A stretch of 64,000 nt of DNA from Gammaproteobacteria bacterium (GTDB taxonomy: Bacteria; Pseudomonadota; Gammaproteobacteria; Natronospirales; JAJUFS01). This document shows positions 1-64,000 of the stretch, piece by piece. Location of the stretch: assembly GCA_036381715.1 (NCBI GenBank), contig DASVCH010000069.1, positions 2,208 through 66,207 of the forward strand, given 5' to 3'. Positions within the stretch are counted from its first letter, which is position 1. The number at the start of each line of letters is the position of its first letter. Under the pieces are notes generated by a model. The model worked only from the letters and a program-made list of their open reading frames with translations, was not told the origin of the DNA and made no database searches. The position numbers and the translations under genes are program-made.

Positions 1-11
1 GTCGTTTTCCG

Positions 12-836
12 GTGACTGGCGCGGGCCTGGGCCTGCGGCGCGCGCTGCTGAACCCGCTCGCCGAACACCCCGCCGGCCTCGACTTCATGGAAGTCGCGCC
101 GGAAAACTGGATGCGGGTCGGCGGAAAGCTCGGACGGCAGTTCCGCGCTTTCACCGAGCGCTACCCTTTCACCTGTCATGGCCTTTCACTGTCGCTCGGC
201 GGCCCCGCGCCGCTGGACGAGGATTTCGTGCGCGAGGTCGGCACGTTTCTCGACACGCACCGCATCCGCTGCTACACGGAGCACCTCAGCTACTGTTCCG
301 ATGACGGGCATCTCTACGACCTGATGCCGATTCCGTTCACTGCGGAAGCCGTCGATTACGTTGCGGCGCGCATCCGCCGCGTGCAGGACATTCTTCAGCG
401 CCGCATCGCCATCGAAAACGTTTCCTATTACGCCGCACCCGGCGCCGAAATGACCGAAACCGAATTCGTCAACGCCGTGCTCGAGCGCGCCGATTGCGAC
501 CTGCTGCTGGACGTCAACAACATCTACGTCAACAGCATCAACCATCGGTACGATCCGCTCGAGTTCCTGCACGCGCTGCCCGCCGAACGCGTCGCGTATT
601 TCCACGTCGCGGGACATTACGAGGAAGCCGAGGACCTGCGCGTGGACACGCACGGCGCGGATGTCATCGACCCGGTCTGGGAACTGCTTGACGCGGCGTA
701 CGCGCATTGCGGCGTTGTGCCGACATTGCTGGAGCGCGACTTCAACATTCCGCCGCTGCCCGAGCTGCTCGCCGAGATCGAAACCATTCGCCGCTTTCAG
801 GCGAAGCATGCGGAACAGGAGGCGGCGCATGGCTGA
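12..836 (+). CDS. MNIO-family (DUF692/UPF0276) RiPP maturase, HvfB/BufB-like
   Basis: 274-aa ORF from GTG at 12. Motifs [32 protein letters not shown] and the ERD near the C-terminus are typical of DUF692 TIM-barrel proteins. It overlaps the following DUF2063 gene by 8 nt (ATGGCTGA). Confidence 0.8.
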
Positions 837-1584
837 TTTTCGCAAGCAGCAATACGCTTTCGCCGCGCATCTTCGAAACCCCGGCGTCAACGGCATGCCG
901 GAGGGCGTCGAAGACCGGCGCATGAAGATCTACCGCGATCTTTTCTTCAACAACATCCAGTCGCTGCTGGCGGGAACGTTCCCGGTGCTCCACCGCGTTC
1001 TCGGCCAAAGGCGCTGGGCGGTCCTGGTGCGCGACTTCTATCATCGCCATGTTTCGCACACGCCGCTGTTCACGGAAGTGCCGCGGGAGTTTCTCGGCTG
1101 GCTGGCGGAGGAATTCGGGAACGACGGTTCCTGGCCGGACTTCATTCAGGAACTCGCGCATTACGAGTGGGCGGAACTCGACGTGTCCATCGATCCGCGC
1201 GAAATCGAATCCGGAAATTTCGACGCGGACGGAAATCTTATGGACGGCGTGCCGGTCCTTTCTCCCGTGGCGCGATCGCTGGCCTACCGCTACCCGGTGC
1301 ATCGCATCGGGCCGGATTTCCAGCCGGATGCGCCCGGCGAGACGCCGACGTTCCTGGTGGTTCATCGCAAGCGCAACGACGAGGTCGGTTTCACGGAGAT
1401 CAACGGCGTGACCGCCCGCCTGCTGGAATTGCTGCGACAGAACGACACCGCAAGCGGACGCGAACTGCTGGAGCGCGTCGCCCGGGAAATCGGCCACCCG
1501 CAACCGGAAGTCGTGGTGACGGGCGGCAGGGAAATTCTCGACAACCTGAAAGAACAGGACATCATCCTGGGCGCCCGCCGCTGA
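829..1584 (+). CDS. DUF2063-domain partner protein of MNIO enzymes (HvfC/BufC-like)
   Basis: ATG at 829 inside ORF 661..1584 ([18 protein letters not shown]...[10 protein letters not shown]...). Length and N-terminal pattern fit DUF2063. It is translationally coupled to the DUF692 gene. Confidence 0.75.
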
Positions 1585-1625
1585 GCCCGACCTCGCCGGC
1601 GACCGCCGGACAAGAGGTAACAACA

Positions 1626-2240
1626 ATGAAGACGCTTCTCGACTGGGGAAACCGCTTCCAGGACGGCCTGGACTTCACCCGCAAGCTCGATTTTCTCGGC
1701 CCGCTCGCGCTGCGGCTCTATCTTGTGCCCGTGTTCTGGGTCGCGGGCACGAACAAGACCGCCGGCTTTGAAGACGTCGTCGCCTGGTTCGGCAACCCGG
1801 ACTGGGGGCTAGGCCTGCCGTTTCCCGCCGTGATGGCGGCGCTCGCCATCGGTGCGGAAATCGGCGGCAGTATCGCGCTGCTGACCGGATTCATGACGCG
1901 CTGGTTCAGCCTTCCGCTGATGATCACCATGCTGGTTGCGGCACTCGGCGTGCACTGGGAAAACGGCTGGCAGGCGGTCGCGGATCCGCAAAGCCCCTTT
2001 CCTCCGGGAAACATCGACGGAACCCTCGAACGCCTCGACCGCGCGAAAGACATCCTGCGCGAACACGGCAACTACGACTGGCTGACCGGGAACGGAAACT
2101 TCGTCGTCTCCAACAACGGCATCGAATGGGCGGCAACCTACTTCGTGATGCTGCTGGCGCTCTTCTTCCTGGGCGGCGGACGGTACGTGAGCGCCGACTA
2201 CTGGATCGCGAAGCGGTTTCGCAACGGCAATCCGCGTTGA
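1626..2240 (+). CDS. DoxX-family membrane protein (HvfX-like third member of the cluster)
   Basis: ATG at 1626 inside ORF 1167..2240 (MKTLLDWGNRF...LRLYLVPVFWVAGTNK...). Several hydrophobic helices. It lies 41 nt downstream of the DUF2063 gene on the same strand. Confidence 0.75.
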   Translation: MKTLLDWGNRFQDGLDFTRKLDFLGPLALRLYLVPVFWVAGTNKTAGFEDVVAWFGNPDWGLGLPFPAVMAALAIGAEIGGSIALLTGFMTRWFSLPLMITMLVAALGVHWENGWQAVADPQSPFPPGNIDGTLERLDRAKDILREHGNYDWLTGNGNFVVSNNGIEWAATYFVMLLALFFLGGGRYVSADYWIAKRFRNGNPR

Positions 2241-2259
2241 GGCGAAGGGCTGCGCGGCT

Positions 2260-3348
2260 TCAGTCCGCTTCGGGATCGGGAACGTCCTCGGGTCGCGCGG
2301 ATGTCTTCCGGATCTTTTCGCTCGCCTCGGCGTGATCGTCAGCGCTCGCCTCCGGTGCGTCCTGCATGGCGTCCGCCGACGGCTCGTACTGCAGCCGGTA
2401 CCAGATGGGCAGGTGGTCGGACCCGAAACGCGGCAGGACGTCGATATCCACCAGGGTGAAGTCGTCGCTGTGAAAGACATGATCCAGCGGCCAGCGCAGC
2501 AGGGGCATGTGCGCGTGAAAGGTGTTGAACATGCCGCGGCCGACGCGCGGGTCCAGCAGGCGGGAAATCTTGCGGAACAGCCGCGTGGTCGGCGACCACG
2601 CCACGTCGTTGAAATCGCCCGTCACGATGACGCGGCAGCGATCTTCCGAAACCGCGCGGCCGATGACGAGCACCTCGGCGTCGCGCTCGCGGCTCGTGGG
2701 GTTTTCCGTCGGGCTCGGCGGCGTCGGATGGAGCGCGTGGAAGCGGACACAATCCCCCGATGGCAGCCTCACGCCGGCGTGCATCGACGGCACGTCTTCG
2801 TCGACGAGGAATTCCAGCGAAGGGTTCTCGAGCGCGAGCCGGGAATAGAGCTGCATGCCGTAGCGGTTGTCGAGCGGGCAGTCCAGGCCGTGCGGGTGTG
2901 TTTCGCGCAAGTACTGCATGCGTCCTTGCCACCAGCGATCCGTTTCCAGCAACAGGACAAGATCCGGATCGCGTTCGGCAATGAGATCGCGCAGGCGTTC
3001 GTCATCGCGGTTGGACATCAGCACGTTGGCCACGAGAACCGAAATGCGTCGCCCATCATCGCCTGGCTCGCTCGCGTTCATGACTTCGCACGGAAAGAAC
3101 GGCGTGTACGGTGCGATCCACACCAGCTGGTAAACCAGGCAGGTAAACAGGACGAGGTGCAGCGGCCAGTAACCGGCCGGCAACACGACGGCCTGGGCAA
3201 GCAGCAGAATCGCCATTGCGGAGGCGATCTGCAGGCGCGGGAATTCGCCGGCGCGCGACCACCAGCTCTGCGCGGGCAGGAGCGGCAGCAGGGTGACAAT
3301 CGCCGCCAGCAGATCGATGACAATGAAAATGCCGGCGGCGACGTTCAC
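2260..3348 (-). CDS. Endonuclease/exonuclease/phosphatase (EEP) family protein with N-terminal membrane helices
   Basis: 362 aa. Hydrophobic N-terminus, then an EEP pattern (ISVLVANVLMSN...PDLVLLLETD...TPPSPTEN...VTGDFNDVAWS...GSDHLPI). Confidence 0.75.
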   Translation of the reverse strand: MNVAAGIFIVIDLLAAIVTLLPLLPAQSWWSRAGEFPRLQIASAMAILLLAQAVVLPAGYWPLHLVLFTCLVYQLVWIAPYTPFFPCEVMNASEPGDDGRRISVLVANVLMSNRDDERLRDLIAERDPDLVLLLETDRWWQGRMQYLRETHPHGLDCPLDNRYGMQLYSRLALENPSLEFLVDEDVPSMHAGVRLPSGDCVRFHALHPTPPSPTENPTSRERDAEVLVIGRAVSEDRCRVIVTGDFNDVAWSPTTRLFRKISRLLDPRVGRGMFNTFHAHMPLLRWPLDHVFHSDDFTLVDIDVLPRFGSDHLPIWYRLQYEPSADAMQDAPEASADDHAEASEKIRKTSARPEDVPDPEAD

Positions 3349-3369
3349 GCGCCGGCACCGGATTCGCGG

Positions 3370-3822
3370 TCAGCCTTTCGCCTTGCTGCTGGCAATGACT
3401 TCGAAGTCGTCGGTACGCGGCAGCTTCTCGAACGCAAGCCGCAACTCGTCCGGCGGCGCCGTGATCCGGCGCGCCTTGAGATCCAGCCAGGCGCCGTCCA
3501 TGTCGAGCACCGCGCACAACTCGTCGCCGCGGCGAATATTGTGAGCAATCCGCCACTTGCGGCCATCTTCCGACAATCCCGCAACCAGGAAGTCAATCGC
3601 GATCTCCTCCGACATGTGCAGTTCACGCAGGAATTTCGCCTGCTCGCGAAACAGCACCGGGCCGACCAGGTTCTTCGCCATCCACTTGAGCCCCAGGCCG
3701 CTCTGCTCGAGCAGCGCGACGCGCGCCTGCGCGCCATAGTCGTAATAGACGGAGTGGCGCACGTGGCCGTTCGGGTCGAGGTCGGCCCAGCGTACGGTGA
3801 TCTTCTGCGTAAAGGGTTCCAT
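3370..3822 (-). CDS. Hotdog-fold acyl-CoA thioesterase (4HBT/YbgC-like)
   Basis: 150 aa. The opening ITVRWADLDPNGHVRHSVYYDY is typical of 4HBT thioesterases. Confidence 0.7.
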   Translation of the reverse strand: MEPFTQKITVRWADLDPNGHVRHSVYYDYGAQARVALLEQSGLGLKWMAKNLVGPVLFREQAKFLRELHMSEEIAIDFLVAGLSEDGRKWRIAHNIRRGDELCAVLDMDGAWLDLKARRITAPPDELRLAFEKLPRTDDFEVIASSKAKG

Positions 3823-3862
3823 TCAAGACTTCTCCTGTCGATCAGCGAATATCAGTAAACGT

Positions 3863-4933
3863 TCACGGCCGCGGCGCCCACGCAAACCCGACGTGGAAAC
3901 CGAGATCCGCCGTGTTGTTGAAGTTGACCAGGTTTTCGGTCAGGGCGTAGCTCCAGACAAGATCGCCGTGACGCTGCCGCAGGCCGATCGATGCCTGGAA
4001 GACATTGGCGGTCAGTTCCGGATCGGCGCCGTCCTCGAACACGCTGCGCGCGCCGTTCAATTGCAGGACGAGGTTGAGATTTTCCGCCAGCCGGTTCTCC
4101 CAGGCAATGTTCACGGACGGTGCAAGACGGCGCGTGTGCTCGGGAAAGGGTTCGGCGCGGCCCGAATGAACCAGCGCAAGGCTCAGGTAAAGGCTGTTCC
4201 TTTCTCCATGCGCATGCCAGGACGCCTGAACGCCCGTGTCGGAGCTGCCTGTCGACCTGAAGCTGTTCGTGCCGTGAACCGATACCTTGTGCGCGAGCTC
4301 GAATGTCAGCGCGGAATGTTCCGGCAAGGGATGATAGTAGCGCACGCCGACGACCGGATCGCCGAACCCGCCTTGCACCGGCCGCTCCAGCAGGTAGAAC
4401 GTGTCGCCATCGAGAATCGCGACCGCCTGGAAATCGTTGCGGCTGATGAACTCGCGGCCGAAGGTGTCGAAACCGAACGACTCGTGAAAACTCTCGATCG
4501 TGCTGTCCAGGAAACCGCCACCGTAATAATGCACGGGCACCGAGAGGTACGCAGACCAGCGATCCGAGAAACCGTAGTGGCCGGTGAACTGGAAATAGCC
4601 GAGCGCGCCGTCGAACAGGAAGGCGTCCTCGGAAAGCTCGCGCAGGTTTCGTACGTCGTCGACGCTCAACTCGCCGCGCCGGCCGCGGGCCTGCAGGTAG
4701 TCCAGGACGTCTTCGTCCGCTGCGAAGGTGTTCGATTGCGACAGGTGCATTTCGACGGCGTATCGGCCGGGCGCGGGCGCAACGGCATGGTCCGGCAGCA
4801 TGTTCAGGCGCAACATCTGGAACGGGCCCATGTCGCGAATGCGAAGCGGCCCGTAGAATTCCTCGGCAAGGGCCTGCAGGCTGGCGAACGCCAGGGACAA
4901 CGCAATGATGACGATGCGAAACCCGTCCCCCAT
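3863..4933 (-). CDS. Exported hypothetical protein, possibly an outer-membrane beta-barrel (DUF3187-like, tentative)
   Basis: 356 aa with a signal peptide (IVIIALSLAFASLQALAEE). Alternating hydrophobic pattern and an aromatic-rich C-terminus. The family assignment is from memory only. Confidence 0.55.
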   Translation of the reverse strand: MGDGFRIVIIALSLAFASLQALAEEFYGPLRIRDMGPFQMLRLNMLPDHAVAPAPGRYAVEMHLSQSNTFAADEDVLDYLQARGRRGELSVDDVRNLRELSEDAFLFDGALGYFQFTGHYGFSDRWSAYLSVPVHYYGGGFLDSTIESFHESFGFDTFGREFISRNDFQAVAILDGDTFYLLERPVQGGFGDPVVGVRYYHPLPEHSALTFELAHKVSVHGTNSFRSTGSSDTGVQASWHAHGERNSLYLSLALVHSGRAEPFPEHTRRLAPSVNIAWENRLAENLNLVLQLNGARSVFEDGADPELTANVFQASIGLRQRHGDLVWSYALTENLVNFNNTADLGFHVGFAWAPRP

Positions 4934-4954
4934 GGCCAGGCCTCCGTCGGTCCG

Positions 4955-4978
4955 GCGGAATGGCAGGCGCCATTCCGC
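4955..4978 (-). terminator. 10-bp GC-rich hairpin just after the lpd stop (no U-tract)
   Basis: GCGGAATGGC-AGGC-GCCATTCCGC, 7 nt downstream of the lpd stop on the minus strand. Confidence 0.45.
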
Positions 4979-4984
4979 TCGAAC

Positions 4985-6811
4985 TCAGTGTTTTCGTTTC
5001 TTCGGCAGATACAGATCCGTCAGCGTGCCTTCGAACGCTTCCGCGGCGAAACACACCGTTTCCGACAATGTCGGGTGCGGGTGAATCGTGAGGCCGATAT
5101 CGGCCGCGTCGCAGCCCATCTCGACCGCCAGCGCGACTTCCGCGATCAGCTCGCCCGCGTTCGGTCCGACCATCGCGCCGCCAAGCACGCGTTCGGTCTT
5201 CGGATCGAACAGCAGCTTGGTGAAACCTTCATCGCGGCCCAGCGACAGCGAGCGGCCGGATGCCGCCCACGGGAACTTGCCGACTTCGTACGCGACCCCG
5301 TCCTTCTTCGCCTGCTCTTCCGTCAGGCCGACCCACGCGACTTCCGGATCCGTGTAGGCGACGGAAGGAATCACGCGCGCATCGAAGAAACGCTTCTCGC
5401 CGGCGCACACTTCCGCCGCGACCTTGCCCTCGTGCGTCGCCTTGTGCGCGAGCATGGGCTGGCCGACGATGTCGCCGATCGCGAAGATGTGTTCGACATT
5501 CGTGCGCATCTGCTTGTCGACCTTGATGAAGCCGCGTTCGTCCGCGTCGATGCCCGCCTTGTCCGCGTCGATCCGCTTTCCGTTGGGTACGCGGCCAACT
5601 GCAACGAGCACGCGGTCGAACAACTGGTCGGAACCGGGCGCATTCTTCCCGTCGAACGACACCTTGATGCCGTTCTTCTGCGCCTTCATTTCCGTCACCT
5701 TCGTGCCGGTCATGATGTTCGCGTAGCGCGCCTTGATGCGTTTCTCCAGCGGTCGCACCAGGTCCTTGTCCGCGCCGGGCATCAATTGATCCGCGAGCTC
5801 GACGACGGTGACTTCCGAACCGAGCGCATCATAAACGCAAGCCATTTCGAGACCGATGATGCCGCCGCCGATCACGAGCAGTCTTTCCGGGACATCCTTC
5901 AGCTCCAGCGCGCCGGTGGAATCCATGACGCGCTCGTCGTCCGGCGCAAACGGCAGTTTCACCGGTTCGGAACCGGCCGCGATGATGCACTTCTCGAACC
6001 GGATGACCTGCCGGCTTCCTTCATTGTCGACTTCGAGGTGATGTGCACCGGCGAACTTTCCCGAACCGGTGACGACGTTCACCTTGCGCTGCTTCGCCAT
6101 GGTGGCAAGACCGCCGGTGAGCTTCTTCACCACGTCGCCTTTCCAGCCGACGAGCTTCTTCGCATCGATTCTCGGTTTGCCGAACTCGACGCCGAATTCC
6201 GACATGTGCGCGGCCTCGTCGATCACCTTGGCCGCGTGCAGCAAGGCCTTCGACGGAATGCAGCCGACATTCAGGCACACGCCGCCCAGCGAATCCCAGC
6301 GCTCGACCAGCGTCACTTTCAGGCCGAGATCCGCGGCGCGAAACGCCGCCGTGTAACCGCCCGGGCCGGCGCCCAGCACCAGTACCTCGGTTTCGAGATC
6401 GACCTTGCCCTGGTAATCATCGGCTTTCGGAGCAGAAACTTCCTTCTCCCCCTCACTCCGGCCCTCTCCCCGGGGGGGAGAGGGAGATTCTTCGCCAGCC
6501 CTTGCGGCGGTACTTGGCGCTTCGGCTTGCGGCTCTTCCTTCGACTTTCGACTTTCGACTTTCGACGCTTCCGTGGCTTCGACAATCGCGATCACGCTGC
6601 CTTCCGAAACCTTGTCGCCGACCTTGACCTTCATTTCCTTGATCGTGCCGGCCTGCGGCGCAGGAACGTCCATTGCCGCCTTGTCGGTTTCGAGCGTGAT
6701 CAGCGGCGTTTCCTTCTCGACCGCGTCACCCGCCTTCACGAGCACGTCGATGATTTCGACGTTCTCGAAGTCGCCGATGTCGGGAACCTTTATTTCGATT
6801 TCACTTGGCAT
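4985..6811 (-). CDS. lpdA: Dihydrolipoyl dehydrogenase (E3) with N-terminal lipoyl domain
   Basis: 608 aa. Lipoyl domain (LETDKAAMDVPAP), charged linker, then GAGPGGY and the redox disulfide GGVCLNVGCIPSKALL. Last gene of the aceE-aceF-lpd string. Confidence 0.95.
   Translation of the reverse strand: MPSEIEIKVPDIGDFENVEIIDVLVKAGDAVEKETPLITLETDKAAMDVPAPQAGTIKEMKVKVGDKVSEGSVIAIVEATEASKVESRKSKEEPQAEAPSTAARAGEESPSPPRGEGRSEGEKEVSAPKADDYQGKVDLETEVLVLGAGPGGYTAAFRAADLGLKVTLVERWDSLGGVCLNVGCIPSKALLHAAKVIDEAAHMSEFGVEFGKPRIDAKKLVGWKGDVVKKLTGGLATMAKQRKVNVVTGSGKFAGAHHLEVDNEGSRQVIRFEKCIIAAGSEPVKLPFAPDDERVMDSTGALELKDVPERLLVIGGGIIGLEMACVYDALGSEVTVVELADQLMPGADKDLVRPLEKRIKARYANIMTGTKVTEMKAQKNGIKVSFDGKNAPGSDQLFDRVLVAVGRVPNGKRIDADKAGIDADERGFIKVDKQMRTNVEHIFAIGDIVGQPMLAHKATHEGKVAAEVCAGEKRFFDARVIPSVAYTDPEVAWVGLTEEQAKKDGVAYEVGKFPWAASGRSLSLGRDEGFTKLLFDPKTERVLGGAMVGPNAGELIAEVALAVEMGCDAADIGLTIHPHPTLSETVCFAAEAFEGTLTDLYLPKKRKH
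6445..6486. repeat. GC palindrome element (CCCTCTCCCC-GGG-GGGGAGAGGG) inside the lpd linker coding region
   Basis: Perfect 10-bp arms at 6462..6484. Translated in frame as SPPRGEGRSEGE. Confidence 0.8.
6539..6566. repeat. Four heptamer units (CTTCGAC, TTTCGAC x3) inside the lpd linker
   Basis: Counted by hand. Translated on the minus strand as SKVESRKSK. Confidence 0.8.
6570..6811. repeat. Lipoyl-domain coding repeat, copy in lpd
   Basis: Direct repeat of 8010..8251 at an offset of 1440 nt. Positions 6731..6793 versus 8171..8233 show 63 nt with a single mismatch. Confidence 0.85.
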
Positions 6812-6854
6812 TCACGGAACTCCGAAGATTCATTCTTCGTCGAATAAAATGATG

Positions 6855-6911
6855 GTGAGAGGTAAGAAGTAAGAGGATGAAAGCCGCGTATTCCATCCTC
6901 TCACTTCTCAC
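6855..6911. repeat. Heptamer-based imperfect inverted repeat in the aceF-lpd spacer
   Basis: GTGAGAG GTAAGAA GTAAGAG GATG, then a 14-nt loop, then CATCCTCTCACTTCTCAC. It overlaps the aceF stop. Confidence 0.75.
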
Positions 6912-8251
6912 AACACGAGGTTACGCCGTTCTGCAAGCACTTCGGCCAGGAACGTCGTGAAGCGCGCCGCAGCGGCGCCGTCAATGATGCGGTGATCGTA
7001 GGACAGCGACAGCGGCAGCATGAGGCGCGGCATGAACTTCTTGCCGTTCCACACCGGTTTCATCTGCGCCTTCGAGACGCCAAGGATCGCGACTTCGGGC
7101 GCGTTCACGATCGGCGTGAAATACGTGCCGCCGATGGAGCCGAGCGAGGAAATCGAAAAGCACCCGCCCTGCATGTCGGCCGCTTTCAGCTTGCCGTTGC
7201 GCGCCTTCTCGGACAGATCGCCCAGCTCCTTGCCGATCTCGAAGATGTCCTTTTTGTCGGCGTCGCGCACCACCGGCACGACCAGGCCGCCCGGCGTATC
7301 GACGGCGAAGCCGATGTGAAAATATTTCTTGAATACCTGCTGCTCGCCATCCGGCGACAGCGAGCTGTTGAAGTTCGGGAACTCCTGCAGCGCCTGCACG
7401 CAGGCCTTGATGACGAAGGTCAGCGGCGTGAGCTTCGCGCCGACTTTCTCGGCGTCGGACTTCAGCGCCTTGCGCATGGATTCGAGTTCGGTGATGTCGG
7501 CCTCGTCGTGCTGGGTGACGTGCGGCACGTTCACCCACGCGGCGTGCAGGCGCGGGCCGGAAATCTTCTTGATGCGCGGCAGCGGTTTCGTTTCGATTTC
7601 GCCGAACTTGCCGAAATCGACTTCGTGGACCTGCGGCAGGCCGGCGCCTCCTGGCGCGCCTCCCGAACGCATGACGGATTTCACGAAACCCTTCACGTCC
7701 TCGTGCGTGATGCGCCCCTTGATGCCGGAACCGTTCACCTTGCCGAGATCGACGCCGAGCTCGCGCGCGAACTTGCGCACCGAGGGCGAGGCGTGCGCCT
7801 TCGAGAAGGATTCCTCGTTCACTGCAGGCAGGTCGGCAGAAGGACGAACGGCTTCCTGCGTGCCTTCCCCCTCACCCCGGCCCTCTCCCCGGAGGGGAGA
7901 GGGAGGCGCTTCGTTGACCTCTGCAACAGGTTTCGGCGCTTCGACTTGCGGTTCTTCTTCCTTCTCCCTTATCCCTTCTTCCTGTTCCTTGTCCTTCGAC
8001 TTCGACTCGTCCCCGGCTTCCAGCACCGCGATCACCGTCCCTTCGGACACCTTGTCGCCGTTACCGACCTTCATCTCCACGATCTTCCCGGCCGCCGGCG
8101 ACGGCACGTCCATCGCGGCCTTGTCGGTTTCCAGCGTGATGAGCGGCGTTTCCTTTTCGACAGTGTCGCCCGCCTTCACGAGCACGTCGATGATCTCGAC
8201 GTTCTCGAAGTCGCCGATGTCGGGAACCTTTATCTCAAACTTGTCAGCCAT
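6908..8251 (-). CDS. aceF: Dihydrolipoamide acetyltransferase (pyruvate dehydrogenase E2)
   Basis: ORF 6908..8269 trimmed to the ATG at 8251 (MADKFEIKVPDIG, GGAG RBS). One lipoyl domain, an E3-binding domain (ASPSVRKFARELGVDL) and a catalytic SYDHRIIDGA motif. Confidence 0.95.
   Translation of the reverse strand: MADKFEIKVPDIGDFENVEIIDVLVKAGDTVEKETPLITLETDKAAMDVPSPAAGKIVEMKVGNGDKVSEGTVIAVLEAGDESKSKDKEQEEGIREKEEEPQVEAPKPVAEVNEAPPSPLRGEGRGEGEGTQEAVRPSADLPAVNEESFSKAHASPSVRKFARELGVDLGKVNGSGIKGRITHEDVKGFVKSVMRSGGAPGGAGLPQVHEVDFGKFGEIETKPLPRIKKISGPRLHAAWVNVPHVTQHDEADITELESMRKALKSDAEKVGAKLTPLTFVIKACVQALQEFPNFNSSLSPDGEQQVFKKYFHIGFAVDTPGGLVVPVVRDADKKDIFEIGKELGDLSEKARNGKLKAADMQGGCFSISSLGSIGGTYFTPIVNAPEVAILGVSKAQMKPVWNGKKFMPRLMLPLSLSYDHRIIDGAAAARFTTFLAEVLAERRNLVL
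7865..7905. repeat. Second copy of the GC palindrome element (CCCTCTCCCC-GGA-GGGGAGAGGG) inside the aceF linker coding region
   Basis: Perfect 10-bp arms at 7881..7903. Translated in frame as SPLRGEGRGEGEG. Confidence 0.8.
7954..8007. repeat. Degenerate pyrimidine heptamer run (CTTCTTC CTTCTCC CTTATCC CTTCTTC CTGTTCC ...TTCGAC TTCGAC) inside the aceF linker
   Basis: Read directly. Translated on the minus strand as ESKSKDKEQEEGIREKEEE. Confidence 0.7.
8010..8251. repeat. Lipoyl-domain coding repeat, copy in aceF
   Basis: See the copy at 6570..6811. The protein N-termini are nearly identical (E/IKVPDIGDFENVEIIDVLVKAGD.VEKETPLITLETDKAAMDVP). Confidence 0.85.
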
Positions 8252-8296
8252 TCGTGGGCTCCGAAGCATTTCGTTTTGCCGAGTATTTTTTGCTTC

Positions 8297-8369
8297 GTGA
8301 GAGGTGAGAAGTAAGAGGTGAGAGGACTAAAGCGGCCTGCCCTCTCACTGCTCACCTCTTACCTCTCAC
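8297..8369. repeat. Heptamer-based inverted repeat in the aceE-aceF spacer
   Basis: GTGAGAG GTGAGAA GTAAGAG GTGAGAG, then a 16-nt loop, then CCTCTCA CTGCTCA CCTCTTA CCTCTCA. Confidence 0.8.
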
Positions 8370-8374
8370 TTTTC

Positions 8375-11071
8375 TTATGCCAGCCACGGATGCGGCTTGT
8401 CCGCATCGATGCCGAGCTTCTTCATGGCGTCCTTGACGGTCTTCATTTCGATCGCGCCATCATCCGCCAGCGCCCTGAGCGCGGCGAACGCCACATGCCT
8501 GCGATCGACTTCGAAGAAGCGGCGCAACTGTTCGCGCGAATCCGAGCGACCGAAACCGTCCGTGCCCAGTGCGACGTAGCGGCGCGGCACCCAGGGCCGG
8601 ATCTTGTCCGCGAAGGCGCGCATGTAATCGCTCGCGGCGATGACGGGGCCTTCAGTCTTCTCGAGCTGTTGCGTGACCCAGGGCAGTTTCGGTTTCTTGT
8701 CGGGGTTCAGCAGGTTCCAGCGGTCCGCGTTCATGCCGTCGCGGCGCAGCTCCGTGAAACTGGTCGCGCTCCACACGTCGGCGGCAATGCCGAAATCCTT
8801 CTCGAGGATTTCGGCCGCGGCCTCGACCTCGCGAAGAATGGTGCCGGAACCCAGCAGCTGCACGCGCGCCTTTGCCTTCTTCTGCGCGGAAGTCCTCAAG
8901 GAATACATGCCCTTGAGAATGCCTTCGTCGGCACCTTCCGGTTTCGCCGGATGACGGTAGTTCTCGTTCATCAGCGTGATGTAATAGAAGACGTCTTCGT
9001 GGTCTTCGTACATCCGCTTCAGGCCGTCGCGCAGGATCACGGCAAGCTCGTAGGAATACGTCGGATCGTAGGCGACGCAATTCGGAATCGTCGCGGCGAG
9101 AATGTGGCTGTGGCCGTCCTCGTGCTGCAGGCCTTCGCCATTCAGCGTGGTCCGTCCCGCCGTCGCGCCCAGCAGGAAGCCGCGCGCGCGCATGTCGCCG
9201 GCCGCCCAGGCGAGATCTCCTATGCGCTGGAAGCCGAACATGGAATAGAAGATATAGAAAGGAATCGTCGTGACACCGTGGTTCGCGTACGACGTCGCCG
9301 CCGCGATCCAGGACGACATCGAACCCGCCTCGGTGATGCCCTCTTCCAGCATCTGGCCCTGCTTGTCCTCGCGGTAGAACATCAGCTGGTCCGCGTCCTG
9401 CGGTTCGTAGAGCTGGCCTTTCGAGGAATAGATGCCGTACTGGCGGAACAGGCTTTCCATGCCGAAGGTGCGCGCCTCGTCCGGCACGATCGGCACGATG
9501 CGCTTGCCGATGTCCTTGTTCCTGAGCAGCGCGGTCAGCATGCGCACGAAGGCCATGGTCGTGGAGATTTCGCGCTCGCCCGTGTCTTCGAGCTGCTGTT
9601 TGAACGCATCGAGTCCGGGAATGGCGAGCTTTTCGTTGTTCGGCAGGCGCTTCGGCAGGTAGCCGCCCAGCTTCTCGCGGTGCTCCTGCAGGTACTGGTA
9701 CTCGCGGCTGTCCTTCTCGAAGGTCAGGAACGGCACCTTGCCGGAATCGATGTCCTCGTCGGAGACCGGCAGGTTGAAACGATCGCGCACCCACTTGAGA
9801 TCGTCGGCGTCGAGTTTCTTCTTCTGGTGCGCGCCCATCGTGCCCTGCACGGACGCGCCAAGGCCGAAACCTTTCACGGTCTTGGCGAGAATCACCGTCG
9901 GCTGGCCGTGGTTGCCGTTCACCGCGCGGTCGTACGCCGCATAGACCTTGCGCGCATCGTTGCCGCCGCGGTTGAGTTTCCAGATTTCCTCGTCGGACAT
10001 GTGCGCGACCATTTCCTTGAGTTCCGGGTAACGGCCGAAGAAATGTTCGCGCACGTACGCGCCGTCGCGCGACTTGAAGGTCTGGTATTCGCCATCGACG
10101 CATTCTTCCATCACGCGGCGCAGCAGGCCTTTCCGGTCCTGCGCCAGCAGCGGATCCCAGCGCGAACCCCACAGCACCTTGAGCACGTGCCAGCCCGTGC
10201 CGCGGAAGTCGGATTCCAGTTCCTGGATGACCTTGCCGTTGCCGCGCACCGGGCCGTCGAGCCGCTGCAGGTTGCAGTTGATGACGAACACGAGGTTGTC
10301 GAGTTTCTCGCGCACGGCGAGCGAGATGGCGCCGCGCGATTCCGGTTCGTCCATTTCGCCGTCGCCGAGGAAGGCCCAGACCTTGCGGCTGTTCGGTTCT
10401 ATCAAGCCACGCGCTTCAAGATATTTCATGAAGCGTGCGTGGTAGATCGCCATGATCGGGCCGAGGCCCATGGAGACGGTCGGGAACTGCCAGTATTCCG
10501 GCATCAGCCAGGGATGCGGGTACGACGAGAGTCCCTTGCCATCGACTTCCTCGCGGAAGTTGTTCAGCTGCTCTTCCGTCAGGCGGCCTTCCAGGAAGGA
10601 GCGCGCGTAGATGCCCGGCGAGGAATGACCCTGGATGTAGATGAGATCGCCGCGATTTTCTGCCGACGCGCCCTTCCAGAAATGATTGAAGCCGACTTCA
10701 TACAACTGCGCGGCGGAGGCGTAGGTCGCGATGTGTCCGCCGAGTTCCGTGCCCTTGCGGTTCGCGTTGACCACCATGGCCACCGAATTCCAGCGGATGT
10801 ACGCCTCGATGCGCTTCTCGATCTCGCGATCGCCGGGGTATTGCGGCTCCTGGTGATTCGGGATCGTGTTGAGGTACGCGGTTTCGGCGGAATACGGCAG
10901 GTAGGCGCCCTGGCGGCGCGCATGATCGACAAGCTGCTCAAGGAGAAAATGCGCGCGCTCCGCGCCGTGCACGCTCAGGGTCGCATCGAGCGACTCCAGC
11001 CATTCCTGCGTCTCCTGGGGGTCCACGTCGTGACGTTCGTGCGCGTCCTGGACGTTTTTCTTGTCGGCCAT
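8375..11071 (-). CDS. aceE: Pyruvate dehydrogenase E1 component (homodimeric type)
   Basis: 898 aa. The opening MADKKNVQDAHERHDVDPQETQEWLESL and the overall length match AceE. It sits upstream of aceF. Confidence 0.95.
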   Translation of the reverse strand: MADKKNVQDAHERHDVDPQETQEWLESLDATLSVHGAERAHFLLEQLVDHARRQGAYLPYSAETAYLNTIPNHQEPQYPGDREIEKRIEAYIRWNSVAMVVNANRKGTELGGHIATYASAAQLYEVGFNHFWKGASAENRGDLIYIQGHSSPGIYARSFLEGRLTEEQLNNFREEVDGKGLSSYPHPWLMPEYWQFPTVSMGLGPIMAIYHARFMKYLEARGLIEPNSRKVWAFLGDGEMDEPESRGAISLAVREKLDNLVFVINCNLQRLDGPVRGNGKVIQELESDFRGTGWHVLKVLWGSRWDPLLAQDRKGLLRRVMEECVDGEYQTFKSRDGAYVREHFFGRYPELKEMVAHMSDEEIWKLNRGGNDARKVYAAYDRAVNGNHGQPTVILAKTVKGFGLGASVQGTMGAHQKKKLDADDLKWVRDRFNLPVSDEDIDSGKVPFLTFEKDSREYQYLQEHREKLGGYLPKRLPNNEKLAIPGLDAFKQQLEDTGEREISTTMAFVRMLTALLRNKDIGKRIVPIVPDEARTFGMESLFRQYGIYSSKGQLYEPQDADQLMFYREDKQGQMLEEGITEAGSMSSWIAAATSYANHGVTTIPFYIFYSMFGFQRIGDLAWAAGDMRARGFLLGATAGRTTLNGEGLQHEDGHSHILAATIPNCVAYDPTYSYELAVILRDGLKRMYEDHEDVFYYITLMNENYRHPAKPEGADEGILKGMYSLRTSAQKKAKARVQLLGSGTILREVEAAAEILEKDFGIAADVWSATSFTELRRDGMNADRWNLLNPDKKPKLPWVTQQLEKTEGPVIAASDYMRAFADKIRPWVPRRYVALGTDGFGRSDSREQLRRFFEVDRRHVAFAALRALADDGAIEMKTVKDAMKKLGIDADKPHPWLA

Positions 11072-11103
11072 GCGTAATCCTTGCGAGAGATGCTTTCATA
11101 ACA

Positions 11104-11126
11104 ATGCCGACGTCAGCCGTCGGCAT
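11104..11126. promoter_or_regulatory. 9-5-9 palindrome ATGCCGACG-TCAGC-CGTCGGCAT in the aceE / aminopeptidase divergent region
   Basis: Read directly. No known regulator assigned; it does not match the PdhR box. Confidence 0.3.
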
Positions 11127-11235
11127 GTGATCGGATTATTCTTTCGGGGGCCGGACGGCCCCGGAAGGTGTCGTTTGAACCTGATATGATCGGCGTTTGC
11201 ACACTACCGGTCAAGGCAACAGGAGTCTCTCCTTC

Positions 11236-12708
11236 ATGTTCCCCGCCCTCCCCGCGCCCGCAAAAGTCAAGTTGGTTCAGCAACCCGGTCCACTTTCCGG
11301 CATCCCGGCGTCGCCGGATCACCTGCTGGTCGTCGCGACCAGGGGCGATGCGAAAGCCTTCGACAACGCCGCCGCATTCGCCGGACTCGCAAAGCGGGCG
11401 AAGGGCCGCGAGAAGGAAACGGTCACACTTCCCGCCGGCGAACAATTCATCACCATCGGCCGGCTCGCCGCCGACGCCACGCCATTCGAAATGCTGGAAG
11501 CGGCGCGCAAGTGGGTTGCCGCGATTCGTGGTCACAAGGCGAAAACCCTCGGGCTCGCGTTTGCCGGCATCGACGGCGACCGGGCCGGCGCCATCGCCGA
11601 GGCGGTGCTTGCCGCGCTGCTGGCGGCGGAATTCGAGATGCCGAAAATTGCCGCGAAAAAGGCAGCCGCGAAACCCGTCGTTCGCGAGCTGCACGTTTTC
11701 GGACTCGGCGAAAAACGCGATTTTGCGCGCACGCTGGCTGCCGCCGAAGGCACCAACCTCGCGCGCTGGTTCGCGACCCTGCCCGGCAATTACCTCACGC
11801 CCGGCAAATACCGGAAATATGTCGAAACACTGGCGAAGGAATTCGGCTGGGACGCGGAATTCCTCGATGAGGCCGCGCTGAAGAAGAGAAAGGCCGGCGC
11901 ATTCCTCGCCGTCGTCCAGGGCAGCGCGGATCGCGATGCCGGCATCCTGCACCTGCGCTACACGCCGGCGAAAGCGAAGAAGAACGCGGAAAAAATCGCG
12001 CTCGTCGGCAAGGGCATCTGCTTCGACACCGGCGGCAACAATCTCAAGACCGGCAAGAGCATGTTCGGCATGCACGGCGATATGCAGGGCTCGGCCGTCG
12101 CACTCGGCACGTTGGTCGCGCTCACGCGCATGAAGGCCGGTTTCCCGGTCGATTGCTGGATGGCGCTGGCGCAGAATCACATCGGCCCGAAGGCCTACAA
12201 GATGAACGACGTCGTGACGGCGTCGGACGGAACGACAATAGAAATCCTGCACACCGATGCCGAAGGCCGCATGGTGCTCGCCGACACGCTCGCCATTGCC
12301 AGCGAGTCAAGGCCGTCCTTCATCATGGATTTCGCCACGCTCACCGGCACCTGCGTGTATTCGCTCGGCACGCGCTACTCGGGCGCGTTCACGAACCGTG
12401 AGGATCTCGCGCAGAAACTGATCGACGCCGGCAGGCGCTCCGGCGAACGCGTCTGGCCGTTCCCGCAGGACCGCGATTACGACGAGCTGCTGGAAAGCAA
12501 GGTCGCGGACGTGAAGCAATGCCTGATCGAAGGCGAAGCGGACCACATTCTCGCCGGACGGTTCCTCAACCGTTTCGTCAAGCACGACACGCCGTGGGTG
12601 CACGTCGACCTGTCGGCATCCGAGGCAAAGGGCGGGCTCGCGCACGTGCCGTCGGATTTCACGGGCTTCGGCGTGCGTTTCGCGACACACTACCTGCTCG
12701 ACAGGTAA
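11236..12708 (+). CDS. M17 leucyl-aminopeptidase family protein
   Basis: ORF 11197..12708 trimmed to the ATG at 11236 (AGGAG 11 nt upstream). Motifs VGKGICFDTGGNNLK and HTDAEGRMVLADTL. Confidence 0.85.
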   Translation: MFPALPAPAKVKLVQQPGPLSGIPASPDHLLVVATRGDAKAFDNAAAFAGLAKRAKGREKETVTLPAGEQFITIGRLAADATPFEMLEAARKWVAAIRGHKAKTLGLAFAGIDGDRAGAIAEAVLAALLAAEFEMPKIAAKKAAAKPVVRELHVFGLGEKRDFARTLAAAEGTNLARWFATLPGNYLTPGKYRKYVETLAKEFGWDAEFLDEAALKKRKAGAFLAVVQGSADRDAGILHLRYTPAKAKKNAEKIALVGKGICFDTGGNNLKTGKSMFGMHGDMQGSAVALGTLVALTRMKAGFPVDCWMALAQNHIGPKAYKMNDVVTASDGTTIEILHTDAEGRMVLADTLAIASESRPSFIMDFATLTGTCVYSLGTRYSGAFTNREDLAQKLIDAGRRSGERVWPFPQDRDYDELLESKVADVKQCLIEGEADHILAGRFLNRFVKHDTPWVHVDLSASEAKGGLAHVPSDFTGFGVRFATHYLLDR

Positions 12709-12740
12709 ACCGCGGTCGCCCGCGGGCGGCCGCATCCCGC

Positions 12741-13157
12741 TCAGTGCGCCATGGTTTCAAGCTCGGCGCGCGTTACGCGTCCCGGCGTGATCCGGACATG
12801 CACGACATCGCCATCGCCGGTGGTGAACATGGTTTCCGCCTGCCGCTCCCAGGACATCATCCAGCGATGCGTGCGGACATGCGCGAGCGCATCTTCCGGA
12901 CCGAAATCCATATCGACGAAAACCTCGGTTCCGTCCTCGCCGGCATGCGTGGAATGGAATACCAGCTTCAATTTCCGCTCGCCAGGCAGGCCTTGTATGA
13001 CCGAGCCGTCACTGGCGGGTTCAAGTGCGATACGCGGGTTTGAAAGTTCCTCGCCGTTCACGTGAACGACAACATCCAGCAGGATCAGCTCGTCATCCGC
13101 GCCGGACGCGAGAGGCGTCAGGACCAGCGCCGCAATCATCAGCAAGCCTTTCGACAT
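12741..13157 (-). CDS. Small exported hypothetical protein
   Basis: ORF 12741..13199. The ATG at 13157 has a GGAGA 7 nt upstream. Signal peptide MSKGLLMIAALVLTPLASG. Lies directly downstream of the ToxR-like regulator gene. Confidence 0.55.
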   Translation of the reverse strand: MSKGLLMIAALVLTPLASGADDELILLDVVVHVNGEELSNPRIALEPASDGSVIQGLPGERKLKLVFHSTHAGEDGTEVFVDMDFGPEDALAHVRTHRWMMSWERQAETMFTTGDGDVVHVRITPGRVTRAELETMAH

Positions 13158-13242
13158 TTTCATTCTCCGTTTCGACGTCGCGCTTTGCGACGGCGCCATC
13201 CTGGCCGCTGCGGCGCGCGCGGTCCTGCGGATTCCCTGCGAT

Positions 13243-14010
13243 TTATCTTGGTTTTTCCTGCAGGTCGGCTTGCGAAAGGCGCGAGGCGGTAAAACGGATG
13301 TCGTACGCGGAACCCGGCGCTTCGCCGCGCAGCACCAGGCGGCTTTCCGTGTCGAGACCGATGGCCTGGTCGTAACCGACCCAGTGCGCGCCGCTGCTCG
13401 CCTCGACGCGCAAACGCAACAGCCCGTCCAGGGTCAGCGCGGGCACGAAACGTATGGCGAGCGGACGCTCGCCCGACACGCGGATTTCGCCCGGACGGTT
13501 GTCCTTGAGCCAGATGACGGGATTCGACGTTTCGCCGTCCGGCCGGATGATGTGGAAGGCAAGCTGCACGCCGTCCAGTGTCGCCAATCGCTGCCCGGAA
13601 TCCTCCGGCAGGAACAGCGTGATCGCTGCAATCAGCAGCAAGGCAACGACGCCGCCCGCAGCAAGCCTGGCGCGTTTCCGGCGGCAAACCGAATCGACAA
13701 CAAGCCGCGCCACCGGGTGCTGCAGGACATAACCCCGCTTGCTGCGCGTCTCGATGACCACGTCCGTGACGCCGGCATCCGCGAGCGCCCGCCGCAGGCG
13801 GCTGATCACGCCCGTCAGCGTCGCGTCGGATACCACGCGCCCGGTCCAGGCACGATCAAGCAGCTCGTCGCGCGACCAGACGCGGTCCGGTTCGCCGGCG
13901 AGCAGTTCCAGCACCGTCACCGCCTGCGGTTCGAGCCGCTGGCAGCCGGCGGGGCCCGCGATTTCGTTCAATTCGGCGTGGATTTCGAGTTGTCCGAGTC
14001 GTATCGGCAT
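13243..14010 (-). CDS. Membrane-anchored winged-helix (OmpR/PhoB-type, ToxR/CadC-like) transcriptional regulator
   Basis: 255 aa. N-terminal Trans_reg_C pattern (LEPQAVTVLELLA...SRDELLDRAWTGRVVSDATLTGVISRLRRAL...IETRSKRGY). One TM helix (GGVVALLLIAAITLFL), then a roughly 110-aa extracytoplasmic tail. No receiver domain. Confidence 0.7.
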   Translation of the reverse strand: MPIRLGQLEIHAELNEIAGPAGCQRLEPQAVTVLELLAGEPDRVWSRDELLDRAWTGRVVSDATLTGVISRLRRALADAGVTDVVIETRSKRGYVLQHPVARLVVDSVCRRKRARLAAGGVVALLLIAAITLFLPEDSGQRLATLDGVQLAFHIIRPDGETSNPVIWLKDNRPGEIRVSGERPLAIRFVPALTLDGLLRLRVEASSGAHWVGYDQAIGLDTESRLVLRGEAPGSAYDIRFTASRLSQADLQEKPR

Positions 14011-14096
14011 TACTGGGAAGTCTCAATCCTTTAGAATGTGCCGTTCCGAATGACCGGCAAACTATAAACGCCGCCTCCGGCTATCGAAAGGCTCGA

Positions 14097-15128
14097 ATGG
14101 AAACGCTCACCCTCACCCGCCCCGACGACTGGCACCTTCACCTGCGCGACGGCGCGCAGATGGCCGCCGTGCTGCCATTCACCGCGAAGCAGTTCGCGCG
14201 CGCGCTGGTGATGCCGAACCTGCGCCCGCCCGTGACGACAACCGAACAGGCGCTGGAATATCGCGGGCGAATTCTCGCGGCGCTGCCGGAAGGCGCGGCG
14301 TTCGATCCGCGGATGGCGCTGTATCTCACCGACAACACGCAACCGGAAGAAATCGAACGCGCGAAGGCATCCGGCGCCGTGCTCGCCGTGAAACTGTACC
14401 CGGCCGGCGCGACGACCAACTCGGACGCGGGCGTGACGGATATTGCGAACACGTACGCGACGCTGGAAAAAATGGCGGAGCTTGGCATGCCGCTTTGCGT
14501 GCACGGCGAGGTGACGCGGGAAGCCGTCGATGTCTTCGATCGCGAAGCGGTGTTCATCGACGAAGTGCTTGCGCCGCTGCACGCGCGCCTGCCGGAACTG
14601 AAGATCGTCTTCGAGCACATCACGACCGCAAGCGCGGCGGATTTCGTGCGCGACGCCGGCAGCAAGGTCGCGGCCACCATCACGCCGCAGCACCTGCTGC
14701 ACAATCGCAACGCGATCTTCCAGGGCGGCATACGGCCGCACTACTACTGCCTGCCGGTGCTGAAGACCGAACCGGACCGGGAAGCCTTGATCGCGGCCGC
14801 CACCGGCGGCAATCCGAAATTCTTTCTCGGCACCGACAGCGCGCCGCACGCGCGGCACGCGAAGGAAACCGGCTGCGGCTGCGCGGGCTGTTTCACGGCG
14901 CATGCAGCGCTGGAACTTTATGCCGAAGCCTTCGACACCGCGAACGCGCTCGACCGGCTCGAGGCGTTCGCCAGCCACTACGGCGCGGATTTCTACGGCC
15001 TGCCGCGCAACACGGGAACCGTGACCTTGCGCCGTGAAGCGTGGACGCCGCCCTCGCGCATGCCGTTTGCGGACGCCGAGATCGTGCCGTTCCGCGCGGA
15101 CGAAACCGTCGCCTGGCGCTGCTGCTGA
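14097..15128 (+). CDS. pyrC: Dihydroorotase (class II)
   Basis: 343 aa. The opening LTRPDDWHLHLRDG...VMPNLRPPV is typical of PyrC. Confidence 0.9.
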   Translation: METLTLTRPDDWHLHLRDGAQMAAVLPFTAKQFARALVMPNLRPPVTTTEQALEYRGRILAALPEGAAFDPRMALYLTDNTQPEEIERAKASGAVLAVKLYPAGATTNSDAGVTDIANTYATLEKMAELGMPLCVHGEVTREAVDVFDREAVFIDEVLAPLHARLPELKIVFEHITTASAADFVRDAGSKVAATITPQHLLHNRNAIFQGGIRPHYYCLPVLKTEPDREALIAAATGGNPKFFLGTDSAPHARHAKETGCGCAGCFTAHAALELYAEAFDTANALDRLEAFASHYGADFYGLPRNTGTVTLRREAWTPPSRMPFADAEIVPFRADETVAWRCC

Positions 15129-15142
15129 ATCACTGGAGCGAA

Positions 15143-15805
15143 ATGAACAACCCGAACGCCATTGCCGAGGAACAGGCACGCATGATGTCCAGCCGCTTTC
15201 GCGGCTTCCTGCCCGTCGTCGTGGACATCGAAACCGGCGGCTTCAACTCGAGCACCGATGCCGTGCTGGAAATCGCCGCCGTGCTGCTGCGCTTCGACGA
15301 GAACGGCGATCTTCACAGGCATTCCTCGCACTGGTATCACGTCGCGCCCTTCGAGGGCGCGAACATCGAGCAGGCATCGCTGGACATCACCGGCATCGAT
15401 CCGGATCACCCGCTGCGCCCCTCGCTGCCGGAACGCGAAGCCCTGCGCCGCCTGTTTCGCGAAGTGCGCACCGAAGTGAAGGCACAGCTTTGCAATCGTG
15501 CGGTGCTGGTCGGTCACAATGCATGGTTCGATCTCAGTTTCCTGAACGCCGCGATCCAGCGCTCGGAAATCAAGCGCAATCCGTTTCATCCGTTTTCGAG
15601 TTTCGACACGGCAACGCTCGGCGGCGTCGCGTTCGGACAGACGGTGCTCGCGCGCGCCGTCGAAGCGGCGGATCTCGGCTGGGACGGCAACGAAGCGCAT
15701 TCCGCGGTTTACGACGCGGAGAAGACCGCCGACCTTTTCTGCGGCATCGTCAATCGCTTCAAGCCGATGTACGAAAACAGCCTGCGCGAACGCCAGTCGC
15801 TGTGA
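15143..15805 (+). CDS. rnt: Ribonuclease T
   Basis: ATG at 15143 (GGAG RBS) inside ORF 15041..15805. Motifs RFRGFLPVVVDIETGGFN and HSAVYDAEKTADLF (DEDDh exonuclease). Confidence 0.9.
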   Translation: MNNPNAIAEEQARMMSSRFRGFLPVVVDIETGGFNSSTDAVLEIAAVLLRFDENGDLHRHSSHWYHVAPFEGANIEQASLDITGIDPDHPLRPSLPEREALRRLFREVRTEVKAQLCNRAVLVGHNAWFDLSFLNAAIQRSEIKRNPFHPFSSFDTATLGGVAFGQTVLARAVEAADLGWDGNEAHSAVYDAEKTADLFCGIVNRFKPMYENSLRERQSL

Positions 15806-16917
15806 TGCAGGGCCTGCCCGAAAGACTGCAGGACCTGCTTCGCCAGGCGGAAGCCGCGCGCGACGGCTATCTCGGCTACCCCGTCGCGAAGGATTTCGAT
15901 TATTCGGCACTGGCGGATTTTCTCGGCGTCCCGCTGAACAATCTCGGCGACCCGTTTACGGACAGCACCTGGAAGGTCGACAGCCGTCCGATCGAGCGTG
16001 AAGTCGTGGAGTTTTTCGCAAGCCTCATGCGTGCGCCCGAAAACGACTGGTGGGGTTACGTCACGAACGGCGGCAGCGAAGGCAACCTTTACGGCCTTTA
16101 TCTCGCACGCGAGCTGTATCCGCAGGGCGTCGTTTACTTTTCCGAGGAAACGCACTACAGCGTTTCGAAGAATCTCCATCTCCTGAACATGCGGCACATC
16201 ATGATCCGTGCGCAGGCAAGCGGCGAGATCGACTACGACGACCTTCACGAAACGCTGAAGCTGAACCGCGACAAGCCGCCGATCCTGTTCATGAACATCG
16301 GCACGACCATGACCGAGGGCAAGGATGACGTCGCGAAGGTGCGCGGCATGCTGGAGAAGCTCGCGATCCACAACTACTACATCCACAGCGATGCCGCGCT
16401 GTGCGGGCCGATGGCGCCGTTTCTCGATCCGCGTCCCGCCTTCGATTTCGCCGATGGCGCGGATTCCATCGCGATTTCCGGCCACAAGTTCATCGGCTCG
16501 CCGATCCCCTGCGGCGTCGTGCTCGCGCGCAAGCGGCACGTCGATCGCATCGCGCGCTCGATCGCCTACATCGGCTGTCTCGACACGACGGTGACCGGAT
16601 CGCGCAACGGCTTGACGCCCGTCATCTTGTGGGCAGCCATCCAGCGTTTCGGCATTGACGGATTGCGCCTGCGCGTCGATGAAAGCCTTGAACTCGCCGC
16701 GTACGCCGAGAAACGGCTGAAGGAAAACAGCATCCAGGCCTGGCGCAACCCGAACGCAATCACCGTGGTCTTTCCCGCCGTACCCGAAGCGGTGAAGCAA
16801 CGCTGGCAACTCGCCACGGCGCGGGGACGTTCGCACCTCATCACCGTCCCCGGCACGAAACGCGAAACCATCGATCGTTTCGTCGAAGACCTGGTGCGAA
16901 ACGGAGAAGCGGCATGA
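15805..16917 (+). CDS. PLP-dependent group II decarboxylase, histidine-decarboxylase-like
   Basis: ATG at 15805 overlaps the rnt stop (TGATG) inside ORF 15034..16917. The motif SGHKFIGSPIPCGVV contains the PLP lysine as in Gram-negative HDC. TNGGSEGNLYG is also present. Confidence 0.8.
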   Translation: MQGLPERLQDLLRQAEAARDGYLGYPVAKDFDYSALADFLGVPLNNLGDPFTDSTWKVDSRPIEREVVEFFASLMRAPENDWWGYVTNGGSEGNLYGLYLARELYPQGVVYFSEETHYSVSKNLHLLNMRHIMIRAQASGEIDYDDLHETLKLNRDKPPILFMNIGTTMTEGKDDVAKVRGMLEKLAIHNYYIHSDAALCGPMAPFLDPRPAFDFADGADSIAISGHKFIGSPIPCGVVLARKRHVDRIARSIAYIGCLDTTVTGSRNGLTPVILWAAIQRFGIDGLRLRVDESLELAAYAEKRLKENSIQAWRNPNAITVVFPAVPEAVKQRWQLATARGRSHLITVPGTKRETIDRFVEDLVRNGEAA

Positions 16918-17315
16918 AACGCATCATGGTTGTCGTCGCGGACCGGAAAGGACTGATCGCCGATCTCAGCGAACTGCTGGAGCGTCACGGCGTGAACATC
17001 AACGCCATCGATGCCGCCGACGAAAACGGCACCGCATACATCACGCTCGAAGTGGACCGTTACGACGAAACGCTGAACCTGCTGCGGGATTCCGAATACC
17101 AGGCCGTGCCCGAAGAAGTGGTGGTCATCCGCATCGAGGACCGGCCCGGCGGACTGGCGCGCATCGCGCGGCGCCTGGCGGAAAACGACGTCGCGATCCG
17201 CGGCATGACCATGCTGCAGCGGGCGAACGGCTGGTGCGCGGTTGCGGTGGCGACGGATGACAACGGCCGGTGCCGGGAAGTGCTGGCGGATTGCGTGATC
17301 GAGTCGAAGGCCTGA
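16914..17315 (+). CDS. Tandem ACT-domain protein
   Basis: 133 aa. ATGA overlap with the decarboxylase gene. Two ACT-like halves (IMVVVADRKGLIADLSELLERHGVNI; VVIRIEDRPGGLARIARRLAENDVAI). Confidence 0.75.
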   Translation: MKRIMVVVADRKGLIADLSELLERHGVNINAIDAADENGTAYITLEVDRYDETLNLLRDSEYQAVPEEVVVIRIEDRPGGLARIARRLAENDVAIRGMTMLQRANGWCAVAVATDDNGRCREVLADCVIESKA

Positions 17316-17322
17316 AGTGAAG

Positions 17323-17357
17323 GTCGAAGGTCGAAGGTCGAAGGTCGAAAGTCGAAA
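17323..17357. repeat. Purine heptamer arm: GTCGAAG x3, GTCGAAA x2
   Basis: Starts 8 nt after the ACT-gene stop and runs into the terminator hairpin. Confidence 0.85.
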
Positions 17358-17359
17358 GC

Positions 17360-17386
17360 AAAAAGGCCGGCGATGCCGGCTTTTTT
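17360..17386. terminator. Bidirectional intrinsic terminator between the ACT-domain gene and grxD
   Basis: AAAAA-GGCCGGC-GAT-GCCGGC-TTTTTT, flanked by heptamer arms. Confidence 0.65.
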
Positions 17387-17469
17387 CTTTCGCCTTTTCG
17401 CCACAAAAGCGAAAGCAATGGACAGGATTAACAGGATTTCATTTCATCAGGGCGGGCTTTGCCCGCCGC
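17387..17469. repeat. Mosaic module with AATGGACAGGATTAACAGGATTT and a GGCGGGC-TTT-GCCCGCC hairpin
   Basis: Alignable by eye with 41632..41711 and, more loosely, 62948..63036. Confidence 0.7.
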
Positions 17470-17504
17470 CTTTCGCCTTTCGCCTTTCGCCTTTCGCCTT
17501 TCGA
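17470..17504. repeat. Pyrimidine heptamer array: CTTTCGC x4, CTTTCGA x1
   Basis: Ends 2 nt before the grxD stop codon. Reads as GCGAAAG-type purine units in the grxD sense. Confidence 0.85.
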
Positions 17505-17506
17505 CC

Positions 17507-17821
17507 TTACTTGACGGATTCCGCCAGCAGTTTCCTGAGCTCCCCCGACTCGTACATCTCTATCACGATGTCGCTGCCGCCGATGAGTTCGCCGTTCACG
17601 TAAAGCTGCGGAATGGTCGGCCAGTTGGAATACTGCTTGATGCCTTCGCGGATTTCCTGGTCGTCCAGCACATTCACGTAACCGAACGGCGTGCCGCAGG
17701 CGTTCAACGCGGCCACGGCGCGCGCGGAGAATCCGCACTGCGGAAAATCCGGCGTGCCTTTCATGTAAAGCAGGACGGGATTGTCGCCAACCTGCTGCCT
17801 GATGCGTTCCTGTACATTCAT
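17507..17821 (-). CDS. grxD: Monothiol glutaredoxin (Grx4 family)
   Basis: ATG at 17821 (MNVQERI...). CGFS active site (PQCGFS) and the WPTIPQLYV motif. Confidence 0.9.
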   Translation of the reverse strand: MNVQERIRQQVGDNPVLLYMKGTPDFPQCGFSARAVAALNACGTPFGYVNVLDDQEIREGIKQYSNWPTIPQLYVNGELIGGSDIVIEMYESGELRKLLAESVK

Positions 17822-17832
17822 TGCATGACCTC

Positions 17833-18171
17833 TCATTGCCCGATCTCTCGGGGCGTGTCGTTCACGCGCAATTCGATGTTGACGGCGCGCACGCCGGCGA
17901 CGCTTTCGGCGATCGACAGCGCGCGGCCGAGTTCCTCGCCGCTGTTCACCTTGCCGCGCAAGGTCACCACGCCGTTCCGCGTGGAAACCTGGATGCGCGT
18001 ATCGGCGAGCAGCGCGTCCCGGTAGATGAGCGTCCTGACGCTGCGGGTGATGCGCGCCTCGTCCGCGGATGCGACGTCATCCGCGCCCGCGCCGCTCAGC
18101 ACGGCTGTCGCGCAACCGCTCGCCAAAAGCACGGCGGCGAACAACGGCAGGAACCGGGAGGCGTATTTCAT
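17833..18171 (-). CDS. BON-domain lipoprotein
   Basis: ATG at 18171. Lipobox LLASGC. BON pattern (VSTRNGVVTLRGKVNSGEE...AESVAGVRAV). Confidence 0.75.
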   Translation of the reverse strand: MKYASRFLPLFAAVLLASGCATAVLSGAGADDVASADEARITRSVRTLIYRDALLADTRIQVSTRNGVVTLRGKVNSGEELGRALSIAESVAGVRAVNIELRVNDTPREIGQ

Positions 18172-18192
18172 CCCGTCATTATAACCGGGGGC

Positions 18193-18220
18193 CAAAGAAA
18201 AGGCCCGGCATTGCCGGGCC
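18193..18220 (-). terminator. Intrinsic terminator of sodB
   Basis: GGCCCGGC-AAT-GCCGGGCC followed by TTTTCTTT on the minus strand, 10 nt after the sodB stop. Confidence 0.7.
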
Positions 18221-18229
18221 CTGTTCGCA

Positions 18230-18820
18230 TCACGCCGCGAAGTTCTTCTCCGCGAACTCCCAGTTCAGCACTTCGTCGAACCAGGCCTCGAGGTACTTCG
18301 GCCGCGCGTTGCGGTAGTCGATGTAGTACGCGTGCTCCCAGACGTCGCAGGTGAACAGCGGCGTGCCCATCTCGGCGTGCGCGATCGGCGTGTCGGCGTC
18401 GTCGGTCTGCACGATGCCGACCGTGCCGTCCGGCTTCTTCACCAGCCAGCCCCAGCCGGAGGCGAAGTTGCCGGTCGAGGTTTCGATGAACTTCGTGCGG
18501 AAATCATCGAAGGAGCCGAAGGCCTTGTCGATGGCCGCGGCGAGATCGCCACTCGGCCTGCCGCCGCCGTTCGGGCTCATCGAGTTCCAGTAGAAGGTGT
18601 GGTTCCAGACCTGCGCGGACTGGTTGAACAGGCCGCCCTTCGATTTCCGGATGATCTCTTCCAGCGGCATGTCCTCGAATTCCGTGCCGGCGATCAGCGC
18701 GTTGGTCTTGTCCACGTAAGCCTTGTGATGCTTGCCGTGATGAAATTCCAGCGTTTCCCTCGAGACGTGCGGCGCAAGCGCGTCCAGCGCGTAGGGAAGT
18801 TCGGGCAACTCGTGCTTCAT
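18230..18820 (-). CDS. sodB: Iron superoxide dismutase
   Basis: 196 aa. Motifs LPELPYALDALAPHVSRETLEFHHGKHH and DVWEHAYYIDYRN. Confidence 0.9.
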   Translation of the reverse strand: MKHELPELPYALDALAPHVSRETLEFHHGKHHKAYVDKTNALIAGTEFEDMPLEEIIRKSKGGLFNQSAQVWNHTFYWNSMSPNGGGRPSGDLAAAIDKAFGSFDDFRTKFIETSTGNFASGWGWLVKKPDGTVGIVQTDDADTPIAHAEMGTPLFTCDVWEHAYYIDYRNARPKYLEAWFDEVLNWEFAEKNFAA

Positions 18821-18998
18821 GGCGGTCTCCTTGAGTCAACGCGCCGCGGAAGAACTCCCGCCGGCGGCGTCATTTGGGTAAACTTGCGGGCCGGATGCGA
18901 ATCGCGGAAGTCTAAAGCCGCGCAGGCGCGCAGACAACCGCGCCGCAACACGCAAGGTAATTCCTTTACTGCCTCTCATCGAATTCACGGAACACCTC

Positions 18999-19850
18999 AT
19001 GCCCACGCTGCCCGCCGATCTTGCCGAACAGGTACGTCGCGCACTTGCCGAGGACACCGGACCCGATGACGGTCGCGGCGACCTCACCGCGCAATTGATT
19101 CCCGCCGAACGCAAGGCAAGCGCAACCGTCATTTCCCGTGAAGCCGCGGTGATCTGCGGCCAGGCGTGGGTGGAAGAAACCTTCCGGCAGATCGACCCGG
19201 CGGTCCGCGTCGAATGGACCGTCGGCGAAGGCGCGCGCATCGAGGAAAACGCGCTGCTGTGCCGTTTGCACGGGCCGGCGCGCGCGCTGCTGACCGGCGA
19301 GCGCACCGCGCTGAATTTCCTGCAGACGCTGTCGGGCACCGCGACCGCCGCAAGGCATTACGCCGGCCTTGTCGCCAGCACGAACTGCACCGTGCTCGAT
19401 ACGCGCAAGACGCTGCCGGGATTGCGCACGGCGCAGAAATACGCCGTCGCAACGGGCGGCGGCGGCAATCACCGCATGGGCCTGTTCGACGCCATCCTCA
19501 TCAAGGAAAACCATATCGCCGCCTGCGGCTCCATCGCCGCGGCCGTGACGCGCGCCCGCGAGATCGCGCCGGAGGTGACCGTGGAAGTCGAGGTGGAGAA
19601 CTTCGATGAACTCGACCAGGCGGTGGTGGCGGGCGCGGACGTCATCATGCTCGACGAGTTCGACCTCGACGCCACGCGCCGCGCCGTCGCCCGCGTCGCG
19701 GGCCGCGCGAAGCTGGAAGCGTCCGGCGGCATCGACGACGCGACGCTTCGTGCGATCGCGGCAACCGGCGTGGATTTCATTTCGGTCGGCGCGCTCACCA
19801 AGCACGTTCGCGCGGTGGACCTGTCATTGCGCCTTGCGATGGACGCCTGA
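18999..19850 (+). CDS. nadC: Nicotinate-nucleotide pyrophosphorylase (carboxylating)
   Basis: 283 aa. Motifs [25 protein letters not shown] and TRKT.PGLR. Confidence 0.9.
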
Positions 19851-19892
19851 CTACACATTATATTGTCCGGATCGTGGTATCCTGACCCGTCT

Positions 19893-19906
19893 CAAACGGA
19901 CGTTTG
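19893..19906. promoter_or_regulatory. CAAAC-GGAC-GTTTG palindrome, PsrA-type fatty-acid regulator box candidate
   Basis: Read directly, 37 nt upstream of the fadE ATG. It fits the published PsrA motif (C/G)AAAC-N2-4-GTTT(G/C). Confidence 0.4.
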
Positions 19907-19942
19907 AATCCGTTTCCGGAGACCGTATCAAAGGAGCTTCGC

Positions 19943-22402
19943 ATGTCTGTCTTCCTGGCCATCCTCGCGGTCGTCGTCATCGCCATGGCGCTCGCGTACT
20001 TCGCCGCCCCGCTGTGGCTGTGGTCCGCGGCCGTCATCGCCGGCCTCGGCGCACTCAGCCTCGACGGCAACCTGCCGTGGGCCGGCATCATCATTGCCGC
20101 CCCCATGCTGCTGGTGCTGAACCTGCCGCCGCTGCGCCGCGCGCTGGTTTCCAACCGCCTGCTCACCTGGTTCCGTTCCGTGCTGCCGCCGCTGTCCGAG
20201 ACCGAGAAGGTTGCACTCGACGCCGGCAATCCCTGGTGGGACGCCGAGCTTTTCACCGGCAAGCCGGACTGGAACAAGCTGCTGGAAGCGCCGGCCGCGC
20301 GCCTTTCGGAAGAAGAACAGGCCTTCATCGACGGTCCCGTCGACGAATTCTGCAAGCTGCTGGACGACTGGAAGATCACGGCCGAGGACAAGGACCTGCC
20401 GCCGGAAGCCTGGGAGTTCATCGCGAAGCACAAGCTGTTCGGCATGATCATCCCGAAAGAATACGGCGGGCTGGAATTCTCCGCGCTCGCGAACTCTTCC
20501 GTCGTGATGAAGATCGCCACGCGTTCGCTGAGCGCGGGCGTGACAGTGATGGTGCCGAACTCGCTCGGGCCGGGCGAACTGCTTTTGCATTACGGCACCG
20601 AGGAACAGAAGAATCACTACCTGCCGCGGCTCGCGAGCGCGGAGGACATTCCCTGCTTCGCATTGACGAGCCCGTGGGCGGGTTCGGACGCGGGCGCGAT
20701 CCCGGACACCGGTATCGTCTGTGAGGGCGAATACAACGGGAAGAAGACGCTCGGTTTCCGCGTCACCTGGGACAAGCGCTACATCACGCTTGCGCCGGTC
20801 GCGACGATTCTCGGCATGGCGTTCAAGGCCTACGACCCGGACGGGCTGCTTGGTGACAGGAAGAACCTCGGCATCACGCTCGCGCTGATTCCGACGAACA
20901 TGCCGGGCGTCGAGATCGGCAACCGCGCCAACCCGCTGGACGCCGCGTTCATGAACGGCACCACGCGCGGCAAGGACGTGTTCATCCCGATGGACATGCT
21001 CATCGGCGGCCAGGAATACATCGGCCAGGGCTGGAAGATGCTGATGAACTGCCTCTCCGCCGGCCGCGCGATCTCGCTGCCGGCGCTTGGCACGGGCGCG
21101 GGCAAGATTTCCTCGCGCATGACCGGCGCGTACGCGCGCGTTCGAAAGCAGTTCCGCGTGCCCATCGGCAAGTTCGAGGGCGTGGAAGAAGCGCTGACGC
21201 GCATCGCGGGCCTCACCTACCGCATGGACGCCATGCGGCGCGTGACGGCAGGCGCGATCGACGCCGGCAACAAGCCCTCGGTGCTGTCCGCGATCCTGAA
21301 GTTCCACGGCACCGAAGGCATGCGCCAGGTGCTGAACGACGCCATGGACATCCACGGCGGGCGCGGCGTCATGCTCGGCCCCCGCAACTATCTCGCGCGC
21401 GCCTACCAGGGCATTCCGATCGCGATCACCGTCGAAGGCGCGAACATTCTCACGCGTTCGATGATCATCTTCGGCCAGGGCGCGATCCGCTGCCATCCCT
21501 GGCTGCTGAAGGAACTCGAAGCGGCGTACGACGACGATGCGCAGCGCGCGCGCATCGTGTTCGACAAGGCGCTGTTCAGCCACATCGGCTTCACGATCTC
21601 CAACGAGGTGCGTGCTTTCGTCATGGGCATCACCGGCGCGAATTTCGTGAGCGCGCCGGCGGCCGGTCCGTTGACGAAATACTATCGCCAGGTCACGCGC
21701 ATGAGCGCGGCGTTCACCTTCCTCGCCGATCTCACGCTGCTGATTCTCGGCGGCGAACTGAAGCGCAAGGAAAAACTGTCCGCGCGCTTCGGCGACGTGC
21801 TGAGCCACCTGTACATGGCGTCAACCGTGCTGAAGACCTTCGAGGACACGGGACGCCCGGCGGCGGACCTGCCGCTCGCCGAATGGGCATTGCAGGATTC
21901 ACTTTTCCACTGCCAGGAAGCGCTGGAAGACATTCTCGCGAACTTCCCCGTCACGTGGATGGCGCCGCTGCTGAAACGCGTCGTGCTGCCGTTCGGCCGG
22001 CCGTACCGGCGCCCCAACGACCGTCTCGGGCACAAGGTCGCGAAGGTCCTGCTCGAACCGTCCGAAGCGCGCGACCGTCTCACGCGCGGCGCTTACTGGA
22101 ACCGCGATCCGAACGATCCCATCGGCCGCATGGAAGTCGCGCTCGACAAGGTGCTCGCCGCCGAGCCGGTGGAAGCGAAGCTGCAGAAGGCGCTGGGCGT
22201 GAAACTGGGCGCGGCCAACTACGAGGAAGCCGTGGCGCGCGGCGTAAGCGAAGGCGTCATTTCGGCGGAAGAAGCCAACCTGCTGCGCGAGGGCGCGGCC
22301 GCGACGCTGGAGGCGATTCTCACCGACGAGTTCACGCCGGAGGAATACGCGCGCTACATCGCTGCCAGGAAGGCGCCGGAGAAGAAGGCGGCAACGGGGT
22401 AA
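19943..22402 (+). CDS. fadE: Large membrane-associated acyl-CoA dehydrogenase
   Basis: ATG at 19943 (AAGGAG RBS) inside ORF 19904..22402. About 820 aa with N-terminal TM helices and an ACAD core, typical of FadE. Confidence 0.9.
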   Translation: MSVFLAILAVVVIAMALAYFAAPLWLWSAAVIAGLGALSLDGNLPWAGIIIAAPMLLVLNLPPLRRALVSNRLLTWFRSVLPPLSETEKVALDAGNPWWDAELFTGKPDWNKLLEAPAARLSEEEQAFIDGPVDEFCKLLDDWKITAEDKDLPPEAWEFIAKHKLFGMIIPKEYGGLEFSALANSSVVMKIATRSLSAGVTVMVPNSLGPGELLLHYGTEEQKNHYLPRLASAEDIPCFALTSPWAGSDAGAIPDTGIVCEGEYNGKKTLGFRVTWDKRYITLAPVATILGMAFKAYDPDGLLGDRKNLGITLALIPTNMPGVEIGNRANPLDAAFMNGTTRGKDVFIPMDMLIGGQEYIGQGWKMLMNCLSAGRAISLPALGTGAGKISSRMTGAYARVRKQFRVPIGKFEGVEEALTRIAGLTYRMDAMRRVTAGAIDAGNKPSVLSAILKFHGTEGMRQVLNDAMDIHGGRGVMLGPRNYLARAYQGIPIAITVEGANILTRSMIIFGQGAIRCHPWLLKELEAAYDDDAQRARIVFDKALFSHIGFTISNEVRAFVMGITGANFVSAPAAGPLTKYYRQVTRMSAAFTFLADLTLLILGGELKRKEKLSARFGDVLSHLYMASTVLKTFEDTGRPAADLPLAEWALQDSLFHCQEALEDILANFPVTWMAPLLKRVVLPFGRPYRRPNDRLGHKVAKVLLEPSEARDRLTRGAYWNRDPNDPIGRMEVALDKVLAAEPVEAKLQKALGVKLGAANYEEAVARGVSEGVISAEEANLLREGAAATLEAILTDEFTPEEYARYIAARKAPEKKAATG

Positions 22403-22406
22403 CAGA

Positions 22407-22523
22407 GTCGAAAGTCGAAGGTCCAAAGTCGAAAGTAAAAAAGCCGCGCGTTGCGCGGCTTTTTTTTGACCTTCGACCTTCAGCTCTCAACCTTCGACTT
22501 TCGATTTTCGATTTTCGACTTCC
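22407..22523. repeat. Complete heptamer hairpin element: 5 purine units, terminator core, 8 pyrimidine units
   Basis: GTCGAAA GTCGAAG GTCCAAA GTCGAAA GTAAAAA, then the core, then GACCTTC GACCTTC AGCTCTC AACCTTC GACTTTC GATTTTC GATTTTC GACTTCC. Confidence 0.85.
22436..22467. terminator. Bidirectional intrinsic terminator between fadE and the GGDEF-EAL gene
   Basis: AAAAAA-AGCCGCGC-GTT-GCGCGGCT-TTTTTTT. It forms the core of the 22407..22523 heptamer hairpin element. Confidence 0.7.
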
Positions 22524-25038
22524 CCTCGAGCGCCAGCCAATCGCCGCATTCGTCCGCCGTCATCGGCCGGCTGAACAGGAAGCCTTGCATCAGCCAGCAG
22601 CCTTCGTCCTGCAGCCAGCGCAGCTGCGCTTCGTCCTCGACACCCTCGGCGATGACGTCCAGCCCCAATGAGCGCGCAAGACCGATCGTCGCGCGCGCGA
22701 TCGCGGCGTCGTGCGCGTCCTTGCGAAGATCGTGCACGAACGAACGGTCGATCTTGATGATGTCGACAGGAAAGCGTTTCAGGTAACTCAGCGAGGAATT
22801 CCCGGTGCCGAAATCGTCGAGCGCAAGCTTGCAGCCCATCGCCTTGAGATCCTCCAGCAGCACCAGGGTCGATTCACCTTCGCCGAGCGCAAGCGTTTCG
22901 GTGATTTCCAGCAGCAGTGCGTTCGCCGGCAGGCCGGTTTCCGCCAGCACCACGTCAACCAGCGCGGGCACATTGCGGATGATGAACTGGCCGACGGAAA
23001 GATTGACGGCCATGTGAAACCCGTGGTGGTACTGCTCGCGCCAGCGACAGGCCTGGCGGCAGGCTTCGCGCAGCACCCATTCGCCGATCTGCGGGATAAG
23101 GCCGGTTTCCTCGGCGAGCGGAATGAACTCCTGCGGCGAAACCAGTCCGCGCAGCGGGTGTCGCCAGCGCACGAGCGCTTCGATACCGACCGTCTCGCCC
23201 GTGGCGGTGTCGACCTGCGGCTGGTAGACCAGCATGAACTCGTCACGCTGCAAGGCCCTGCGGAGATCGTTCTCGCGCTCAAGACGCTCCATCGCCTGAA
23301 CGTGCATGTCGTGGGTGAAGAAGCGGTAATGATTGCGGCCGCCCTGCTTTACCCGGTACATCGCCGTGTCCGCATTCTGGAGCAGCATCTCGGCGTCAAC
23401 GCCGTCGTTCGGATACAGCGCGATGCCGATGGAACATGTCAGCGCGATGTCGTTTTCCGCCAGTACCAGAGGTTCGGAAACGGTTTCGAGAATGCGTTCG
23501 CAGACGGCGATGACGACATCGATATCTTCCAGTTCGTCGAGTATCACCGTGAACTCGTCGCCGCCGAGGCGGGCCACGGTGTCGGACTTGCGTACGCAGC
23601 GCATCAGGCGCTTGGCGATCGCGCGCAGCACGCGGTCGCCGACATGATGGCCGAGCGAGTCGTTGACGCTCTTGAAGCGGTCGACGTCCACGAACAGCAA
23701 GGCGATCTCGCGATTCGAACGCTGCGCCTTTGTCAGCGCATGCGAAAGCCGGTCATGAAACATCGAGCGATTCGGCAGCGAGGTCAGGCGATCGAAATTT
23801 GCGAGGTGCTGCAGTTGTTCCTGCGCCTGCTGTCTTCCCGACGCCGCCATCGCCAGCGACAGGAAATCCGCCAGCGAGCTTGCGAACATGCGCTCGTCGC
23901 GCGACCAGTGACGCGGCAAGCCGACATGCTCCATCACGATGAGGCCGCGCACCTTGCCGTCGTGGCGAAACGGTGCGCCGAGGAGCGCACTGACCCGGTA
24001 TGGCGCGAGATAATTCATCATGAACGGCTGTACGCGCCTGTCCGACTGCACGTCGGCCACGGCGAAGGTGCGCATGCGCTCCAGCCGGCGTGTCGCATGC
24101 GCCTGCGGCGCGTTGCCGAGCACGATGCCGGGCGCGGCATCGTGATAGCCGTTGTCGTAAAGATGCACGCAACGAAATTCGGCGAACGCGGAATCGCAGA
24201 ACCAGATGCTGACACGGGTGCACTGTATCGCCTGCGCCGCCTTTTCCGTCACGACGTTCAGCGCGCGCGACAGGTCGCCCGACGCGATCGCTTCTTCCTT
24301 GGCAAGATCGAGCAATACGTAACTTTGCTTGCGGCCCCGCCGCTCGCCGCGCCGGAGGGTCTTCTCCGCGTTGATGCGCGTGGTGACCTGCGCGTCGAAC
24401 TCTTCCGCCATGTCGGCGTAGGCGAATTGCGTTCGAAAGGCCTCCTGCATGTCGCCGCCCACGCGCCGCGCGACCACGGCGAGCATCGCAGCCACCGCGA
24501 GGCTCGCCACGCCGGCGACCATCGCAATGGCGGTGGACTGCAACAACAGCATGAACGCGACGGGAAGAATGCAGAACAACGCCGCGATGACGTAGCTGCG
24601 GTAATCGGCGGCGAGCAGCGGCACGGCCATCGCGGCCGTGCCCGCCAGCACTACCGCGAGCAATACCTGGTGAATGGCCGAGCCGTGCGGAAACAGGACG
24701 ACACCCGCCGCGCCCCAGCCCGCCGCGGACAGCACGTTGCCCGCCCGGAACAGCTGCAACCACCGCGGCGCGCGTTCGACAGCGACAGGGATGGCATGAA
24801 AACGTGCCGCGACGGCAAGCCGCACCGCTTCGACGCCGATGAACGCCGCGGCCCAGGCGTCCAGGTAACGTGCACCGGCATGCTCGCGGAACAAGGCCGC
24901 GAGCAGGACTATGACACCGATGGTGGTGAGGTGCGCGCCACGGGAATGCCGGAAAAGCCGGTTGACCAGCGCCGCGAGCGCCTTGGCTTCGATCGCCGGG
25001 TTGCTGACCCGGGGGTTGTTGACGGTCACGATGGCCAT
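22480..25038 (-). CDS. Membrane sensor with GAF, GGDEF and EAL domains
   Basis: ORF 22480..25077. The ATG at 25038 has GGAGGA upstream. Multi-TM N-terminus, GAF region, GGDEF site (RLGGDEFTV), EAL domain (EALVRW...DDFGTGNSSLSYL). The last 13 codons lie inside the heptamer repeat. Confidence 0.85.
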   Translation of the reverse strand: MAIVTVNNPRVSNPAIEAKALAALVNRLFRHSRGAHLTTIGVIVLLAALFREHAGARYLDAWAAAFIGVEAVRLAVAARFHAIPVAVERAPRWLQLFRAGNVLSAAGWGAAGVVLFPHGSAIHQVLLAVVLAGTAAMAVPLLAADYRSYVIAALFCILPVAFMLLLQSTAIAMVAGVASLAVAAMLAVVARRVGGDMQEAFRTQFAYADMAEEFDAQVTTRINAEKTLRRGERRGRKQSYVLLDLAKEEAIASGDLSRALNVVTEKAAQAIQCTRVSIWFCDSAFAEFRCVHLYDNGYHDAAPGIVLGNAPQAHATRRLERMRTFAVADVQSDRRVQPFMMNYLAPYRVSALLGAPFRHDGKVRGLIVMEHVGLPRHWSRDERMFASSLADFLSLAMAASGRQQAQEQLQHLANFDRLTSLPNRSMFHDRLSHALTKAQRSNREIALLFVDVDRFKSVNDSLGHHVGDRVLRAIAKRLMRCVRKSDTVARLGGDEFTVILDELEDIDVVIAVCERILETVSEPLVLAENDIALTCSIGIALYPNDGVDAEMLLQNADTAMYRVKQGGRNHYRFFTHDMHVQAMERLERENDLRRALQRDEFMLVYQPQVDTATGETVGIEALVRWRHPLRGLVSPQEFIPLAEETGLIPQIGEWVLREACRQACRWREQYHHGFHMAVNLSVGQFIIRNVPALVDVVLAETGLPANALLLEITETLALGEGESTLVLLEDLKAMGCKLALDDFGTGNSSLSYLKRFPVDIIKIDRSFVHDLRKDAHDAAIARATIGLARSLGLDVIAEGVEDEAQLRWLQDEGCWLMQGFLFSRPMTADECGDWLALEGKSKIENRKSKVES

Positions 25039-25198
25039 GCCGGACAGCGTCCTCCGTGAAGCCCGGGGACGCCGCAACGCGTCGGTGCGCTGCGTCAGGA
25101 GCTCCCCCCGGTGCCCTGCAGATTTATGTCAAGTCTAGCCGATTCACCCGTCGCAGCCACACTTGTCGCGCATTTTTTTCGACGGTACCGTGAAACGC

Positions 25199-25564
25199 AT
25201 GAAATCCCGATTCCCGATGGCTCTCCTTTGTCTTCCGCTGCTCGCGGCCTGCCAGTGGCTGGCGAGGCTCGACGGCGACCGCAACGCCGAGGTCGCCCGT
25301 CTCGACCACCGTGCCTGCGAGGAGCGCGGCTATACCTGGCCCGGCAAGGCCTACATCGATTGCCGCCGCTTCCGCGCGGACGACCGGCAGCGCGAACAAT
25401 GGATGGAGCTGCAGATGACGCGGCAACAACAGCAGCCGCGCGCCGGCATTCAGCCGCAGAGTCCGCTGGAAGCGTATCGCCCCATCGACGAAGAAAGTTT
25501 CGATTGCGTGATGGCCGGCAAAGGCGCTGACGCTTATATCGACTGCCGGGAAGGCGAGCCGTAA
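25199..25564 (+). CDS. Hypothetical lipoprotein
   Basis: ATG at 25199 inside ORF 25163..25564. Lipobox LPLLAAC. Strong third-position GC. An AYIDCR motif occurs twice. Confidence 0.6.
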   Translation: MKSRFPMALLCLPLLAACQWLARLDGDRNAEVARLDHRACEERGYTWPGKAYIDCRRFRADDRQREQWMELQMTRQQQQPRAGIQPQSPLEAYRPIDEESFDCVMAGKGADAYIDCREGEP

Positions 25565-25567
25565 CAG

Positions 25568-25682
25568 GTCGAAAGTCGAAAGGCGAAAGGCGAAAGGCGA
25601 AAGGCGAAAAAAAAAGAAGCGAAAAGCGGAAAGTGAAAAGCCGCGCTTCGCGCGGTTTTCACTTTCGACCTTCGACTTCGCC
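25568..25682. repeat. Heptamer element: GTCGAAA x2, GGCGAAA x4, A-run, hairpin core, short CTTTCGA/CCTTCGA arm
   Basis: Starts 3 nt after the lipoprotein stop. The arms are asymmetric. Confidence 0.8.
25633..25662 (+). terminator. Hairpin terminator after the lipoprotein gene
   Basis: GTGAAAAGCCGCGC-TTC-GCGCGGTTTTCAC. Near-identical core to 22442..22460 and 62923..62941. Confidence 0.55.
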
Positions 25683-25687
25683 CCCCG

Positions 25688-26671
25688 TCACTCCCGGACA
25701 ATACCCAGGATCGCGTCGCGCCCTTCCCTGGCGATCACCTCGGCGACCTGCTCGCGGAACCGCGTTTCCGCGGTTCCCGCATCCGTCGCGCTGGCCTTGA
25801 CGTTCCAGCGCTGCTGTCCCAGCGAACGCCCGTCCGGTCCCGTCACATCCAGCGCTGCGGTCCCCCGCAGCCAGTGCCAGCCGTCGCGCTTCATCGCGTT
25901 GTCGTCGACGATCAGCCGCACCGCGTAGTCACCCGATCCGTTCACGGTAAAACCCGAATCCGCCAGCTGGCCGGCGAGCAGCGTGCGCCACGCATCGTCG
26001 CCTTCCGCGCGCAGGACGATCCGCGACAACGCGACGTCGAGGTCCGCTTCGAGTTCAGCGAGCGGCCAGCGCGGCGGAACGCCGCGGCCGCCGGCATCCA
26101 CGGCGCGCAGCATGTCCTGCAAGGCGCCGCGCTGCCGCTGGTTCTCGACGGTTTCCAGCGCAAGTTTCGCGCGCGTGAATGCGTCGTCCGCCGCGCGTGC
26201 GCGGTTCATGAGCGTTTCCGCCGCGGCGTCGAGACCGCCGATGTCCTCGCGCAGGCGCGTCGCGGCGTGCGCGCGATTCAGGACCGCCAGCGCGTGGTAG
26301 CGCCGCGTTTCCGGATCCTGCCAGGATGCCGGCAGCGTCACACCTTCCAGCACCTGCCGCGTGTGCACCGTGAGGTCGCGCTGGATCTCCGCGGAGTATT
26401 CGGTCTCGGCGCCGGCGCCGTTCTGTTGCGTCCGGTAGTGTTCCGCATCGGTCGAGCGCGCGTCGATGCTGACGCGGAATGTCTTGGCGAGATCCGCCCG
26501 CGCGCGATCGCGTGCGGTCGAAAGTTCGTCGGCGCTGCCGATGCCGATCACGTAAAGGCGCGCCGGGAATTCCTCGCTGCTGCCATCCAGCCAGTCCGGC
26601 CGCGCATCCCGATCCGTGCTCGCGCAGGCGGCGAGCGACAGTGCAAGAAGGAAAGTCAGGTAACGGTTCAT
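25688..26671 (-). CDS. LPP20-domain lipoprotein
   Basis: 327 aa. Lipobox LSLAAC. LPP20-like pattern PDWL...LYVIGIGSA...ARDRARADLAKTFRVSI. Last gene of the four-lipoprotein string. Confidence 0.6.
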   Translation of the reverse strand: MNRYLTFLLALSLAACASTDRDARPDWLDGSSEEFPARLYVIGIGSADELSTARDRARADLAKTFRVSIDARSTDAEHYRTQQNGAGAETEYSAEIQRDLTVHTRQVLEGVTLPASWQDPETRRYHALAVLNRAHAATRLREDIGGLDAAAETLMNRARAADDAFTRAKLALETVENQRQRGALQDMLRAVDAGGRGVPPRWPLAELEADLDVALSRIVLRAEGDDAWRTLLAGQLADSGFTVNGSGDYAVRLIVDDNAMKRDGWHWLRGTAALDVTGPDGRSLGQQRWNVKASATDAGTAETRFREQVAEVIAREGRDAILGIVRE

Positions 26672-26698
26672 GATGTTGCCCCTGATGGTTTTTCGGAA

Positions 26699-27989
26699 TC
26701 ACTGAATCCAGTGCAGGCCGACGACAACCGGCCGCCATGCGGAAATGTTGACCGGACCGATGTCGCGGCTGCCCAGCACGCCGCCGTGCGCGCTTTCGAT
26801 CCTGACTTTCACGCGATGCTCGCCGGCCGGTAGCGGCACCCGGAGCAGGTGAATGGTGTCGGGCAGCGTGCTCCAGCTTCTGACGTCGGCATTCTCGAGC
26901 ACGGCGGACGCGAAGTTGACCAGGAACTCGAGGCCCGCGCTCTCCTCGCCCGCTTCGTTGGCGACGCGATTCTTCACCACGTTGCGTGCGATCGCGCGCG
27001 CGATCAGTCCGGGCATCTCGTCCTGCAGCGCGCGCTCTGCCGCCACGGACAGGTCTTCCACCGGTTCGCTGCGGCCTGCATCCCGTCCATCTTCCACCAG
27101 CACGAAGCCTTGCGCGCTGCCGCCGCGTTCGTGCAGCGCCGGCAGCGAGATGCGATAGAACTTTCCCGACGTGATGTCCTGGTGCACGCTGGAAACCTCG
27201 TAGCGCCGCGCGACGAGCCCGCTGGTCGCGACCAGCACCAGTTCGCCGCCGTCGTGTTCTTCCAGCGCTTTCGCGCGCGCCGGCAGCGTCGCCAAAGCGT
27301 TCGAGGTATTCCTCGTGTTCGTTGTTCAATCCCAGCCGGTACGTGAGCAGCAACAGGCGGTGTTGCAGGTCGCCGGGCACGCGGCTCACCGTCCCGTTGC
27401 CGTCGTAAGCCTGCAGGGCCTTGCGATACGCGATCAGCGCCTCGTCGTATTCCTGCAACCCTTCGAAAATGATGCCGGACAGGTAGCGCGCGAAGGCGCT
27501 GGCGCCGTTCGGCGCTTCGCCGCCGTGCAGGCGCCGCAGCAACACGTCGATCTGCAGCGCCTCGACGCGCGCCTCGTCCCAGTGGCCCGCCTGCAGATGA
27601 TTGAGCGCCTGCAGGACGTGCAGTTGCAGCCGCTCGAAAGGACGCGGCTGGTAGCTCGACGTGCTTTCGGCGAGCGCAAGCTGTCCCGCGGTTTCGCTGA
27701 CGCTCGTCGCCTCCTGGAATGTCATCAGCGGCTTGGCGGCTTCGAAGGCCGCAATGCTGCCGGCGATGTCGCCGTTCATGCGCAACAGCATCCCCTTGTT
27801 GATGTAATAAAGCACTTCATTGCGCGCACCGCCGTCCAGCAGCTCCAGCTTCGCGAGCGCATCGGCCGGACGGCCCTGGCGCAGCGCCATGTCCACCTCG
27901 CGCAGCGCGTGGCCGTAGGTGGCGCATCCGCCGAGAAGCATGCACGCCGCGACGACCGCGGCGCGGCCGGTTGTCAGCCGATGACGCAT
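26699..27989 (-). pseudogene. TPR-containing lipoprotein (COG3014-like), interrupted by a 1-nt frameshift near 27285-27295
   Basis: The frame of ORF 26055..27989 reads sensibly for about 232 aa (lipobox MLLGGC, TPR-like repeats) and then turns Arg-rich. The sensible continuation is ORF 26699..27295 in another frame (ATLPARAKALEEHDGGELVLVATSG...). The joined length would be about 430 aa. Confidence 0.6.
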
Positions 27990-28006
27990 TCAGCCCGCCG
28001 CTTGCG

Positions 28007-28618
28007 TCACGGCCGGAAGCTGCCGCGCGAAATGTCCTTCTTGATCTCCTTCTGGCCGATCCACACCTTGCGGTTGTCCGCCATGCTGATCAGCTCGAGA
28101 TCGACCTGGTAATAGACCACCTGGCGATCGCCTTCGGCGTCGACGATCGCGTTGATGTTGCCGGAGAGCATGTAGTCGGCGCCGAGTTCGCGGCCCATCT
28201 CGTTGCGCGTCGGCTCGCGGGCATGCACGTCCTGGTCGGCGCGCTCTTCACGCACCGCTTCACGCTCGACACGATTGGCGACGAAGTCCACGCGGCCCGA
28301 ATTGATCAGCGCGCGCTCGATGTCGTTGATGAACGTGCGCGTATTGATATGTTCATGCGTGAGGTTGTCGATGTCGCCGACGATCACCGCGGGACGGTTG
28401 CCTTCGTCGAGACGGTGTTGCTCGATCCACGGCCGCGCGAGCATGTCCGCGATCATCTCCTCGGAAACGAGGCGCGAATCGGTGTCGTTCCAGTGCCCGC
28501 TGAGATCGGTGGTGGAATCGGGATCGATGCGTTCGACCTTCGTCGACGCGCAACCGGCGAGGAGCGCCGCTGCAAGCAGGATGGCGAGATAACGGAACGT
28601 GCGGTGCGGCATCTTCAT
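28007..28618 (-). CDS. LpoB-like (COG3417) lipoprotein
   Basis: 203 aa. Lipobox LLAGC. The C-terminal domain pattern (VIVGDIDNLTHEHINTRTFINDIERALINSGRVDFV...GADYMLSGNI...YYQVDLELI...KVWIG) resembles penicillin-binding-protein activator LpoB. ATGA overlap with the upstream gene. Confidence 0.7.
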   Translation of the reverse strand: MKMPHRTFRYLAILLAAALLAGCASTKVERIDPDSTTDLSGHWNDTDSRLVSEEMIADMLARPWIEQHRLDEGNRPAVIVGDIDNLTHEHINTRTFINDIERALINSGRVDFVANRVEREAVREERADQDVHAREPTRNEMGRELGADYMLSGNINAIVDAEGDRQVVYYQVDLELISMADNRKVWIGQKEIKKDISRGSFRP

Positions 28619-29178
28619 TTCTCCTCCGCGAATTCGTCGAACAGGGTTTCGCCGTGCTCGGCGAGATGATTGCGCAGGCCGCCATGCATGTCGTTGGCGG
28701 AGCCGACCAGCTTCTTCACGCGATCGAGATCAAGCTCGGCGAGCGCGTAGATCGTGCCGGTTTCCGGATCGCGCCAGTGGCCGATGATTTCCGCGCCGCT
28801 CATGTTCAGCCGCGTCACGTTCTCGACCGAGCGCGAAATCGCCTGCTCGTCCATGACGTCGTCGCCCGTGCCCATCGTCGCGACGTAATCCTGCGACACG
28901 ACATTCATGAACGACGACAGCACGCGCGCCACTTCCGCGCGGGCGCGGTTGTCGGCGGAGGAAATCTGCAGGGACTGGCTGCTCATCTTCGGCGCCGAAC
29001 CCATGCCGTGGATCAGCCGGCCGTCATCGTTGTTCAGCGCCTGCGAGCCTTCGTTGACCCAGTCGGGCGCGTCCTCGATGCCAAGATCGCTTTCGATTTC
29101 CGTGCGGCCTCCCGCGCAGGCCGCAAGACCGGCGCCGAGCAGCACAAGGAACAACACATGCACAATGCGTGTTTTCAT
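28615..29178 (-). CDS. LPP20-like lipoprotein
   Basis: 187 aa. Lipobox GLAAC. Pattern APDWVNEG...GMGSA...ADNRARAEVARVL. First gene of the lipoprotein string. Confidence 0.6.
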   Translation of the reverse strand: MKTRIVHVLFLVLLGAGLAACAGGRTEIESDLGIEDAPDWVNEGSQALNNDDGRLIHGMGSAPKMSSQSLQISSADNRARAEVARVLSSFMNVVSQDYVATMGTGDDVMDEQAISRSVENVTRLNMSGAEIIGHWRDPETGTIYALAELDLDRVKKLVGSANDMHGGLRNHLAEHGETLFDEFAEEK

Positions 29179-29276
29179 GGATTTCTCCTCAGGAGCTTTG
29201 CCGGCGGGCGAAAGCGCCCGCCGTTAAAAATTATGTTGATTCGAGTTTACGCTGTCGCGGTCGCGCTGGCATCCGC

Positions 29277-29621
29277 TCAATCGGGCCCCCACAGGGCCTC
29301 GTCGAGCGCAATGTCGCGCCAGGCAAAGAATCGCGCCGGCACCCTGCCGCCCGGCAGTTCCACGCCCTCGCGCGCCAGCCGCCGGCGCTGCTCGGCGTGC
29401 GGTTCGGAGCCTTCGGGAAACGCAAGGCTTCCGTTCGATCGCAGGACGCGATGCCACGGCAACTTCAACGAGGACGGGGAATCGCGCAGCACCCGGCCGA
29501 CCAGCCGGGCGCGTCCGGGCAGGCCGGCCCGGCGTGCGACCTCGCCGTAGGCGGCGACGCGGCCGCGTGGAATGGCGCGAATGGCCCGGAAAATCGCCTG
29601 TTGTGCCTGCTCGGGTGTCAT
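29277..29621 (-). CDS. Alkyltransferase-like (ATL) protein, MGMT DNA-binding domain without the catalytic Cys
   Basis: 114 aa. YGEVARRAG...LPWHRVLRSNG: the PCHRV active-site Cys is replaced by Trp (PWHRV), as in ATL proteins. Confidence 0.8.
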   Translation of the reverse strand: MTPEQAQQAIFRAIRAIPRGRVAAYGEVARRAGLPGRARLVGRVLRDSPSSLKLPWHRVLRSNGSLAFPEGSEPHAEQRRRLAREGVELPGGRVPARFFAWRDIALDEALWGPD

Positions 29622-29645
29622 GGCGGAAGATTACCGCAGAAAAAC

Positions 29646-29665
29646 ATTCAACCCGATGGTTGAAT
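29646..29665. promoter_or_regulatory. Perfect 8-4-8 inverted repeat ATTCAACC-CGAT-GGTTGAAT, candidate ArsR-family operator
   Basis: Read directly. Lies in the 74-nt divergent region between the ATL gene and the ArsR gene. Confidence 0.55.
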
Positions 29666-29685
29666 CATGTCAGGCGCACCGCTAT

Positions 29686-29705
29686 ATTCAACCACATGGT
29701 TGAGC
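29686..29705. promoter_or_regulatory. Second, imperfect copy of the operator (ATTCAACC-ACAT-GGTTGAGC) overlapping the ArsR start codon
   Basis: Same half-site 40 nt downstream of the first. It covers the ATG at 29696. Confidence 0.45.
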
Positions 29706-30025
29706 AAAATTCCGGGCACCTCGACAAGGTCTTCCGCGCGCTGGCGGATCCCACCCGGCGCGCCATGCTGCGCGAACTCAGCGCACGCGAACTTAGCGTC
29801 AGCGAGCTCGCGGCGCCGCACGCGATGTCGCTGGCCGCGGCATCCAAGCACCTGAAAGTGCTGGAAAACGCCGGTCTCGTTGACCGGCGCATTGCCGGAC
29901 GCAGGCACCGCGTCCGGCTCGCGCCCGCGCGACTCGCCGAGGCGCACGAATGGCTGCACTTCTACGAACGCTTCTGGAACGAACGGCTCGACGCGCTGGC
30001 GCGCGCGTTGAAGGAACCCGAATGA
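29696..30025 (+). CDS. ArsR/SmtB-family transcriptional regulator
   Basis: ATG at 29696 inside ORF 29534..30025. Contains FRALADPTRRAMLRELSARELSVSELAAPHAMSLAAASKHLKVLENAGLV. Confidence 0.85.
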   Translation: MVEQNSGHLDKVFRALADPTRRAMLRELSARELSVSELAAPHAMSLAAASKHLKVLENAGLVDRRIAGRRHRVRLAPARLAEAHEWLHFYERFWNERLDALARALKEPE

Positions 30026-30035
30026 GGACATCGAC

Positions 30036-30599
30036 ATGAACGAGCACGGCGTCATCACCGAACCCGACACACTTGTCTTCCGGCGCACGCTGCCCGGCCC
30101 CATCGAAAGAGTCTGGGCGTATCTCACGGAATCCGAAAAACGCGCGACGTGGTTCGCGGGCGGAAAGACCGAACTGAAAGCGGGCGGCAAGGCGGAATTC
30201 CATTTCCTGCACAGGAACCTTTCATCCGAACCGACCCCGGAGCGCTTCAAGGACATGGAGAACGGCGTTTCCTTCCAGGGCCGCGTCACCGCCTGCGATC
30301 CGCCGCGGCTGCTCGCGTTCAGCTGGCCGGAATCCGATGGCGGCGACAATTCCGAAGTGACGTTCGAGCTGACGCCGCGAGGCGGCGAGGTGCTGCTCGT
30401 GCTCACGCATCGCCGGCTCACGCGCAAGGACATGCCCGGCACGGGCGCCGGCTGGCACGCGCATCTCGCCGTCCTGGAAGACGTGCTCGGCGGCCGGCCG
30501 CCGCGCGGTTTCTGGAGCGTGCATGAAAAAGCGGAAGCCGATTACGCGCGCATGATCGTGGAACAGGCGGAACAGGAAACACGGGGAGAAAACGGATGA
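30036..30599 (+). CDS. SRPBCC/AHSA1-domain protein
   Basis: 187 aa. Motifs RTLPGPIERVWAYLTE and LLAFSW. A typical partner of ArsR regulators. Confidence 0.8.
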   Translation: MNEHGVITEPDTLVFRRTLPGPIERVWAYLTESEKRATWFAGGKTELKAGGKAEFHFLHRNLSSEPTPERFKDMENGVSFQGRVTACDPPRLLAFSWPESDGGDNSEVTFELTPRGGEVLLVLTHRRLTRKDMPGTGAGWHAHLAVLEDVLGGRPPRGFWSVHEKAEADYARMIVEQAEQETRGENG

Positions 30600-31036
30600 C
30601 CGGAAAACCGCCCGTCGAAGTCCGCGTCGTGCAACGCTTCGACGCGTCACCGGAACGCGTCTTCGACGCCTGGCTCGATACCGCCATGCTCGGGCGCTGG
30701 ATGTTCGGACCGGGGGTTCGCGACGAAGAGATCGTGCGGCTTGCGCTCGACGCGCGCGTCGGCGAACGGTTTTCCTTCGTCGTGCGCCGTGACGGTGAGG
30801 AAATCGACCACGTCGGCGAATACCTGGAAATCGACCGCCCGCGGCGGCTCGCATTCACCTGGGGAATCGCCGGCGTGTCCGTCGACGAATCGCGCGTCAC
30901 CATCGACATCACACCGCACGACACCGGCACGGAACTCGTGCTTCGGCACGAACTCGATCCCGACTGGGCGGACTACGCCGATCGCACGCAGGCGGGTTGG
31001 ACCCACATGCTCGATGCGCTCGCCCGGGCGCTGTAA
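30596..31036 (+). CDS. SRPBCC/AHSA1-domain protein (second copy)
   Basis: 146 aa. Motifs RFDASPERVFDAWLD, YLEIDRPRRLAFTW and GWTHMLDAL. ATGA overlap with the previous gene. Confidence 0.8.
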   Translation: MTGKPPVEVRVVQRFDASPERVFDAWLDTAMLGRWMFGPGVRDEEIVRLALDARVGERFSFVVRRDGEEIDHVGEYLEIDRPRRLAFTWGIAGVSVDESRVTIDITPHDTGTELVLRHELDPDWADYADRTQAGWTHMLDALARAL

Positions 31037-32503
31037 TCAGTTCACGGCGCGCGAAGCAACCAGTGTTTGCGCGATCTGCCGGCGCCGGCGAAACGAATCG
31101 CGCAACAGCCAGGCAGCGACGAGCGACAGGCTGACGCTGACCCCCCACGCCGCGGGCGAATCGAACGCGGACGCGTTGCGCGCCGCGTGCACGAGCAACG
31201 CCACGATCAGCATCACGCCGGTCACGCCGCGAAACGCAAACGCCGCCGGAAACCGCTTTGCCAGGACGGAAAACGCGATGGCGGAAACCAGCGTCGTCCA
31301 GAACACGCCGACCAGCCAGCCGATCGACGCGATGCCTGACGACGCCAGCAGCATCACCAGCGCCATCGCCGCCGGCGTGCCCCAGATTGTCGCCGCCCAT
31401 GCGCGCTCCAGTGCGGGCGCCGCGCGCCCGCGCTGGCGGCGTTTCAGCAGCCAGATGTTGAAACCGCTGGCGATCATCACGCAGGCAAGGATCCCCAGCA
31501 CGCCGTACGCGAATTTCACCCACAGTCCGCCGAACGAGCCGAAATGCAGCGGGTACAGCGCAGCCGCGATCTGCTGGCCGGCGGGCCCGTCGGACAATCC
31601 CGTGTTGTCCGCGAGTTCGCCGTTTGCATTGAACGGATAGTAATCGCCGTAGATCAGGCGGCGCGGGTGCTGCGCGAGAATGTTCGCGCTCTGCCCCTTC
31701 GTCGCGGGATCGTGGAAACTGACGTACCACGGCACAAGACCGGGATACTGCGCGTCGAATGCGCGCAAGGCCGAATCGATGTCCGCGAGCGGCGCCGCGC
31801 TCTTGTCGCCCTCGACTTCCGCGCCGAAGATCGGCGCGTAAAAGCCTTCAACATCGTCCGGCGACAGCGTCACCGCGACCAGGCTCGCGAGCCCCAGCGC
31901 CGCGCCGGTGAACGCGACGACGAGATGAAACGGCGCGGCCCACACGCCAAGCCGGTTGTGCGTATCGGTTTCACGCAAGCGGTCCGTGCCCTTGCGGCGC
32001 AGCTTGAACGCATCGCGAAACAGTTTCGGATGCGAAAGCACGCCGGAAATCACCAGCGCCGTCATCAGCATGCCGAGAATGCCGACCAGCGTCAGCCCGA
32101 AGAAACCCGGCAGCGTGAGGTAGTAATGCAGCTCGGTCAGGAAATCCGTCCAGGGATGACTGACGGATGCAAGCAATTCACCGCCGGCGTTCGCATACCA
32201 GCCGGTTTCGTCCGCCGTCACCGTCATGCGCGGCATGCTTTCGACGGGCATGGCGATATCGAAATGATGCGGCTGATCGACGCGCTCAAGCGCGTTCCGC
32301 GCGGCGCGCTCGACGGACGCGGGTTTCGCTTCGGAAAATTCCGGCACCCCCGGCTGTTCCCAGCGCGCGAATTCCTCATGAAAGACCATGGCCGTGCCGC
32401 TCAGGCACAGCACGTACAGCAGCGCGCTTGCGGCAAGCCCGACAACGGTATGCCCGGACAGCATGCGTGCCACGAAACGCGGCGGCAGTTTCGACCACAT
32501 CAT
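31037..32503 (-). CDS. PepSY-associated TM-helix protein (PiuB-like, iron-regulated membrane protein)
   Basis: 488 aa. Opens RMLSGHTVVGLAASALLYVLCLSGTAMVFHEE, with several TM helices. Sits downstream of a TonB-dependent receptor. Confidence 0.8.
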   Translation of the reverse strand: MMWSKLPPRFVARMLSGHTVVGLAASALLYVLCLSGTAMVFHEEFARWEQPGVPEFSEAKPASVERAARNALERVDQPHHFDIAMPVESMPRMTVTADETGWYANAGGELLASVSHPWTDFLTELHYYLTLPGFFGLTLVGILGMLMTALVISGVLSHPKLFRDAFKLRRKGTDRLRETDTHNRLGVWAAPFHLVVAFTGAALGLASLVAVTLSPDDVEGFYAPIFGAEVEGDKSAAPLADIDSALRAFDAQYPGLVPWYVSFHDPATKGQSANILAQHPRRLIYGDYYPFNANGELADNTGLSDGPAGQQIAAALYPLHFGSFGGLWVKFAYGVLGILACVMIASGFNIWLLKRRQRGRAAPALERAWAATIWGTPAAMALVMLLASSGIASIGWLVGVFWTTLVSAIAFSVLAKRFPAAFAFRGVTGVMLIVALLVHAARNASAFDSPAAWGVSVSLSLVAAWLLRDSFRRRRQIAQTLVASRAVN

Positions 32504-33102
32504 GAAATCTCCGGCGCCAGCATCAGGCCGGCGACACTCACGAGCGCGACGCCTGCCATGACCAGCGAACGGCGGCGCAGCGGAACGTCATAGGTCGTCC
32601 AGATGGCGAGCAGCGCCCAGGCGAACGGCATCAGCAGCAAGGCGGCGGCAAGACGGTTCGCCGCCGAACCGGTTTCGACATTCCACCACGCGAACGCGGC
32701 CGCGGTGATCGAGAGCGCGATCGCGGCGGACACGGGACCGGCGAGCAGGAACACCCAGATTCGCCGCAGCAGCAGGCGCGCGCCGGATTGTTCATTGCCG
32801 TTTCCATTCGTGCGCGGCTCGCGCACCAAGCGCTTGCGCGAACCGTTGCCTTCCCGGCCGGCAAGCAGCACCAGCACGAACCCCGCGAGCATGAAAGCGA
32901 TGATGGCGAACGCAACGCCGCGATCCGCGCCGGACGCCGCGGTCCAGGGAACGAACGACAGCAGCAGCAGGGTCCACGCCGACAGCATGAACGCGAGACG
33001 CCGTTGCGGGCGACCTGCGCGGCGCGCGCGCCAGCCCTGCCGCAAAAGCAGGGCGGCGGCAATGGGCATTGCCGCCGCGATGACGAGAATCAACAGGTTC
33101 AT
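32500..33102 (-). CDS. Integral membrane protein of the receptor operon (DUF3325/DUF3649-like, tentative)
   Basis: 200 aa, mostly hydrophobic helices. ATGA overlap with the PepSY gene. Confidence 0.55.
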   Translation of the reverse strand: MNLLILVIAAAMPIAAALLLRQGWRARRAGRPQRRLAFMLSAWTLLLLSFVPWTAASGADRGVAFAIIAFMLAGFVLVLLAGREGNGSRKRLVREPRTNGNGNEQSGARLLLRRIWVFLLAGPVSAAIALSITAAAFAWWNVETGSAANRLAAALLLMPFAWALLAIWTTYDVPLRRRSLVMAGVALVSVAGLMLAPEIS

Positions 33103-33178
33103 GCGCTTGCTTCGCCTCCTGGTTGGCGATGTTGCAGGAGCGGTCTCCTGAACGGCCTCGCCAACCGCTCTTTCGCCT

Positions 33179-33263
33179 TCCTTCCCGGGCGCGGCGACCA
33201 GCCATCGGCCGCGGAGCGGCCTCCTACAAGATTTCGCGTATCTTGAAGTGCGAGGCTCGACCG
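33179..33263. repeat. REP-like element, copy 1 (core hairpin GGCCGC-GGA-GCGGCC at 33207..33221)
   Basis: Alignable over about 80 nt with 41546..41631 and 63037..63119 (...CGGGCGCG-N-ATCGGCCGCGGAGCGGCCTCCTACRAGATTTCGCGT...GCGAGGC.CGA.CG). Confidence 0.8.
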
Positions 33264-33312
33264 CTTTCGCCTTTCGCCTTTCGCCTTTCGCCTTTCGCCT
33301 TTCGCCTTTCGA
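33264..33312. repeat. Pyrimidine heptamer array: CTTTCGC x6, CTTTCGA x1
   Basis: Ends 2 nt before the TonB-receptor stop. Lies inside the receptor operon spacer. Confidence 0.9.
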
Positions 33313-33314
33313 GA

Positions 33315-35498
33315 TCAGTCGAACCGGTACGCCACCGTACCGACCACCGTCCGGCGTTCGCCCCAGAAACAGTCGCCGCGCGCAAGGCAGGTCGCAAGGT
33401 ATTCCTTGTCCGCGGCGTTGCGCACGTTCAGGCGAAAGTCCCAGTCGCGCATCTCGTAACCGATCATGAAGTCCGCAAGCGTATAGGACGGCGTGCGGAT
33501 GTCATCGGCGCCATCGAAACTTTCGCCGACGTAGCGTACGCCGAGACCCGTCTTGAATCCCGGCCAGAAATGCGGACGGTAACCCAGCCACGCGGACGCC
33601 TGGTTTTCCGGCACCGATGCAAACTGGAAACCGTTCGCATTTTCGGTGTCGAGCCTGCTCGCATTCACCTCGAGCGCGAAATCGCCGAACTGCGTTTTCG
33701 ATTCGACTTCGACGCCACGAATGTTCGCAATGCCTTCCTGCTGCGAGGGCGCGTCGGGAAGCGCGAACGGATTCGCGAGGTTCGACTGCTCGATGTCGAA
33801 CGCGGCCACGGTGATGAAGGTGTGCGACCCGATCGGCTGGAACTTGATGCCGATTTCCGTCTGCTCGCCTTCCTGCGGCTTGAGCGGTTCCTGGGTGACG
33901 TTGTCGACGCCGATCACCGGTTCGAAGGATTCCGCGTAGCTCACGTACGGCGCGATGCCGTTGTCGAACCAGTACAGCGCGCCGACGCTGGCGCTTACCG
34001 CGTCGTCTTCCTGCACGGCGGCACCCGTGTCGGTGCTCACGTCGTCGAAACGCACGCCGGCAGTGAAACGCCAGCTTTTCCAGGAAATCTGATCGTTGAT
34101 GTACAGGCCGGTGTCCTGCGTGTTCGCTTCCGGTCCATCGATGAAGAACTGGTCGAGAATGTCCTGCGACGGAAACGCGCCGTACTCGGGATCGAACAGG
34201 TTGATCCAGAACTGATCGCCGTAAACGGCGTCCGGCTGGCCGGTGGCAAGGTCGTATCCCAGCGCGTAGGCGTTCGCGAGATCGTTCTCGGTCGTCACGT
34301 CCTGGTATTGAAGGCCGATCATCAGCTCGTGGTCGAGTGCGCCGGTCGAGAACTCCGCGCGCAGGCGCGTGTCCATCGCAAGCTGTTCCGAGGTCGCGTC
34401 GCTGGCGTAGAACGTCCGCGGCACCATGCCGTCGCGATACAGCGAACCGTCAGCGTTGAAAACGTAGCGCGTGCCGCCGATGAACGCCGGCCACGCCTGG
34501 TTGTAGTCCGCCGCGCCGTCCGTCCAGCGCGCGGTCGCTTCGATCGACCAGGTCGCGTTGATCATGTGATCGGCGAGCAACGTCAGCGATTGGGTTTCGG
34601 TGTTGTAGTGATCGAACGCCGGGTCGCCGTAAAAGCTTTCGATATCGAGGAATTCGCCATTCGGTGCCGGATACAGGGTGCCGTAAAGGGGAACGAACTG
34701 CTCGCCGGTGGCGCCGCTGGATTCCTGGAAGTTCGCAAGCAGGGTGAGATTCGTGCGCGCGCTCGGGCTCCACGTCACCGACGGCGCGAACACCCAGGCG
34801 TCGTTCTCGACGAAATCCACCTGCGTGCCCGCGTCGCGATACACCGCGGTCACGCGGTACAGCAGGCTGCCGGATTCGTTCATCGCGCCGCCGAAATCCG
34901 TCGCCAGCTGCATGTGATCGAAGTTGCCGAGCTGCATCACGACTTCGGAACGCAGGTTCGCGCGCGGACGCTTGCTGACCACGTTCACCAGGCCGCCGGG
35001 CGAACCCTGCCCGTACAGCACGGACGCGGGACCTTTCAGGATCTCGACCTGCTCAAGCGTGTAAACGTGCGGGCGGGTGTTGTTGTAGTTGCCGAACAGC
35101 GCCTGCAGCGAGTCGCGGTATTCCGGCACGTCCAGGCCGCGCACTTTCACCCAGTCGCCGCGCGTCGCGAAACCGTAGGCCTCGCCGAACACGCCGGCGG
35201 AATACAGGTAGGCGTCGGCAAGCTCCAGCGCGCCGCGCGCTTCGAGCGTGTCGGCTGTCTCGATGGAGACCGAGCGTGCCGTTTCCATGATGGGCGTATC
35301 GGATTTCAGCGCCGAATAGCGCGACATCTCGCCGGTGACGGTGACCTCGGCGAGACGCGCGGCCTCCTCGTCCTGCCGGTTCGAAACGTCCTCCGCCGTT
35401 GCCGATTCCGGCGCCCGGGACTCCTCTTCTTCTGCCGCCGCGACCATCGTCGCGCCAAGTCCCATGAAAAGCGCCAGAAGCCATGTCCCGTACCGCAT
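33315..35498 (-). CDS. TonB-dependent siderophore receptor
   Basis: 727 aa. Signal peptide, plug-domain motifs (EVTVTGE..., IEILKGPASVLYGQGSPGGLVN) and a beta-barrel. A Fur-box-like palindrome lies 47 nt upstream. Confidence 0.9.
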   Translation of the reverse strand: MRYGTWLLALFMGLGATMVAAAEEEESRAPESATAEDVSNRQDEEAARLAEVTVTGEMSRYSALKSDTPIMETARSVSIETADTLEARGALELADAYLYSAGVFGEAYGFATRGDWVKVRGLDVPEYRDSLQALFGNYNNTRPHVYTLEQVEILKGPASVLYGQGSPGGLVNVVSKRPRANLRSEVVMQLGNFDHMQLATDFGGAMNESGSLLYRVTAVYRDAGTQVDFVENDAWVFAPSVTWSPSARTNLTLLANFQESSGATGEQFVPLYGTLYPAPNGEFLDIESFYGDPAFDHYNTETQSLTLLADHMINATWSIEATARWTDGAADYNQAWPAFIGGTRYVFNADGSLYRDGMVPRTFYASDATSEQLAMDTRLRAEFSTGALDHELMIGLQYQDVTTENDLANAYALGYDLATGQPDAVYGDQFWINLFDPEYGAFPSQDILDQFFIDGPEANTQDTGLYINDQISWKSWRFTAGVRFDDVSTDTGAAVQEDDAVSASVGALYWFDNGIAPYVSYAESFEPVIGVDNVTQEPLKPQEGEQTEIGIKFQPIGSHTFITVAAFDIEQSNLANPFALPDAPSQQEGIANIRGVEVESKTQFGDFALEVNASRLDTENANGFQFASVPENQASAWLGYRPHFWPGFKTGLGVRYVGESFDGADDIRTPSYTLADFMIGYEMRDWDFRLNVRNAADKEYLATCLARGDCFWGERRTVVGTVAYRFD

Positions 35499-35544
35499 TT
35501 GTTCGTCTCCCGTGAGTTGTTCGCTTGCAGCAGGCGCGGATATT

Positions 35545-35563
35545 AATAAGAATCATTCTTATT
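35545..35563. promoter_or_regulatory. Fur-box-like palindrome AATAAGAAT-C-ATTCTTATT
   Basis: Perfect 9-1-9 palindrome in an AT-rich patch 47 nt upstream of the TonB-dependent receptor start. By hand it matches the 19-bp Fur consensus GATAATGATAATCATTATC at about 12 of 19 positions. Confidence 0.55.
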
Positions 35564-35735
35564 ATCAATAAGGAAAAAGCAAGTGCGCAAGTTATGTAAA
35601 ATCGGGGAAACTTCCATTATGCTTTTACAGACGCCGGAAAATCTTTCCGGACAGTACGGAAAAGGATGTCCGGTCTCCCCTGATCCCTCGCCAACCATGA
35701 GTCCTGGACGTTCCCGTCAGTATCGGAGAGCAAGA

Positions 35736-38700
35736 ATGACGTGCCTGGCCCTTCGCCGCGCTGCAGCCCGCCTCCCGGCGGCCGCCCTGTTCCTCGCATT
35801 GCTGCTTCCTGCCGCCAATGCGGCGGAATCCGGCGCGCGCGCGGAATTGCGCTTCGACACCCTCGACATCAGCGACGGCCTGTCGCAGAACTCGGTCTAC
35901 GCCATCGCCCAGGGGAGTCTCGGCCTGATCTGGCTTGGCACGGACGACGGCCTGCACCGCTTCGACGGCTATGAATTCACCGCCTATCGCAAGTCCGGAT
36001 CGCCGGACCGCGGCCTGCAGTCCAGCTCGATTCTCGCGCTGCTGGCGGACAGCCGCGGCGACCTGTGGATCGGCACGCACAGCGGCCTGCATCGCATGAA
36101 CACGCAGACGGGCGACATCACGCCGCTGCGCGCCCCGCCGGACCTCCCGCCGGCGATCATCTGGGACATCACGGAGGATTCGACGGGCCGCATCTGGTTC
36201 GGCGGCAGCAACGGCGCGGGCTACGTGGACGGCGACCGGCTGCACCTGCTGCAGCCGCCCGAAAGCGCGGCCGCCGCGCCGGCCGACGTATGGATGGTGC
36301 GGCAGGATGCCGAGGGCACGTGGTGGGCATTCGGCGAAAACCTTGCCGCGCACTTCGAAACCCCGGGCGGAGAATGGCGGCAGCTTGACGTCCGCGCCGC
36401 GCTCGGCCTTGCACCCGGCGAGGACTTTGCCGTCGATGCCGCCGGCCGCGACGGCGACGGACAACTGGTGCTCGCGGTGGCCGGCCGCCTGCTGACACTC
36501 GGTGCGGACAACACGGTCGCAGGCGTCGCCGTGCTGCCGCCCGCCGCTGCGGAAAGCGCGCCGCGCGACATCCTAGCCGACGACCAGGGCAACCTCTGGA
36601 TCGCGCTGAACGATGGCGGCCTGCTGCGCCGTTCCGCGGACGGCGGCTTCGCACACTACCGTCACGATCCCTTTTTCGAGCAAAGCCTGGCCGCCGACCG
36701 CCTCACCGACCTGTTCCTTGACCGCAACGGGCTGCTGTGGATCGGGACCGCGGTTGCCGGCGTGGACCGATTCGACCCGGCAACGGTCGCCATCCGCCAC
36801 TACCGGCATCATCCGGCGCGCGAGAACAGTCTCGGCAACGACAACGTCTGGAGTTTCGCGCGCGCACCCGGCGGTCCGCTGTGGGTTTCGACCGAAGGCG
36901 GCCTGGACCGCATCGATCCCGGCACCGGCGAGGTCACGCACTACCGCCACGATGACGACGATCCCGCGTCGATCGCGTCCGGCAGCGGCGCCGTGCTGCG
37001 TTTCGACGGCGCCGGCCGGCTGTGGATCGGCGCCGGTGCGAGCCTCGACCGCCACGACCCCGAAACCGGCGGCTTCGTGCATCACGTCATCCCCCGGGAG
37101 GACATCTGGGTCGTGAATTTCCTGCCGCTCGGCGGCAGCCGCTTCCTGGTCGGTACACAGGAATCGTTCGGCGTTTTCGACGTCACCGGCAACGCGTTCG
37201 CGCCACTGTCCGTCGACACGTCCATCCACTCCGGCCTTGCCTACGCCTATGCCCTGGCGCTCGCGCGCGCGCCGGACGGCACGGTCTGGATCGGCACCAA
37301 TCTCGGACTGCTTGCCTGGGACGGCGAATCGACAGCGGTGAGGGACGTCATGCACGGCGCGTGGAGCGCGCTTTACGGCGTGAACGTGCAGGACGTGATC
37401 CCCCGCGCCGGCGGCGGACTTGCGCTCGCCACCGCCGCGGGTCTCGCGCTGCTCGGCGAGCCCGGCTCGGCGATCACCTGGTACACGGCGGCGGACGGCC
37501 TGCCGGAAGGCACGCTCTACGCGGTGCGCGAGGACCTCGCGGGCAAGCTGTGGGTGAGCAGCAACGACGGCCTGCTGCGCATCGATCCCGCCACCCGCGA
37601 GATCGATCATTTCGATCGCCGCGACGGCCTGCAGAGCAACGAGTTCAACGGCGGCGCCGCGCTGCGCGACGCGCAGGGCCGGTTGTACTTCGGCGGCATC
37701 AACGGTTTCAACGTCTTCGATCCGCGCGAACTTGCACCGAGGGCGGCGGCGCCGGAGGCCATCATCACGCGCGTCACGCACTTCGACGGCACGCTCGCGC
37801 CGGCCGCGGACGACGACGGCGTCATCGAAATCGACTGGCGGCACAACGGCGTCACGTTCGACTTCATGGCGGCCGACTTCAGCGCGCCGCGCGGCAACCG
37901 TTTCCAGTTCCGCCTGCTGCCGCTGCACGAGGAGTGGATGCTCGTCGAGGACGATCACCGCGCCGCCTACGCGGACCTCTCGGGCGGCAGCTACACCTTC
38001 GAGGTACGCGCCGCCACGCAGCGCGGCGACTGGGGCGCGCCCGCCCGGCTCTCGCTTGCGGTCGCATCGAAGCCGTGGCGCACCTGGTGGGCGTGGACGC
38101 TGTACATCCTTGCGGCGCTGGGACTGCTTGGCGCGATCCTGCGCTACCAGGCGCAGCGGCTCGCCGCACAACAGACCGCGGAATACGAAATGCGGCAGCG
38201 GCAGCGCGTGCAATCCTGGCACGAGCTTGCAACCAGCCTGTCACGCACGCTGGACGTCGCCGAAATTTTCGCGCTGCTGTTCAAGCACGTGAAGCGCAGC
38301 GTGCAGGCCGGGTTCATCGCGCTGTTCGAGGAACGCGACGGTCGCGTCGAGCTTGTGCAGTTCCAGGGGGAAGCGAAAAGAACCGGGCTGCGCGCGTTCG
38401 CCACGCAGCAGCCTGCGTTTATCGACAGCCTCAAGCGCACGATGCGGATGCACGCGCTGCCGGGCACGGAACTCGACGGCGATGACGCCGGCCTGCGCGA
38501 CATGCAGTTGCTCGTGATTCCCGCGCACGACAACACGGGCCGCCTGCGCTTCCTGCTCGCGGGCCGGCACGGCGCGGCATTCGATGACGAGGACGTTTCG
38601 CGCGTCGCCGGTTATGCCAGCCAGGCGCTGATCGCGATCGACAAGGCGCGCCTGTTCGCGGACGTGCAGGCGCTCGCGACGAAAGACGAACTCACCGGGC

Positions 38701-39182
38701 TGGCCAACCGCCGCCACCTGTCCGAGCGCGCGGAGCTGGAATTCCAGCGCTGCGTCCGCTACCGGCGTCCGTTCGCCGTGCTGATGATCGACTTCGACCA
38801 TTTCAAGACCATCAACGACCGTCACGGCCACGACATCGGCGACCGCGTGCTGCGCGAAGCCGGCCGGTTGTTCGCCGACCAGCTTCGCAAGTTCGACGTC
38901 GTGGCGCGCTACGGCGGCGAGGAATTCATCATGTGCCTGCCCGAAACCACGCTCGCGCAGGCGGAACTCGTCGCGGAACGCCTGCGGCAACAGGTCGAGC
39001 GCCTTGGCGTCCCGCTGGACGACGGACTGCTGCAGGTCACCGTGAGCATCGGTGCCGCGTCATCGGAACCGGCTGACGGCAAGCTGCAGGACGTCATTCA
39101 CGCGGCCGACAACGCCCTTTACACCGCGAAGTCGGAAGGAAGAAATCGCGTGCATGCGGGAGAACGGCTGACCGCGGAGTGA
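35736..39182 (+). CDS. Periplasmic beta-propeller/Y_Y_Y sensor fused to GAF-like and GGDEF domains (diguanylate cyclase)
   Basis: ORF 35583..39182. The ATG at 35736 has GGAGAG upstream. Signal/TM region, repeated propeller motifs (LWIGT..GL.R), a Y_Y_Y-like segment (YTFEVRAA), a TM helix, and RYGGEEF. Confidence 0.85.
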   Translation: MTCLALRRAAARLPAAALFLALLLPAANAAESGARAELRFDTLDISDGLSQNSVYAIAQGSLGLIWLGTDDGLHRFDGYEFTAYRKSGSPDRGLQSSSILALLADSRGDLWIGTHSGLHRMNTQTGDITPLRAPPDLPPAIIWDITEDSTGRIWFGGSNGAGYVDGDRLHLLQPPESAAAAPADVWMVRQDAEGTWWAFGENLAAHFETPGGEWRQLDVRAALGLAPGEDFAVDAAGRDGDGQLVLAVAGRLLTLGADNTVAGVAVLPPAAAESAPRDILADDQGNLWIALNDGGLLRRSADGGFAHYRHDPFFEQSLAADRLTDLFLDRNGLLWIGTAVAGVDRFDPATVAIRHYRHHPARENSLGNDNVWSFARAPGGPLWVSTEGGLDRIDPGTGEVTHYRHDDDDPASIASGSGAVLRFDGAGRLWIGAGASLDRHDPETGGFVHHVIPREDIWVVNFLPLGGSRFLVGTQESFGVFDVTGNAFAPLSVDTSIHSGLAYAYALALARAPDGTVWIGTNLGLLAWDGESTAVRDVMHGAWSALYGVNVQDVIPRAGGGLALATAAGLALLGEPGSAITWYTAADGLPEGTLYAVREDLAGKLWVSSNDGLLRIDPATREIDHFDRRDGLQSNEFNGGAALRDAQGRLYFGGINGFNVFDPRELAPRAAAPEAIITRVTHFDGTLAPAADDDGVIEIDWRHNGVTFDFMAADFSAPRGNRFQFRLLPLHEEWMLVEDDHRAAYADLSGGSYTFEVRAATQRGDWGAPARLSLAVASKPWRTWWAWTLYILAALGLLGAILRYQAQRLAAQQTAEYEMRQRQRVQSWHELATSLSRTLDVAEIFALLFKHVKRSVQAGFIALFEERDGRVELVQFQGEAKRTGLRAFATQQPAFIDSLKRTMRMHALPGTELDGDDAGLRDMQLLVIPAHDNTGRLRFLLAGRHGAAFDDEDVSRVAGYASQALIAIDKARLFADVQALATKDELTGLANRRHLSERAELEFQRCVRYRRPFAVLMIDFDHFKTINDRHGHDIGDRVLREAGRLFADQLRKFDVVARYGGEEFIMCLPETTLAQAELVAERLRQQVERLGVPLDDGLLQVTVSIGAASSEPADGKLQDVIHAADNALYTAKSEGRNRVHAGERLTAE

Positions 39183-39184
39183 CG

Positions 39185-39209
39185 GACGCGGTATTCCGGA
39201 AACCGCGTC
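39185..39209. terminator. Small 8-bp hairpin between the convergent DGC and DUF1028 genes
   Basis: GACGCGGT-N9-ACCGCGTC. No T-tract; overlaps the DUF1028 stop codon. Confidence 0.3.
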
Positions 39210-40212
39210 AGCCACCGGCCATTCCCTTGCGCAAACGCGACATCAATCCTTCGTCATCCGGCAGCAGCTTCGCTTCCGGCAGGCGCTCCAGAAGTTCCAG
39301 CCATTGCGGATTCTCGGCGTAGGCGCGTTGCAGGTACGGCAAGGCTTCGTCGACGCGTCCGACGCTCGCCAGCGACACGCCGACCCAGAACGGCGCCTCG
39401 CCATCCGTTGCGCTGTCCGGCACGAGTTCCATCGCCGCGGAATAGGCCTGCAAGGCCTTGTCGATGTCGCCGTCCGCGACGTGCACGTCGCCTTCGTTGA
39501 GCTTGTGGTACGCGCGCTGCAGGGTGACCAGCCGTTTCAGTTCCGCGACGGGCGTGGCGTGGTCCTCCACGCGCAGATCGAACAGCCGGTCCTGCCAGGC
39601 AATCCCCGTCGGTTCGCCGGAGACAACCAGCAAGGCCGCCGACTGCTTGCCGCGCACGTCACCGCCGGCCCGTTGCGCGGCTTCAAGCGCCGCCACCAGT
39701 TTCGCGGCAAGGTCGCCGCCGCTTTCCCGGAACGCCTTCGCCATTGCCTGCGGCACGCCGGCGTCCGCCATCATGTTCGCCTGCGCGGAAAAGTTTTCGC
39801 CGACGACGTGTCCGGCATGAATGATCGCGTCCTCGCCCGTGAACGCCTCGACGCGGCCTTCGGCATCGATCATCGCCACCTGCCGCACGCTCGCGTTCTC
39901 GTCGGTGCTGACCAGCGCCTTCAACGCCTCGGGCGCGGAACGTCCGGCGCGCATCAGCTCCAGGCCGAGCGGCCCGTAGTTCGGATCGGTGAACGATTGT
40001 GTCGCCACCGCGCCCACGCCGGCCTCGGCCCAGGGCACGACCTGCCCCACCGAAAACCAGTGCGATTGCACGGCCACGCCGAGCTGGCCCGTCGCGGGAT
40101 CGCGCGCGACGATCGAGTACGTCGCGACCGGACGGCGGATCGCATCGAAATCCGCTGCGAGCACCGGCAGCGTCATGAACAGCATCACCAAAGCAAGCAA
40201 AGTTCTGCGCAT
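39208..40212 (-). CDS. Secreted DUF1028 (Ntn-hydrolase fold) protein with C-terminal TPR-like extension
   Basis: ATG at 40212 (MRRTLLALVMLFMTLPVLA). Motifs TYSIVARDPATGQLGVAVQSH, GAVATQS and GGDVRGKQSAALLV. Confidence 0.7.
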   Translation of the reverse strand: MRRTLLALVMLFMTLPVLAADFDAIRRPVATYSIVARDPATGQLGVAVQSHWFSVGQVVPWAEAGVGAVATQSFTDPNYGPLGLELMRAGRSAPEALKALVSTDENASVRQVAMIDAEGRVEAFTGEDAIIHAGHVVGENFSAQANMMADAGVPQAMAKAFRESGGDLAAKLVAALEAAQRAGGDVRGKQSAALLVVSGEPTGIAWQDRLFDLRVEDHATPVAELKRLVTLQRAYHKLNEGDVHVADGDIDKALQAYSAAMELVPDSATDGEAPFWVGVSLASVGRVDEALPYLQRAYAENPQWLELLERLPEAKLLPDDEGLMSRLRKGMAGG

Positions 40213-40358
40213 TGGAATTCCTCCCGGGATCATGTCGGTGTTTTTCTGCGCCAGGCATGCAGCATGACGCTCCTGTATCGGATTCTGCCCTTAGTTCGCC
40301 ATTCGATCACCCCGGAGTCGCGTTCGACGCGAGCGGCGGCAAACGCTAGCATGCGCTC

Positions 40359-41537
40359 ATGAAAATTCTCATCTCCGGCGCGGGCATCGCCGGCCCCACC
40401 CTTGCCTGGTGGCTGCTGGAACACGGTTTCGAACCCGTGCTGGTCGAACGCGCGCCGCGGCTGCGCACCGGCGGCTACATCATCGATTTCTGGGGATCGG
40501 GATTCGATGTCGCGGAACGCATGGGCCTCGTGCCGGAGCTGATGCACGCCGGCTACAAGGTCAGGGAAGTCCGCATGGTGAATCGTGCAAGCCGCAAGGT
40601 CGCCGGATTTTCCGCGGAGGTGTTCGACCGCCTGACGGACGGCCGTTACGTCAGCCTGCCGCGCGGCGAGTTGGGCGCGATGATCCACGCGCGCATCCAG
40701 GACCGCGCCGAAACACTCTTCGACGATGAAATCCTTGCGCTCGACGACACCGGCGATGGCGTGAACGTCACGTTCCGGAACGCCGCCCCGCGCAGGTTCG
40801 ATCTCGTGATCGGGGCGGACGGCCTGCACTCCAGGGTGCGCGAGCTCGTGTTCGGCGCGGAAGGCGAATTCGAGAAATATCTCGGCTACCAGGTGGCGGC
40901 CTTCGAAACGCGCGGCTACCGGCCGCGCGACGAGGACGTGTACGTCATGTTCACGCAGGTCGGCCGGCAGATCTCGCGGTTCTCCCTGCGCGACGACCGC
41001 ACCCTCTTCCTGTTCGTGCTGGCCGACGAGGCCGGCCGCGAAGCGCATGACGCAAGGCGCCTCCTGCATCGGCGTTTCGACGCCGCCGGCTGGGAATCCG
41101 ACGGGATTCTGGCGGCGATGGATGCGACGGACGATCTTTACTTCGACCGCGTCAGCCAGATCCGCATGAACACCTGGAGCCGCGGCCGCGTTGCATTGAT
41201 CGGCGATGCCGCTTTCTGCGTGTCCTTGCTCGCGGGCCAGGGTTCGGCGCTGGCAATGACCGCGGGCTATGTGCTCGCGGGCGAACTTCGCCGCGCGCAG
41301 GGCGACTACCGCGAAGCCTTCCGGCGCTACCAGGAGCGGCTTGGCCCGTTTATCGCGAAAAAGCAGCAGGCCGCCGAAAAGTTCGCCGGCGCGTTTGCGC
41401 CGCGCACCGCGGTCGGCCTTTTCTTCCGGAACCAGGTGACCCGGCTGCTGGACATCCCCTGGATCGCGGACCTTGCCATCGGCCGTGACCTGAAAGACAA
41501 CATCGCGTTGCCGGATTACGGAAACCCCGGCTGCTAG
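40359..41537 (+). CDS. FAD-dependent monooxygenase
   Basis: 392 aa. Motifs MKILISGAGIAGPTLAWWL, GADGLHSRVR and GDAAFCVSLLAGQG. Confidence 0.85.
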   Translation: MKILISGAGIAGPTLAWWLLEHGFEPVLVERAPRLRTGGYIIDFWGSGFDVAERMGLVPELMHAGYKVREVRMVNRASRKVAGFSAEVFDRLTDGRYVSLPRGELGAMIHARIQDRAETLFDDEILALDDTGDGVNVTFRNAAPRRFDLVIGADGLHSRVRELVFGAEGEFEKYLGYQVAAFETRGYRPRDEDVYVMFTQVGRQISRFSLRDDRTLFLFVLADEAGREAHDARRLLHRRFDAAGWESDGILAAMDATDDLYFDRVSQIRMNTWSRGRVALIGDAAFCVSLLAGQGSALAMTAGYVLAGELRRAQGDYREAFRRYQERLGPFIAKKQQAAEKFAGAFAPRTAVGLFFRNQVTRLLDIPWIADLAIGRDLKDNIALPDYGNPGC

Positions 41538-41545
41538 TCTTTCGT

Positions 41546-41631
41546 CTTCCTTCCGGGGCGCGACGACCAACAATCGGCCGCGGAGCGGCCTCCTACGAGA
41601 TTTCGCGTGTCCGGGGATGCGAGGCGCGAAC
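41546..41631. repeat. REP-like element, copy 2 (core hairpin at 41576..41590)
   Basis: Begins 9 nt after the monooxygenase stop. See 33179..33263. Confidence 0.8.
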
Positions 41632-41711
41632 GCTTTCGCCTTTCGCCACAAAAGCAATAGACAGGATTAACAGGATTTTTCAGGGTTCCTCAGCGCGGGC
41701 TTCGCCCGCCG
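41632..41711. repeat. Mosaic module: CTTTCGC x2, ACAAAAGC, AATAGACAGGATTAACAGGATTTTTCAGG, GCGGGC-TTC-GCCCGC hairpin
   Basis: Alignable with 17387..17469. Confidence 0.75.
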
Positions 41712-41837
41712 CTTTCGCCTTTCGCCTTTCGCCTTTCGCCTTTCGCCTTTCGCCTTTCGCCTTTCGCCTTTCGCCTTTCGCCTTTCGCCTTTCGCCTTTC
41801 GCCTTTCGACTTTCGACTTTCGACTTTCGACTTTCGA
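41712..41837. repeat. 18-unit pyrimidine heptamer array: CTTTCGC x13, CTTTCGA x5
   Basis: Counted unit by unit. All 18 units are perfect. Ends 9 nt before the stop of the GDPD-like gene. Confidence 0.95.
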
Positions 41838-41846
41838 CTGTCGTCT

Positions 41847-42890
41847 TCACCCTTCCCCGCACGCATTGACCGCGTACCGGTCCGCACCGTGATCGTGATC
41901 CAGCAGCACGCGTACTTCGGGTATCGCCGACAACTCCCGCAACAGTTGCACGTCATCCGGAATGTGATAGATGAACACCGGGACGCCGCCAAGCAGCTCG
42001 CGCGTCACCGGTCCGTAGATCGGTTCCCCGCGGTAGTAATAATTCATTCCGAGCACGTCAAAGTCGCCGAAATGAAAGAGCGCCTTGTAAAGGTTGATGA
42101 CGAACGGCGTCATGAAATGCCCGTCCGCCAGCGGCTGGATATCGAAAATGGTGCGAAAGCCGGCATCCCTGAAATGCGCGAGATGAAACGGCGTCGCGCC
42201 CTCGACGTAAATGCGGTTCTTCGCCATGCCGAGACCGTCCGCAATCTCGACCAGCCGCGCCGCGGCATCGGCGATCGCCTCGTCGCCGAGATGCCGCATG
42301 TGCTTGAAGTCCAGCCAGTAGAAATGTTCGCCGCCGACTTCGCGAAACAGTTTTTCCAGTGACAGGAGTTCGCCGTCCTTCAGGTCGTAGGGGAAGTTGT
42401 GCGACACGACGTATCGCGCAAGCTCGGGGTCGTAGAAGACGTCGATTTCCGCGCCCCGCGCGCCACGCTCGAACGCGAGCCTCACGGTAGCGATGCTGTT
42501 GCCGGCGGTGTGGTCGTTCACCGCCGCATCCAGCACCAGCCCGCGCGTCGCCCAGACCTTGTGGCAGTCCTTGTAGATTCCTTCGTAAGTCCTGGCCTGC
42601 AAGCCGCGATCCAGGAGCGCAACCGACGCATGCCAGGCGAACACAAGCAGCGCAACGGTCGAAACCGCGGCCAGCGGCAGCCGCCAGCGCGACTCCGCGT
42701 AAAGCGATGCGAAACAGGACAGAACAAAGAGCGGCACCAGCAACAGCACGACCAGCACATCAAGGAGGATGAGAGTCGCATCCGCGCTCAGTTGGACAAG
42801 TGCGACGAGAACAAGCAACGCCGCGGCAAGCAGCGCGAAAATCGCGGCAGGCTTCCGGAGATATTTCATTTTCACTCGCGAGCGAATCAT
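41847..42890 (-). CDS. Membrane-anchored glycerophosphodiester-phosphodiesterase-like protein
   Basis: 347 aa. N-terminal TM helices, then a GDPD/PI-PLC-X-like segment (WATRGL...[21 protein letters not shown]). ATGA overlap with the upstream LtaS-like gene. An alternative start exists at 42869. Confidence 0.6.
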
Positions 42891-44929
42891 TCCGGCGCGC
42901 CCGCCGTGACGGAAGGCGCAGTCGCAACCTTTTCCTGTCCGGCGGGCGGTTCAGGCAGGCGGTACCACTTGTGCTTGTACGCGAGGCGCGGCCACTCCGT
43001 GTGCGACAGGGCAAGCTCGAGCAACTGCGCGTCGAGCGCTGCCGGGACCAGCGTCTCGTTCTCGTAACGGAACTGCGACGGTTCGCGGCCTTCCTGGAAG
43101 ATGATGACGTCGTCGTTCCGGCCGTCGCGCTGGCGATAGGCGATGTTGTTGCCGTACTGCATGACCGCGTGCGGCGGAACGGCGTCGATGCCGTCGCCCA
43201 GCAGGTTGATGCCGGTGGTCGGCAGCAGTACGTCCCGGCCGAGCGACAGCAGCGGCAGCACCGTCGGAATCAGGTCGACCTGGCTCGCAAGCCGGTCGAC
43301 GACCTGCGGTTCGATCCCCGCGCCGAGAATCAGCGCCGGCACGCGGTAATGGCGGATCGGCACGAGCTCCGCGCCCAGTACGCGCGAGTCGTGATCCGCA
43401 ACGATCAGGAACACCGTGTCTTTCCAGTACTCCGACTGCTCGGCGAGCTCGAGAAAGACCCCGAGCGCGTGGTCCGCGTACTTGATCGCGTTCTCGCGGG
43501 TTTTCGCCGGCTGGTTGTACGGCTCGATGCTGCCTGCCGGATACTCGAACGGCGTGTGATTCGACGAGGTGAACACGAGACTGAAAAACGGCTCGCCGCC
43601 GGACAGGCTGTCGAAGTATTCGTCCGCCTTGCGGAACAGGTCCTCGTCCGACACGCCCCAGGAACCTTCGAATTGCGGGTTTTCATAGTTCGCGCGGTCG
43701 ATCACGGTCTCGAAGCCGTTGTTCACGAAGAAGCGCCGCATGTTGTCGAATTGCGCGGAGCCGCCGTAGATGAAAGAGGTGCGGTAACCGTGGCGCGCGA
43801 GCAGCCCGGCGATGGTGAAGAAGCCGCGCTGCGTGCCGCCGAGCTTGACCACGCTTTCCGTCGTGGTCGGCAGGAACCCGGTAATGACCGCTTCGATGCC
43901 GCGCACCGACCGTGTTCCCGTCGCGTGCATCTGCGTGAACCAGATGCCCTTCTCGCTGTAGCGATCCAGGTTCGGCGTCAACGGCAGGCCGCCAAGGCTG
44001 CCGACAAAGCGCGCGCCCATGCTTTCTTCCAGCACGATGACAAGGTTTTTCGGCCGGCCGTCCGTTGCCGGGAAACTCACGCGATGAAGGGTCGGCAAGG
44101 CCTCGCTTTCGAAGACGTCCGCCTGCAGGCCGGTCATGCGGCGCATGTTCGCGATCACTTTTTCCTGCGCGATGTCGCCGAACCTGATGCCGTCATCTTC
44201 GTGACGCATCTCGTAGGCGCCATAGAGAACCGAGTACGCGGAACTCAGCGGCAGCATGTTGACCAGGGGATCGGTGGATATTGCGATATTGCTCGGGTTC
44301 GCGGGGCGGTGACCGAAACTCGAGCGGATCGCCACCGCCGAGACCAGTACCAGCAGCGGCACGACGACAAGCGCCGGCAGAATGCCGTTGCGTTGCATTC
44401 CGCGGCTCGCGCTCCGGCAAGCGCGAAAGGCGAACCATGCCAGCAGGGGGACGGTGACGGCCGCGATGAAGATCGGCAGCTTGTAGCCGCTCCACAGCAT
44501 CGCCATGACTTCATCCGGATAGGTCAGGTACTTCACGAACAGGATGTTCGGCCGCAAGCCGTATTCGTCGATGAACCAGGGCGTGGCCAGTTCCATGAAG
44601 AAAATGAAAACCGTGCACAGGGCGAGCCACGCCGGCAGCAGCCAGCTCCAGGCCCGGCGCGGCCACGCGAAAACGCAGGCGAGCGGCGTCAGGGCCAGGG
44701 GAAACACAAGCAGCATGCCCTGCACGATCAGGTCGTAGCGAAGGCCCTGGACCAGGACAAAGATCCAGCCGGAGGCCGCGGCAACGCGATCGGAGAACCA
44801 GAAACCGAGCGCGACGCGCGCGAGCAGCATGATGCCGAGCGTAATCGCGAGATAGGCGGCGAACGGTTTGAGATTTGCGGCAACCGGGCGGAACGCGTCC
44901 AGCGGTTTTCTGGCCTGCATCATTTTCAC
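42887..44929 (-). CDS. LTA-synthase/phosphoglycerol-transferase family sulfatase-fold membrane protein
   Basis: 680 aa. Five or so N-terminal TM helices and an extracytoplasmic sulfatase domain (NLVIVLEESMGARF...THATGTRSVRG...). Confidence 0.8.
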   Translation of the reverse strand: MKMMQARKPLDAFRPVAANLKPFAAYLAITLGIMLLARVALGFWFSDRVAAASGWIFVLVQGLRYDLIVQGMLLVFPLALTPLACVFAWPRRAWSWLLPAWLALCTVFIFFMELATPWFIDEYGLRPNILFVKYLTYPDEVMAMLWSGYKLPIFIAAVTVPLLAWFAFRACRSASRGMQRNGILPALVVVPLLVLVSAVAIRSSFGHRPANPSNIAISTDPLVNMLPLSSAYSVLYGAYEMRHEDDGIRFGDIAQEKVIANMRRMTGLQADVFESEALPTLHRVSFPATDGRPKNLVIVLEESMGARFVGSLGGLPLTPNLDRYSEKGIWFTQMHATGTRSVRGIEAVITGFLPTTTESVVKLGGTQRGFFTIAGLLARHGYRTSFIYGGSAQFDNMRRFFVNNGFETVIDRANYENPQFEGSWGVSDEDLFRKADEYFDSLSGGEPFFSLVFTSSNHTPFEYPAGSIEPYNQPAKTRENAIKYADHALGVFLELAEQSEYWKDTVFLIVADHDSRVLGAELVPIRHYRVPALILGAGIEPQVVDRLASQVDLIPTVLPLLSLGRDVLLPTTGINLLGDGIDAVPPHAVMQYGNNIAYRQRDGRNDDVIIFQEGREPSQFRYENETLVPAALDAQLLELALSHTEWPRLAYKHKWYRLPEPPAGQEKVATAPSVTAGAPE

Positions 44930-45034
44930 GCTTGTGTCGGAAAAACTGCTGGCCAGTATATGTAATGCCGGTCGGCAATCAAGGAACGGGACGGGAGATG
45001 CCCGCTTGCCGGTCCCGCCGCTGTCGCACGCAGC

Positions 45035-46381
45035 CTACAACTTTGCCGCGAGGAGGCGTTCGTTGGTCTTCGCCAGGCGCTCGATCAGCGTGCGCACGAA
45101 CACCCGGTGAAACTTCAGCTGCACGTCCTTCGGCGCGCGCTCGATGGCGGCCGCGCTCAGCACCAGCAGGTCGACCGTGCCGCGCGCCCGGATTGTCGCG
45201 GTCCGCTTGATGTGATTGAAGAAACCCATTTCGCCGAAGCAGTCGCCCTCGCGCAGCACGCCAAGCTCGGTGTCGCCCTTCCAGACGGAAACCTCGCCGG
45301 AAACCAGCACGAAGAAGCTGTCGTCCAGTTCGCCTTCGGTCACGATGTTGCGGCCGCTGGCGAGATTGCGCCATTGCCCCGCGCGAACGACTTCGCGCAG
45401 TTCCCCGTCATTGAAGCCGTCGAAGAACGCCAGCCGGCGCGACAGTTTCACCCGTGCATCTTCGTCAAGCTCCTGCGTCGCTGCGTTGATCTCGTCGAAG
45501 ATGTAGGCGAGGTCGCCGGCGATGTCGAGTCCGCTGCGGTAACGCCGGCGCGGCTCCTTGCGCAGGCAGCGCATGATCACGCGGTCGAGAATCCCGGGCA
45601 CATCGACCCGGTAGCGGCTTGGCGGCACCGGCTCTGCGTGCATGATCCGGTGCGTGAGATCTTTCAGCGACTCGGCGAAGAATGGCGACATGCCCGTCAG
45701 GAGTTCGTAGACCGTCACGCCAAGGGAATAGAGATCGGTCTGATGGTTGACGTCCTCGCCGCGCACCTGCTCGGGCGACATGTAACGCGGCGTGCCGATG
45801 GAACCGGCCAGCTCGTCGTCCGGCCGCCTCGCGGACTTGGCAATGCCGAAATCCACGATCAGCGTATGACCGCGCGCGTTCATCAGGATGTTGGCGGGCT
45901 TGATGTCGCGGTGAACGACGCCGCTGCGGTGCGCGTATTCCAGCGCCTTTGCCGTCGAGAAGAAAATTTCGACGACCTTGCTCATCGGCAGGAGGCTGTC
46001 GGCGCGCGCGTATTTCGACAGCGCCACCGAATCCGGCAGGAATTCCATCACCACGTAGCGCCGGCCGTCCTCTTCGCCGGCGTCGTGGATCGGCAGGATG
46101 TTCGGGTGCTTTAGCTGGCCGGCGAGGTGCGCTTCGTTGAAAAACAGCCGCGACTGCAATGCCGCCTGCTGGCCTTCGAGCTGATCGTCCCGGTAGTAGA
46201 CCTTGATCGCGACGTCGCGATTCTCGAAGGGATCGTGACCGAGATAGACGATTCCGGAACTGCCGCGGCCGAGTTCGCGCTGCAGGGCGTACTTGCCGAG
46301 TCTTGCCGGCGCCGGCCCTGCCGGCGCAACCGCTGCGGCTTCTGCCATGCCAAGCGGTGTCGTCGATCCATGACGTTTCAT
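45035..46381 (-). CDS. Hanks-type Ser/Thr protein kinase fused to a C-terminal cyclic-nucleotide-binding domain (copy 2)
   Basis: ORF 45035..46720 trimmed to the ATG at 46381, which overlaps the upstream stop (TAATG). Kinase motifs GRGSSGIVY, VAIK, HRDIKPANIL, DFG, TPRYMSPE. CNB motif FGEMG...RTATI. Confidence 0.85.
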   Translation of the reverse strand: MKRHGSTTPLGMAEAAAVAPAGPAPARLGKYALQRELGRGSSGIVYLGHDPFENRDVAIKVYYRDDQLEGQQAALQSRLFFNEAHLAGQLKHPNILPIHDAGEEDGRRYVVMEFLPDSVALSKYARADSLLPMSKVVEIFFSTAKALEYAHRSGVVHRDIKPANILMNARGHTLIVDFGIAKSARRPDDELAGSIGTPRYMSPEQVRGEDVNHQTDLYSLGVTVYELLTGMSPFFAESLKDLTHRIMHAEPVPPSRYRVDVPGILDRVIMRCLRKEPRRRYRSGLDIAGDLAYIFDEINAATQELDEDARVKLSRRLAFFDGFNDGELREVVRAGQWRNLASGRNIVTEGELDDSFFVLVSGEVSVWKGDTELGVLREGDCFGEMGFFNHIKRTATIRARGTVDLLVLSAAAIERAPKDVQLKFHRVFVRTLIERLAKTNERLLAAKL

Positions 46382-47661
46382 TACCTGTCGTCCTTTACCA
46401 CCCGCTCGCTCGTCCTTGTCAGGCGCTCGATCAATGTGCGCAGGAACACCTTGTGAAACCGCAGCTGGCAGGCCATCGACGCCTGCTCGATCAGCGTGGA
46501 ATTCACGCGCATCACCGCGACGCCCTTTTCCGAGGTGACGGTCGCCGTTCTTTCGGTCTTGTTGAGATAGCCCATTTCGCCGAAGCAGTCGCCTTCCTGG
46601 AGTTTTCCCAGCGACTTGCCGCCCTTGGTCACGACGACCTCGCCGGAGACGATGATGAAGAAGCTTTCGTCGATCTCGCCTTCGACGACGATCGAATCGC
46701 CGGTGTCGTAGGTCTCCCATTTGCTGGCGTTCAGCACCTCCCAGACTTCCGGGTAGCTGAACTCCCGGAAGAAGCTCAGGCGCCGCACCATGTTGAAGCG
46801 CTCCTGCTCCGCGACTTCGCGCGCCATCCGGCCGAGGTCGTTGAACGCCGTTGTCAGCGCGACGGAAAGTTCCAGCGCGGACCTGTAGCGCCTGGCGGGA
46901 TCCTTGTTCATCGCCCGATCGACGATCTGCTCCAGCATTTCAGTGACTTCCGAGCGCAGGCGATGCACGGGAATCGGCGTGGCGTAAAGCACCTGGTGCA
47001 CCAGCGCGGAAAGGTTTTCGCCGTAGAACGGCCGCTTGCCCGTGAGCAGTTCGTACATCAATACACCCAGCGCATAGATGTCCGTCTGGTTGGTGATGCT
47101 TTCTTCGCGCACCTGCTCCGGTGCCATGTAGCTCGGGCTGCCGACCAGGCCCGACATCGGCGTCAGGTCGGCGACGGGATTGTGCGCGATGCCGAAATCC
47201 ACGATGCGAACATCGCCATCGGCGGTCATCAGGATATTGCTCGGCTTGATGTCGCGGTGAACGACGCCCTTGCGGTGCGCGTAATCCAGCGCCTTCGCGC
47301 ACTTGAAGACGATCTCGACGATCTTCCTGACCGGCAGCAGGTTCTGCGGCTGGCAGAAGGCCGACAGCGGCTTGCCGCCGCGCACGTACTCCATGACGAT
47401 GTAGCACTTGCCGTCTTCCTCGCCGGCATCGTAGATCGGCAGCACATTCGGATGCTGCAGCATCCCGGCCAGGTGCGCCTCGTTGAAGAACAGGCGCTTT
47501 CTCACGCGCTGCTGTTCCTCGGAAAGGCCCGCGTCGCTCGCAAAAAGCTTCAGCGCCACGTCGCGCTGGTGATACGGATCGTGGCAGAGATAGACGGTGC
47601 CCGAGCCGCCCTTGCCGAGTTCGCGCGTGATGACGTATTTGCCGAGCTTTTCGATCTTCAT
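46381..47661 (-). CDS. Hanks-type Ser/Thr protein kinase fused to a C-terminal cyclic-nucleotide-binding domain (copy 1)
   Basis: 426 aa. Kinase motifs GKGGSGTVY, VALK, HRDIKPSNIL, DFG, SPSYMAPE. CNB motif FGEMG...RTATV. The start overlaps the pgpA stop (ATGA). Confidence 0.9.
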   Translation of the reverse strand: MKIEKLGKYVITRELGKGGSGTVYLCHDPYHQRDVALKLFASDAGLSEEQQRVRKRLFFNEAHLAGMLQHPNVLPIYDAGEEDGKCYIVMEYVRGGKPLSAFCQPQNLLPVRKIVEIVFKCAKALDYAHRKGVVHRDIKPSNILMTADGDVRIVDFGIAHNPVADLTPMSGLVGSPSYMAPEQVREESITNQTDIYALGVLMYELLTGKRPFYGENLSALVHQVLYATPIPVHRLRSEVTEMLEQIVDRAMNKDPARRYRSALELSVALTTAFNDLGRMAREVAEQERFNMVRRLSFFREFSYPEVWEVLNASKWETYDTGDSIVVEGEIDESFFIIVSGEVVVTKGGKSLGKLQEGDCFGEMGYLNKTERTATVTSEKGVAVMRVNSTLIEQASMACQLRFHKVFLRTLIERLTRTSERVVKDDR

Positions 47662-48143
47662 GAAAAATATGTCCAGGCGAAGTGCGCGAGCCGCAGGCTT
47701 GCCGCCGCGAACAGTCCGGCGACGAGGTCGTCGGCCATGATACCGGCTCCGCCGCCGAGGCGGCGATCAAGCCAGCCGATCGGCCACGGTTTCACGATGT
47801 CGAAAAACCGGAACGCGACGAACGCCGCCAGCATCCACCACCAGCCCGCCGGCAGCAACAGCATGGCGAGATAGAAACCCGCGATCTCGTCGATGACGAT
47901 GCCGCCGTGATCGTGCACGCCGAGCTTGCGCGCGCTTGCGCCGCCCGCCCAGGTGCCGGCAAGAATCAGGAAAAGACAGATTCCCGCGCGCAACGCCAGC
48001 GGCAGCTGCCACGTCGCCCAGACGAGTGGAATCGCCGCGAGCGTGCCGGCCGTGCCCGGCGCGACCGGCGCGAGCCCCGCGCCCGAGCCGAAGGCCAGCC
48101 AGTGCGCGGGATCGGAAAAGATGTCGCGCGGCGAGGGTTTCAT
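47658..48143 (-). CDS. pgpA: Phosphatidylglycerophosphatase A
   Basis: 161 aa. Motifs GSGAGLAPVAPGTAGTL, IDEIAGF and FRFFDIVKPWPI. Confidence 0.9.
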   Translation of the reverse strand: MKPSPRDIFSDPAHWLAFGSGAGLAPVAPGTAGTLAAIPLVWATWQLPLALRAGICLFLILAGTWAGGASARKLGVHDHGGIVIDEIAGFYLAMLLLPAGWWWMLAAFVAFRFFDIVKPWPIGWLDRRLGGGAGIMADDLVAGLFAAASLRLAHFAWTYFS

Positions 48144-49075
48144 GTCCGGAAGTGCTCCCAGCCGCGGCGCGCGGGTTCGTATCGCGCGCCATTGGAGTCG
48201 ACGATCATCAGTCCCGGTTCCGCGACAATCTCCCCGACGGCCGTGATTTCGCAGCCATTGTCCCTAGCGCGCAATTCGGCCAGTTTTTCGGGGCGCAGGC
48301 AAAAGCACAGTTCGTAGTCGTCGCCACCCGCGAGCACGAAATCCTGCGCGTCTTTCGAATATTCGCGCAGTTCCTCCGAAATCGGCAGGCGGTCGAGTTC
48401 GATGCGCCCGCCCGCGCCGCTTGCCTTCAATACGTGGCCGAGATCCGCGAGCAGGCCGTCCGAGATGTCGATGGCCGCGGTCGCGCATTCGCGCAGGTTC
48501 GCCCCGAGCCCGAGGCGCGGAACGGGGCGGCGAAAGCGCGCCGCCAGCGGATGTTCCGGCGCGTCCTGCCACAGCTCGAGGCCGGCGGCCGCCTCGCCCG
48601 GCATGCCGCTGACGCAGATGACGTCGCCCGGTTGCGCGCCGCCGCGCGCGATCGCCTGGCCTGCCGGAACCTCGCCGATCACAGTGACTGTGACGGACAA
48701 CGGTCCCTGCGTCGTGTCGCCGCCGGCGAGAAGTGTCGCGGACATTTCCGCGAGCGCGAAGAATCCGTCCGCGAAATCGCGGAGCCACGCCGGCCCGGGT
48801 TCGGGCAAGGTGAGGTTCAGAAACGCGAAGCGCGGCGTCGCGCCCATCGCGGCGACGTCGGAAAGATTCACGGCCAGCGCGCGCCAGCCGATGTCTTCCG
48901 CGGGAAAGCCTTCCGGGAAATGCCGGCCTTCGATGATGGTGTCGGTGACGACGACCTGGTCGAAACCTGCGCGCGGCCGCAGCACCGCGCCATCGTCGCC
49001 GATGCCGAGCACGAGGTCATCGGTGGACGCGTTGCGCCGGAAGTATTCGTCGATGATCTGGAATTCGCCAGGCAT
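48140..49075 (-). CDS. thiL: Thiamine-monophosphate kinase
   Basis: 311 aa. Motifs GIGDDGAVL, TDTIIEGRHF and WRALAVNLSDVAAMGA. Confidence 0.9.
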   Translation of the reverse strand: MPGEFQIIDEYFRRNASTDDLVLGIGDDGAVLRPRAGFDQVVVTDTIIEGRHFPEGFPAEDIGWRALAVNLSDVAAMGATPRFAFLNLTLPEPGPAWLRDFADGFFALAEMSATLLAGGDTTQGPLSVTVTVIGEVPAGQAIARGGAQPGDVICVSGMPGEAAAGLELWQDAPEHPLAARFRRPVPRLGLGANLRECATAAIDISDGLLADLGHVLKASGAGGRIELDRLPISEELREYSKDAQDFVLAGGDDYELCFCLRPEKLAELRARDNGCEITAVGEIVAEPGLMIVDSNGARYEPARRGWEHFRT

Positions 49076-49088
49076 GGCTTTCCGGGCT

Positions 49089-49553
49089 TCAGCCGCGCCG
49101 CGCCGCGATCTCGACCTTGCGCAGTTCCGCGGCCGTGCGGTCGAGAATCGCGTTGACGTAGCGATGCCCTTCCTCGGCGCCGAAGCGCTTGGCGAGCTCC
49201 ACGCCTTCGTTGATGACCACGCGGTAGGGAATGTCGAGCCGTTCCTTCAACTCGTAGCACCCTATTAAAAGAATGGCGCGCTCGACGGGATCGATCTGGT
49301 CCGCCGGACGGTCGAAGTTCGGTGCGAGCACGGCGGCGAATTCCTCCTCGCGCTCGACGCATTGCTCCAGCAGTTCGTCGAAGTACTCCGGATCGACGCG
49401 GTCGAATTCGGGGTTCTCGTGGAACTGGGCGCGCAGCGTCTTCCAGTGATCGTCGCCGATCTGATGCTGGTAGAGCGCCTGCATGGCCAGCCTTCTGGCA
49501 TTGCTGCGGCGACGATTCGCGTTGCCGCTGCCTTTCGCGGGGGAATCGTTCAC
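49089..49553 (-). CDS. nusB: Transcription antitermination factor NusB
   Basis: GTG at 49553 overlaps the ribH stop (GTGA) inside ORF 49089..50183. Motifs [23 protein letters not shown] and [14 protein letters not shown]. Confidence 0.85.
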
Positions 49554-50023
49554 GGCAGGTCGCGCATCAGGTTGGCCATTTCGATCGCGGTCGCGGCCGC
49601 ATCCATTCCCTTGTTGCCGGCCTTGGTGCCGGCACGTTCGATGGCCTGCTCGATGGTGTCCGTCGTCAGCACGCCGAAAGCGACCGGCACGCCGGTTTCG
49701 CTCGCGGCCGAGCCACAGGCGCGCGCGCATTCGCCGGCGACAAAATCGAAATGTGGCGTCGCCCCACGGATCACCGCGCCGAGCGCGATCACCGCCGCGT
49801 AATTGCCGGAACGGCACAGGCGATGCACCACGGGGCCCATCTCGAAGGCGCCCGGAACGCGCACGATGTGCACGCGGCCGGCGTCCACCCCGTGCCGGCG
49901 CAGGGTGTCCAGCGCGCCGTTGACAAGGCTTTCCGTGATGAAGCCGTTGAAGCGCGCCGCCACGATCGCGAACTGCCCCTCCGCGCCGATCATGGTGCCT
50001 TCGAATGTTTTGATATCCGTCAT
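49550..50023 (-). CDS. ribH: 6,7-dimethyl-8-ribityllumazine synthase
   Basis: 157 aa. Motifs [17 protein letters not shown] and GVLT. Confidence 0.9.
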
Positions 50024-50088
50024 TTTCGAGCCCTAAGTCCTTCTTTCGCCGGGATTTTGCGGGCCGCCATTGTAGCAGCACGACAAAT

Positions 50089-50144
50089 CTTTCGCCTTTC
50101 GCCTTTCGCCTTTCGCCTTTCGCCTTTCGCCTTTCGCCTTTCGC
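50089..50144. repeat. 8-unit array CTTTCGC x8 in the ribBA-ribH spacer
   Basis: Counted unit by unit. Abuts the ribBA stop (1 nt gap). I found no complementary arm nearby. Confidence 0.95.
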
Positions 50145-50145
50145 C

Positions 50146-51240
50146 TCAATCGCAATCCACGTAATCCACCACCTCAAGACCAAAGCCCGAAATGCCGTGC
50201 ATCCGCTTCGGCGCCGACAGCACCCGCATGCGGCGTACGCCGAGATCGTTGAGAATCTGCGCGCCTACGCCGTAGGTCCGCAGCACGGTCGCGCCATCCA
50301 CCGCGTCCTCGCTTCGCGGCCTGTCGCCCTGGCGGAAGCGTTCGGCAATGTCGGCGGGCTTTTCCTCCGGCCGCAGGATCACCAGCACGCCGCCCTCTTC
50401 CGCGATTCGCCGCATGGCGTTTCGAAGCGGCCAGCCAAGCGTGTTCCAGCCGAGGTTCATGACATCCGACAGCGTGTTCTGCAGGTGCACGCGCACCAGC
50501 GTCGGCTCTTCCGGGTCGACGTCGCCGCGCACCAGCGCAAAGTGAACCGTGCGATGCACGTAATCCTCGAAGCACACGACGCGGAACTCGCCGAACTCGG
50601 TCTCGACAGTCTGCTCGCCGATGCGCTCGACCGATTGTTCCTTTTCCATCCGGTAGCGAATCAGATCGGCAATCGTGCCGATCTTGAGACCGTGCGTGTC
50701 CGCGAACTTCTCGAGATCCGGCAGGCGCGCCATGGAGCCGTCGTCGTTCAGGATTTCGACAATCACCGCGGCGGGTTCATGGCCCGCAAGCCGCGCAAGA
50801 TCGCAGCCGGCTTCGGTGTGTCCGGCGCGCGACAGCACGCCGCCCGGCTGCGCCATCAATGGAAAAATGTGGCCCGGCTGTTTCAGGTCTTCGGGGCGCG
50901 CGTCCTTCTTCACCGCGGTTCGCACGGTGTGCGCGCGGTCGTGCGCGGAAATGCCGGTGGTGACGCCCTCGGCGGCCTCGATCGACAGCGTGAAGTTCGT
51001 CGCCAGCTGTTCGTTGGTTTCCGTCACCATCAGCGGCAGGCGCAATTGCCGGCAGCGATCCTGCGTCACCGTCAGGCAGATCAGGCCGCGCCCGTTGCGC
51101 GCCATGAAGTTGATGTCTTCCGGCCGCACCATGGACGCCGCCATGATGAGATCGCCTTCGTTCTCGCGATCCTCGTCATCCATCATGATGACCATCTTGC
51201 CGTTACGGATGTCTTCGAGGATGTCTTCGATCTTGTGCAT
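50146..51240 (-). CDS. ribBA: Bifunctional 3,4-dihydroxy-2-butanone-4-phosphate synthase / GTP cyclohydrolase II
   Basis: 364 aa. Opens GKMVIMMDDEDRENEGDLIMAA, with a C-terminal RibA-like half. Confidence 0.9.
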   Translation of the reverse strand: MHKIEDILEDIRNGKMVIMMDDEDRENEGDLIMAASMVRPEDINFMARNGRGLICLTVTQDRCRQLRLPLMVTETNEQLATNFTLSIEAAEGVTTGISAHDRAHTVRTAVKKDARPEDLKQPGHIFPLMAQPGGVLSRAGHTEAGCDLARLAGHEPAAVIVEILNDDGSMARLPDLEKFADTHGLKIGTIADLIRYRMEKEQSVERIGEQTVETEFGEFRVVCFEDYVHRTVHFALVRGDVDPEEPTLVRVHLQNTLSDVMNLGWNTLGWPLRNAMRRIAEEGGVLVILRPEEKPADIAERFRQGDRPRSEDAVDGATVLRTYGVGAQILNDLGVRRMRVLSAPKRMHGISGFGLEVVDYVDCD

Positions 51241-51275
51241 CTTGCGCCTCGCATGCGCCTGTTGTGAAAGAGAAG

Positions 51276-51375
51276 AATGGACAGGATTTACAGGATTGAA
51301 GATGGATTGACAGGATTTAAAAGCAAACGCAAAAAATACTGTTAATCCTGAAAAATCCTGTCAATCCTGTCCATT
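51276..51375. repeat. AT-rich inverted repeat built from AATGGACAGGATT(T/G)ACAGGATT modules in the ribE-ribBA spacer
   Basis: Left arm 51276..51297. Right arm 51354..51375 (AATCCTGTCAATCCTGTCCATT) overlaps the last ribE codons. Further GGATTGACAGGATTT and AATCCTGAAAAATCCTG submodules lie between. Confidence 0.8.
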
Positions 51376-51975
51376 GCTCTTTGTTTGCTCCGACAAAAGT
51401 CGCTCCAGGTATCGTGCGACCACATCGACTTCCAGGTTCACCTTGTCGCCTGGCGAGCGCGAACCGAGGTTCGTCACCGCAAGCGTATGCGGCACGATGT
51501 TCACGTCGAAACGCGAACCATCGACGCCGTTGACAGTGAGACTGATGCCGTCGATGCAGATGGAGCCCTTGCGCGCGATGTATTTCGCGAGCGCTTGCGG
51601 CGCTTCGAACAGGAAACGCCAGGAGCGCGCGTCTTCCTTTCTTTCGATGAGCATTCCGACGCCGTCGACGTGACCGCTGACCAGGTGCCCGCCAAGGCGT
51701 TCGCCTGCAGCGAGCGCGGGTTCGAGATTCACGCGGTCGCCGGCTTTCAACGAACCGAGCGTCGTGTGCTCCAGCGTCTCGCGCGAGACGTCCGCGACAA
51801 GATGCGTTTTCGCCGGTTCGATCGCCGTCAGGCACACGCCATTCACCGCGATGCTTTCGCCGGTCGCGAAATCCTTTCCTGAGAGATCGCCAAGCGCGAC
51901 ACGAAGACGCATGTCCCCGTTGCGCGTTTCCACGTTTTCAACCGATCCCGTAGCCTGGATGATTCCGGTGAACAT
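51361..51975 (-). CDS. ribE: Riboflavin synthase
   Basis: 204 aa. Motifs MFTGIIQATG, GESIAVNGVCLT and GSICIDGISLTV. The last five codons and the stop lie in the AT-rich repeat module. Confidence 0.9.
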   Translation of the reverse strand: MFTGIIQATGSVENVETRNGDMRLRVALGDLSGKDFATGESIAVNGVCLTAIEPAKTHLVADVSRETLEHTTLGSLKAGDRVNLEPALAAGERLGGHLVSGHVDGVGMLIERKEDARSWRFLFEAPQALAKYIARKGSICIDGISLTVNGVDGSRFDVNIVPHTLAVTNLGSRSPGDKVNLEVDVVARYLERLLSEQTKSNGQD

Positions 51976-51986
51976 GTCTTCTCTCC

Positions 51987-52065
51987 AAGGGAGAAGAAAG
52001 AAGGGAGAAGAAAGAAGAGTTCCTTCGCCGACGTCCCCTTCTACCTTCTATCTTCTACCTTTCTT
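51987..52065. repeat. Purine (GGGAGAA GAAAGAA x2) and pyrimidine (CTTCTAC CTTCTAT CTTCTAC CTTTCTT) heptamer arms in the ribD-ribE spacer
   Basis: Read directly. Arms are only partly complementary. The pyrimidine arm overlaps the ribD 3' end. Confidence 0.75.
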
Positions 52066-53153
52066 GTCAGCATCAGGCGAATGTCCTCGCCAATCTGCCG
52101 TACGTCGCGTAACGTGAACTCAAGCCGGTCGGACAATTTTTCCATTCCCGGCAACGCCACCAGCGGCTGCGCTTCATGCCCCATCAGGACCGGCGCCTGA
52201 TAGACAATGAGTTCATCGGCAAGGCCGCGGTCGAGAAACTGACCCGCCAGTGTCGCGCCCGCTTCGACCAGCACGTCGTTGTGCTCGAGTTCGCCGAGCC
52301 GTACGAGTACGGCTTCCAGCAGCAGCGCGCCTGCGCCGTCGTCCTGGATCGTTTCGACCGTCGCGCCCGCCGCCTCCAGCGCCGCGCGACGTTCGATGTT
52401 GTCGTCGCAAGTGAAAATCCGCACTGTGCCCGGGCGCGACAGGATTCTCGCACCCGGCGGCGTGCGCAGTTCCGGATCCAGCACGATGCGTTCCGGCTGG
52501 CGTGCCGCATCCGGCAGCCGCACGTCGAGCCGCGGATCATCGGCAAGCACGGTGCCCATGCCGGTGACCAGCCCCGAGCATTCGGCGCGCAGGCGCTGCA
52601 CGTCGGCGCGCGCGGCATCGCCCGTGATCCATTTCGATTCCCCGCTGGCCATGGCGGTGCGGCCATCAAGGCTCGCGGCGAGTTTCACGCGCACGCGCGG
52701 CCGGCCTTCCGTCATGCGCTTGATGAAACCGAGGTTCAGTTCGCGCGCGGCGATGCCGAGCAGGCCTTCCTCGATGCGAACACCTTCGGCGCGCAGGCGT
52801 TCCAGCCCCTGCCCCGCCACGTGCGGGTTCGGGTCCACCATCGCCGCGACCACGCGCGCGATGCCCGCACGGACCAGCGCGTCGGCGCACGGCGGCGTGC
52901 GGCCGTGATGGCTGCACGGCTCCAGTGTCACGTAGGCCGTCGCATCGCGCGCGTTTTCACCCGCCATTTCGAGCGCGCGTACTTCCGCATGCGCCTCGCC
53001 TGCCCTGGCATGAAAACCTTCACCGACGATTTCGCCGTCCTTCACGATCACGCAACCGACGCGCGGATTCGGATGCGTGGTGTTCCAGCCGCGGCGCGCG
53101 AGTTCGATCGCGCGGGCCATGAAACGATGGTCGCCTGTTGAAAACATGGTCAT
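52041..53153 (-). CDS. ribD: Bifunctional riboflavin biosynthesis deaminase/reductase
   Basis: 370 aa. Motifs HAEVRAL, TLEPCSHHGRTPPC and a reductase half. The C-terminal RKVEDRR and the stop are encoded by heptamer units. Confidence 0.9.
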   Translation of the reverse strand: MTMFSTGDHRFMARAIELARRGWNTTHPNPRVGCVIVKDGEIVGEGFHARAGEAHAEVRALEMAGENARDATAYVTLEPCSHHGRTPPCADALVRAGIARVVAAMVDPNPHVAGQGLERLRAEGVRIEEGLLGIAARELNLGFIKRMTEGRPRVRVKLAASLDGRTAMASGESKWITGDAARADVQRLRAECSGLVTGMGTVLADDPRLDVRLPDAARQPERIVLDPELRTPPGARILSRPGTVRIFTCDDNIERRAALEAAGATVETIQDDGAGALLLEAVLVRLGELEHNDVLVEAGATLAGQFLDRGLADELIVYQAPVLMGHEAQPLVALPGMEKLSDRLEFTLRDVRQIGEDIRLMLTRKVEDRR

Positions 53154-53160
53154 GGTGTCA

Positions 53161-53233
53161 GGTAGTAAGGAAGAAGTGAGAAGGAGGAAGATGCGATGTC
53201 TTCTACCTTCTCACTTCTTTCTTCTCACTTCTT
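53161..53233. repeat. Heptamer-based hairpin in the nrdR-ribD spacer
   Basis: GTGAGAAGGAGGAAGA, then TGCGATG, then TCTTCTACCTTCTCAC: a 16-bp stem with one mismatch. Further heptamers sit on both sides. It contains the nrdR stop. Confidence 0.8.
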
Positions 53234-53734
53234 GTCATCCGGCAGCAACGAAATCTGATGTTTCTTCAACGCCTCTTCCAGCGGCCGTTTCTCCAGCCGC
53301 TCGATTTCCTCGCGGAAGGCGTTCACGTCCTCGAAGCTGCGATAGACGGATGCGAAGCGCACGTAGGCGACCTGGTCGAGTTCCTGCAATTCCTGCATCA
53401 CCCATTCGCCGATCTGCCGCGATTTCACTTCGCGTTCGCCGGCCGCGCGCAGCTTGTGCGTGATGCGAGCAATCGCCGCTTCCACGGCCTCCGTTCCGAC
53501 CGGCCGCTTTTCGAGCGCGCGCATCAGCCCCGAACGCAGCTTGTTTTCATCGAACGGCTGGCGCACGCCGCCGGACTTGATGACGCGCGGCATGACCAGT
53601 TCCGCGCTCTCGAAGGTGGTGAACCGTTCGCTGCAGCGGATGCACTCGCGGCGGCGGCGAACCTGGCTGCCCTCGCTCGCCAAACGCGAGTCGATGACCT
53701 TGGTCTCCTCGTGTTCGCAGAACGGGCAGTGCAT
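53225..53734 (-). CDS. nrdR: Transcriptional repressor NrdR
   Basis: 169 aa. The opening [17 protein letters not shown]...[16 protein letters not shown] is a zinc ribbon, followed by an ATP cone. Confidence 0.95.
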
Positions 53735-53741
53735 GCTTGCC

Positions 53742-55016
53742 TCAGATCGAGAACGTCATCGTTTCCGGGTACACGGGAAACCGCCTGCAAAGCTCAAGGA
53801 CCTTTTCGCGCGTCGCGTCGATCACGGATTCGTTGCCGATATCGTCCAGCACGTCCGCGATCCAGCCGGCGACTTCCGTGATTTCCCTTTCCTTGAAACC
53901 GCGCGTGGTCGCGGCCGGCGTGCCGATGCGAAGACCGGAGGTCACGAACGGCGACTGCGGATCGTTCGGCACGGTGTTCTTGTTCACGGTGATGTACGCG
54001 CGGCCGAGCGCGGCGTCGGCGTCCTTGCCCGTCATGCCCTTGTCGATCAGGTCGAGCAGGAAAAGATGATTGTCCGTGCCGCCGCAGACGATGCGGTAGC
54101 CGCGATCCTGCAACGCTTTCGCCATGGCGCGCGCATTCGCGACGACCTGCTTCTGGTATTCCCTGAACTCCGGCTGCAACGCTTCGGCGAAGGCGACGGC
54201 CTTCGCCGCGATGACGTGCATCAGCGGACCGCCCTGCGTGCCCGGAAACACCAGCGACTGGAATTTCTTTTCGATGTCCGGGTTCGACTTCGCGAGAATC
54301 ACGCCGCCGCGCGGGCCGCGCAGCGTCTTGTGCGTGGTGGAGGTGACGGCGTGCGCGTGCGGCACCGGGTTCGGGTACTCGCCCGCCGCGACCAGACCGG
54401 CAACGTGCGCCATGTCCACGACGAGGTAGGCATCGACATCATCCGCGATCGCGCGGAACTTCGCCCAGTCCATGATGCGCGAATACGCCGAGAAACCGGC
54501 GACGATGACTTTCGGCCTGTGTTCATTGGCCAGCTGCGCGATGCGGTCGTAATCCAGTTCGCCCGTTTCCGGATCAATGCCGTATTGGACGGCGTTGAAC
54601 AGTTTCCCGGAGAAATTCGGTTTCGCCCCATGCGTGAGGTGACCGCCGTGATCCAGGCTCATGCCGAGCAGGGTGTCGCCGGGCTTCATCAGCGCCATGA
54701 ACACCGCCGCGTTCGCCTGCGAGCCGGAGTGCGGCTGCACGTTGGCGTAGTCCGCGCCAAAGAGCTGCTTCACGCGCTCGATGGCGAGGTTTTCCGCCAC
54801 GTCCACGAACTCGCAGCCGCCGTAATAGCGCTTGCCGGGATAGCCTTCCGCGTACTTGTTGGTCAGCACCGAGCCTTGCGCGGCCAGCACTCTCGGGCTC
54901 GCGTAATTCTCGGAGGCGATCAGCTCGATGTGATCTTCCTGCCGGCGGCGCTCGGCCTGCATGGCGTCGAACAGGGCGTCGTCGAATCCCTGGATGGTCA
55001 TGTCCTGGCGGTACAT
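53742..55016 (-). CDS. glyA: Serine hydroxymethyltransferase
   Basis: ORF 53742..55136 trimmed to the ATG at 55016 ([47 protein letters not shown]). Contains the PLP motif [14 protein letters not shown]. Confidence 0.95.
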
Positions 55017-55214
55017 CTGGAGGCTCTCCTCGTCGGTTCCGGCCCGCCCCTGGTCAGGGTCCGGAAATGCCCCGGGACGCGCCCGGGAATGCGGGTGAAG
55101 AAGCGTCGCATTGTACCCGAATGCCCCGGGCGGCACAGGCCGCGCGCAATGCCGGCCGCGGTTTTCCGGGGGTATCCGCCGATGGCAAGCGGGGGGTCCG
55201 GCTGTTATTTCCTG

Positions 55215-55733
55215 ATGAAATCATGGCAGTGCGGGTGGCCGAAGGTGGCGCTGAAGGATATCGAGACGATCAAGCATTCGGTGGAACTGAAGGAGTTCCA
55301 CAAGTTCCACGTCTGGATCTGGCGCCTGCAATACCTGTTCATGGCGCTGGTCGTCGTCACCGCGATACTCACTGTCGCCGGACTGTTCGGCGACGGCTGG
55401 ATGAGCCGGACGCAGATCGTCGACGATGACGCCGCCGTCGTTTACCAGCGCTTTGCGCGTTACGGCAACGACACCGTGCTGGAAACCCGCCTGTCCGGCA
55501 ACAATGCCAGTGTCGAGGTGCCGCTCGAGTATTTCGAGCGCTTCAGGCTCGACAGCGTGGTTCCGGAACCGCGCGAACAGCGCGTGCGGGGAAACCGGAT
55601 CGTGTTCGAATTCAGCACGGGCGAGGCCATGACGGCGCGCTTCCACCTGGTACCGCGGCGGTCCGGCGCCTCGGAAACCACGATCGTCGTCGGGGGCGCG
55701 TCATTCCCCGTCGCCCAGTTCACCTGGCCCTGA
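55215..55733 (+). CDS. Hypothetical single-pass membrane protein
   Basis: ATG at 55215 in the frame of ORF 53454..55733. One TM helix ([18 protein letters not shown]). Strong third-position GC. The stop is 2 nt before the DUF421 gene start. The start codon is uncertain. Confidence 0.5.
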
Positions 55734-55735
55734 TC

Positions 55736-56197
55736 ATGGATCCCGTCTTCCGTGCGCTCGCCGTCTATTTCTTCCTGCTGCTGGTTTTCCGCATCATCGG
55801 CAAGCGCAGCCTTTCGCAGATCACCTCGTTCGATTTCCTGCTGTTGCTGATCGTCGGCGAAGCGACGCAGCAGGCGTTGCTGGGACAGGACTATTCCATC
55901 ACCAACGCGCTGCTGGTGATCATGGTGCTGGTCGGCGTCGACTACCTGCTGGCAATGCTGAAGGAACGTTCCCGCGCGGTCGAACGGATCCTGGAAGGCG
56001 CGCCGTTGATCGTGGTCGCGAACGGCAAGGTGCTGGAAACCCGCATCAAGCGCGCCGGCCTCGACGAGGACGACGTGCTCAAGGCGGCAAGGCTAAAGCA
56101 CGGCCTGGAACGCATGGAGCAGATCAAGTACGCCATCCAGGAACGCGACGGGAATATTTCGATCATTCCCTATTCGACCGAGCGCGATCCGGCCTAG
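55736..56197 (+). CDS. DUF421 (YetF-like) membrane protein
   Basis: 153 aa. Contains IIGKRSLSQITSFDFLLLLIVGEA and a C-terminal soluble half. Confidence 0.75.
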   Translation: MDPVFRALAVYFFLLLVFRIIGKRSLSQITSFDFLLLLIVGEATQQALLGQDYSITNALLVIMVLVGVDYLLAMLKERSRAVERILEGAPLIVVANGKVLETRIKRAGLDEDDVLKAARLKHGLERMEQIKYAIQERDGNISIIPYSTERDPA

Positions 56198-57150
56198 CCG
56201 GACAGCGCCGCGGTGACGGCACTCCACGCCGCGCCAAGGTTAGGCCGGCTGTAACCGCCGCCGCCCAGCGCCAGCAGGCGTCCGCCGGCATGCTTTTCTG
56301 CGAGCATGACGAGGCGTTCGGCGGCGAAGCCGTGGTCGTCCGCCGAAAGGCCCAGTGCGGTGAGCGGATCGCCGGCCAGTGAATCGGCGCCGCACTGGAA
56401 AATGACGAACTCCGGTTCCGCCGCGTCCACGAACGCCTCCGCCGCCTTCCATGCCTGGCGGAAATCGCTGCTGCCCGCGCCGGCCGGCAGCGGCAGGTTG
56501 AGCTTGGTTCCGGCCGCAGCGCCCTTGCCGGTTTCATCCGCATGGCCGGTTCCGGGATACAGCGTGCGCCCGTCCTGGTGAATGTCGGCAATGCAAATAT
56601 CCGGATCGTCCTCGTAGGCGTAGAACACGCCGTCGCCGTGATGCGCGTCGATGTCCACGTACGCGATGCGGCGAACGCCATGCCGCTGCCTGAGCATCTC
56701 GATGGCCAGGCCGATGTCGCTGAACACGCAGAAGCCCGCCGCATGATCGCGCGCCGCGTGATGCAGGCCGCCGATCGGCACGAAGGCGCGCGCAAGACGG
56801 CGCTCCATGACCGCTTCCGCCGCCGCGAGCGTCGCGCCGGCAACCGCCAGCGCCGCTTCGAAAATGTGCGCCTCGGCCGGCGTGTCGCCCATGTCCAGGT
56901 AACCGCCTTCGCGCGCGCAACGGTCGCGCACGAACCCGACGTAATACGCGTCATGGAAAAGCAGCAGATCCGCTTCGCGCGCCGGCGCGGCGTCGAGAAT
57001 CAGCACCTGCCGGTCGAGTTCGCGCTCGCGCAGCGCGCGCAGGAATGCATCCTGGCGGTCCTGTCCGAAAGGATGACCGCCGCTGAAACCGTAGTCCGCC
57101 GTGCCGGCACCGGCATAAACCGCGACGGGACGAATTGGGTCAATGGCCAT
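56194..57150 (-). CDS. Histone-deacetylase-family protein (AcuC/acetylpolyamine amidohydrolase-like)
   Basis: 318 aa. Motifs GGLHHAARDHAAGFCVF, DIDAHHGDG and GGGGY. Confidence 0.85.
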   Translation of the reverse strand: MAIDPIRPVAVYAGAGTADYGFSGGHPFGQDRQDAFLRALRERELDRQVLILDAAPAREADLLLFHDAYYVGFVRDRCAREGGYLDMGDTPAEAHIFEAALAVAGATLAAAEAVMERRLARAFVPIGGLHHAARDHAAGFCVFSDIGLAIEMLRQRHGVRRIAYVDIDAHHGDGVFYAYEDDPDICIADIHQDGRTLYPGTGHADETGKGAAAGTKLNLPLPAGAGSSDFRQAWKAAEAFVDAAEPEFVIFQCGADSLAGDPLTALGLSADDHGFAAERLVMLAEKHAGGRLLALGGGGYSRPNLGAAWSAVTAALSG

Positions 57151-57171
57151 GAGTAAAGACTAAGGGGAAAG

Positions 57172-57248
57172 GTCGAAAGTCTAAAGTCGAAGGTCGAAAG
57201 TGAAGAGCGCCGGGTTCGCCTTTCGACCTTCGACCTTCGACTTTCGAC
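57172..57248. repeat. 29-bp-stem heptamer hairpin in the divergent HDAC-family / rimB-like promoter region
   Basis: GTCGAAAGTCTAAAGTCGAAGGTCGAAAG, a 19-nt loop, then CTTTCGACCTTCGACCTTCGACTTTCGAC. Two mismatches by hand alignment. Confidence 0.85.
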
Positions 57249-57263
57249 CCGGTTCTTCCTGCT

Positions 57264-57776
57264 ATGCTTGCCGAAATCCGTCAGACGGAGCGGCCGTTGG
57301 ACAAGGCAGACACAAGAATGACCGTAGGCTGGCGCGAGTGGGTGAGCCTGCCGGAGCTGGGCATTCCGCGGATCAAGGCGAAGGTCGATTCCGGTGCGCG
57401 CACCTCCGCGCTGCACGCCTTCGACATCAAGGAATACGAACGCGACGGACAGCGGCGCGTGCTGTTCGGCATGCACCCGGTGCAGCAGAACACCGAAATC
57501 TCGGTGTTCTGCGACGCCGAGGTCGTCGACCAGCGCTGGGTGATGGATTCCGGCGGCCACCGCGAGGAACGCCTGGTCATCCGCACGCCGCTTCGCATCG
57601 GCGCGGAGGAATGGCCGGTCGAGATCACGCTGACCGGACGCGACAGCATGCGGTTCAGGATGCTCATCGGCCGCACGGCGATGAACGGCCGCCTGCTGGT
57701 TTTACCTGACAGTTCCTTCCTCGTGACGCCGGACGATTCGCCGGATCCGGAAGCGGACAACCTGGAAGAAGACTGA
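57264..57776 (+). CDS. ATP-dependent zinc protease / retropepsin-like protein of rimK clusters (RimB-like)
   Basis: 170 aa. Contains [32 protein letters not shown]. An alternative start exists at 57318. Confidence 0.7.
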
Positions 57777-57848
57777 GTAAGGGAGAAGGGAGAAGTCGGC
57801 GTATTTCCGCTTTTTTCTTCTACCTTCTTCCTTTTACCTTCTACCTTT
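57777..57848. repeat. Purine (GTAAGGG AGAAGGG AGAAG) and pyrimidine (CTTCTAC CTTCTTC CTTTTAC CTTCTAC CTTT) arms in the rimB-like / rimK spacer
   Basis: Starts 1 nt after the stop at 57776. A T-run lies between the arms. Confidence 0.75.
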
Positions 57849-57879
57849 GACAAGCAATCGCCGGACGCTGCGAGCACGA

Positions 57880-58788
57880 ATGAAAATCGCCATCCTTTCA
57901 AGGAACCCAAGGCTCTACTCCACCCGCCGGCTCGTGGAGGCCATCGAAGCGCACGGTCACACCCCGCGCGTGATCGATCCGCTGCGCTGCTACATGAACA
58001 TCGCCGCGCACAATCCCGAGATCCATTACAAGGGCGAAAAGCTCGAAGCCTTCGATGCCGTCATTCCGCGCATCGGCACGTCCGTCACCTTTTACGCGAC
58101 CTCGATCCTGCGCCAGTTCGAGATGATGGGCGTGTTTCCGCTGAACGAATCGGTCGCGATCAGCCGCTCCAAGGACAAGCTGCGTTCGCTGCAATTGCTC
58201 TCGCGCAAGGGTGTCGGCATGCCGGCGACCGGCTTCGCGCATTCGCCCGACGACACGCAGGACCTTTTGAAGCTTGTCGGCGGCGCGCCGGTCGTTATCA
58301 AGCTGCTGGAAGGCACGCAGGGCGTCGGCGTGGTGCTTGCCGAAACGCGCAAGGCGGCGGAATCCGTCATCGACGCCTTCCGCGGCCTCAACGCGCATTT
58401 CCTGGTGCAGGAATTCATCAAGGAAGCCGGCGGCACGGACATCCGCTGCTTCGTCATCGGCGAGAAGGTCGTGGCAAGCATGAAGCGCACGGCGAAGGAA
58501 GGCGAGTTCCGTTCCAACCTGCACCGCGGCGGTTCGGCGGAAGTCATCCGCATCACGCCGGACGAGCGTCTCATGGCGGTGCGCGCGGCGAAGATCATGG
58601 GCCTGAACGTCGCCGGCGTGGACATCCTGCGCTCCGGCAAGGGCCCGCTCATCATGGAAGTGAATTCCTCGCCCGGACTCGAGGGCATCGAAACCGCGAC
58701 CGGCAAGGACATCGCCGGACAGATCGTCACGTTCATCGAAAAGCACTACAAGCCGGGCAAGACGCGCACCAAGGGAAGCCGGGGCTGA
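57880..58788 (+). CDS. rimK: Ribosomal protein S6 L-glutamate ligase (ATP-grasp)
   Basis: ATG at 57880 inside ORF 57847..58788. Motifs [31 protein letters not shown] and [12 protein letters not shown]. Confidence 0.9.
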
Positions 58789-58794
58789 CGGCCG

Positions 58795-59853
58795 ATGATC
58801 ACTCGCCACCGCAACAAGACGCTGATCATCAACGGTCACGACATTCCGCCGGGTTCGCGCGCGAAACTGCAACTGCCGGTTTCGACGCTCTACACCAACT
58901 CGCCGGTCGAGGTGCCGCTGCGCGTCATCAACGGCCGCCAGCCGGGACCGACCCTGTTCATTTCCGCCGCCGTGCACGGCGACGAACTCAACGGCATCGA
59001 AATCATCCGCCGTCTCATGGCGACGCCCGCGGTGAAACGCCTCAAGGGCGCGCTGCTCGCCGCCCCCATGGTCAACGTGCTCGGCGTCATGCACAAGTCG
59101 CGCTACCTGCCCGACCGCCGCGATCTCAACCGCAGCTTTCCGGGTTCGCCGGAAGGCTCGATGGCCTCGCGGCTGGCGCATCTTTTCTGCGAGGAAGTGC
59201 TGACGCACGCGCAATACGGCATCGACCTGCATACCGCGGCGATTCACCGCGACAACTTTCCGCAGATCCGCGCCGACCTCGACGACGAGGAAACGCTTGC
59301 GCTTGCGAAAGCCTTCGGCGCGCCCGTGATGCTGAACGCGGGCACGCCGGAAGGCTCGCTGCGCGGCGCGGCCGTCGCGAAAAAAGTGAAAGTGATGGTG
59401 TACGAGGCGGGCGAAGCGCTGCGCTACGACGAAATCGCGATCAAGGTCGGCGTCAACGGCATTCTCAACGTCATGCGCGAACTCGGCATGCTGCCCGTCT
59501 CGCGCCGCCGGAAGAAACGGCACGAACCCATCATCGCGCGTTCCTCCACCTGGATTCGCGCCAACACTTCCGGCCTGCTGCGCGTTCAGGCCGCGCTCGG
59601 CAGCGTCGTGAAACGCGGCCAGGTGCTGGGCAACATCACGGGCCCGTTCCACGACGACGACCACGAAGTGAAAGCGCCGTTCGGCGGCATCATCATCGGC
59701 CGCAGCAACATCCCGCTCATCCACGAAGGCGAGGCGATGTTCCACATTGCGCGCTTCGAAAAGCCGGGCGAACTCGACAAGCGCCTGGAAAACCTCAAAT
59801 CCACCTTCGCGGACGACGATCCGCTCACCACCTCGGAACCGCCGATCGTCTGA
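58795..59853 (+). CDS. Succinylglutamate desuccinylase/aspartoacylase-family (M14-like) zinc hydrolase
   Basis: 352 aa. Motifs LFISAAVHGDELNG, NRSFPG and GIDLHT. Confidence 0.8.
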   Translation: MITRHRNKTLIINGHDIPPGSRAKLQLPVSTLYTNSPVEVPLRVINGRQPGPTLFISAAVHGDELNGIEIIRRLMATPAVKRLKGALLAAPMVNVLGVMHKSRYLPDRRDLNRSFPGSPEGSMASRLAHLFCEEVLTHAQYGIDLHTAAIHRDNFPQIRADLDDEETLALAKAFGAPVMLNAGTPEGSLRGAAVAKKVKVMVYEAGEALRYDEIAIKVGVNGILNVMRELGMLPVSRRRKKRHEPIIARSSTWIRANTSGLLRVQAALGSVVKRGQVLGNITGPFHDDDHEVKAPFGGIIIGRSNIPLIHEGEAMFHIARFEKPGELDKRLENLKSTFADDDPLTTSEPPIV

Positions 59854-61098
59854 TCACCGTTCCCTGAACGGCGAACGTTCCGGCGCTTCCTCGTACGGAA
59901 GATAGGGAAACAGCTGGCGCACGAACCAGTTCACCGCCGGCAGCCGGTGCCGTGCCCACAGCCAGGTATCGACAGGTTTCGCGCCCAGGTTCGCTTTCGG
60001 TTCCGTCGCCGTACGGCCGAAAGAAATCCTGTGGCAACTCAACGCCAGCGCGTCTTCAACCACCTGCTGCAGCAGGCGGAGATAGACGGGCAGCTCGGCA
60101 TTCACGCCGTAATCCATGCCGACGTAATACGCCAGCGCCGAGCCGTCGTTTTCACGAATCGTGGAAATGAATCCGACAAGCCTTTGTTGGTCGCGCAGCA
60201 CCGATATCCGCAGCTGCTCCGGGAAGCATTCGGCAAGCGCGGCAAAATATCCGCGCGGCAGGGCCGCCGTGCGCACGGCCGCACGCTGCTCGACCTGTGA
60301 GTAAAGCGCATGGATATGGGCATCGTACGGACGAACGTCGTCCAGCGTCTCTACGACGAGGCCAGCCGCCTCGATCTGGCGGCGAATGCGCTTCTGCCTG
60401 CCGCGATATTTCGTGTTCAGCAGCGCAAGGTAGTCGTCAAAGCTCGCGCATTCGGGGGGCAGCGTGAGCACCATGTCGGGTTCCGTCCGCACGCGCCGGT
60501 AACTGTAGTTTTGCAGCGCCGCGGCGGCGTCGACCCCGGCACCCTTGAAATCCTTCACCAGCAGAAAGTCCGATTCACCGGACAGTTTCTCGCCGCGCCG
60601 GATCCGGTACAGCGCCTCGGCAATGCCCGCCCAGGCGACGGAATGATCCGCGCCGCTGGCAAGACCGACACCATGCAGTCCGCTTGAAACCAGGTTGCCG
60701 CACACCAGCAGGCGTTGACCGAAACCCCTCAGCGCATGGCGTTGCGCCTGCCGCAATGCCATTCGGAAGCGATCAGCATCCTCATCCCCGGCCGCCTTGT
60801 CCAGCAGGCTTTCGGCGCGCCAGTCGAAAAGCTGTACGGCGACGCAGGCTACCGGCTCGTTGCCGGAATACACGAGCGCATAGCGGTGGGCCACGCCGTC
60901 CATACCTAGCGACTCGAGCAGGGAAAGATAGCGGCGGTCGAGAAAAAGCGACTGGCCCCTTGCAATGCCGTCCCAGCGGCCCGCATCAAGAAATCCGATG
61001 CTGTCGGCGAGCGCGAATTGCAGGCCCGTCGGCGTGTGCCGGATGCGATGCCGCTGCCAGGCGCCGGCTGCGCCATTCCCCGCGTGTTCGTCCTTCAT
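59854..61098 (-). CDS. GNAT/FemAB-like acyltransferase-fold protein (COG3146/DUF482-like, tentative)
   Basis: 414 aa. General layout (WDG...LFLDRRYLSLLESLG...FYLRLLQQVVEDA...FGRTATEPK) resembles FemAB-like N-acyltransferases. Assigned from memory only. Confidence 0.55.
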   Translation of the reverse strand: MKDEHAGNGAAGAWQRHRIRHTPTGLQFALADSIGFLDAGRWDGIARGQSLFLDRRYLSLLESLGMDGVAHRYALVYSGNEPVACVAVQLFDWRAESLLDKAAGDEDADRFRMALRQAQRHALRGFGQRLLVCGNLVSSGLHGVGLASGADHSVAWAGIAEALYRIRRGEKLSGESDFLLVKDFKGAGVDAAAALQNYSYRRVRTEPDMVLTLPPECASFDDYLALLNTKYRGRQKRIRRQIEAAGLVVETLDDVRPYDAHIHALYSQVEQRAAVRTAALPRGYFAALAECFPEQLRISVLRDQQRLVGFISTIRENDGSALAYYVGMDYGVNAELPVYLRLLQQVVEDALALSCHRISFGRTATEPKANLGAKPVDTWLWARHRLPAVNWFVRQLFPYLPYEEAPERSPFRER

Positions 61099-61226
61099 CG
61101 CCTCGCTCCCTTATCTTGCTTTTTCGCAGCATGCCGCATCATCCGTGACGAAGAAAGCGACGGCGTGTCGTCGCACTGCTCCAATCGTTATAATGCGCGT
61201 CCCTTCTCAACCTCCGGCAGTTCCCC

Positions 61227-62897
<1,671 letters not shown>

Positions 62898-62901
62898 AAG
62901 C

Positions 62902-62922
62902 GTCGAAGGTCGAAAGTGAAAA
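62902..62922. repeat. Three purine heptamers (GTCGAAG GTCGAAA GTGAAAA) leading into the ettA terminator
   Basis: Starts 5 nt after the ettA stop. Confidence 0.8.
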
Positions 62923-62947
62923 AGCCGCGCTTCGCGCGGCTTTTTTT
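62917..62947 (+). terminator. Intrinsic terminator of ettA
   Basis: AAAAAA-GCCGCGC-TTC-GCGCGGC-TTTTTTT, 20 nt after the ettA stop and preceded by three heptamer units. Confidence 0.7.
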
Positions 62948-63036
62948 CCTTTCGCAACAAAAGCGAAGAGCAATGGACGGGACTTCGCAGGATTTTTCAG
63001 GATTTGCAGGACGTCCGAATGTGCGTGCAGGAGCGC
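62948..63036. repeat. Degenerate mosaic module (CCTTTCGCAACAAAAGCGAAGAGCAATGGACGGGACTTCGCAGGATTTTTCAGGATTTGCAGGA...)
   Basis: Same order of submotifs as 17387..17469 and 41632..41711, but more diverged. Confidence 0.6.
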
Positions 63037-63119
63037 CCTCCCGGGCGCGATTATCAGCAATCGGCCGCGGAGCGGCCTCCTACGAGATTTCGCGTGTTTT
63101 GAAGTGCGATGCGCGACCG
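63037..63119. repeat. REP-like element, copy 3 (core hairpin at 63063..63077)
   Basis: See 33179..33263. Confidence 0.8.
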
Positions 63120-63273
63120 CTTTCGCCTTTCGCCTTTCGCCTTCTCCCTTCTCCCTTCTCCCTTCTCCCTTCTCCCTTCTCCCTTCGACCTTCGACCTTC
63201 TCCCTTCGACCTTCGACCTTCGACCTTCGACCTTCGACCTTCGACCTTCGACCTTCGACCTTCGACCTTCGAC
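63120..63273. repeat. 22-unit mosaic pyrimidine heptamer array: CTTTCGC x3, CTTCTCC x6, CTTCGAC x2, CTTCTCC x1, CTTCGAC x10
   Basis: Counted unit by unit: 154 nt with no phase break. Ends 22 nt upstream of the MASE1 gene ATG. Confidence 0.95.
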
Positions 63274-63295
63274 TCCCCCGTAGTACCATCCCGCC

Positions 63296-64000
63296 ATGAA
63301 TCCGCGCATCGCCATCATCTACCTGGCGTCCTATGTGTTCCTCGACTGGGTGAGCTACGTGCACCCGGTGCTGCCCATCGGCATCACGCCGTGGAATCCG
63401 CCGCCCGGCCTGAGCCTGTTTCTCCTGCTCGTCTTCGGCCTGCGTTACTGGCCGCTGCTGTTCGTGGCCGCACTCGCGGCGGACGTGATCGTGCGCGGCA
63501 TTCCGGCGCCGTGGCCGGTGCTGCTCGAAGCCGCGGGCCTGCTCACCGGCGCCTACACGCTGGCGGCTTTCCTGCTGAGAAAATTCTTTCGCAACGACAT
63601 GCGCTTCGATACCGCGCGGCACCTCGGTGTCTTCCTCGCCGTCGTGGTGCCGATCACACTGGTGGTTTCCACGACGTACGTCGCGTTGTTCATGTCGGTC
63701 GGCCGCGTTCCGGCCGGCGAGTTCCTGCCGAGCATGTACCGTCACTGGGTCGGCGACCTGAACGGCATCCTTGTGTTCACGCCTGCGCTGCTGACCTGGG
63801 CGGGCGCCGCGGCGATATGGCGCAAGGGCTGGACGGGCCTGGTGACGCTCGAAGCCGTCGCGCAGATGCTGAGCATCGCATTCACCCTGTGGGTGATTTT
63901 CGGGCTCACCACCACTGACGAATTCAAGTTCTTCTACCTGCTGTTCCTGCCGCTGATCTGGATCGCCGTGCGCTGGGGCATGCGCGGCGCCACGCTCGCG
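63296..64000 (+). CDS. MASE1-domain membrane sensor protein (5' part; continues beyond the window)
   Basis: Absent from the ORF track because no stop occurs in the window. My translation from the ATG at 63296 reads MNPRIAIIYLASYVFLDWVSYVHPVLPIGITPWNPPPGLSLFLLLVFGLRYWP...HWVGDLNGILVFTPALL. It stays open for 235 codons with strong third-position GC. Confidence 0.7.
   Translation, partial: MNPRIAIIYLASYVFLDWVSYVHPVLPIGITPWNPPPGLSLFLLLVFGLRYWPLLFVAALAADVIVRGIPAPWPVLLEAAGLLTGAYTLAAFLLRKFFRNDMRFDTARHLGVFLAVVVPITLVVSTTYVALFMSVGRVPAGEFLPSMYRHWVGDLNGILVFTPALLTWAGAAAIWRKGWTGLVTLEAVAQMLSIAFTLWVIFGLTTTDEFKFFYLLFLPLIWIAVRWGMRGATLA

Follow-up and report, generated by a model that had tools for sequence, protein, structure and literature searches.

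The 64-kb window (the whole stretch of DNA analysed, 64,000 nt in length) begins inside an hvfBCX operon of the Hvf type that has probably lost its precursor gene, hvfA, by deletion and been kept functional, with the precursor presumably encoded in trans. As judged from the sequence, the most likely reading is that the operon works, with a precursor from a gene outside the locus as its substrate. In the mechanism that we propose, an ancestral hvfA between a DUF1841 gene and hvfB would have been deleted, leaving hvfB where it lies today, 10 nt after DUF1841; hvfBCX would be read through from the DUF1841 promoter, a co-transcription suggested by spacing alone; and HvfBC would modify an EGKCG-type precursor produced from another part of the genome. 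Because hvfA persists between DUF1841 and hvfB in syntenic relatives, we regard the arrangement as a secondary deletion in which the enzymes were retained.

Gene content and family assignment

The sequence-only reading of this DNA had described three co-directional genes of the DUF692, DUF2063 and DoxX families, the first two overlapping by 8 nt, and this description was borne out (Table 1). HvfB matched PF05114 (MbnB_TglH_ChrH, formerly DUF692) in Pfam with E 5.1e-108 over profile positions 1-262 of 263, in agreement with the earlier placement of the first protein within DUF692/MNIO, while HvfX matched PF07681 (DoxX) with E 2e-20. HvfC displayed a two-domain architecture comprised of DUF2063/HvfC_N (PF09836; E 1.6e-25, residues 7-92) and NGO1945_C/HvfC_C (PF22106; E 3.6e-32, residues 145-240), the latter bearing the RiPP recognition element (RRE). 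The overlap was confirmed by reading the sequence, in which the hvfC ATG occupies 829-831 and the hvfB stop codon 834-836; thus, hvfB is adjoined by the DUF2063/RRE partner gene (PME type 1) expected of its family.

Table 1. Features of the hvf locus at the left end of the window
Gene	Product	Coordinates	Strand	ORF in ORF list	Shine-Dalgarno	Evidence
hvfB	MNIO (DUF692) peptide maturase	1..836, 5'-truncated by window	+	12-836		PF05114, NF003818, 3BWW alignment
hvfC	HvfB partner protein (PME type 1)	829..1584	+	829-1584	AGGAGG at 817-822	PF09836, PF22106, NF050145
hvfX	DoxX-family membrane protein	1626..2240	+	1626-2240	AAGAGG at 1612-1617	PF07681, NF050144

The NCBIfam equivalog models allowed a finer assignment. 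HvfB scored 452.3 bits against NF003818 (cut-off 360; profile positions 1-264), HvfC 303.4 bits against NF050145 (cut-off 142) and HvfX 235.1 bits against NF050144 (cut-off 80). Two other identities were tried for the maturase and rejected: that of BufB, the bufferin maturase, for which the score fell below the cut-off (NF050167, 273.5 bits versus 310) and the upstream gene is DUF1841, and that of the methanobactin enzyme MbnB (TIGR04159, 37.8 bits versus 325). Based on these scores, the locus belongs by sequence to the Hvf (oxazolin/captophorin) branch, and to neither the bufferin nor the methanobactin branch; of the label 'Hvf/bufferin-type' that it had been given earlier, the first half therefore holds and the second does not. 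The locus is a further member of the known Hvf family, and its precursor-less organisation is unusual, albeit with precedent.

The left edge of the window and gene order in relatives

Our reading of the left edge made use of the consecutive protein accessions of the window's own 74,516-nt contig together with L001, a contig of 7,078 nt from NCBI MAG GCA_964629845.1, which encodes an identical HvfC and overlaps the window by 4,477 nt, 4,453 of them matching (99.5%; window position 1 corresponds to L001 position 2602). The true hvfB ATG lies 13 nt to the left of window position 1 (L001 position 2589). As a result, the GTG at position 12, previously taken as the start of the gene, is an internal codon (Val9), the first full codon beginning at position 3. 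Full-length HvfB has 282 aa and the N-terminus MGGESRFPV (HEX7029877.1; P0002), and matches the window translation exactly. The window edge thus clips 4 codons and 1 nt from hvfB, and cuts off no neighbouring gene.

The gene directly upstream of hvfB in L001 is DUF1841 (PF08897), which encodes a conserved cytoplasmic protein of 143 aa with a single Cys and no signal peptide. Its stop codon is separated from the hvfB ATG by 10 nt, with AGGA contained in this spacer, and beyond it lie, in order, a reverse-oriented M28 peptidase gene and nth. The window's own contig bears the consecutive accessions HEX7029876 (DUF1841), HEX7029877 (HvfB), HEX7029878 (HvfC), HEX7029879 (DoxX) and HEX7029880, the last of these being the endonuclease/exonuclease/phosphatase family (EEP) product of the gene that follows hvfX. 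Since the first two accessions are consecutive, no gene is annotated between DUF1841 and hvfB. The sequence-only reading had placed a precursor gene immediately left of position 12, in a cluster cut by the edge; that position is occupied instead by DUF1841. The literature that we searched, including the supplements of PMC12452194, makes no mention of DUF1841.

We scanned one genome per GTDB species for related loci and obtained 80, with HvfB identities of 66-77%. All 80 are from Gammaproteobacteria, mostly uncultured, with Thiogranum, Thiohalobacter, Nevskiales and Chromatiales among them. In 62 of the 80, hvfA is situated immediately 5' of hvfB and is recognisable by a signal peptide, a conserved NPFxMxELSSGYMVA segment and EGKCG repeats; the 3 upstream ORFs that were tested all passed the NCBIfam HvfA model (NF050137, 41-97 bits versus a cut-off of 19.5). 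Twelve of these 62 loci display the order DUF1841-hvfA-hvfB-hvfC-hvfX, usually with nth before DUF1841, indicating that DUF1841 is an old neighbour of the cluster; the DUF1841-hvfA gaps in hvfA-bearing loci measure several hundred bases and are promoter-sized. In L006, L028, L050 and L080, hvfA lies 0.9-6.5 kb upstream of hvfB, indicating that strict adjacency of the 2 genes is not needed.

DUF1841 adjoins hvfB without an intervening hvfA in at least ten lineages, including that of the window and extending down to ~70% HvfB identity. Junctions of this kind were found in L019, L067, L035 and L036, where the spacers measure about 50-100 nt, as well as among closer relatives retrieved from the protein database (HvfB 76-87% identical), in which they are shorter: +4 nt in L084, -4 nt (an ATGA overlap) in L085-L087, +25 nt in L094, +14 nt in L095 and +35 nt in L096. 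No HvfA-like ORF was present within 10 kb on either side of the locus in L084, L085 or L094, or in the examined flanks of L095 (4.3 kb upstream) and L096. The DUF1841-hvfB pair has been kept together in L096, though the upstream context differs. In a neighbour-joining tree of HvfB plus HvfC, the lineage of the window grouped with L084 and L085 with 100% bootstrap, and the eight hvfA-less loci included formed a single clade in the best tree with a bootstrap of only 33%. A single old deletion of hvfA would be the simplest reading of these loci, subject to that 33% value.

Sister lineages appear to be shedding the Hvf system. L084 is missing hvfX, and the L088-L093 genomes, whose DUF1841 is 74% identical to that of the window lineage, are devoid of the entire hvfBCX-EEP block (hvfB, hvfC, hvfX and EEP) while keeping the common flanking genes (M28 peptidase, DUF1841, 4HBT thioesterase, DUF3187 and the pyruvate dehydrogenase genes).

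Search for a precursor and conservation of the enzymes

A Sec-signal, EGKCG-repeat hvfA is one of the marks of an Hvf cluster, and it is absent from the cluster in both the window and L001. A six-frame regular-expression search of the 64-kb window and of L001, including the 2.6 kb upstream of hvfB in the latter, found no EGKCG-like ORF, and an HMM trained on 44 HvfA sequences returned nothing better than E = 4 in the same 2 sequences. Filtering for a signal peptide and Cys yielded 20 small candidate ORFs with signal-peptide-like N-termini; the 10 that were put through NCBIfam failed to match any precursor model. A scan for xCG motifs in a crude gene set likewise gave no precursor. The sequence-only reading had proposed extending the sequence upstream in search of a precursor-like ORF; the 2.6 kb available in L001 contains none, an outcome which that reading had itself named as contrary to its claim. 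It had also expected a precursor of the DUF2282 type. This expectation fails as well: Hvf-type relatives use the EGKCG-repeat HvfA, and a regular-expression search for DUF2282-like motifs found none in the window or in L001.

The maturase retains the conserved motifs of its family. Aligned to the structure of the Histophilus somni MNIO (3BWW; E 3.5e-74), HvfB is intact at [13 protein letters not shown], ENxSYY, DVNN, HxAGH (HVAGH), VDTHG and LLERDF; the metal-binding and catalytic motifs are thus present, including the site-3 Asn, Asp and His and the catalytic Asp, with residue roles taken from homologues. In HvfB, the site-3 iron ligands N175, D242 and H244 are essential, and reside in the DVNN and VDTHG motifs (bioRxiv 10.64898/2026.07.17.739211); both motifs of the Haemophilus influenzae protein are conserved in that of the window. 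For FonB of Fontimonas, Arg15/Arg16 are reported to position the Glu of EGKCG, Asp249 to serve as the catalytic base and Phe250 to contact the Lys and Gly (bioRxiv 10.1101/2025.11.18.689057). Residues matching all four are found in the HvfB of the window, within GLGLRR and LLERDF. Since the residues with which FonB reads EGKCG have been kept, HvfB seems still to be suited to a substrate of the EGKCG type.

We also asked how far the 2 enzymes depart from the consensus of 61 homologues with a linked hvfA, taking only columns conserved at 95% or above. The HvfB of the window matched the consensus at 110 of 110 such columns and that of L001 at 109 of 110 (the window has the consensus Ser at the remaining one); HvfC, scored in L001 and identical to that of the window, deviated at 0 of 40. 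The hvfA-linked sequences themselves deviate on average at 0.9 columns for HvfB and 0.5 for HvfC. Comparisons between the window, L084 and L085 gave dN/dS values of 0.08-0.14 for hvfB and 0.18-0.35 for hvfC, against 0.10-0.17 for lpdA, a nearby housekeeping gene, and a value of 0.20 was obtained for hvfX (window versus L085); all of these figures are rough, since dS (0.6-1.4) is near saturation. Taken together, these estimates suggest that purifying selection on the hvf genes is similar to that on lpdA.

Known systems and alternative explanations

The best characterised relative is the hvf operon of nontypeable H. influenzae (NTHi), arranged hvfX-hvfA-hvfB-hvfC and responsible for oxazolin (PMC11252979). 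HvfA possesses a Sec signal peptide, is bound by HvfC and, once modified, binds Cu(I); for HvfX, the DoxX protein that accompanies Hvf operons, no role is known (PMC11252979). HvfB is active only with HvfC, which is needed for it to reach the mixed-valent diiron state. HvfBC oxidises the Cys of each EGKCG repeat by four electrons to a 5-thiooxazole, a structure that replaced the initial assignment, an oxazolone/thioamide pair (bioRxiv 10.64898/2026.07.17.739211); this product chemistry is established only for homologues from NTHi, Fontimonas and N. gonorrhoeae. The locus of the window possesses the same three protein families as the H. influenzae operon (PMC11252979) and the same coupling of hvfB to hvfC. 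In contrast to that operon, where hvfX lies upstream of hvfA, it has hvfX downstream of hvfC, lacks hvfA and is joined to DUF1841; moreover, H. influenzae is a pathogen, whereas the host of the window is an uncultured environmental gammaproteobacterium.

The fonABC locus of Fontimonas thermophila, which specifies fontiphorin of the captophorin class, likewise encodes an MNIO-PME1 pair of the Lys-Cys (EGKCG) group (bioRxiv 10.1101/2025.11.18.689057), and its Arg15/Arg16, Asp249 and Phe250 have the window equivalents noted above (GLGLRR and ERDF). Unlike fonABC, the locus of the window has no precursor in cis and is known from its genes alone. Bufferin operons (bufABCD) encode a DUF2282 or Buf2 precursor, BufB, BufC and a DoxX protein, DUF2282 being the bufferin-1 precursor (PMC12452194). 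They have in common with the window the set of MNIO, DUF2063 and DoxX genes, and likewise the predicted conversion of Cys to 5-thiooxazole and the link to copper; they differ in that the maturase of the window remains below the BufB cut-off, and in the DUF2282-like motif, which the regular expression failed to find in the window or in L001. A precedent for the gene organisation is provided by precursor-less loci, in which MNIO and DUF2063 genes occur, as here, without an adjoining Buf1, Buf2, EGKCG or CxxxxC precursor (PMC12452194). In comparison with these loci, the history of the one in the window can be read, as a probable secondary deletion of hvfA with retention of the enzymes. Antoine et al. 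also report precursor genes located away from MNIO genes (PMC12452194).

Hvf, bufferin and captophorin systems constitute a large and lately recognised part of copper handling in Pseudomonadota. The locus described here reveals nothing new about their chemistry. Its value is as a clear instance in nature of a precursor gene gone from its recognisable position while the enzyme pair appears to be still under selection comparable to that on a housekeeping gene, which suggests that MNIO-partner pairs can work on precursors from other loci. If such pairs do act in trans, loci of this kind will be overlooked or misread by genome-mining schemes that depend on finding a precursor gene alongside.

Four other explanations were weighed against an operon acting in trans. 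The first, which we judge somewhat unlikely, is that HvfBC has been retargeted to another substrate, for example a Cys peptide without EGKCG from another locus, or DUF1841 itself, as substrate or partner. The tight DUF1841-hvfB spacing (-4 to +35 nt in L001, L084, L085 and L094-L096), the persistence of the pair in the altered context of L096, and the ~4,000 MNIOs of the large sequence similarity network (SSN) cluster for which Antoine et al. (2025) recognised no adjacent precursor (PMC12452194) are each consistent with this possibility. However, HvfB retains the Arg-Arg and Asp-Phe residues implicated in recognising EGKCG, and DUF1841 is also found upstream of hvfA, behind the promoter-sized gaps, in hvfA-bearing loci. 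We rejected DUF1841 as an HvfBC substrate on three grounds. The protein lacks a signal peptide; L096, L035 and L036 have Ala, Thr or Ile in place of its only Cys, which argues against a Cys substrate; and it is retained under purifying selection (dN/dS 0.09-0.27) in L088, a lineage devoid of hvf genes, indicating that its function is independent of hvf.

The second explanation is that of a decaying remnant, in which the loss of hvfA left the enzymes with nothing to modify, in an operon that has simply yet to degrade. Since the system is being shed in sister lineages, with hvfX lost from L084 and the whole block from L088-L093, a remnant on its way out is conceivable, and the failure to find hvfA within 10 kb of L084, L085 and L094, in the flanks of L095 and L096, or anywhere in the 64-kb window is in keeping with it. 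We nevertheless consider it improbable. All three ORFs are intact and possess good Shine-Dalgarno sequences, deviation at otherwise invariant columns is essentially nil, selection resembles that on lpdA across lineages separated by dS values of about 0.6-1.4, and the hvfA-less architecture recurs in no fewer than ten lineages, to about 70% HvfB identity.

A third explanation, to which we assign little probability, treats HvfBC as a long-lived pair with no linked precursor, operating from a common operon with DUF1841 as a new partner, regulator or substrate; if true, it would mean that MNIO-PME1 pairs can do more than mature a secreted peptide encoded next to them. Finally, a complete hvfA/bufA-hvfBCX cluster with its precursor gene immediately left of the window, although it would conform to the precursor-adjacent order of 62 of the 80 related loci and of the characterised NTHi operon (PMC11252979), is extremely unlikely in light of the 99.5% identical L001, in which 10 nt separate the end of DUF1841 from the hvfB ATG and the upstream 2.6 kb show no EGKCG or HvfA-HMM similarity, and of the consecutive accessions HEX7029876 (DUF1841) and HEX7029877 (HvfB) on the window's own contig. 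Continuation past the edge is not to be assumed for clusters that meet the end of a window.

DUF1841 itself carries conserved His residues in the segments FLHMGMH and H..EH. It might be speculated that these residues bind metal.

Presence and absence of the hvf block among relatives

The block comprising hvfB (MNIO maturase), hvfC (DUF2063 partner), hvfX (DoxX) and the EEP (endonuclease/exonuclease/phosphatase family) gene was wholly missing from syntenic relatives, L088-L093 (e.g. L088 6001-6885). The synteny common to these loci consisted of M28 peptidase, DUF1841, 4HBT thioesterase, DUF3187 and lpdA-aceF-aceE, with the convergent thioesterase gene directly 3' of DUF1841. Across the clade of the window, the EEP gene and hvfBC were present together or absent together. 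In L084, a close relative with an 87% identical HvfB, hvfB and hvfC were intact and hvfX was absent, the convergent EEP gene coming straight after hvfC (10845-12713). The pyruvate dehydrogenase gene context was common to the relatives lacking the precursor gene hvfA for which the downstream flank was examined. The lpdA product of the window measured 608 aa and bore a lipoyl-type domain at its start; PF00364 was recorded for the homologues in L084 and L085.

Coordinates of features in the window and in relatives
Feature	Location	Strand	Remarks
EEP gene	window 2260-3348	-	
aceE, aceF, lpdA (pyruvate dehydrogenase)	window 4985-11071	-	converging on hvf operon
Putative Fe/Mn superoxide dismutase	window 18230-18820	-	product starts MKHELPELPYALDALAPH...HHGKHH; crude ORF call only
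ORFs with hydrophobic, membrane-like N-termini	window 31037-33102	-	crude ORF calls only
Large ORF, signal-peptide-like N-terminus	window 33315-35498	-	crude ORF call only
HvfA with EF-hand-like segment	L005 9398-9970; also L007, L011, L022, L027, L081		

Precursor variants

In several HvfA precursors, blocks of EGKCG repeats were separated by an EF-hand-like internal segment (e.g. MDADGDGKVTKDEF), resembling the Buf_EGKCG/EF-hand fusions described previously (PMC12452194). In a Nevskiales MAG (L012 2167-2391), a 74-aa ORF occupied the usual hvfA position; it had a signal-peptide-like N-terminus, an Ala/Pro/Glu-rich tail and zero Cys, and may represent a degenerate or different precursor.

Upstream sequence and other ORFs

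In L001, which is 99.5% identical to the window, an exact TATAAT hexamer (2111-2116) lay upstream of DUF1841, overlapped by an inverted repeat, AATTC-CGGC-GAATT (2114-2127), short enough that it could be due to chance. A consensus promoter scan reported no promoter at L001 2111-2127. No copper-handling genes were noticed near the hvf genes among crude ORF calls in the window. The minus-strand region at 31037-35498 was read from such calls alone. The product of the tabulated dismutase candidate looks like an Fe/Mn superoxide dismutase.

Follow-up and report, generated by a model that had tools for sequence, protein, structure and literature searches.

Intergenic heptanucleotide repeat arrays and long hairpins in a gammaproteobacterial genome segment: a probable local bloom of a widespread repeat class

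The stretch of gammaproteobacterial DNA analysed here, 64,000 nucleotides of contig DASVCH010000069.1 (assembly GCA_036381715.1; hereafter the window), carries arrays of 7-nt units among genes that include aceE, aceF, lpd, ribBA, ribD, ribE, nrdR and rimK. The arrays stand alone or as arms around a hairpin, as listed below with their RNA folding energies.

6538..6566, minus strand: family A array, AGTCGAA x4, within the lpd coding sequence, encoding linker residues 82-92
6855..6911, minus strand: family B hairpin with GTGAGAG/GTAAGAA arms, from the aceF stop to the lpd start; 21-bp stem, -31.5 kcal/mol, z -7.1
7954..8006, minus strand: CTTCTCC/CTTCGAC-type tract in the aceF linker coding region, residues 82-100
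8297..8369, minus strand: family B hairpin of the aceE/aceF gap; -46.6 kcal/mol, z -7.1; loop the same as in the homologous hairpin of relative L125
17303..17358, plus strand: family A purine arm, GTCGAAG/GTCGAAA, about 8 units, beginning within the last codons of an ACT-domain gene
17360..17386, unstranded: putative bidirectional intrinsic terminator core AAAAA-GGCCGGC-GAT-GCCGGC-TTTTTT
17387..17402, plus strand: short pyrimidine arm, CTTTCGC CTTTTCGCC, pairing with the end of the purine arm
17450..17508, minus strand: GC hairpin GGGCGGGC-TTT-GCCCGCC, then CGCCTTT x6, equal on the minus strand to GGCGAAA x5-6 immediately past the glutaredoxin stop
22406..22436, plus strand: family A purine arm, starting 4 nt past the acyl-CoA dehydrogenase stop
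22437..22467, unstranded: putative bidirectional terminator core AAAAAA-GCCGCGC-GTT-GCGCGGC-TTTTTTTT
22468..22519, plus strand: family A pyrimidine arm, about 7 units, of which 22483-22519 encodes most of the last 15 residues of a convergent GGDEF-EAL gene; the locus as a whole folds at -56.6 and -59.3 kcal/mol (two strands)
25566..25639, plus strand: family A purine arm, GTCGAAA x2 and GGCGAAA x4, decaying to A-rich units towards the hairpin
25640..25680, plus strand: putative terminator core GCCGCGC-TTC-GCGCGG-TTTT and short pyrimidine arm ACTTTCGACCTTCGACTTCG
33180-33263: REP-like module adjoining the next array
33264..33311, minus strand: single-arm array CTTTCGC x7, equal to GCGAAAG x7 from 3 nt past a TonB-receptor stop on the minus strand
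41695..41847, minus strand: GC hairpin GCGGGC-TTC-GCCCGC, CTTTCGC x13 and CTTTCGA x5, up to the stop codon of gene 41847-42875 (minus strand)
50089..50146, minus strand: single-arm array GGCGAAA x8, abutting the ribBA stop
51987..52065, minus strand: family B inverted arrays GGTAGAA/GGGAGAA/GAAAGAA in the ribD/ribE gap, the purine arm overlapping the ribD stop; -29.7 kcal/mol, z -0.1
53161..53233, minus strand: family B hairpin of the nrdR/ribD gap, with the nrdR TGA stop in the first unit; -36.9 kcal/mol, z -5.7
57155..57249, unstranded: family A hairpin (purine arm 57155-57201, pyrimidine arm 57222-57249) filling a gap between divergent start codons; -49.7 and -51.7 kcal/mol (two strands)
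57777..57848, plus strand: family B hairpin with T-run, between a rimB-like gene and rimK
62902..62955, plus strand: two purine units, core AAAAA-GCCGCGC-TTC-GCGCGGC-TTTTTTT and one pyrimidine unit, 4 nt past an ABC-F stop
63036-63119: REP-like module preceding the next array
63120..63273, plus strand: mixed array of 22 units, CTTTCGC x3, CTTCTCC x7 and CTTCGAC x12, ending 22 nt upstream of the plus-strand start at 63296

It is clear that the period of seven is genuine. Tandem Repeats Finder called period-7 arrays at all loci named in the first-pass annotation, with the sequences also inspected directly, and the longest reach 19.4 copies (41712-41847) and about 22 copies (63120-63273), copy numbers that come from one assembly. 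The whole window holds 10 perfect period-7 runs of at least 21 nt, 457 bp altogether, versus none at periods 4-6 and 8-12, and no perfect tandem run arose in any of 100 windows simulated with a third-order Markov model. Intergenic DNA makes up 9.7% of the window and holds 94% of these 457 bp. Identity within it is 0.34 at lag 7, 0.34 at lag 14 and 0.32 at lag 21, over a baseline of approximately 0.26, and a relaxed detector placed period-7 tracts on 11.8% of intergenic versus 0.22% of coding bases, an array density about 55 times higher outside genes than inside them. The repeat finder, lag identity, simulations and coverage all agree with the earlier description of a strongly intergenic 7-nt family. 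The arrays are no assembly artefact, a doubt that had been raised at the outset: contigs of an independent assembly of a second strain, GCA_964629845.1, contain the array at 50089 and all four hairpin loci that lie between 51987 and 57848.

Arrays are tolerated nearly only outside ORFs, the exceptions being flexible linkers (two arrays within linker-encoding DNA, 6538-6566 and 7954-8006) and the last few codons of ORFs, into which several arrays run. The repeats had been said to fill most intergenic gaps, which is overstated, given that they lie in 13 of the 29 gaps of at least 40 nt in the window; all three convergent gaps have arrays and one of the nine divergent gaps does. The arrays do start 0-10 nt from stop codons, as first reported, or overlap them, and two (57222-57249 and 63120-63273) lie directly upstream of start codons. 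Five of the approximately ten hairpins lie inside operons and one between divergent start codons. All five family B hairpins are intra-operon, while one of eight family A sites is in a co-directional, operon-like gap.

Ten loci have the order purine arm, loop, pyrimidine arm and fold into stems of 20-45 bp. RNA folds of the two-armed loci range from -25 to -59 kcal/mol, with z between -2.4 and -8.4 for most, in agreement with the layout and long stems originally described; the exception is the ribD-ribE locus (51980-52068), where the fold is no better than that of shuffles (z = -0.1). A single arm is unstructured as RNA (z -0.9 for 41695-41847). The purine arm had also been said to come first in the direction of transcription, but this order holds on either strand of any purine-loop-pyrimidine palindrome and, therefore, shows no transcription polarity.

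The near-identical core reported at three loci, GCCGCGC-NNN-GCGCGG(C) together with runs of A and of T, was found at 22443-22459, 25640-25655 and 62924-62940. The cassette of A-run, GC stem and T-run occurs at four loci in copies that are 65-89% identical over 46 nt (repeat family D11), and reads as a bidirectional intrinsic terminator of canonical form. The idea of a bidirectional terminator that is itself repeated suits these four loci and fails to cover the family, because a T-run is present in only four of about ten hairpins (six of ten are without one), five sites are intra-operon, and a terminator would serve no purpose at the one site between two divergent start codons. A consensus terminator scan showed no enrichment over shuffles and flagged only two of the four cores.

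The family is not REP, ERIC, BOX or CRISPR, as had been stated. A mobile non-autonomous element (REPIN- or MITE-like), inserting at gene ends and bringing terminator cassette and arrays with it, would account for a REP-like module of about 85 nt (ATCGGCCGCGGAGCGGCCTCCTACGAGATTTCGCG...) that occurs three times with CTTTCGC units directly after each copy, for the 89% identity over 46 nt of the cassettes at 22421-22466 and 62902-62947, and for a CAGGATT module at three array loci. Most arrays, however, are without any of these modules, no terminal inverted repeats or target duplications were seen, and no transposase or RAYT gene is among the 20 window genes covered. Different units at one site in relatives and unequal arms fit expansion in situ, not insertion, and we consider such an element highly improbable.

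Two strains that are 99.5-99.8% identical were compared over approximately 14.5 kb, and the only indels that separate them are a single 7-nt unit, a 28-nt stretch of four units and a T within a T-run. The array at 50089 has eight units in the window versus four in the second strain, where the hairpin at 57777..57848 is shorter by exactly one unit (57779-57785) and by one T (57811). Gain and loss in the arrays between strains is by whole 7-nt units, which bears out the earlier suggestion that they are slippage-prone tracts.

In close relatives the orthologous site has different units or no array. After the ribBA stop the window has (GGCGAAA)8, L121 has GGGATAC/GGGAGAC units with a distal complementary arm, and L122 and L123 have plain hairpins. 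Between aceE and aceF, the window and L125 both have a heptamer hairpin, L126 carries an inverted array of CAGGATT type, and L127 has a spacer of 21 nt. Arrays flank the glutaredoxin/ACT terminator in the window, whereas its homologue in L126 is flanked by single units. At the nrdR-ribD site the window and the relatives L002 and L003 all have a heptamer hairpin, with units that differ; 7 of its 28 pairs have changed on both sides yet still pair, in a comparison of three sequences only. These compensatory changes are no proof of function, given that template-switch copying, and not selection, could keep the arms complementary.

The turnover weighs against a global regulatory network in which the 7-nt units are binding sites, recognised by an RNA or by a protein that binds DNA or RNA sequence-specifically. 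Protein- or RNA-binding regulatory sites have been proposed for the TAACTGA repeats of Beggiatoaceae and likewise for Geobacter heptamers, deletion of heptamers alters recO promoter activity in Nostoc, and the two arrays just upstream of starts would suit such a role. Nonetheless, units differ at orthologous sites of close relatives (GGCGAAA versus GGGATAC/GGGAGAC), several unit types occur within one array (e.g., 63120-63273), strains show a two-fold difference in copy number, other genomes have about 100 units, and stops, not promoters, precede most arrays. Binding sites are, in our judgement, very improbable.

In a further sample of approximately 270 loci from many phyla and viral contigs, period 7 is dominant and the units are not conserved. 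In 115 loci from many phyla there are 83 further period-7 arrays versus at most 6 at each of the other periods between 2 and 15, and about 100 different units are found across phyla. The real asymmetries are the purine-then-pyrimidine order of pairs (19 versus 2 in the reverse order) and the 5' end of the G-rich strand abutting the nearest ORF, at stops and starts alike (119 versus 46 arrays); replication in viral contigs with four unit families again had the G-rich strand leading away from the ORF (133 versus 78). The G>C orientation is found in 67 versus 12 arrays overall and, among units with no relation to the query, in 27 versus 7; where G>C and A>T skews conflict, 9 of 11 cases obey G>C. 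Across phyla a GC hairpin flanks 17 of 243 arrays on the 3' side and 10 of 243 on the 5' side, so the association with terminators is local to this genome and not class-wide. Asymmetric decay of array edges, as a sign of directional growth, was looked for and none was found.

Such a strand rule might be expected of directional transcription insulators, in which RNA transcribed towards the ORF, being C-rich and G-poor, would offer Rho an unstructured, rut-like loading tract and antisense or read-in transcription would be stopped there, whereas the G-rich outgoing transcripts would not be Rho substrates. The preference of Rho for C-rich, G-poor, unstructured RNA, the prediction of orientation by G>C and not by A>T skew, the validity of the rule at both stops and starts, the pyrimidine strands of the window, whose every 7 nt contain 2-4 C and 0-1 G, and the unstructured single arm all count for this proposal. 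We regard it as improbable, given that many arrays measure 28-56 nt, below the length of about 60-80 nt that Rho is generally said to need for loading, that arrays at start codons put the C-rich tract in the gene's own 5' leader and would attenuate expression, and that nothing seen here links Rho with a 7-nt period.

A pure mutational by-product, with any unconstrained DNA filled through a slippage bias towards 7 nt and no selected role for the hairpins or their association with terminators, is unlikely, though it fits several observations: the fast turnover of units and their presence or absence at orthologous sites, the copy numbers that differ between strains, arrays in flexible coding linkers and C-terminal tails where the frame permits, the roughly 100 units across phyla, and the fact that GKCGAAR does not outnumber a permuted unit in viral contigs (59 versus 76). 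Neutrality predicts no strand rule, however, and one is observed, for the G-rich strand and for pair order alike. The nrdR-ribD hairpin has also been kept in three lineages with compensatory changes, and genomic context splits the two unit families.

Over-representation of heptamers in bacteria has been noted since 2007. The first-pass annotation knew of no described family with these properties, and here it was mistaken: the intergenic heptameric arrays of Xanthomonas and Nostoc, with units GGGAATC and GGGGAYT (Rehm et al. 2015; PMC4692102), share with the window arrays the location rule, convergent inverted pairs and length variation, and heptanucleotide intergenic repeats also occur in Geobacter, where they are analogous, and in other cyanobacteria. 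The published units are G-tract repeats that form G-quadruplexes in vitro (PMC4692102), whereas GTCGAAR, GGCGAAA, GTGAGAG and GTAAGAA have no GGG tract. Formation of G-quadruplexes has been proposed as the nature of the heptamers in Xanthomonas and Nostoc, and their G-rich strand has the polarity seen in the window arrays, but the GGGAGAA tracts of the window have only two G-runs and units that are not quadruplex-forming obey the class-wide rules too. The chance that this explanation applies to the window family is negligible, contradicted as it is by the unit sequences themselves.

On balance, these heptanucleotide simple-sequence repeats are probably a lineage-specific bloom of a class seen in many bacteria, born of slippage and extending hairpins. 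Short sequences beside gene ends and hairpins would serve as seeds, such as GTCGAAAG / GCTTTTAC, present once as the flank of a relative's glutaredoxin/ACT terminator, and would grow by replication slippage favouring 7-nt units, with each arm expanding independently of the other. Where a G/A-rich array and its complement surround a loop, the RNA (and extruded DNA) could zip into a stem of 20-45 bp in any of several registers. At four sites the stem would lengthen a bidirectional intrinsic terminator, with a U-rich UUUCG/CUUCG stretch after every register; at the five intra-operon sites it would be an intercistronic stem-loop, probably acting as REP sequences do, in 3'-end protection or as an RNase III-type processing site. 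Single arms, being unstructured, are most likely by-products of expansion. Termination and mRNA protection by the hairpins are roles that we infer from sequence.

The class has already been described, in Xanthomonas, Nostoc and Geobacter, yet never explained, and slippage alone accounts for neither the 7-nt preference nor the polarity. What is new here are the units, GTCGAAR/GGCGAAA and GTGAGAG/GTAAGAA/GGGAGAA, which by their composition should be unable to form G-quadruplexes. The polarity, with the G-rich strand leaving the neighbouring ORF and pairs running from G-rich to C-rich, belongs to the whole class.

Perfect tandem runs of at least 21 nt occur over the whole window at period 7 only (10 runs, 457 bp), with none at periods 4-6 and 8-12, and no perfect period-7 run appeared in 100 Markov-3 simulations. 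The arrays are restricted to DNA without coding constraint: 94% of the perfect-run bases are intergenic, compared with an intergenic share of 9.7% for the window, and a relaxed detector assigns period-7 tracts to 11.8% of intergenic bases versus 0.22% of coding bases. The autocorrelation proposed in the first-pass annotation, when run on the window, gave identities at lags 7, 14 and 21 of 0.34, 0.34 and 0.32 in intergenic DNA, versus a baseline of about 0.26. Period-7 arrays, with up to 19-22 copies, are listed by Tandem Repeats Finder (TRF) and were read directly at each of the loci that this annotation had named. Its statement that most gaps are filled was an overestimate, as the detector finds arrays in 10 of the 29 gaps of at least 40 nt, and counting the degenerate hairpins at 6855, 51987 and 53161 as well brings the number to 13 of 29; the strict detector misses such degenerate hairpins, which rest on TRF, direct reading and folding. 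Arrays are present in all three convergent gaps and in one of the nine divergent gaps.

The window has a GC content of 64% and, by codon-likelihood calling, contains 56 genes at a coding density of 90%, with 55 of the 56 stop codons agreed by a second, GC-model gene caller. The genes are ordinary housekeeping ones, among them aceE-aceF-lpd, nrdR-ribD-ribE-ribBA-ribH, glyA, rimK and those for an acyl-CoA dehydrogenase, a GGDEF-EAL protein, a TonB receptor and an ABC-F protein. No tRNA or tmRNA genes were found in the window, and Rfam at gathering thresholds gave no matches over its whole length. Four stretches look free of genes in the calls (27296-28006, 29179-29695, 25039-25687 and 55137-55735), and at least one of them is a missed gene, because the annotation of a second strain (GCA_964629845.1, an independent assembly) has a 194-aa ORF matching 55149-55733. 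The ORF at 25163-25564, which ends just before the array at 25566, has no Pfam match and is of uncertain coding status. The ORF at 35583-39182 (about 1150-1200 aa) contains internal repeats of 44-58 nt at 35922, 36057, 36873, 37014 and 37542 that probably encode a repeated protein domain, and this ORF is unrelated to the heptamers. Two tandem paralogues (45035-46348 and 46381-47661) give repeats 1346 nt apart that are 72-78% identical; the matching pair in relatives is annotated as Ser/Thr protein kinases with a cNMP-binding domain.

The units fall into two families. Family A is made of GTCGAAR and GGCGAAA (complements YTTCGAC and TTTCGCC) and is found at the terminator, convergent, divergent and single-arm sites. 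Family B is made of GTGAGAG, GTAAGAA, GGGAGAA and GGTAGAA (complements CTCTCAC, CTTCTCC and CTTCTAC), and all five intra-operon hairpins belong to it (aceE-aceF, aceF-lpd, nrdR-ribD, ribD-ribE and rimB-rimK). At about ten loci in the window a purine arm is followed by a loop and a pyrimidine arm. Long stems are found wherever complementary arms flank a loop: the RNA folds of the two-armed loci have energies of -25 to -59 kcal/mol and z-scores of -2.4 to -8.4, which confirms the pairing reported at first reading, the exception being the ribD-ribE locus (z -0.1). The long single arm at 41705-41850 is unstructured as RNA (z -0.9).

Four of the hairpins carry, on direct reading, a canonical core made of an A-run, a GC stem of 6-7 bp, a 3-nt loop and a T-run.

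Predicted terminator cores in the window
17360-17386: terminator core
22437-22467: terminator core
25633-25660: terminator core
62916-62947: terminator core

A bidirectional intrinsic terminator was taken to have a GC-rich stem of 5-12 bp, a short loop, a 3' T-run and a 5' A-run. The common core GCCGCGC-NNN-GCGCGG(C), already noted at first reading, is present at three of the four loci, and the terminator cassettes do recur as a repeat, being 65-89% identical over 46 nt. The six other hairpins fall outside the definition of an intrinsic terminator, and the elements were correctly described as unlike ordinary terminators. A consensus terminator scan flags only two of the four cores, the two obvious ones that it misses being lost because their A- and T-runs pair. 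Consensus promoter and terminator scans were dropped as evidence, since their hits are not enriched over shuffles.

The two families differ in their reading frames. The purine arms of family B contain stop triplets and, given that 7 equals 1 modulo 3, no sense frame is free of these stops in three of the five hairpins. Arrays of family A are open in all six reading frames, and for this reason spurious ORFs run through them, one arm encodes the greater part of the 15 C-terminal residues of the GGDEF-EAL protein, and family A or CTTCTCC-type tracts are read in frame within the flexible linkers of lpd and aceF, where the tract in lpd encodes a stretch of 11 residues. At the GGDEF-EAL C-terminus (22480-22524), the pyrimidine arm provides most of these residues (...EGKSKIENRKSKVES*); the EAL domain ends at residue 825 of 852 and the array-encoded tail lies beyond it. 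In effect, a heptamer array has rewritten this C-terminus. The linker-coding regions of lpd and aceF (6447-6538 and 7866-7957) also share a palindrome, CCCTCTCCCCGG(G/A)GGGGAGAGGG, in a 92-nt repeat that is 78% identical and encodes ...PSPPRGEGRSEGE... and ...PSPLRGEGRGEGEG...; it looks like an extragenic-type palindrome tolerated in a flexible linker. The DNA of the N-terminal lipoyl domains of the two genes (6561-6796 and 8001-8236) is 84% identical over 236 nt, a degree of identity that suggests a recent duplication or gene conversion.

It had been proposed that the purine arm comes first along the direction of transcription. This order says nothing about transcription, because a purine arm-loop-pyrimidine arm locus reads in the same order on both strands and the purine-first arrangement is automatic. 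What the window does contain is about ten loci of this order and none of the opposite order (pyrimidine arm, loop, purine arm). An orientation bias is found in the single arrays, where the 5' end of the G-rich purine strand lies nearest the ORF in 10 of 11 cases, with median distances to the ORF of 7 nt on this side versus 151 nt on the other. Most arrays lie 3' of genes, and only those at 57222-57249 and 63120-63273 are directly upstream of start codons. Contingency (phase-variation) loci are defined by a repeat within a promoter or a reading frame whose changes in unit number switch expression; the arrays of the window do vary in unit number.

Contigs of the second strain cover 51152-61280 and 46728-51206 at 99.5-99.8% identity and contain the same arrays, so that assembly artefacts are set aside for 46728-61280, the longest arrays (41712-41847 and 63120-63273) being outside this coverage. 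Over about 14.5 kb, the only indels between the strains are one unit at 57779-57785, a single T in the adjoining T-run, and four units of the ribBA array, which has eight units in the window and four in the second strain. The arrays are therefore unstable by whole 7-nt units, which are gained or lost.

A longer timescale is covered by syntenic contigs of relatives, chosen at 68-90% RibE identity or at least 90% AceE identity. The nrdR-ribD gap holds a heptamer hairpin in the window and in two relatives (L002 and L003), with different units in each and matching arms, and 7 of the 28 predicted pairs have changed on both sides and are still paired. Pure neutrality of the arrays is one of the leading alternatives, and it is against these retained pairs that it has to be weighed. 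Elsewhere the same gap holds a plain GC hairpin (L122) or short spacers (L123 and L124). The aceE-aceF hairpin of family B is homologous in the window and in L125, with an identical loop, so that at least two hairpins have persisted across lineages; the same gap carries another repeat (ACAGGATTNN) as an inverted array in L126 and a 21-nt spacer in L127. After the ribBA stop TGCGATTGA, which is common to both, the window has (GGCGAAA)8 and the relative L121 has two GGGATAC and three GGGAGAC units. The glutaredoxin/ACT terminator of L126, AGTCGAAAGCCGGGC...GCCCGGCTTTTTGCTTTTAC, contains single copies of the units that form two-sided arrays in the window, and at least one array has plausibly grown from terminator-flanking sequence. 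These sites show that position and hairpin can persist as unit sequence and copy number turn over, a behavior that speaks against another leading alternative, the sequence-specific binding of the arrays.

Two further observations concern ribBA-ribH. In L121, the relative with 90% RibE identity, the heptamers directly after the stop lie in a gap at 1772-2005, and a complementary arm (GTCGTCTCCCGTCTTACGTCTCCCG) is found about 150 nt downstream which, if paired, would enclose most of the gap. Upstream of ribH, a block CTACAATGGCG(C/G)CCC...AAATCCC...GACTTAGG is conserved in the window (50024-50088), L003, L122, L123 and L124; a -10-like hexamer in this block, TACAAT, suggests a separate promoter or leader for ribH on the downstream side of the array.

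REP elements and REPINs are dispersed imperfect palindromes of 20-40 nt, often in inverted doublets and associated with RAYT transposases, and CRISPR arrays are made of repeats of 23-47 nt with unique spacers of similar length. The arrays of the window are contiguous tandem heptamers of several unit types without spacers, and the initial view that they are neither REP nor CRISPR was well founded. They resemble REP elements and bidirectional terminators as extragenic palindromes at 3' ends or between cistrons that can fold in mRNA; their stems, of 20-45 bp, are far longer than those of terminators. Two other repeat modules lie beside them.

REP-like modules and loci of the CAGGATT family
33180-33263: REP-like module of about 85 nt
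41549-41631: REP-like module of about 85 nt
63036-63119: REP-like module of about 85 nt
17415-17445: CAGGATT-family locus
41655-41690: CAGGATT-family locus
51281-51371: CAGGATT-family locus
62965-63013: CAGGATT-family locus
L126 12747-12835: CAGGATT-family locus
L126 14161-14255: CAGGATT-family locus

The REP-like copies are 69-84% identical and contain a hairpin GGCCGC-GGA-GCGGCC and CCTCCTACGAG, each followed immediately by CTTTCGC units. A mobile composite element is another of the leading alternatives for the arrays; this adjacency speaks for it, and no RAYT gene was seen among the annotated genes of the window. A REP doublet (GTAGGAGCGCCTTCAGGCGCGAT and its inverted copy) was also seen in the glutaredoxin/ACT convergent gap of L125 (about 1445-1490). 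The CAGGATT motif occurs 20 times in the window versus a mean of 7.6 in simulations. It forms a second repeat family with a spacing of about 9-10 nt, with inverted arrays (A)CAGGATT..AATCCTG(T) at ribE-ribBA, and its module (CACAAAAGCGAAAGCAATGGACAGGATTAACAGGATTT) adjoins three heptamer loci. The aceE-aceF and aceF-lpd gaps of L126 hold CAGGATT-type arrays where the window has heptamer hairpins.

The first-pass annotation knew of no described family with these properties. Heptamer arrays have in fact been published for Xanthomonas, Nostoc, Geobacter and Beggiatoaceae, and the unit dimers of the window, sought as strings in the literature, gave no report of them as repeats and only unrelated matches. 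The closest description concerns Xanthomonas arrays of GGGAATC and Nostoc arrays of GGGGA(C/T)T (Rehm et al. 2015, PMC4692102), which typically have about 4 and up to 26 units and are 89-93% intergenic. Xcc has 186 such arrays, of which 70 belong to convergent inverted pairs capable of folding into stem-loops. Measured from the 5' side of the G-rich strand, the ORF is about 28 nt away, versus about 160 nt on the opposite side, whatever its orientation; coding-strand arrays are at or over stop codons and non-coding-strand arrays upstream of starts. The arrays are transcribed, 83% are conserved in position between Xcc and Xac with variable length, and the authors interpret them as G-quadruplex elements (PMC4692102). 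Tandem 7-nt units, intergenic bias, ORF-side rule, inverted pairs and length variation are all found here as well. The differences lie in the two unit families partitioned by context, the four loci with terminator cores, and the host, an uncultured gammaproteobacterium with 64% GC. Moreover, GGG is absent from GTCGAAR, GGCGAAA, GTGAGAG and GTAAGAA, and GGGAGAA tracts have at most two G-runs. The units cannot form quadruplexes, which rules out this reading here, and the published rationale does not transfer to units without G-tracts. Given that the G-tract is the only point on which they fail, the arrays belong to the broad heptanucleotide-SSR class and not to the GGGAATC or GGGGAYT sequence families.

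A 2007 survey, as cited in PMC4692102, reports that heptanucleotide long SSRs are over-represented in prokaryotes and prominent among SSRs of 5-11 nt in free-living bacteria with large genomes; an origin by polymerase slippage has been proposed for them, as also cited there. The period-7 excess of that survey is matched in the window and in the multi-phylum loci listed by our own scan. STRR heptamers are reported from the cyanobacterium Calothrix PCC 7601, and the available passages of the survey and the STRR reports describe neither a hairpin/terminator architecture nor a polarity rule. In Geobacter metallireducens, GGGACCG x4 is present in 49 copies and MTYCTGA x5 in strand-switching pairs, annotated as putative regulatory RNA or regulator-binding sites and in part within genes (PMC2700814); these multicopy heptamers of 4-5 units, some in inverted pairs, are like those of the window and differ in their units. 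TAACTGA direct repeats have a patchy distribution across phyla, including Beggiatoaceae, Cyanobacteria and Bacteroidetes (MacGregor 2015, PMC4679880). They are likewise abundant intergenic 7-nt direct repeats abutting ORF boundaries, and differ in being in sense just upstream of starts and almost only direct; here most arrays follow stops, those before starts are C-rich when read in sense, and inverted pairs are frequent. Reporter expression in Nostoc is affected by heptamers close to recF and recO. Overall, the feature of the window is real and striking, and is one more case of a known heptamer class, not an element of a new kind.

A scan of species-representative genomes for (GKCGAAR)4 found at least 115 loci among the matches listed, in Gemmatimonadota, Cyanobacteria, Bacteroidota, Verrucomicrobiota, Acidobacteriota, Planctomycetota, Chloroflexota, Streptomyces and others. 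The further perfect arrays at the 115 listed loci have period 7 in 83 cases, versus at most 6 for any other period from 2 to 15, and involve about 100 different heptamer units. Among composition-matched permutations counted on viral contigs, GKCGAAR (59) is exceeded by GKCAGAR (76), with GKGCAAR at 8 and GRAAGCK at 12. With about 100 other units at the listed loci and a permuted unit at least as frequent, GKCGAAR is ruled out as a cross-phylum family, and the best reading of its recurrence is convergence, as part of a general heptamer phenomenon.

What recurs in these genomes is the polarity, counted with our own gene calls. Among the matches listed, the 5' end of the purine-rich strand is nearer the ORF in 119 arrays versus 46 (52 versus 12 within 10 nt), the ORF boundaries on the 5' side being 51 stops and 20 starts, versus 9 and 8, respectively, on the 3' side. 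In the same listed matches, the skew that predicts the orientation is G>C (67 versus 12 overall, and 27 versus 7 among units not related to the query), not A>T; where the two conflict, 9 of 11 arrays follow G>C. Neighbouring arrays of opposite orientation are purine-then-pyrimidine in 18-19 cases versus 2 in the other genomes among those matches. The polarity is replicated on viral contigs with four unit families (133 versus 78, and 77 versus 32 within 30 nt). Rho-loading on the C-rich inbound transcript, also a leading alternative, is in line with this G>C orientation. Two growth rules were rejected. Outward growth from terminator hairpins is not a rule of the class, as a GC hairpin is found 3' of 17 and 5' of 10 of 243 arrays. 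Directional growth toward the ORF is unsupported, as array edges show no asymmetric decay: the 21-nt flanks have in-phase similarities of 0.418 (5' side) and 0.379 (3' side), p = 0.17.

We know of no accepted origin or function for bacterial intergenic heptamer repeats. For the window, we favor a model in which slippage with a preference for 7-nt units would generate the arrays from seeds beside gene ends and hairpins, and either selection for pairing or copying by template switch would maintain complementary arms. The stems would extend bidirectional terminators, placing UUUCG or CUUCG after every pairing register, those within operons may act as intercistronic stem-loops of the REP or RNase III type, and single arms would be by-products.

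Family A arrays have practical consequences: they introduce false ORFs and altered C-termini into annotations, and short-read assemblies can break or collapse at them. The value of the window is that the rules of the class hold in it for units unable to form G-quadruplexes. It is a dense and clean example with close relatives and a second strain, which reveal both turnover and persistence, and the comparison separates what is conserved (period 7, G/C polarity, purine-then-pyrimidine order) from what is not (unit sequence), thereby narrowing the possible mechanisms. It is conceivable, if rather doubtful, that 7-nt arrays form a sequence-independent gene-boundary class defined by polarity, spread over bacterial phyla and phage or viral contigs, in which period 7, outward G>C and G-rich-then-C-rich pairs are kept and the unit is not. 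If this were true, the G-quadruplex explanation put forward for Xanthomonas and Nostoc would not be the general one, and the arrays would be selected or generated by a shared mechanism that affects transcription or replication at the edges of ORFs, with Rho loading on C-rich inbound RNA, R-loop-prone G-rich outbound RNA and polar slippage as examples of candidates.

Follow-up and report, generated by a model that had tools for sequence, protein, structure and literature searches.

Translated BoxC/PIT/TM and heptamer repeat DNA in the lipoyl-domain linkers of AceF and Lpd in a gammaproteobacterium

The PDH genes and their lipoyl and linker modules

The window analysed here, a 64-kb stretch of DNA from an uncultured gammaproteobacterium, carries the PDH genes aceE, aceF and lpd on its minus strand, together with two families of repeat DNA that lie within the reading frames of aceF and lpd (Table 1). 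The lpd ORF matches P0121 ('dihydrolipoyl dehydrogenase'; Pfam domains Biotin_lipoyl and Pyr_redox) at 100%; the aceF product matches P0001 (447 aa) at 100% identity, and its true start is likely the ATG at 8251 (MADKF...). Linkers of the lipoyl domains of E. coli E2p are Ala/Pro-rich. The window linkers occupy the same position and presumably play the same role as flexible tethers to the next domain, but they are rich in K, E, S, R, G and P and owe part of this composition to repeat DNA instead of Ala/Pro codons; charged, K/E-rich linkers are the norm for this clade, as seen in the linkers of relatives.

Table 1 Features of the PDH operon and of the repeat DNA in the window
Feature	Position	Strand	Description
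lpd (E3, dihydrolipoyl dehydrogenase)	4985..6811	-	N-terminal lipoyl domain, linker, then FAD domain
lpd lipoyl and linker module	6430..6811	-	Paralogous to the aceF module
TM in lpd linker (second copy)	6448..6484	-	CCCTCTCCCC-CCC-GGGGAGAGGG-CC-GGAGTGAGGGGG; peptide PSPPRGEGRSEG; 35/37 identical to the aceF copy
Perfect heptamer tract in lpd linker	6540..6566	-	Coding strand (GTCGAAA)3 GTCGAAG; peptide SKVESRKSK
aceF (E2, dihydrolipoyllysine acetyltransferase)	6908..8269	-	One lipoyl domain, linker, E3-binding domain, catalytic domain
aceF lipoyl and linker module	7850..8251	-	Paralogous to the lpd module
TM in aceF linker (BoxC/PIT/TM type B)	7867..7903	-	Coding strand CCCTCTCCCC-TCC-GGGGAGAGGG-CC-GGGGTGAGGGGG; peptide PSPLRGEGRGEG
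Degenerate compound heptamer tract in aceF linker	7954..8007	-	Plus strand (CTTCTYC)x~5, then CTTCGACTTCGAC; peptide ESKSKDKEQEEGIREKEEE
aceE (E1), first operon gene	8375..11071	-	ORF, and synteny with PDH_E1 genes in the related loci L001-L003 and L126
Reference intergenic inverted arrays	22406..22519	.	(GTCGAAR)n ... (YTTCGAC)n around an intrinsic-terminator hairpin
Reference intergenic compound array	63120..63273	+	(CTTTCGC)3(CTTCTCC)6(CTTCGAC)2 CTTCTCC (CTTCGAC)10

An earlier note on this DNA had treated the two linkers as separate cases. They belong instead to paralogous lipoyl and linker modules that can be aligned over their whole length (83% nucleotide identity overall) and that show concerted evolution across genomes. 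Identity is uneven along the modules, at 82% for the lipoyl domain and 61% for the linker ahead of the 37-nt repeat described below (a figure that includes a 21/23 block), and the repeat itself is identical at 35 of its 37 positions, compared with 61% and 55% in its two flanks.

Two repeat families in the linkers

Each linker had been said to contain a perfect palindrome with 10-bp arms, and both palindromes are present (6462-6484 and 7881-7903), with the peptides correctly quoted; they are the sole matches in the 64 kb at up to three mismatches, where none is expected. A third block (CCCTCACCCC / GGGGTGAGGG), absent from the earlier note, turns each palindrome into a three-block triplex motif (6448-6484 and 7867-7903), in which a pyrimidine block (CCCTCTCCC), a purine block (GGGAGAGGG) and a reverse-Hoogsteen block (GGGTGAGGG), each of about 9-10 nt, follow one another on one strand, with one mismatch in the third block of the lpd copy. 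The first loop is 3 nt long and the second is CC(G), in keeping with type B (loops of 1-6 nt, the second C-C-G); the window copies share with BoxC/PIT/TM(ECO) both the three blocks in the order CCCTCTCCC - loop - GGGAGAGGG - CCG - GGGTGAGGG and this type-B second loop. Identity to E. coli copies is 95-98% over 41 nt, and the aceF copy contains HPG2 exactly (compare TMECO #3 in PMC4666352). By sequence, the window palindromes are complete copies of the pan-bacterial BoxC/PIT/TM repeat, type B (hereafter TM), for which an intrastrand triplex is predicted. Rfam searches, in permissive mode for the operon and in gathering mode for the whole window, returned chance miRNA-like matches only and no family.

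The palindrome was found nowhere in the 64-kb window outside the two linkers, and no copy is intergenic, so that here it is not this genome's intergenic repeat material, as had been proposed. Both window copies instead lie in frame inside aceF and lpd; an intergenic location characterizes the copies in E. coli and forms no part of the structural definition. Five of the six TM reading frames are stop-free, and the one used in PDH linkers gives PSP..GEG(R)GEG, a linker-compatible peptide in view of its many Pro, Ser, Gly and charged residues.

The second family consists of heptamer tracts. The claim that both linkers are encoded by heptamer runs holds for lpd, whose tract reads (TTCGACT)x3.9 on the plus strand at 100% identity over 27 nt. 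Of the window's 11 perfect period-7 runs of 21 nt or more, this one alone falls within an ORF; the other ten are intergenic. The aceF tract is not one clean run but a degenerate compound of two unit families: (CTTCTYC)x~5 at 82% (7954-7988), followed by CTTCGACTTCGAC, or, on the coding strand, five GGAGAAG-like units and two of GTCGAAG. Lag-7 match values are 0.79 (lpd) and 0.75 (aceF), a level attained in 0 of 5000 shuffles; in relatives, the K/E linkers score at most 0.46. Heptamer matches number 75 against 0.6 expected. The period of seven argues for an origin at the level of DNA rather than peptide. Both tracts belong to the CTTNNNC / GNNNAAG unit families, as do the window's many terminator-flanking intergenic arrays, and the aceF tract repeats the unit families, and their order, of the array at 63120-63273. 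That such arrays encode peptides of the KVESRKSK type, as previously suggested, is borne out by the inverted arrays at 22406-22519: the right-hand array enters the 3' end of a GGDEF-EAL gene, and array sequence encodes the C terminus of its GAF-GGDEF-EAL product (minus-strand ORF 22480-25077), whose tail ends in ..GKSKIENRKSKVES and the stop.

Heptanucleotide repeat arrays concentrated between genes are also familiar from cyanobacteria, as STRR. Intergenic TAACTGA heptanucleotide repeats occur in Beggiatoaceae (PMC4679880), and enrichment of heptameric SSRs has been noted (PMC4692102). The window's arrays resemble these known ones in their abundance of tandem 7-nt units between genes, with several variants per genome, but their units are CTTNNNC/GNNNAAG, they are inverted around intrinsic terminators, and short tracts also occur in frame in coding DNA.

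Distribution in relatives and in other bacteria

Alignment of orthologues, proposed earlier as a check for a lineage-specific segment, revealed patchy presence of both repeats in the PDH linkers of related loci. The lpd of L001 encodes KVESRKS from an orthologous, degenerate heptamer tract and carries a TM in the opposite orientation, and the aceF of the same locus has neither tract nor TM; two TMs lie in L003 aceF, L126 has a heptamer tract in addition to three TMs, and neither repeat was found in the PDH linkers of L002. Sister lineages, the nearest included, have plain A/P/K/E linkers lacking the TM. Three linkers, those of window aceF, window lpd and L126 aceF, have a layout in common: heptamers, about 45 nt, then a reverse TM. 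The in-frame features recur in four independent assemblies, and the repeats are shorter than usual assembly k-mers. The opposite orientation in L001 lpd may reflect independent insertion, inversion in situ or differential loss from an ancestral inverted pair. Forward/reverse pairs of TMs spaced 114 bp apart do occur, in L003 aceF and L126 lpd; their interiors are unrelated and not conserved, which argues against a composite MITE-like element. REP/BIME or MITE elements are marked by terminal inverted repeats with target-site duplication, or by an associated RAYT or other transposase; among the flanking genes of the loci examined (L001-L003 and L126), no transposase was found. Mobility genes have likewise not been reported near TMs (PMC4666352).

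All eight TM copies in PDH linkers use the PSP..GEG frame, with both orientations represented among relatives. Elsewhere, TMs are read in several frames; that eight copies share a single one is a hint that the peptide is under selection, or that the copies have a common ancestry, rather than having been captured at random. Across about 150 kb (the window and related loci), all TMs lie in PDH linkers, which could mean more than passive tolerance, though the loci are all centred on PDH.

Beyond this clade, the TM occurs in 5421 of 5426 E. coli genomes, at 95-98% identity over 41 nt and with a median of 11 sites in each; the K-12 trmL-lldD spacer is one example, and no annotated feature underlies any of the ten best-scoring matches listed. 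Near-identical copies were found, among the matches listed, in Proteobacteria, Chloroflexi, Planctomycetes, Verrucomicrobia, Acidobacteria and others. This near-identity across phyla refutes the earlier alternative, in which the repeats were seeded by linker-like sequence. The triplex motif TM(ECO) was described as invariably intergenic in E. coli (Holder et al. 2015, PMC4666352), and HPG1/HPG2, the same motif, were reported exclusively from intergenic regions (Kaplan et al. 2016, PMC5100583). In contrast, translated in-frame copies are carried by the window and also by genes from other phyla: among 132 sampled TM copies, at least 11 (~8%) lie in frame in Pfam-verified genes, mostly between domains (CheA, VgrG, PriA, LigA, MetH, GlnE, Glf, RlmN, YgiQ, a helicase and GH106). 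The copy in Glf stands out as a clean insertion of 13 aa into a loop. The PSP..GEG frame was used in four of the ten cases first verified, other frames in the rest.

Heptamer tracts show a similar habit. In metagenomes, many (GTCGAAA)n tracts among the matches listed are in frame within Pfam-verified genes, for the most part at loops or linkers; Pol I, IleRS, LeuRS and aconitase are among the examples. The tracts come from unrelated sources and GC contexts and often stand beside other heptamer arrays. These tracts are neither a discrete 30-nt element nor an artefact, as the peak at 30-33 nt comes from a fixed-register 27-mer query applied to decaying lengths.

Origin and persistence of the in-frame repeats

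We consider it likely that repeat DNA was inserted into, or expanded within, disordered linkers, persisted where it kept the frame and brought in no stop, and spread by gene conversion. Two repeat families would have joined the coding sequence of the AceF and Lpd lipoyl-domain linkers and would persist there because these linkers need only length, flexibility and solubility. Each linker would have gained one 37-nt TM, in a frame that is stop-free and linker-compatible, and, upstream of it, heptamer tracts from the genome's dominant CTTNNNC/GNNNAAG families, which would yield a peptide rich in K, E, S and R. The suggestion that repeats invaded a tolerant linker and were kept in frame thus fits what was found: the linker sequence is repeat DNA in frame, its unit families and their order are array-like, and the TM is intergenic in E. 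coli. The peptide itself may have no role beyond that of a spacer.

The aceF and lpd modules are envisaged as exchanging sequence by gene conversion, which would most simply account for their common layout (heptamers - EEPQxEAP - TM). Conversion probably ran from lpd to aceF, a direction that, like its timing, we infer. Conversion of whole modules alone is not sufficient, given that the TMs match at 35 of 37 positions and their flanks at 61% and 55%. Two independent insertions, in aceF and in lpd, are less likely than one origin followed by conversion, and the far better conservation of the TM than of its flanks still allows them. The TM copies may have arrived by insertion; alternatively, they could stem from an inversion, or from an inverted pair in the ancestor of which different members were lost.

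Could the repeats instead serve a selected function as nucleic acid, with a GC-rich TM hairpin in the mRNA slowing ribosomes once the lipoyl domain has emerged, to the benefit of co-translational folding, or a triplex or hairpin tuning aceE-aceF-lpd transcription? The predicted RNA hairpins are stable (-30.3 and -25.0 kcal/mol), the TM always falls within the inter-domain linker and recurs in the PDH linkers of several lineages, and its arms have stayed perfect in both paralogues between flanks that have diverged. However, the fold z-scores against shuffles are just -1.05 and -0.59, with no significance for the TM or the heptamer regions, so that the hairpin stability is largely compositional; moreover, the TM occurs in both orientations, sister lineages do entirely without it, its conservation is pan-bacterial whatever its location, and published tests detected neither promoter or terminator activity nor an effect on RNA polymerase (PMC4666352). 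We regard such a function as unlikely.

Similarly improbable, in our judgement, is that PSP..GEGRGEG is a selected linker module, exapted once from a TM in an ancestral lipoyl linker, spread by gene conversion or horizontal transfer and repeatedly lost. The single reading frame of all eight copies, the layout common to three linkers and the demonstrable concerted evolution of the module would all be expected on that account, but the TM has a patchy distribution and the nearest sisters have plain linkers, its positions and orientations differ among copies, and interiors between paired TMs are not conserved. In addition, identity to the E. coli intergenic TMs extends to would-be synonymous positions, so that the constraint appears to act on DNA rather than on peptide.

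It is very unlikely that the lpd tract is a phase-variation switch, in which a slip of one unit would put E3 out of frame and so turn the lipoyl-Lpd protein on or off. As in contingency loci (Haemophilus; PMC12721329), there is a tandem repeat within the ORF whose unit is not a multiple of three, perfect here over its 27 nt, and the frameshift hazard raised in the earlier note is real in principle. Phase-variable loci have long tracts whose length is polymorphic among close relatives or inside populations, whereas this tract is short, with about four units both in the window and in its closest relative, L001 (where it is degenerate); lpd is a housekeeping gene, and similar short in-frame tracts occur in IleRS, LeuRS, aconitase and others that are no candidates for phase variation. 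Chance low complexity in coding DNA, or an artefact of assembly, conceivable for compositionally biased linkers in MAGs, is effectively refuted by the absence of any expected palindrome match, by the shuffles and relatives' linkers that fail to reach the period of seven, by a 41-nt match to E. coli that exceeds any effect of composition, and by recurrence in four assemblies of repeats shorter than their usual k-mers.

The favoured reading, of repeat DNA tolerated in disordered linkers, has a mechanistic analogue in the Rickettsia palindromic elements (RPEs), reportedly first described by Ogata et al. in 2000. Like the RPEs (PMC1779305), which lie between genes and in frame within genes (PheT, for example) at permissive positions, the TM is a palindromic interspersed repeat; its copies are intergenic in E. 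coli and in many other bacteria across phyla, and in frame in PDH linkers and at least 11 other genes. The likeness is one of mechanism and not of family membership: RPEs are 100-150 bp long, restricted to Rickettsiales and unrelated in sequence, whereas the TM is about 37 nt long, pan-bacterial and predicted to form a triplex or hairpin. The TM would thus provide a second, pan-bacterial example for the RPE paradigm of selfish DNA within genes.

A bolder reading, possible but doubtful, is that BoxC/TM and, separately, heptamer arrays are actively inserted as discrete units into coding DNA across bacteria, and that this clade exapted PSP..GEGRGEG as a lipoyl-linker module and shuffled it between aceF and lpd by conversion. 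If so, loops and linkers would offer clean comparisons with and without the insert, and with them the target rules and spread of a repeat family unexplained since the 1990s.

BoxC/TM is among the most widely conserved non-coding repeats of bacteria and is strictly intergenic in E. coli according to previous work (PMC4666352, PMC5100583); in this window it is read through as part of essential enzymes. Such in-frame translation recurs in PDH linkers and extends to ~8% of the copies sampled from different phyla. Conserved genes with exact TM boundaries provide sites for working out how the motif moves, and 7-nt tracts can evidently become fixed in frame in housekeeping proteins. For annotation, the repeats account for odd 'SPSP..GEGRGEG' and 'KVESRKSK' peptides in otherwise conserved proteins. 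The flexible tethers of PDH may thus be places where selfish or slippage-prone DNA survives, the protein there tolerating almost any sequence.

Repeat families in the pyruvate dehydrogenase linkers

The AceF (E2) and Lpd (E3) proteins encoded in the window (64% GC, from an uncultured gammaproteobacterial MAG) were identical (100%) to the NCBI MAG proteins P0001 and P0121, respectively, and their nearest named relatives, from Natronospira and AB-CW1, share just ~62–68% identity with them. Every feature that the earlier note had described in the disordered linkers following the lipoyl domains was present at the locus, including a perfect (TTCGACT)×3.9 tract in lpd and, in aceF, a degenerate (CTTCTYC)×~5 tract followed by CTTCGACTTCGAC. 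Lag-7 matches of 0.79 (lpd) and 0.75 (aceF) were equalled in 0 of 5,000 shuffles, and the K/E-rich linkers of relatives reached at most 0.46; the period of 7 is no by-product of K/E codons. The proposal that both linkers are made of the same material as the intergenic arrays holds for their heptamers, because the unit families are common to the two: a two-unit probe matched the window 75 times (0.6 expected), and all array units belong to CTTNNNC/GNNNAAG (CTTCGAC, CTTTCGC, CTTCTCC and others). Perfect period-7 runs reaching 21 nt number 11 in the window; ten of them lie within ~9.4 kb of intergenic DNA, the lpd tract being the sole exception, and the aceF linker shares two heptamer families, in identical order and orientation, with one intergenic compound array (63120-63273).

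Coordinates of repeats and genes (window positions, except where a relative's locus is named)
Feature	Position	Strand
aceE	8375-11071	minus
aceF	6908-8269 (start likely 8251)	minus
lpd, with its own N-terminal lipoyl domain	4985-6811	minus
Palindrome in aceF	7881-7903	
Palindrome in lpd	6462-6484	
Heptamer tract in lpd	6540-6566	
aceE–aceF spacer	8270-8374	
aceF–lpd spacer	6812-6907	
aceE–aceF spacer array, relative L001	9883-9957	
Extra aceF–lpd genes, relatives	L001 11322-11948; L003 11474-11854; L126 8991-10020	
Inverted array pairs around hairpins	17303-17510; 22406-22519; 25570-25677; 57155-57249	
Example, (GTCGAAR)n - AAAAAAGCCGCGCGTTGCGCGGCTTTTTTTT - (YTTCGAC)n	22406-22519	
GAF-GGDEF-EAL ORF	22480-25077	
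Right-hand array overlapping its 3' end	22480-22530	
Compound array	41712-41847	
Compound array, (CTTTCGC)3(CTTCTCC)6(CTTCGAC)2 CTTCTCC (CTTCGAC)10	63120-63273	
~95-nt element, two copies	17385-17470; 41630-41712	
(ACAGGATT)2, three further copies, inverted arrangement	51280-51371	

Typically, inverted heptamer arrays stand on either side of an intrinsic-terminator hairpin, as (GTCGAAR)n and (YTTCGAC/CTTTCGC)n around a hairpin with A- and T-tracts; since the arrays form inverted pairs, they could add tens of base pairs to the stem of the terminator. One such array overlaps the 3' end of a GAF-GGDEF-EAL gene, and the C-terminal example cited in the earlier note was borne out: the EAL domain of this 865-aa protein extends to residue 838, and the last ~13 of the 27 tail residues, ending ..KSKIENRKSKVES*, are array-encoded, so that here an array has lengthened a C-terminus or taken its place. 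Two very long compound arrays (~19–20 units each) switch abruptly between families (CTTTCGC to CTTCGAC; CTTTCGC to CTTCTCC to CTTCGAC), which suggests that units mutated and then expanded locally. Directly upstream of (CTTTCGC)n arrays lie the copies of a ~95-nt element (86% identity) containing GACAGGATTAACAGGATTT and the GCGGGCTTYGCCCGC hairpin; the (ACAGGATT)2 pattern had 5 matches in all (0 expected), and no Rfam family was matched. Both intra-operon spacers also consist of inverted heptamers (GTGAGAG ×4 ... CTCTCAC/CTTCTCA) forming hairpins, with only chance miRNA-like matches in Rfam; the array between aceE and aceF is kept in relative L001, and relative L003 has another heptamer (GCACGCA ×4) in the equivalent place. 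Between aceF and lpd, relatives carry one or two additional small genes (for example, Glyoxalase_6), and the window has just a 96-nt heptamer-hairpin spacer.

The palindromes with perfect 10-bp arms were likewise present, as the only matches in the 64 kb at up to three mismatches (0 expected). They had been read as two blocks, both of which exist, but a third was overlooked: the aceF coding strand reads CCCTCTCCCC-TCC-GGGGAGAGGG-CC-GGGGTGAGGGGG, and the palindrome with its third block is the BoxC/PIT/'TM' intrastrand-triplex motif (hereafter TM), of which type A has a TTA and type B a CCG second loop (Holder et al., PMC4666352). The second loop in the window is CCG, that is, type B. A 47-nt query from the window had matches in 5,421 of 5,426 complete E. 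coli genomes, with a median of 11 per genome; over 41 nt these are 95–98% identical to it, and the 10 best-scoring matches listed overlie no annotated feature. The K-12 trmL–lldD spacer, for example, contains CCCCTCACCCCGGCCCTCTCCCCGGAGGGGCGAGGGAG. With one genome scanned for each species, at least 120 TM stretches were listed, among them stretches from Alpha-, Beta-, Gamma- and Deltaproteobacteria, Chloroflexi, Planctomycetes, Verrucomicrobia, Acidobacteria and others. Because TM is so widespread in E. coli and across phyla, the alternative that linker sequence seeded this repeat is ruled out. Previous work listed 23 MG1655 copies, 'always located intergenically', and tied the motif to local genomic instability; it found TM unaccompanied by mobility genes and cited earlier tests in which neither promoter nor terminator activity was detected (Holder et al., PMC4666352). 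HPG1 and HPG2 are TM sequences under other names, described as occurring 'only within intergenic regions' (Kaplan et al., PMC5100583).

History of the two linkers

Aligned with each other, the aceF and lpd lipoyl-plus-linker modules share 83% identity across ~420 nt. Identity is 82% for the lipoyl domain and 61% for the linker before TM, where a 21/23 block encodes EEPQxEAP; TM itself matches at 35 of 37 positions, and the stretch after it at 55%. Judged by these alignments, neither linker is independent of the other. The lipoyl domains themselves have undergone concerted evolution, because AceF–Lpd similarity is higher within genomes (0.77–0.87) than between paralogues of distant genomes (0.65–0.77) and lineage-specific residues (for example, GNFKDVDVIEV in L003) occur in both paralogues.

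Orthologous AceF and Lpd loci of relatives (67–86% identity) were compared with those of the window, in which each linker has a heptamer tract and a reverse TM. The closest relative, L001, has an ordinary K/E/P linker in AceF, with neither repeat, and, in Lpd, KVESRKS (CCGAAAG TCGAAAG TCGGAAG TCGGAAG) with a TM in the opposite orientation to the window's. L002 has neither repeat in either gene; L003 has, in both, short stretches of a heptamer family of its own, with two TMs, one per orientation, in AceF; and L126 has a heptamer tract (GCGAAAG ATAAAAG TCGAAAG TCTAAAG) and a reverse TM in AceF and a forward and reverse TM pair in Lpd. On the Lpd catalytic-domain tree, carriers of TM or heptamers are interleaved with lineages having plain A/P/K/E linkers. 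This presence and absence among relatives, with the interleaving, points to a dynamic history of gain, loss and conversion, with TMs either repeatedly inserted or inherited as an old inverted pair and then lost differentially. As L001 has heptamers and TM just in Lpd, the simplest history for the window's lineage is conversion from lpd to aceF. TM is far better conserved than its flanks, so a further ingredient is needed beyond module conversion, either a short conversion tract of later date, separate insertions at equivalent sites or the motif's general sequence constraint.

In-frame repeats beyond these linkers

Of 132 TM matches within the 120 cross-phylum loci listed, no fewer than 11 are in-frame parts of Pfam-verified genes from several phyla (CheA, in the P1–P2 linker, VgrG, PriA, LigA, MetH, GlnE, Glf, RlmN, a YgiQ radical-SAM protein, a DEAH helicase and a GH106 enzyme; loci L074, L087, L069, L033, L120, L041, L078, L102, L053, L086 and L110). 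These copies use multiple reading frames and lie mainly between domains; the Glf copy is a clean 13-aa loop insertion relative to solved UDP-galactopyranose mutases, and L086 has two copies within a single linker. A metagenome scan for (GTCGAAA)3GTCGAA likewise gave, among the matches listed, many in-frame tracts in conserved enzymes, with (GTCGAAA)~4 in the Pol I 5'-exonuclease, IleRS, LeuRS, aconitase, HypB, ManC, PGM, a Mur ligase–Alr fusion and a RluA-like protein (loci L163, L215, L234, L188, L229, L223, L162, L168 and L170), on contigs of 30–73% GC. Such tracts often adjoin heptamer arrays of other units.

Most likely, repeat DNA entered or expanded where almost any sequence will do for the protein if it is flexible and soluble. 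Survival would be limited to versions that are in frame and free of stops (five of the six TM frames are open), gene conversion between lipoyl modules would copy the arrangement, and the encoded peptide would be a mere spacer. Functional alternatives, namely a translational pause or regulatory hairpin, an exapted peptide module and a phase-variation switch, have little support: the predicted RNA hairpins (−30 and −25 kcal/mol) are stable, yet no more so than shuffles, TM orientation varies and sister lineages manage without the element. The observations most favourable to a more interesting reading are the single reading frame of the TMs in these linkers (PSP..GEG, used by 8 of 8) and their very high conservation.

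Overall, the linker repeats are real, and element families and a principle that were already known largely account for them. In-frame coding copies of TM represent a new, apparently unreported behaviour of a well-known but unexplained bacterial repeat.
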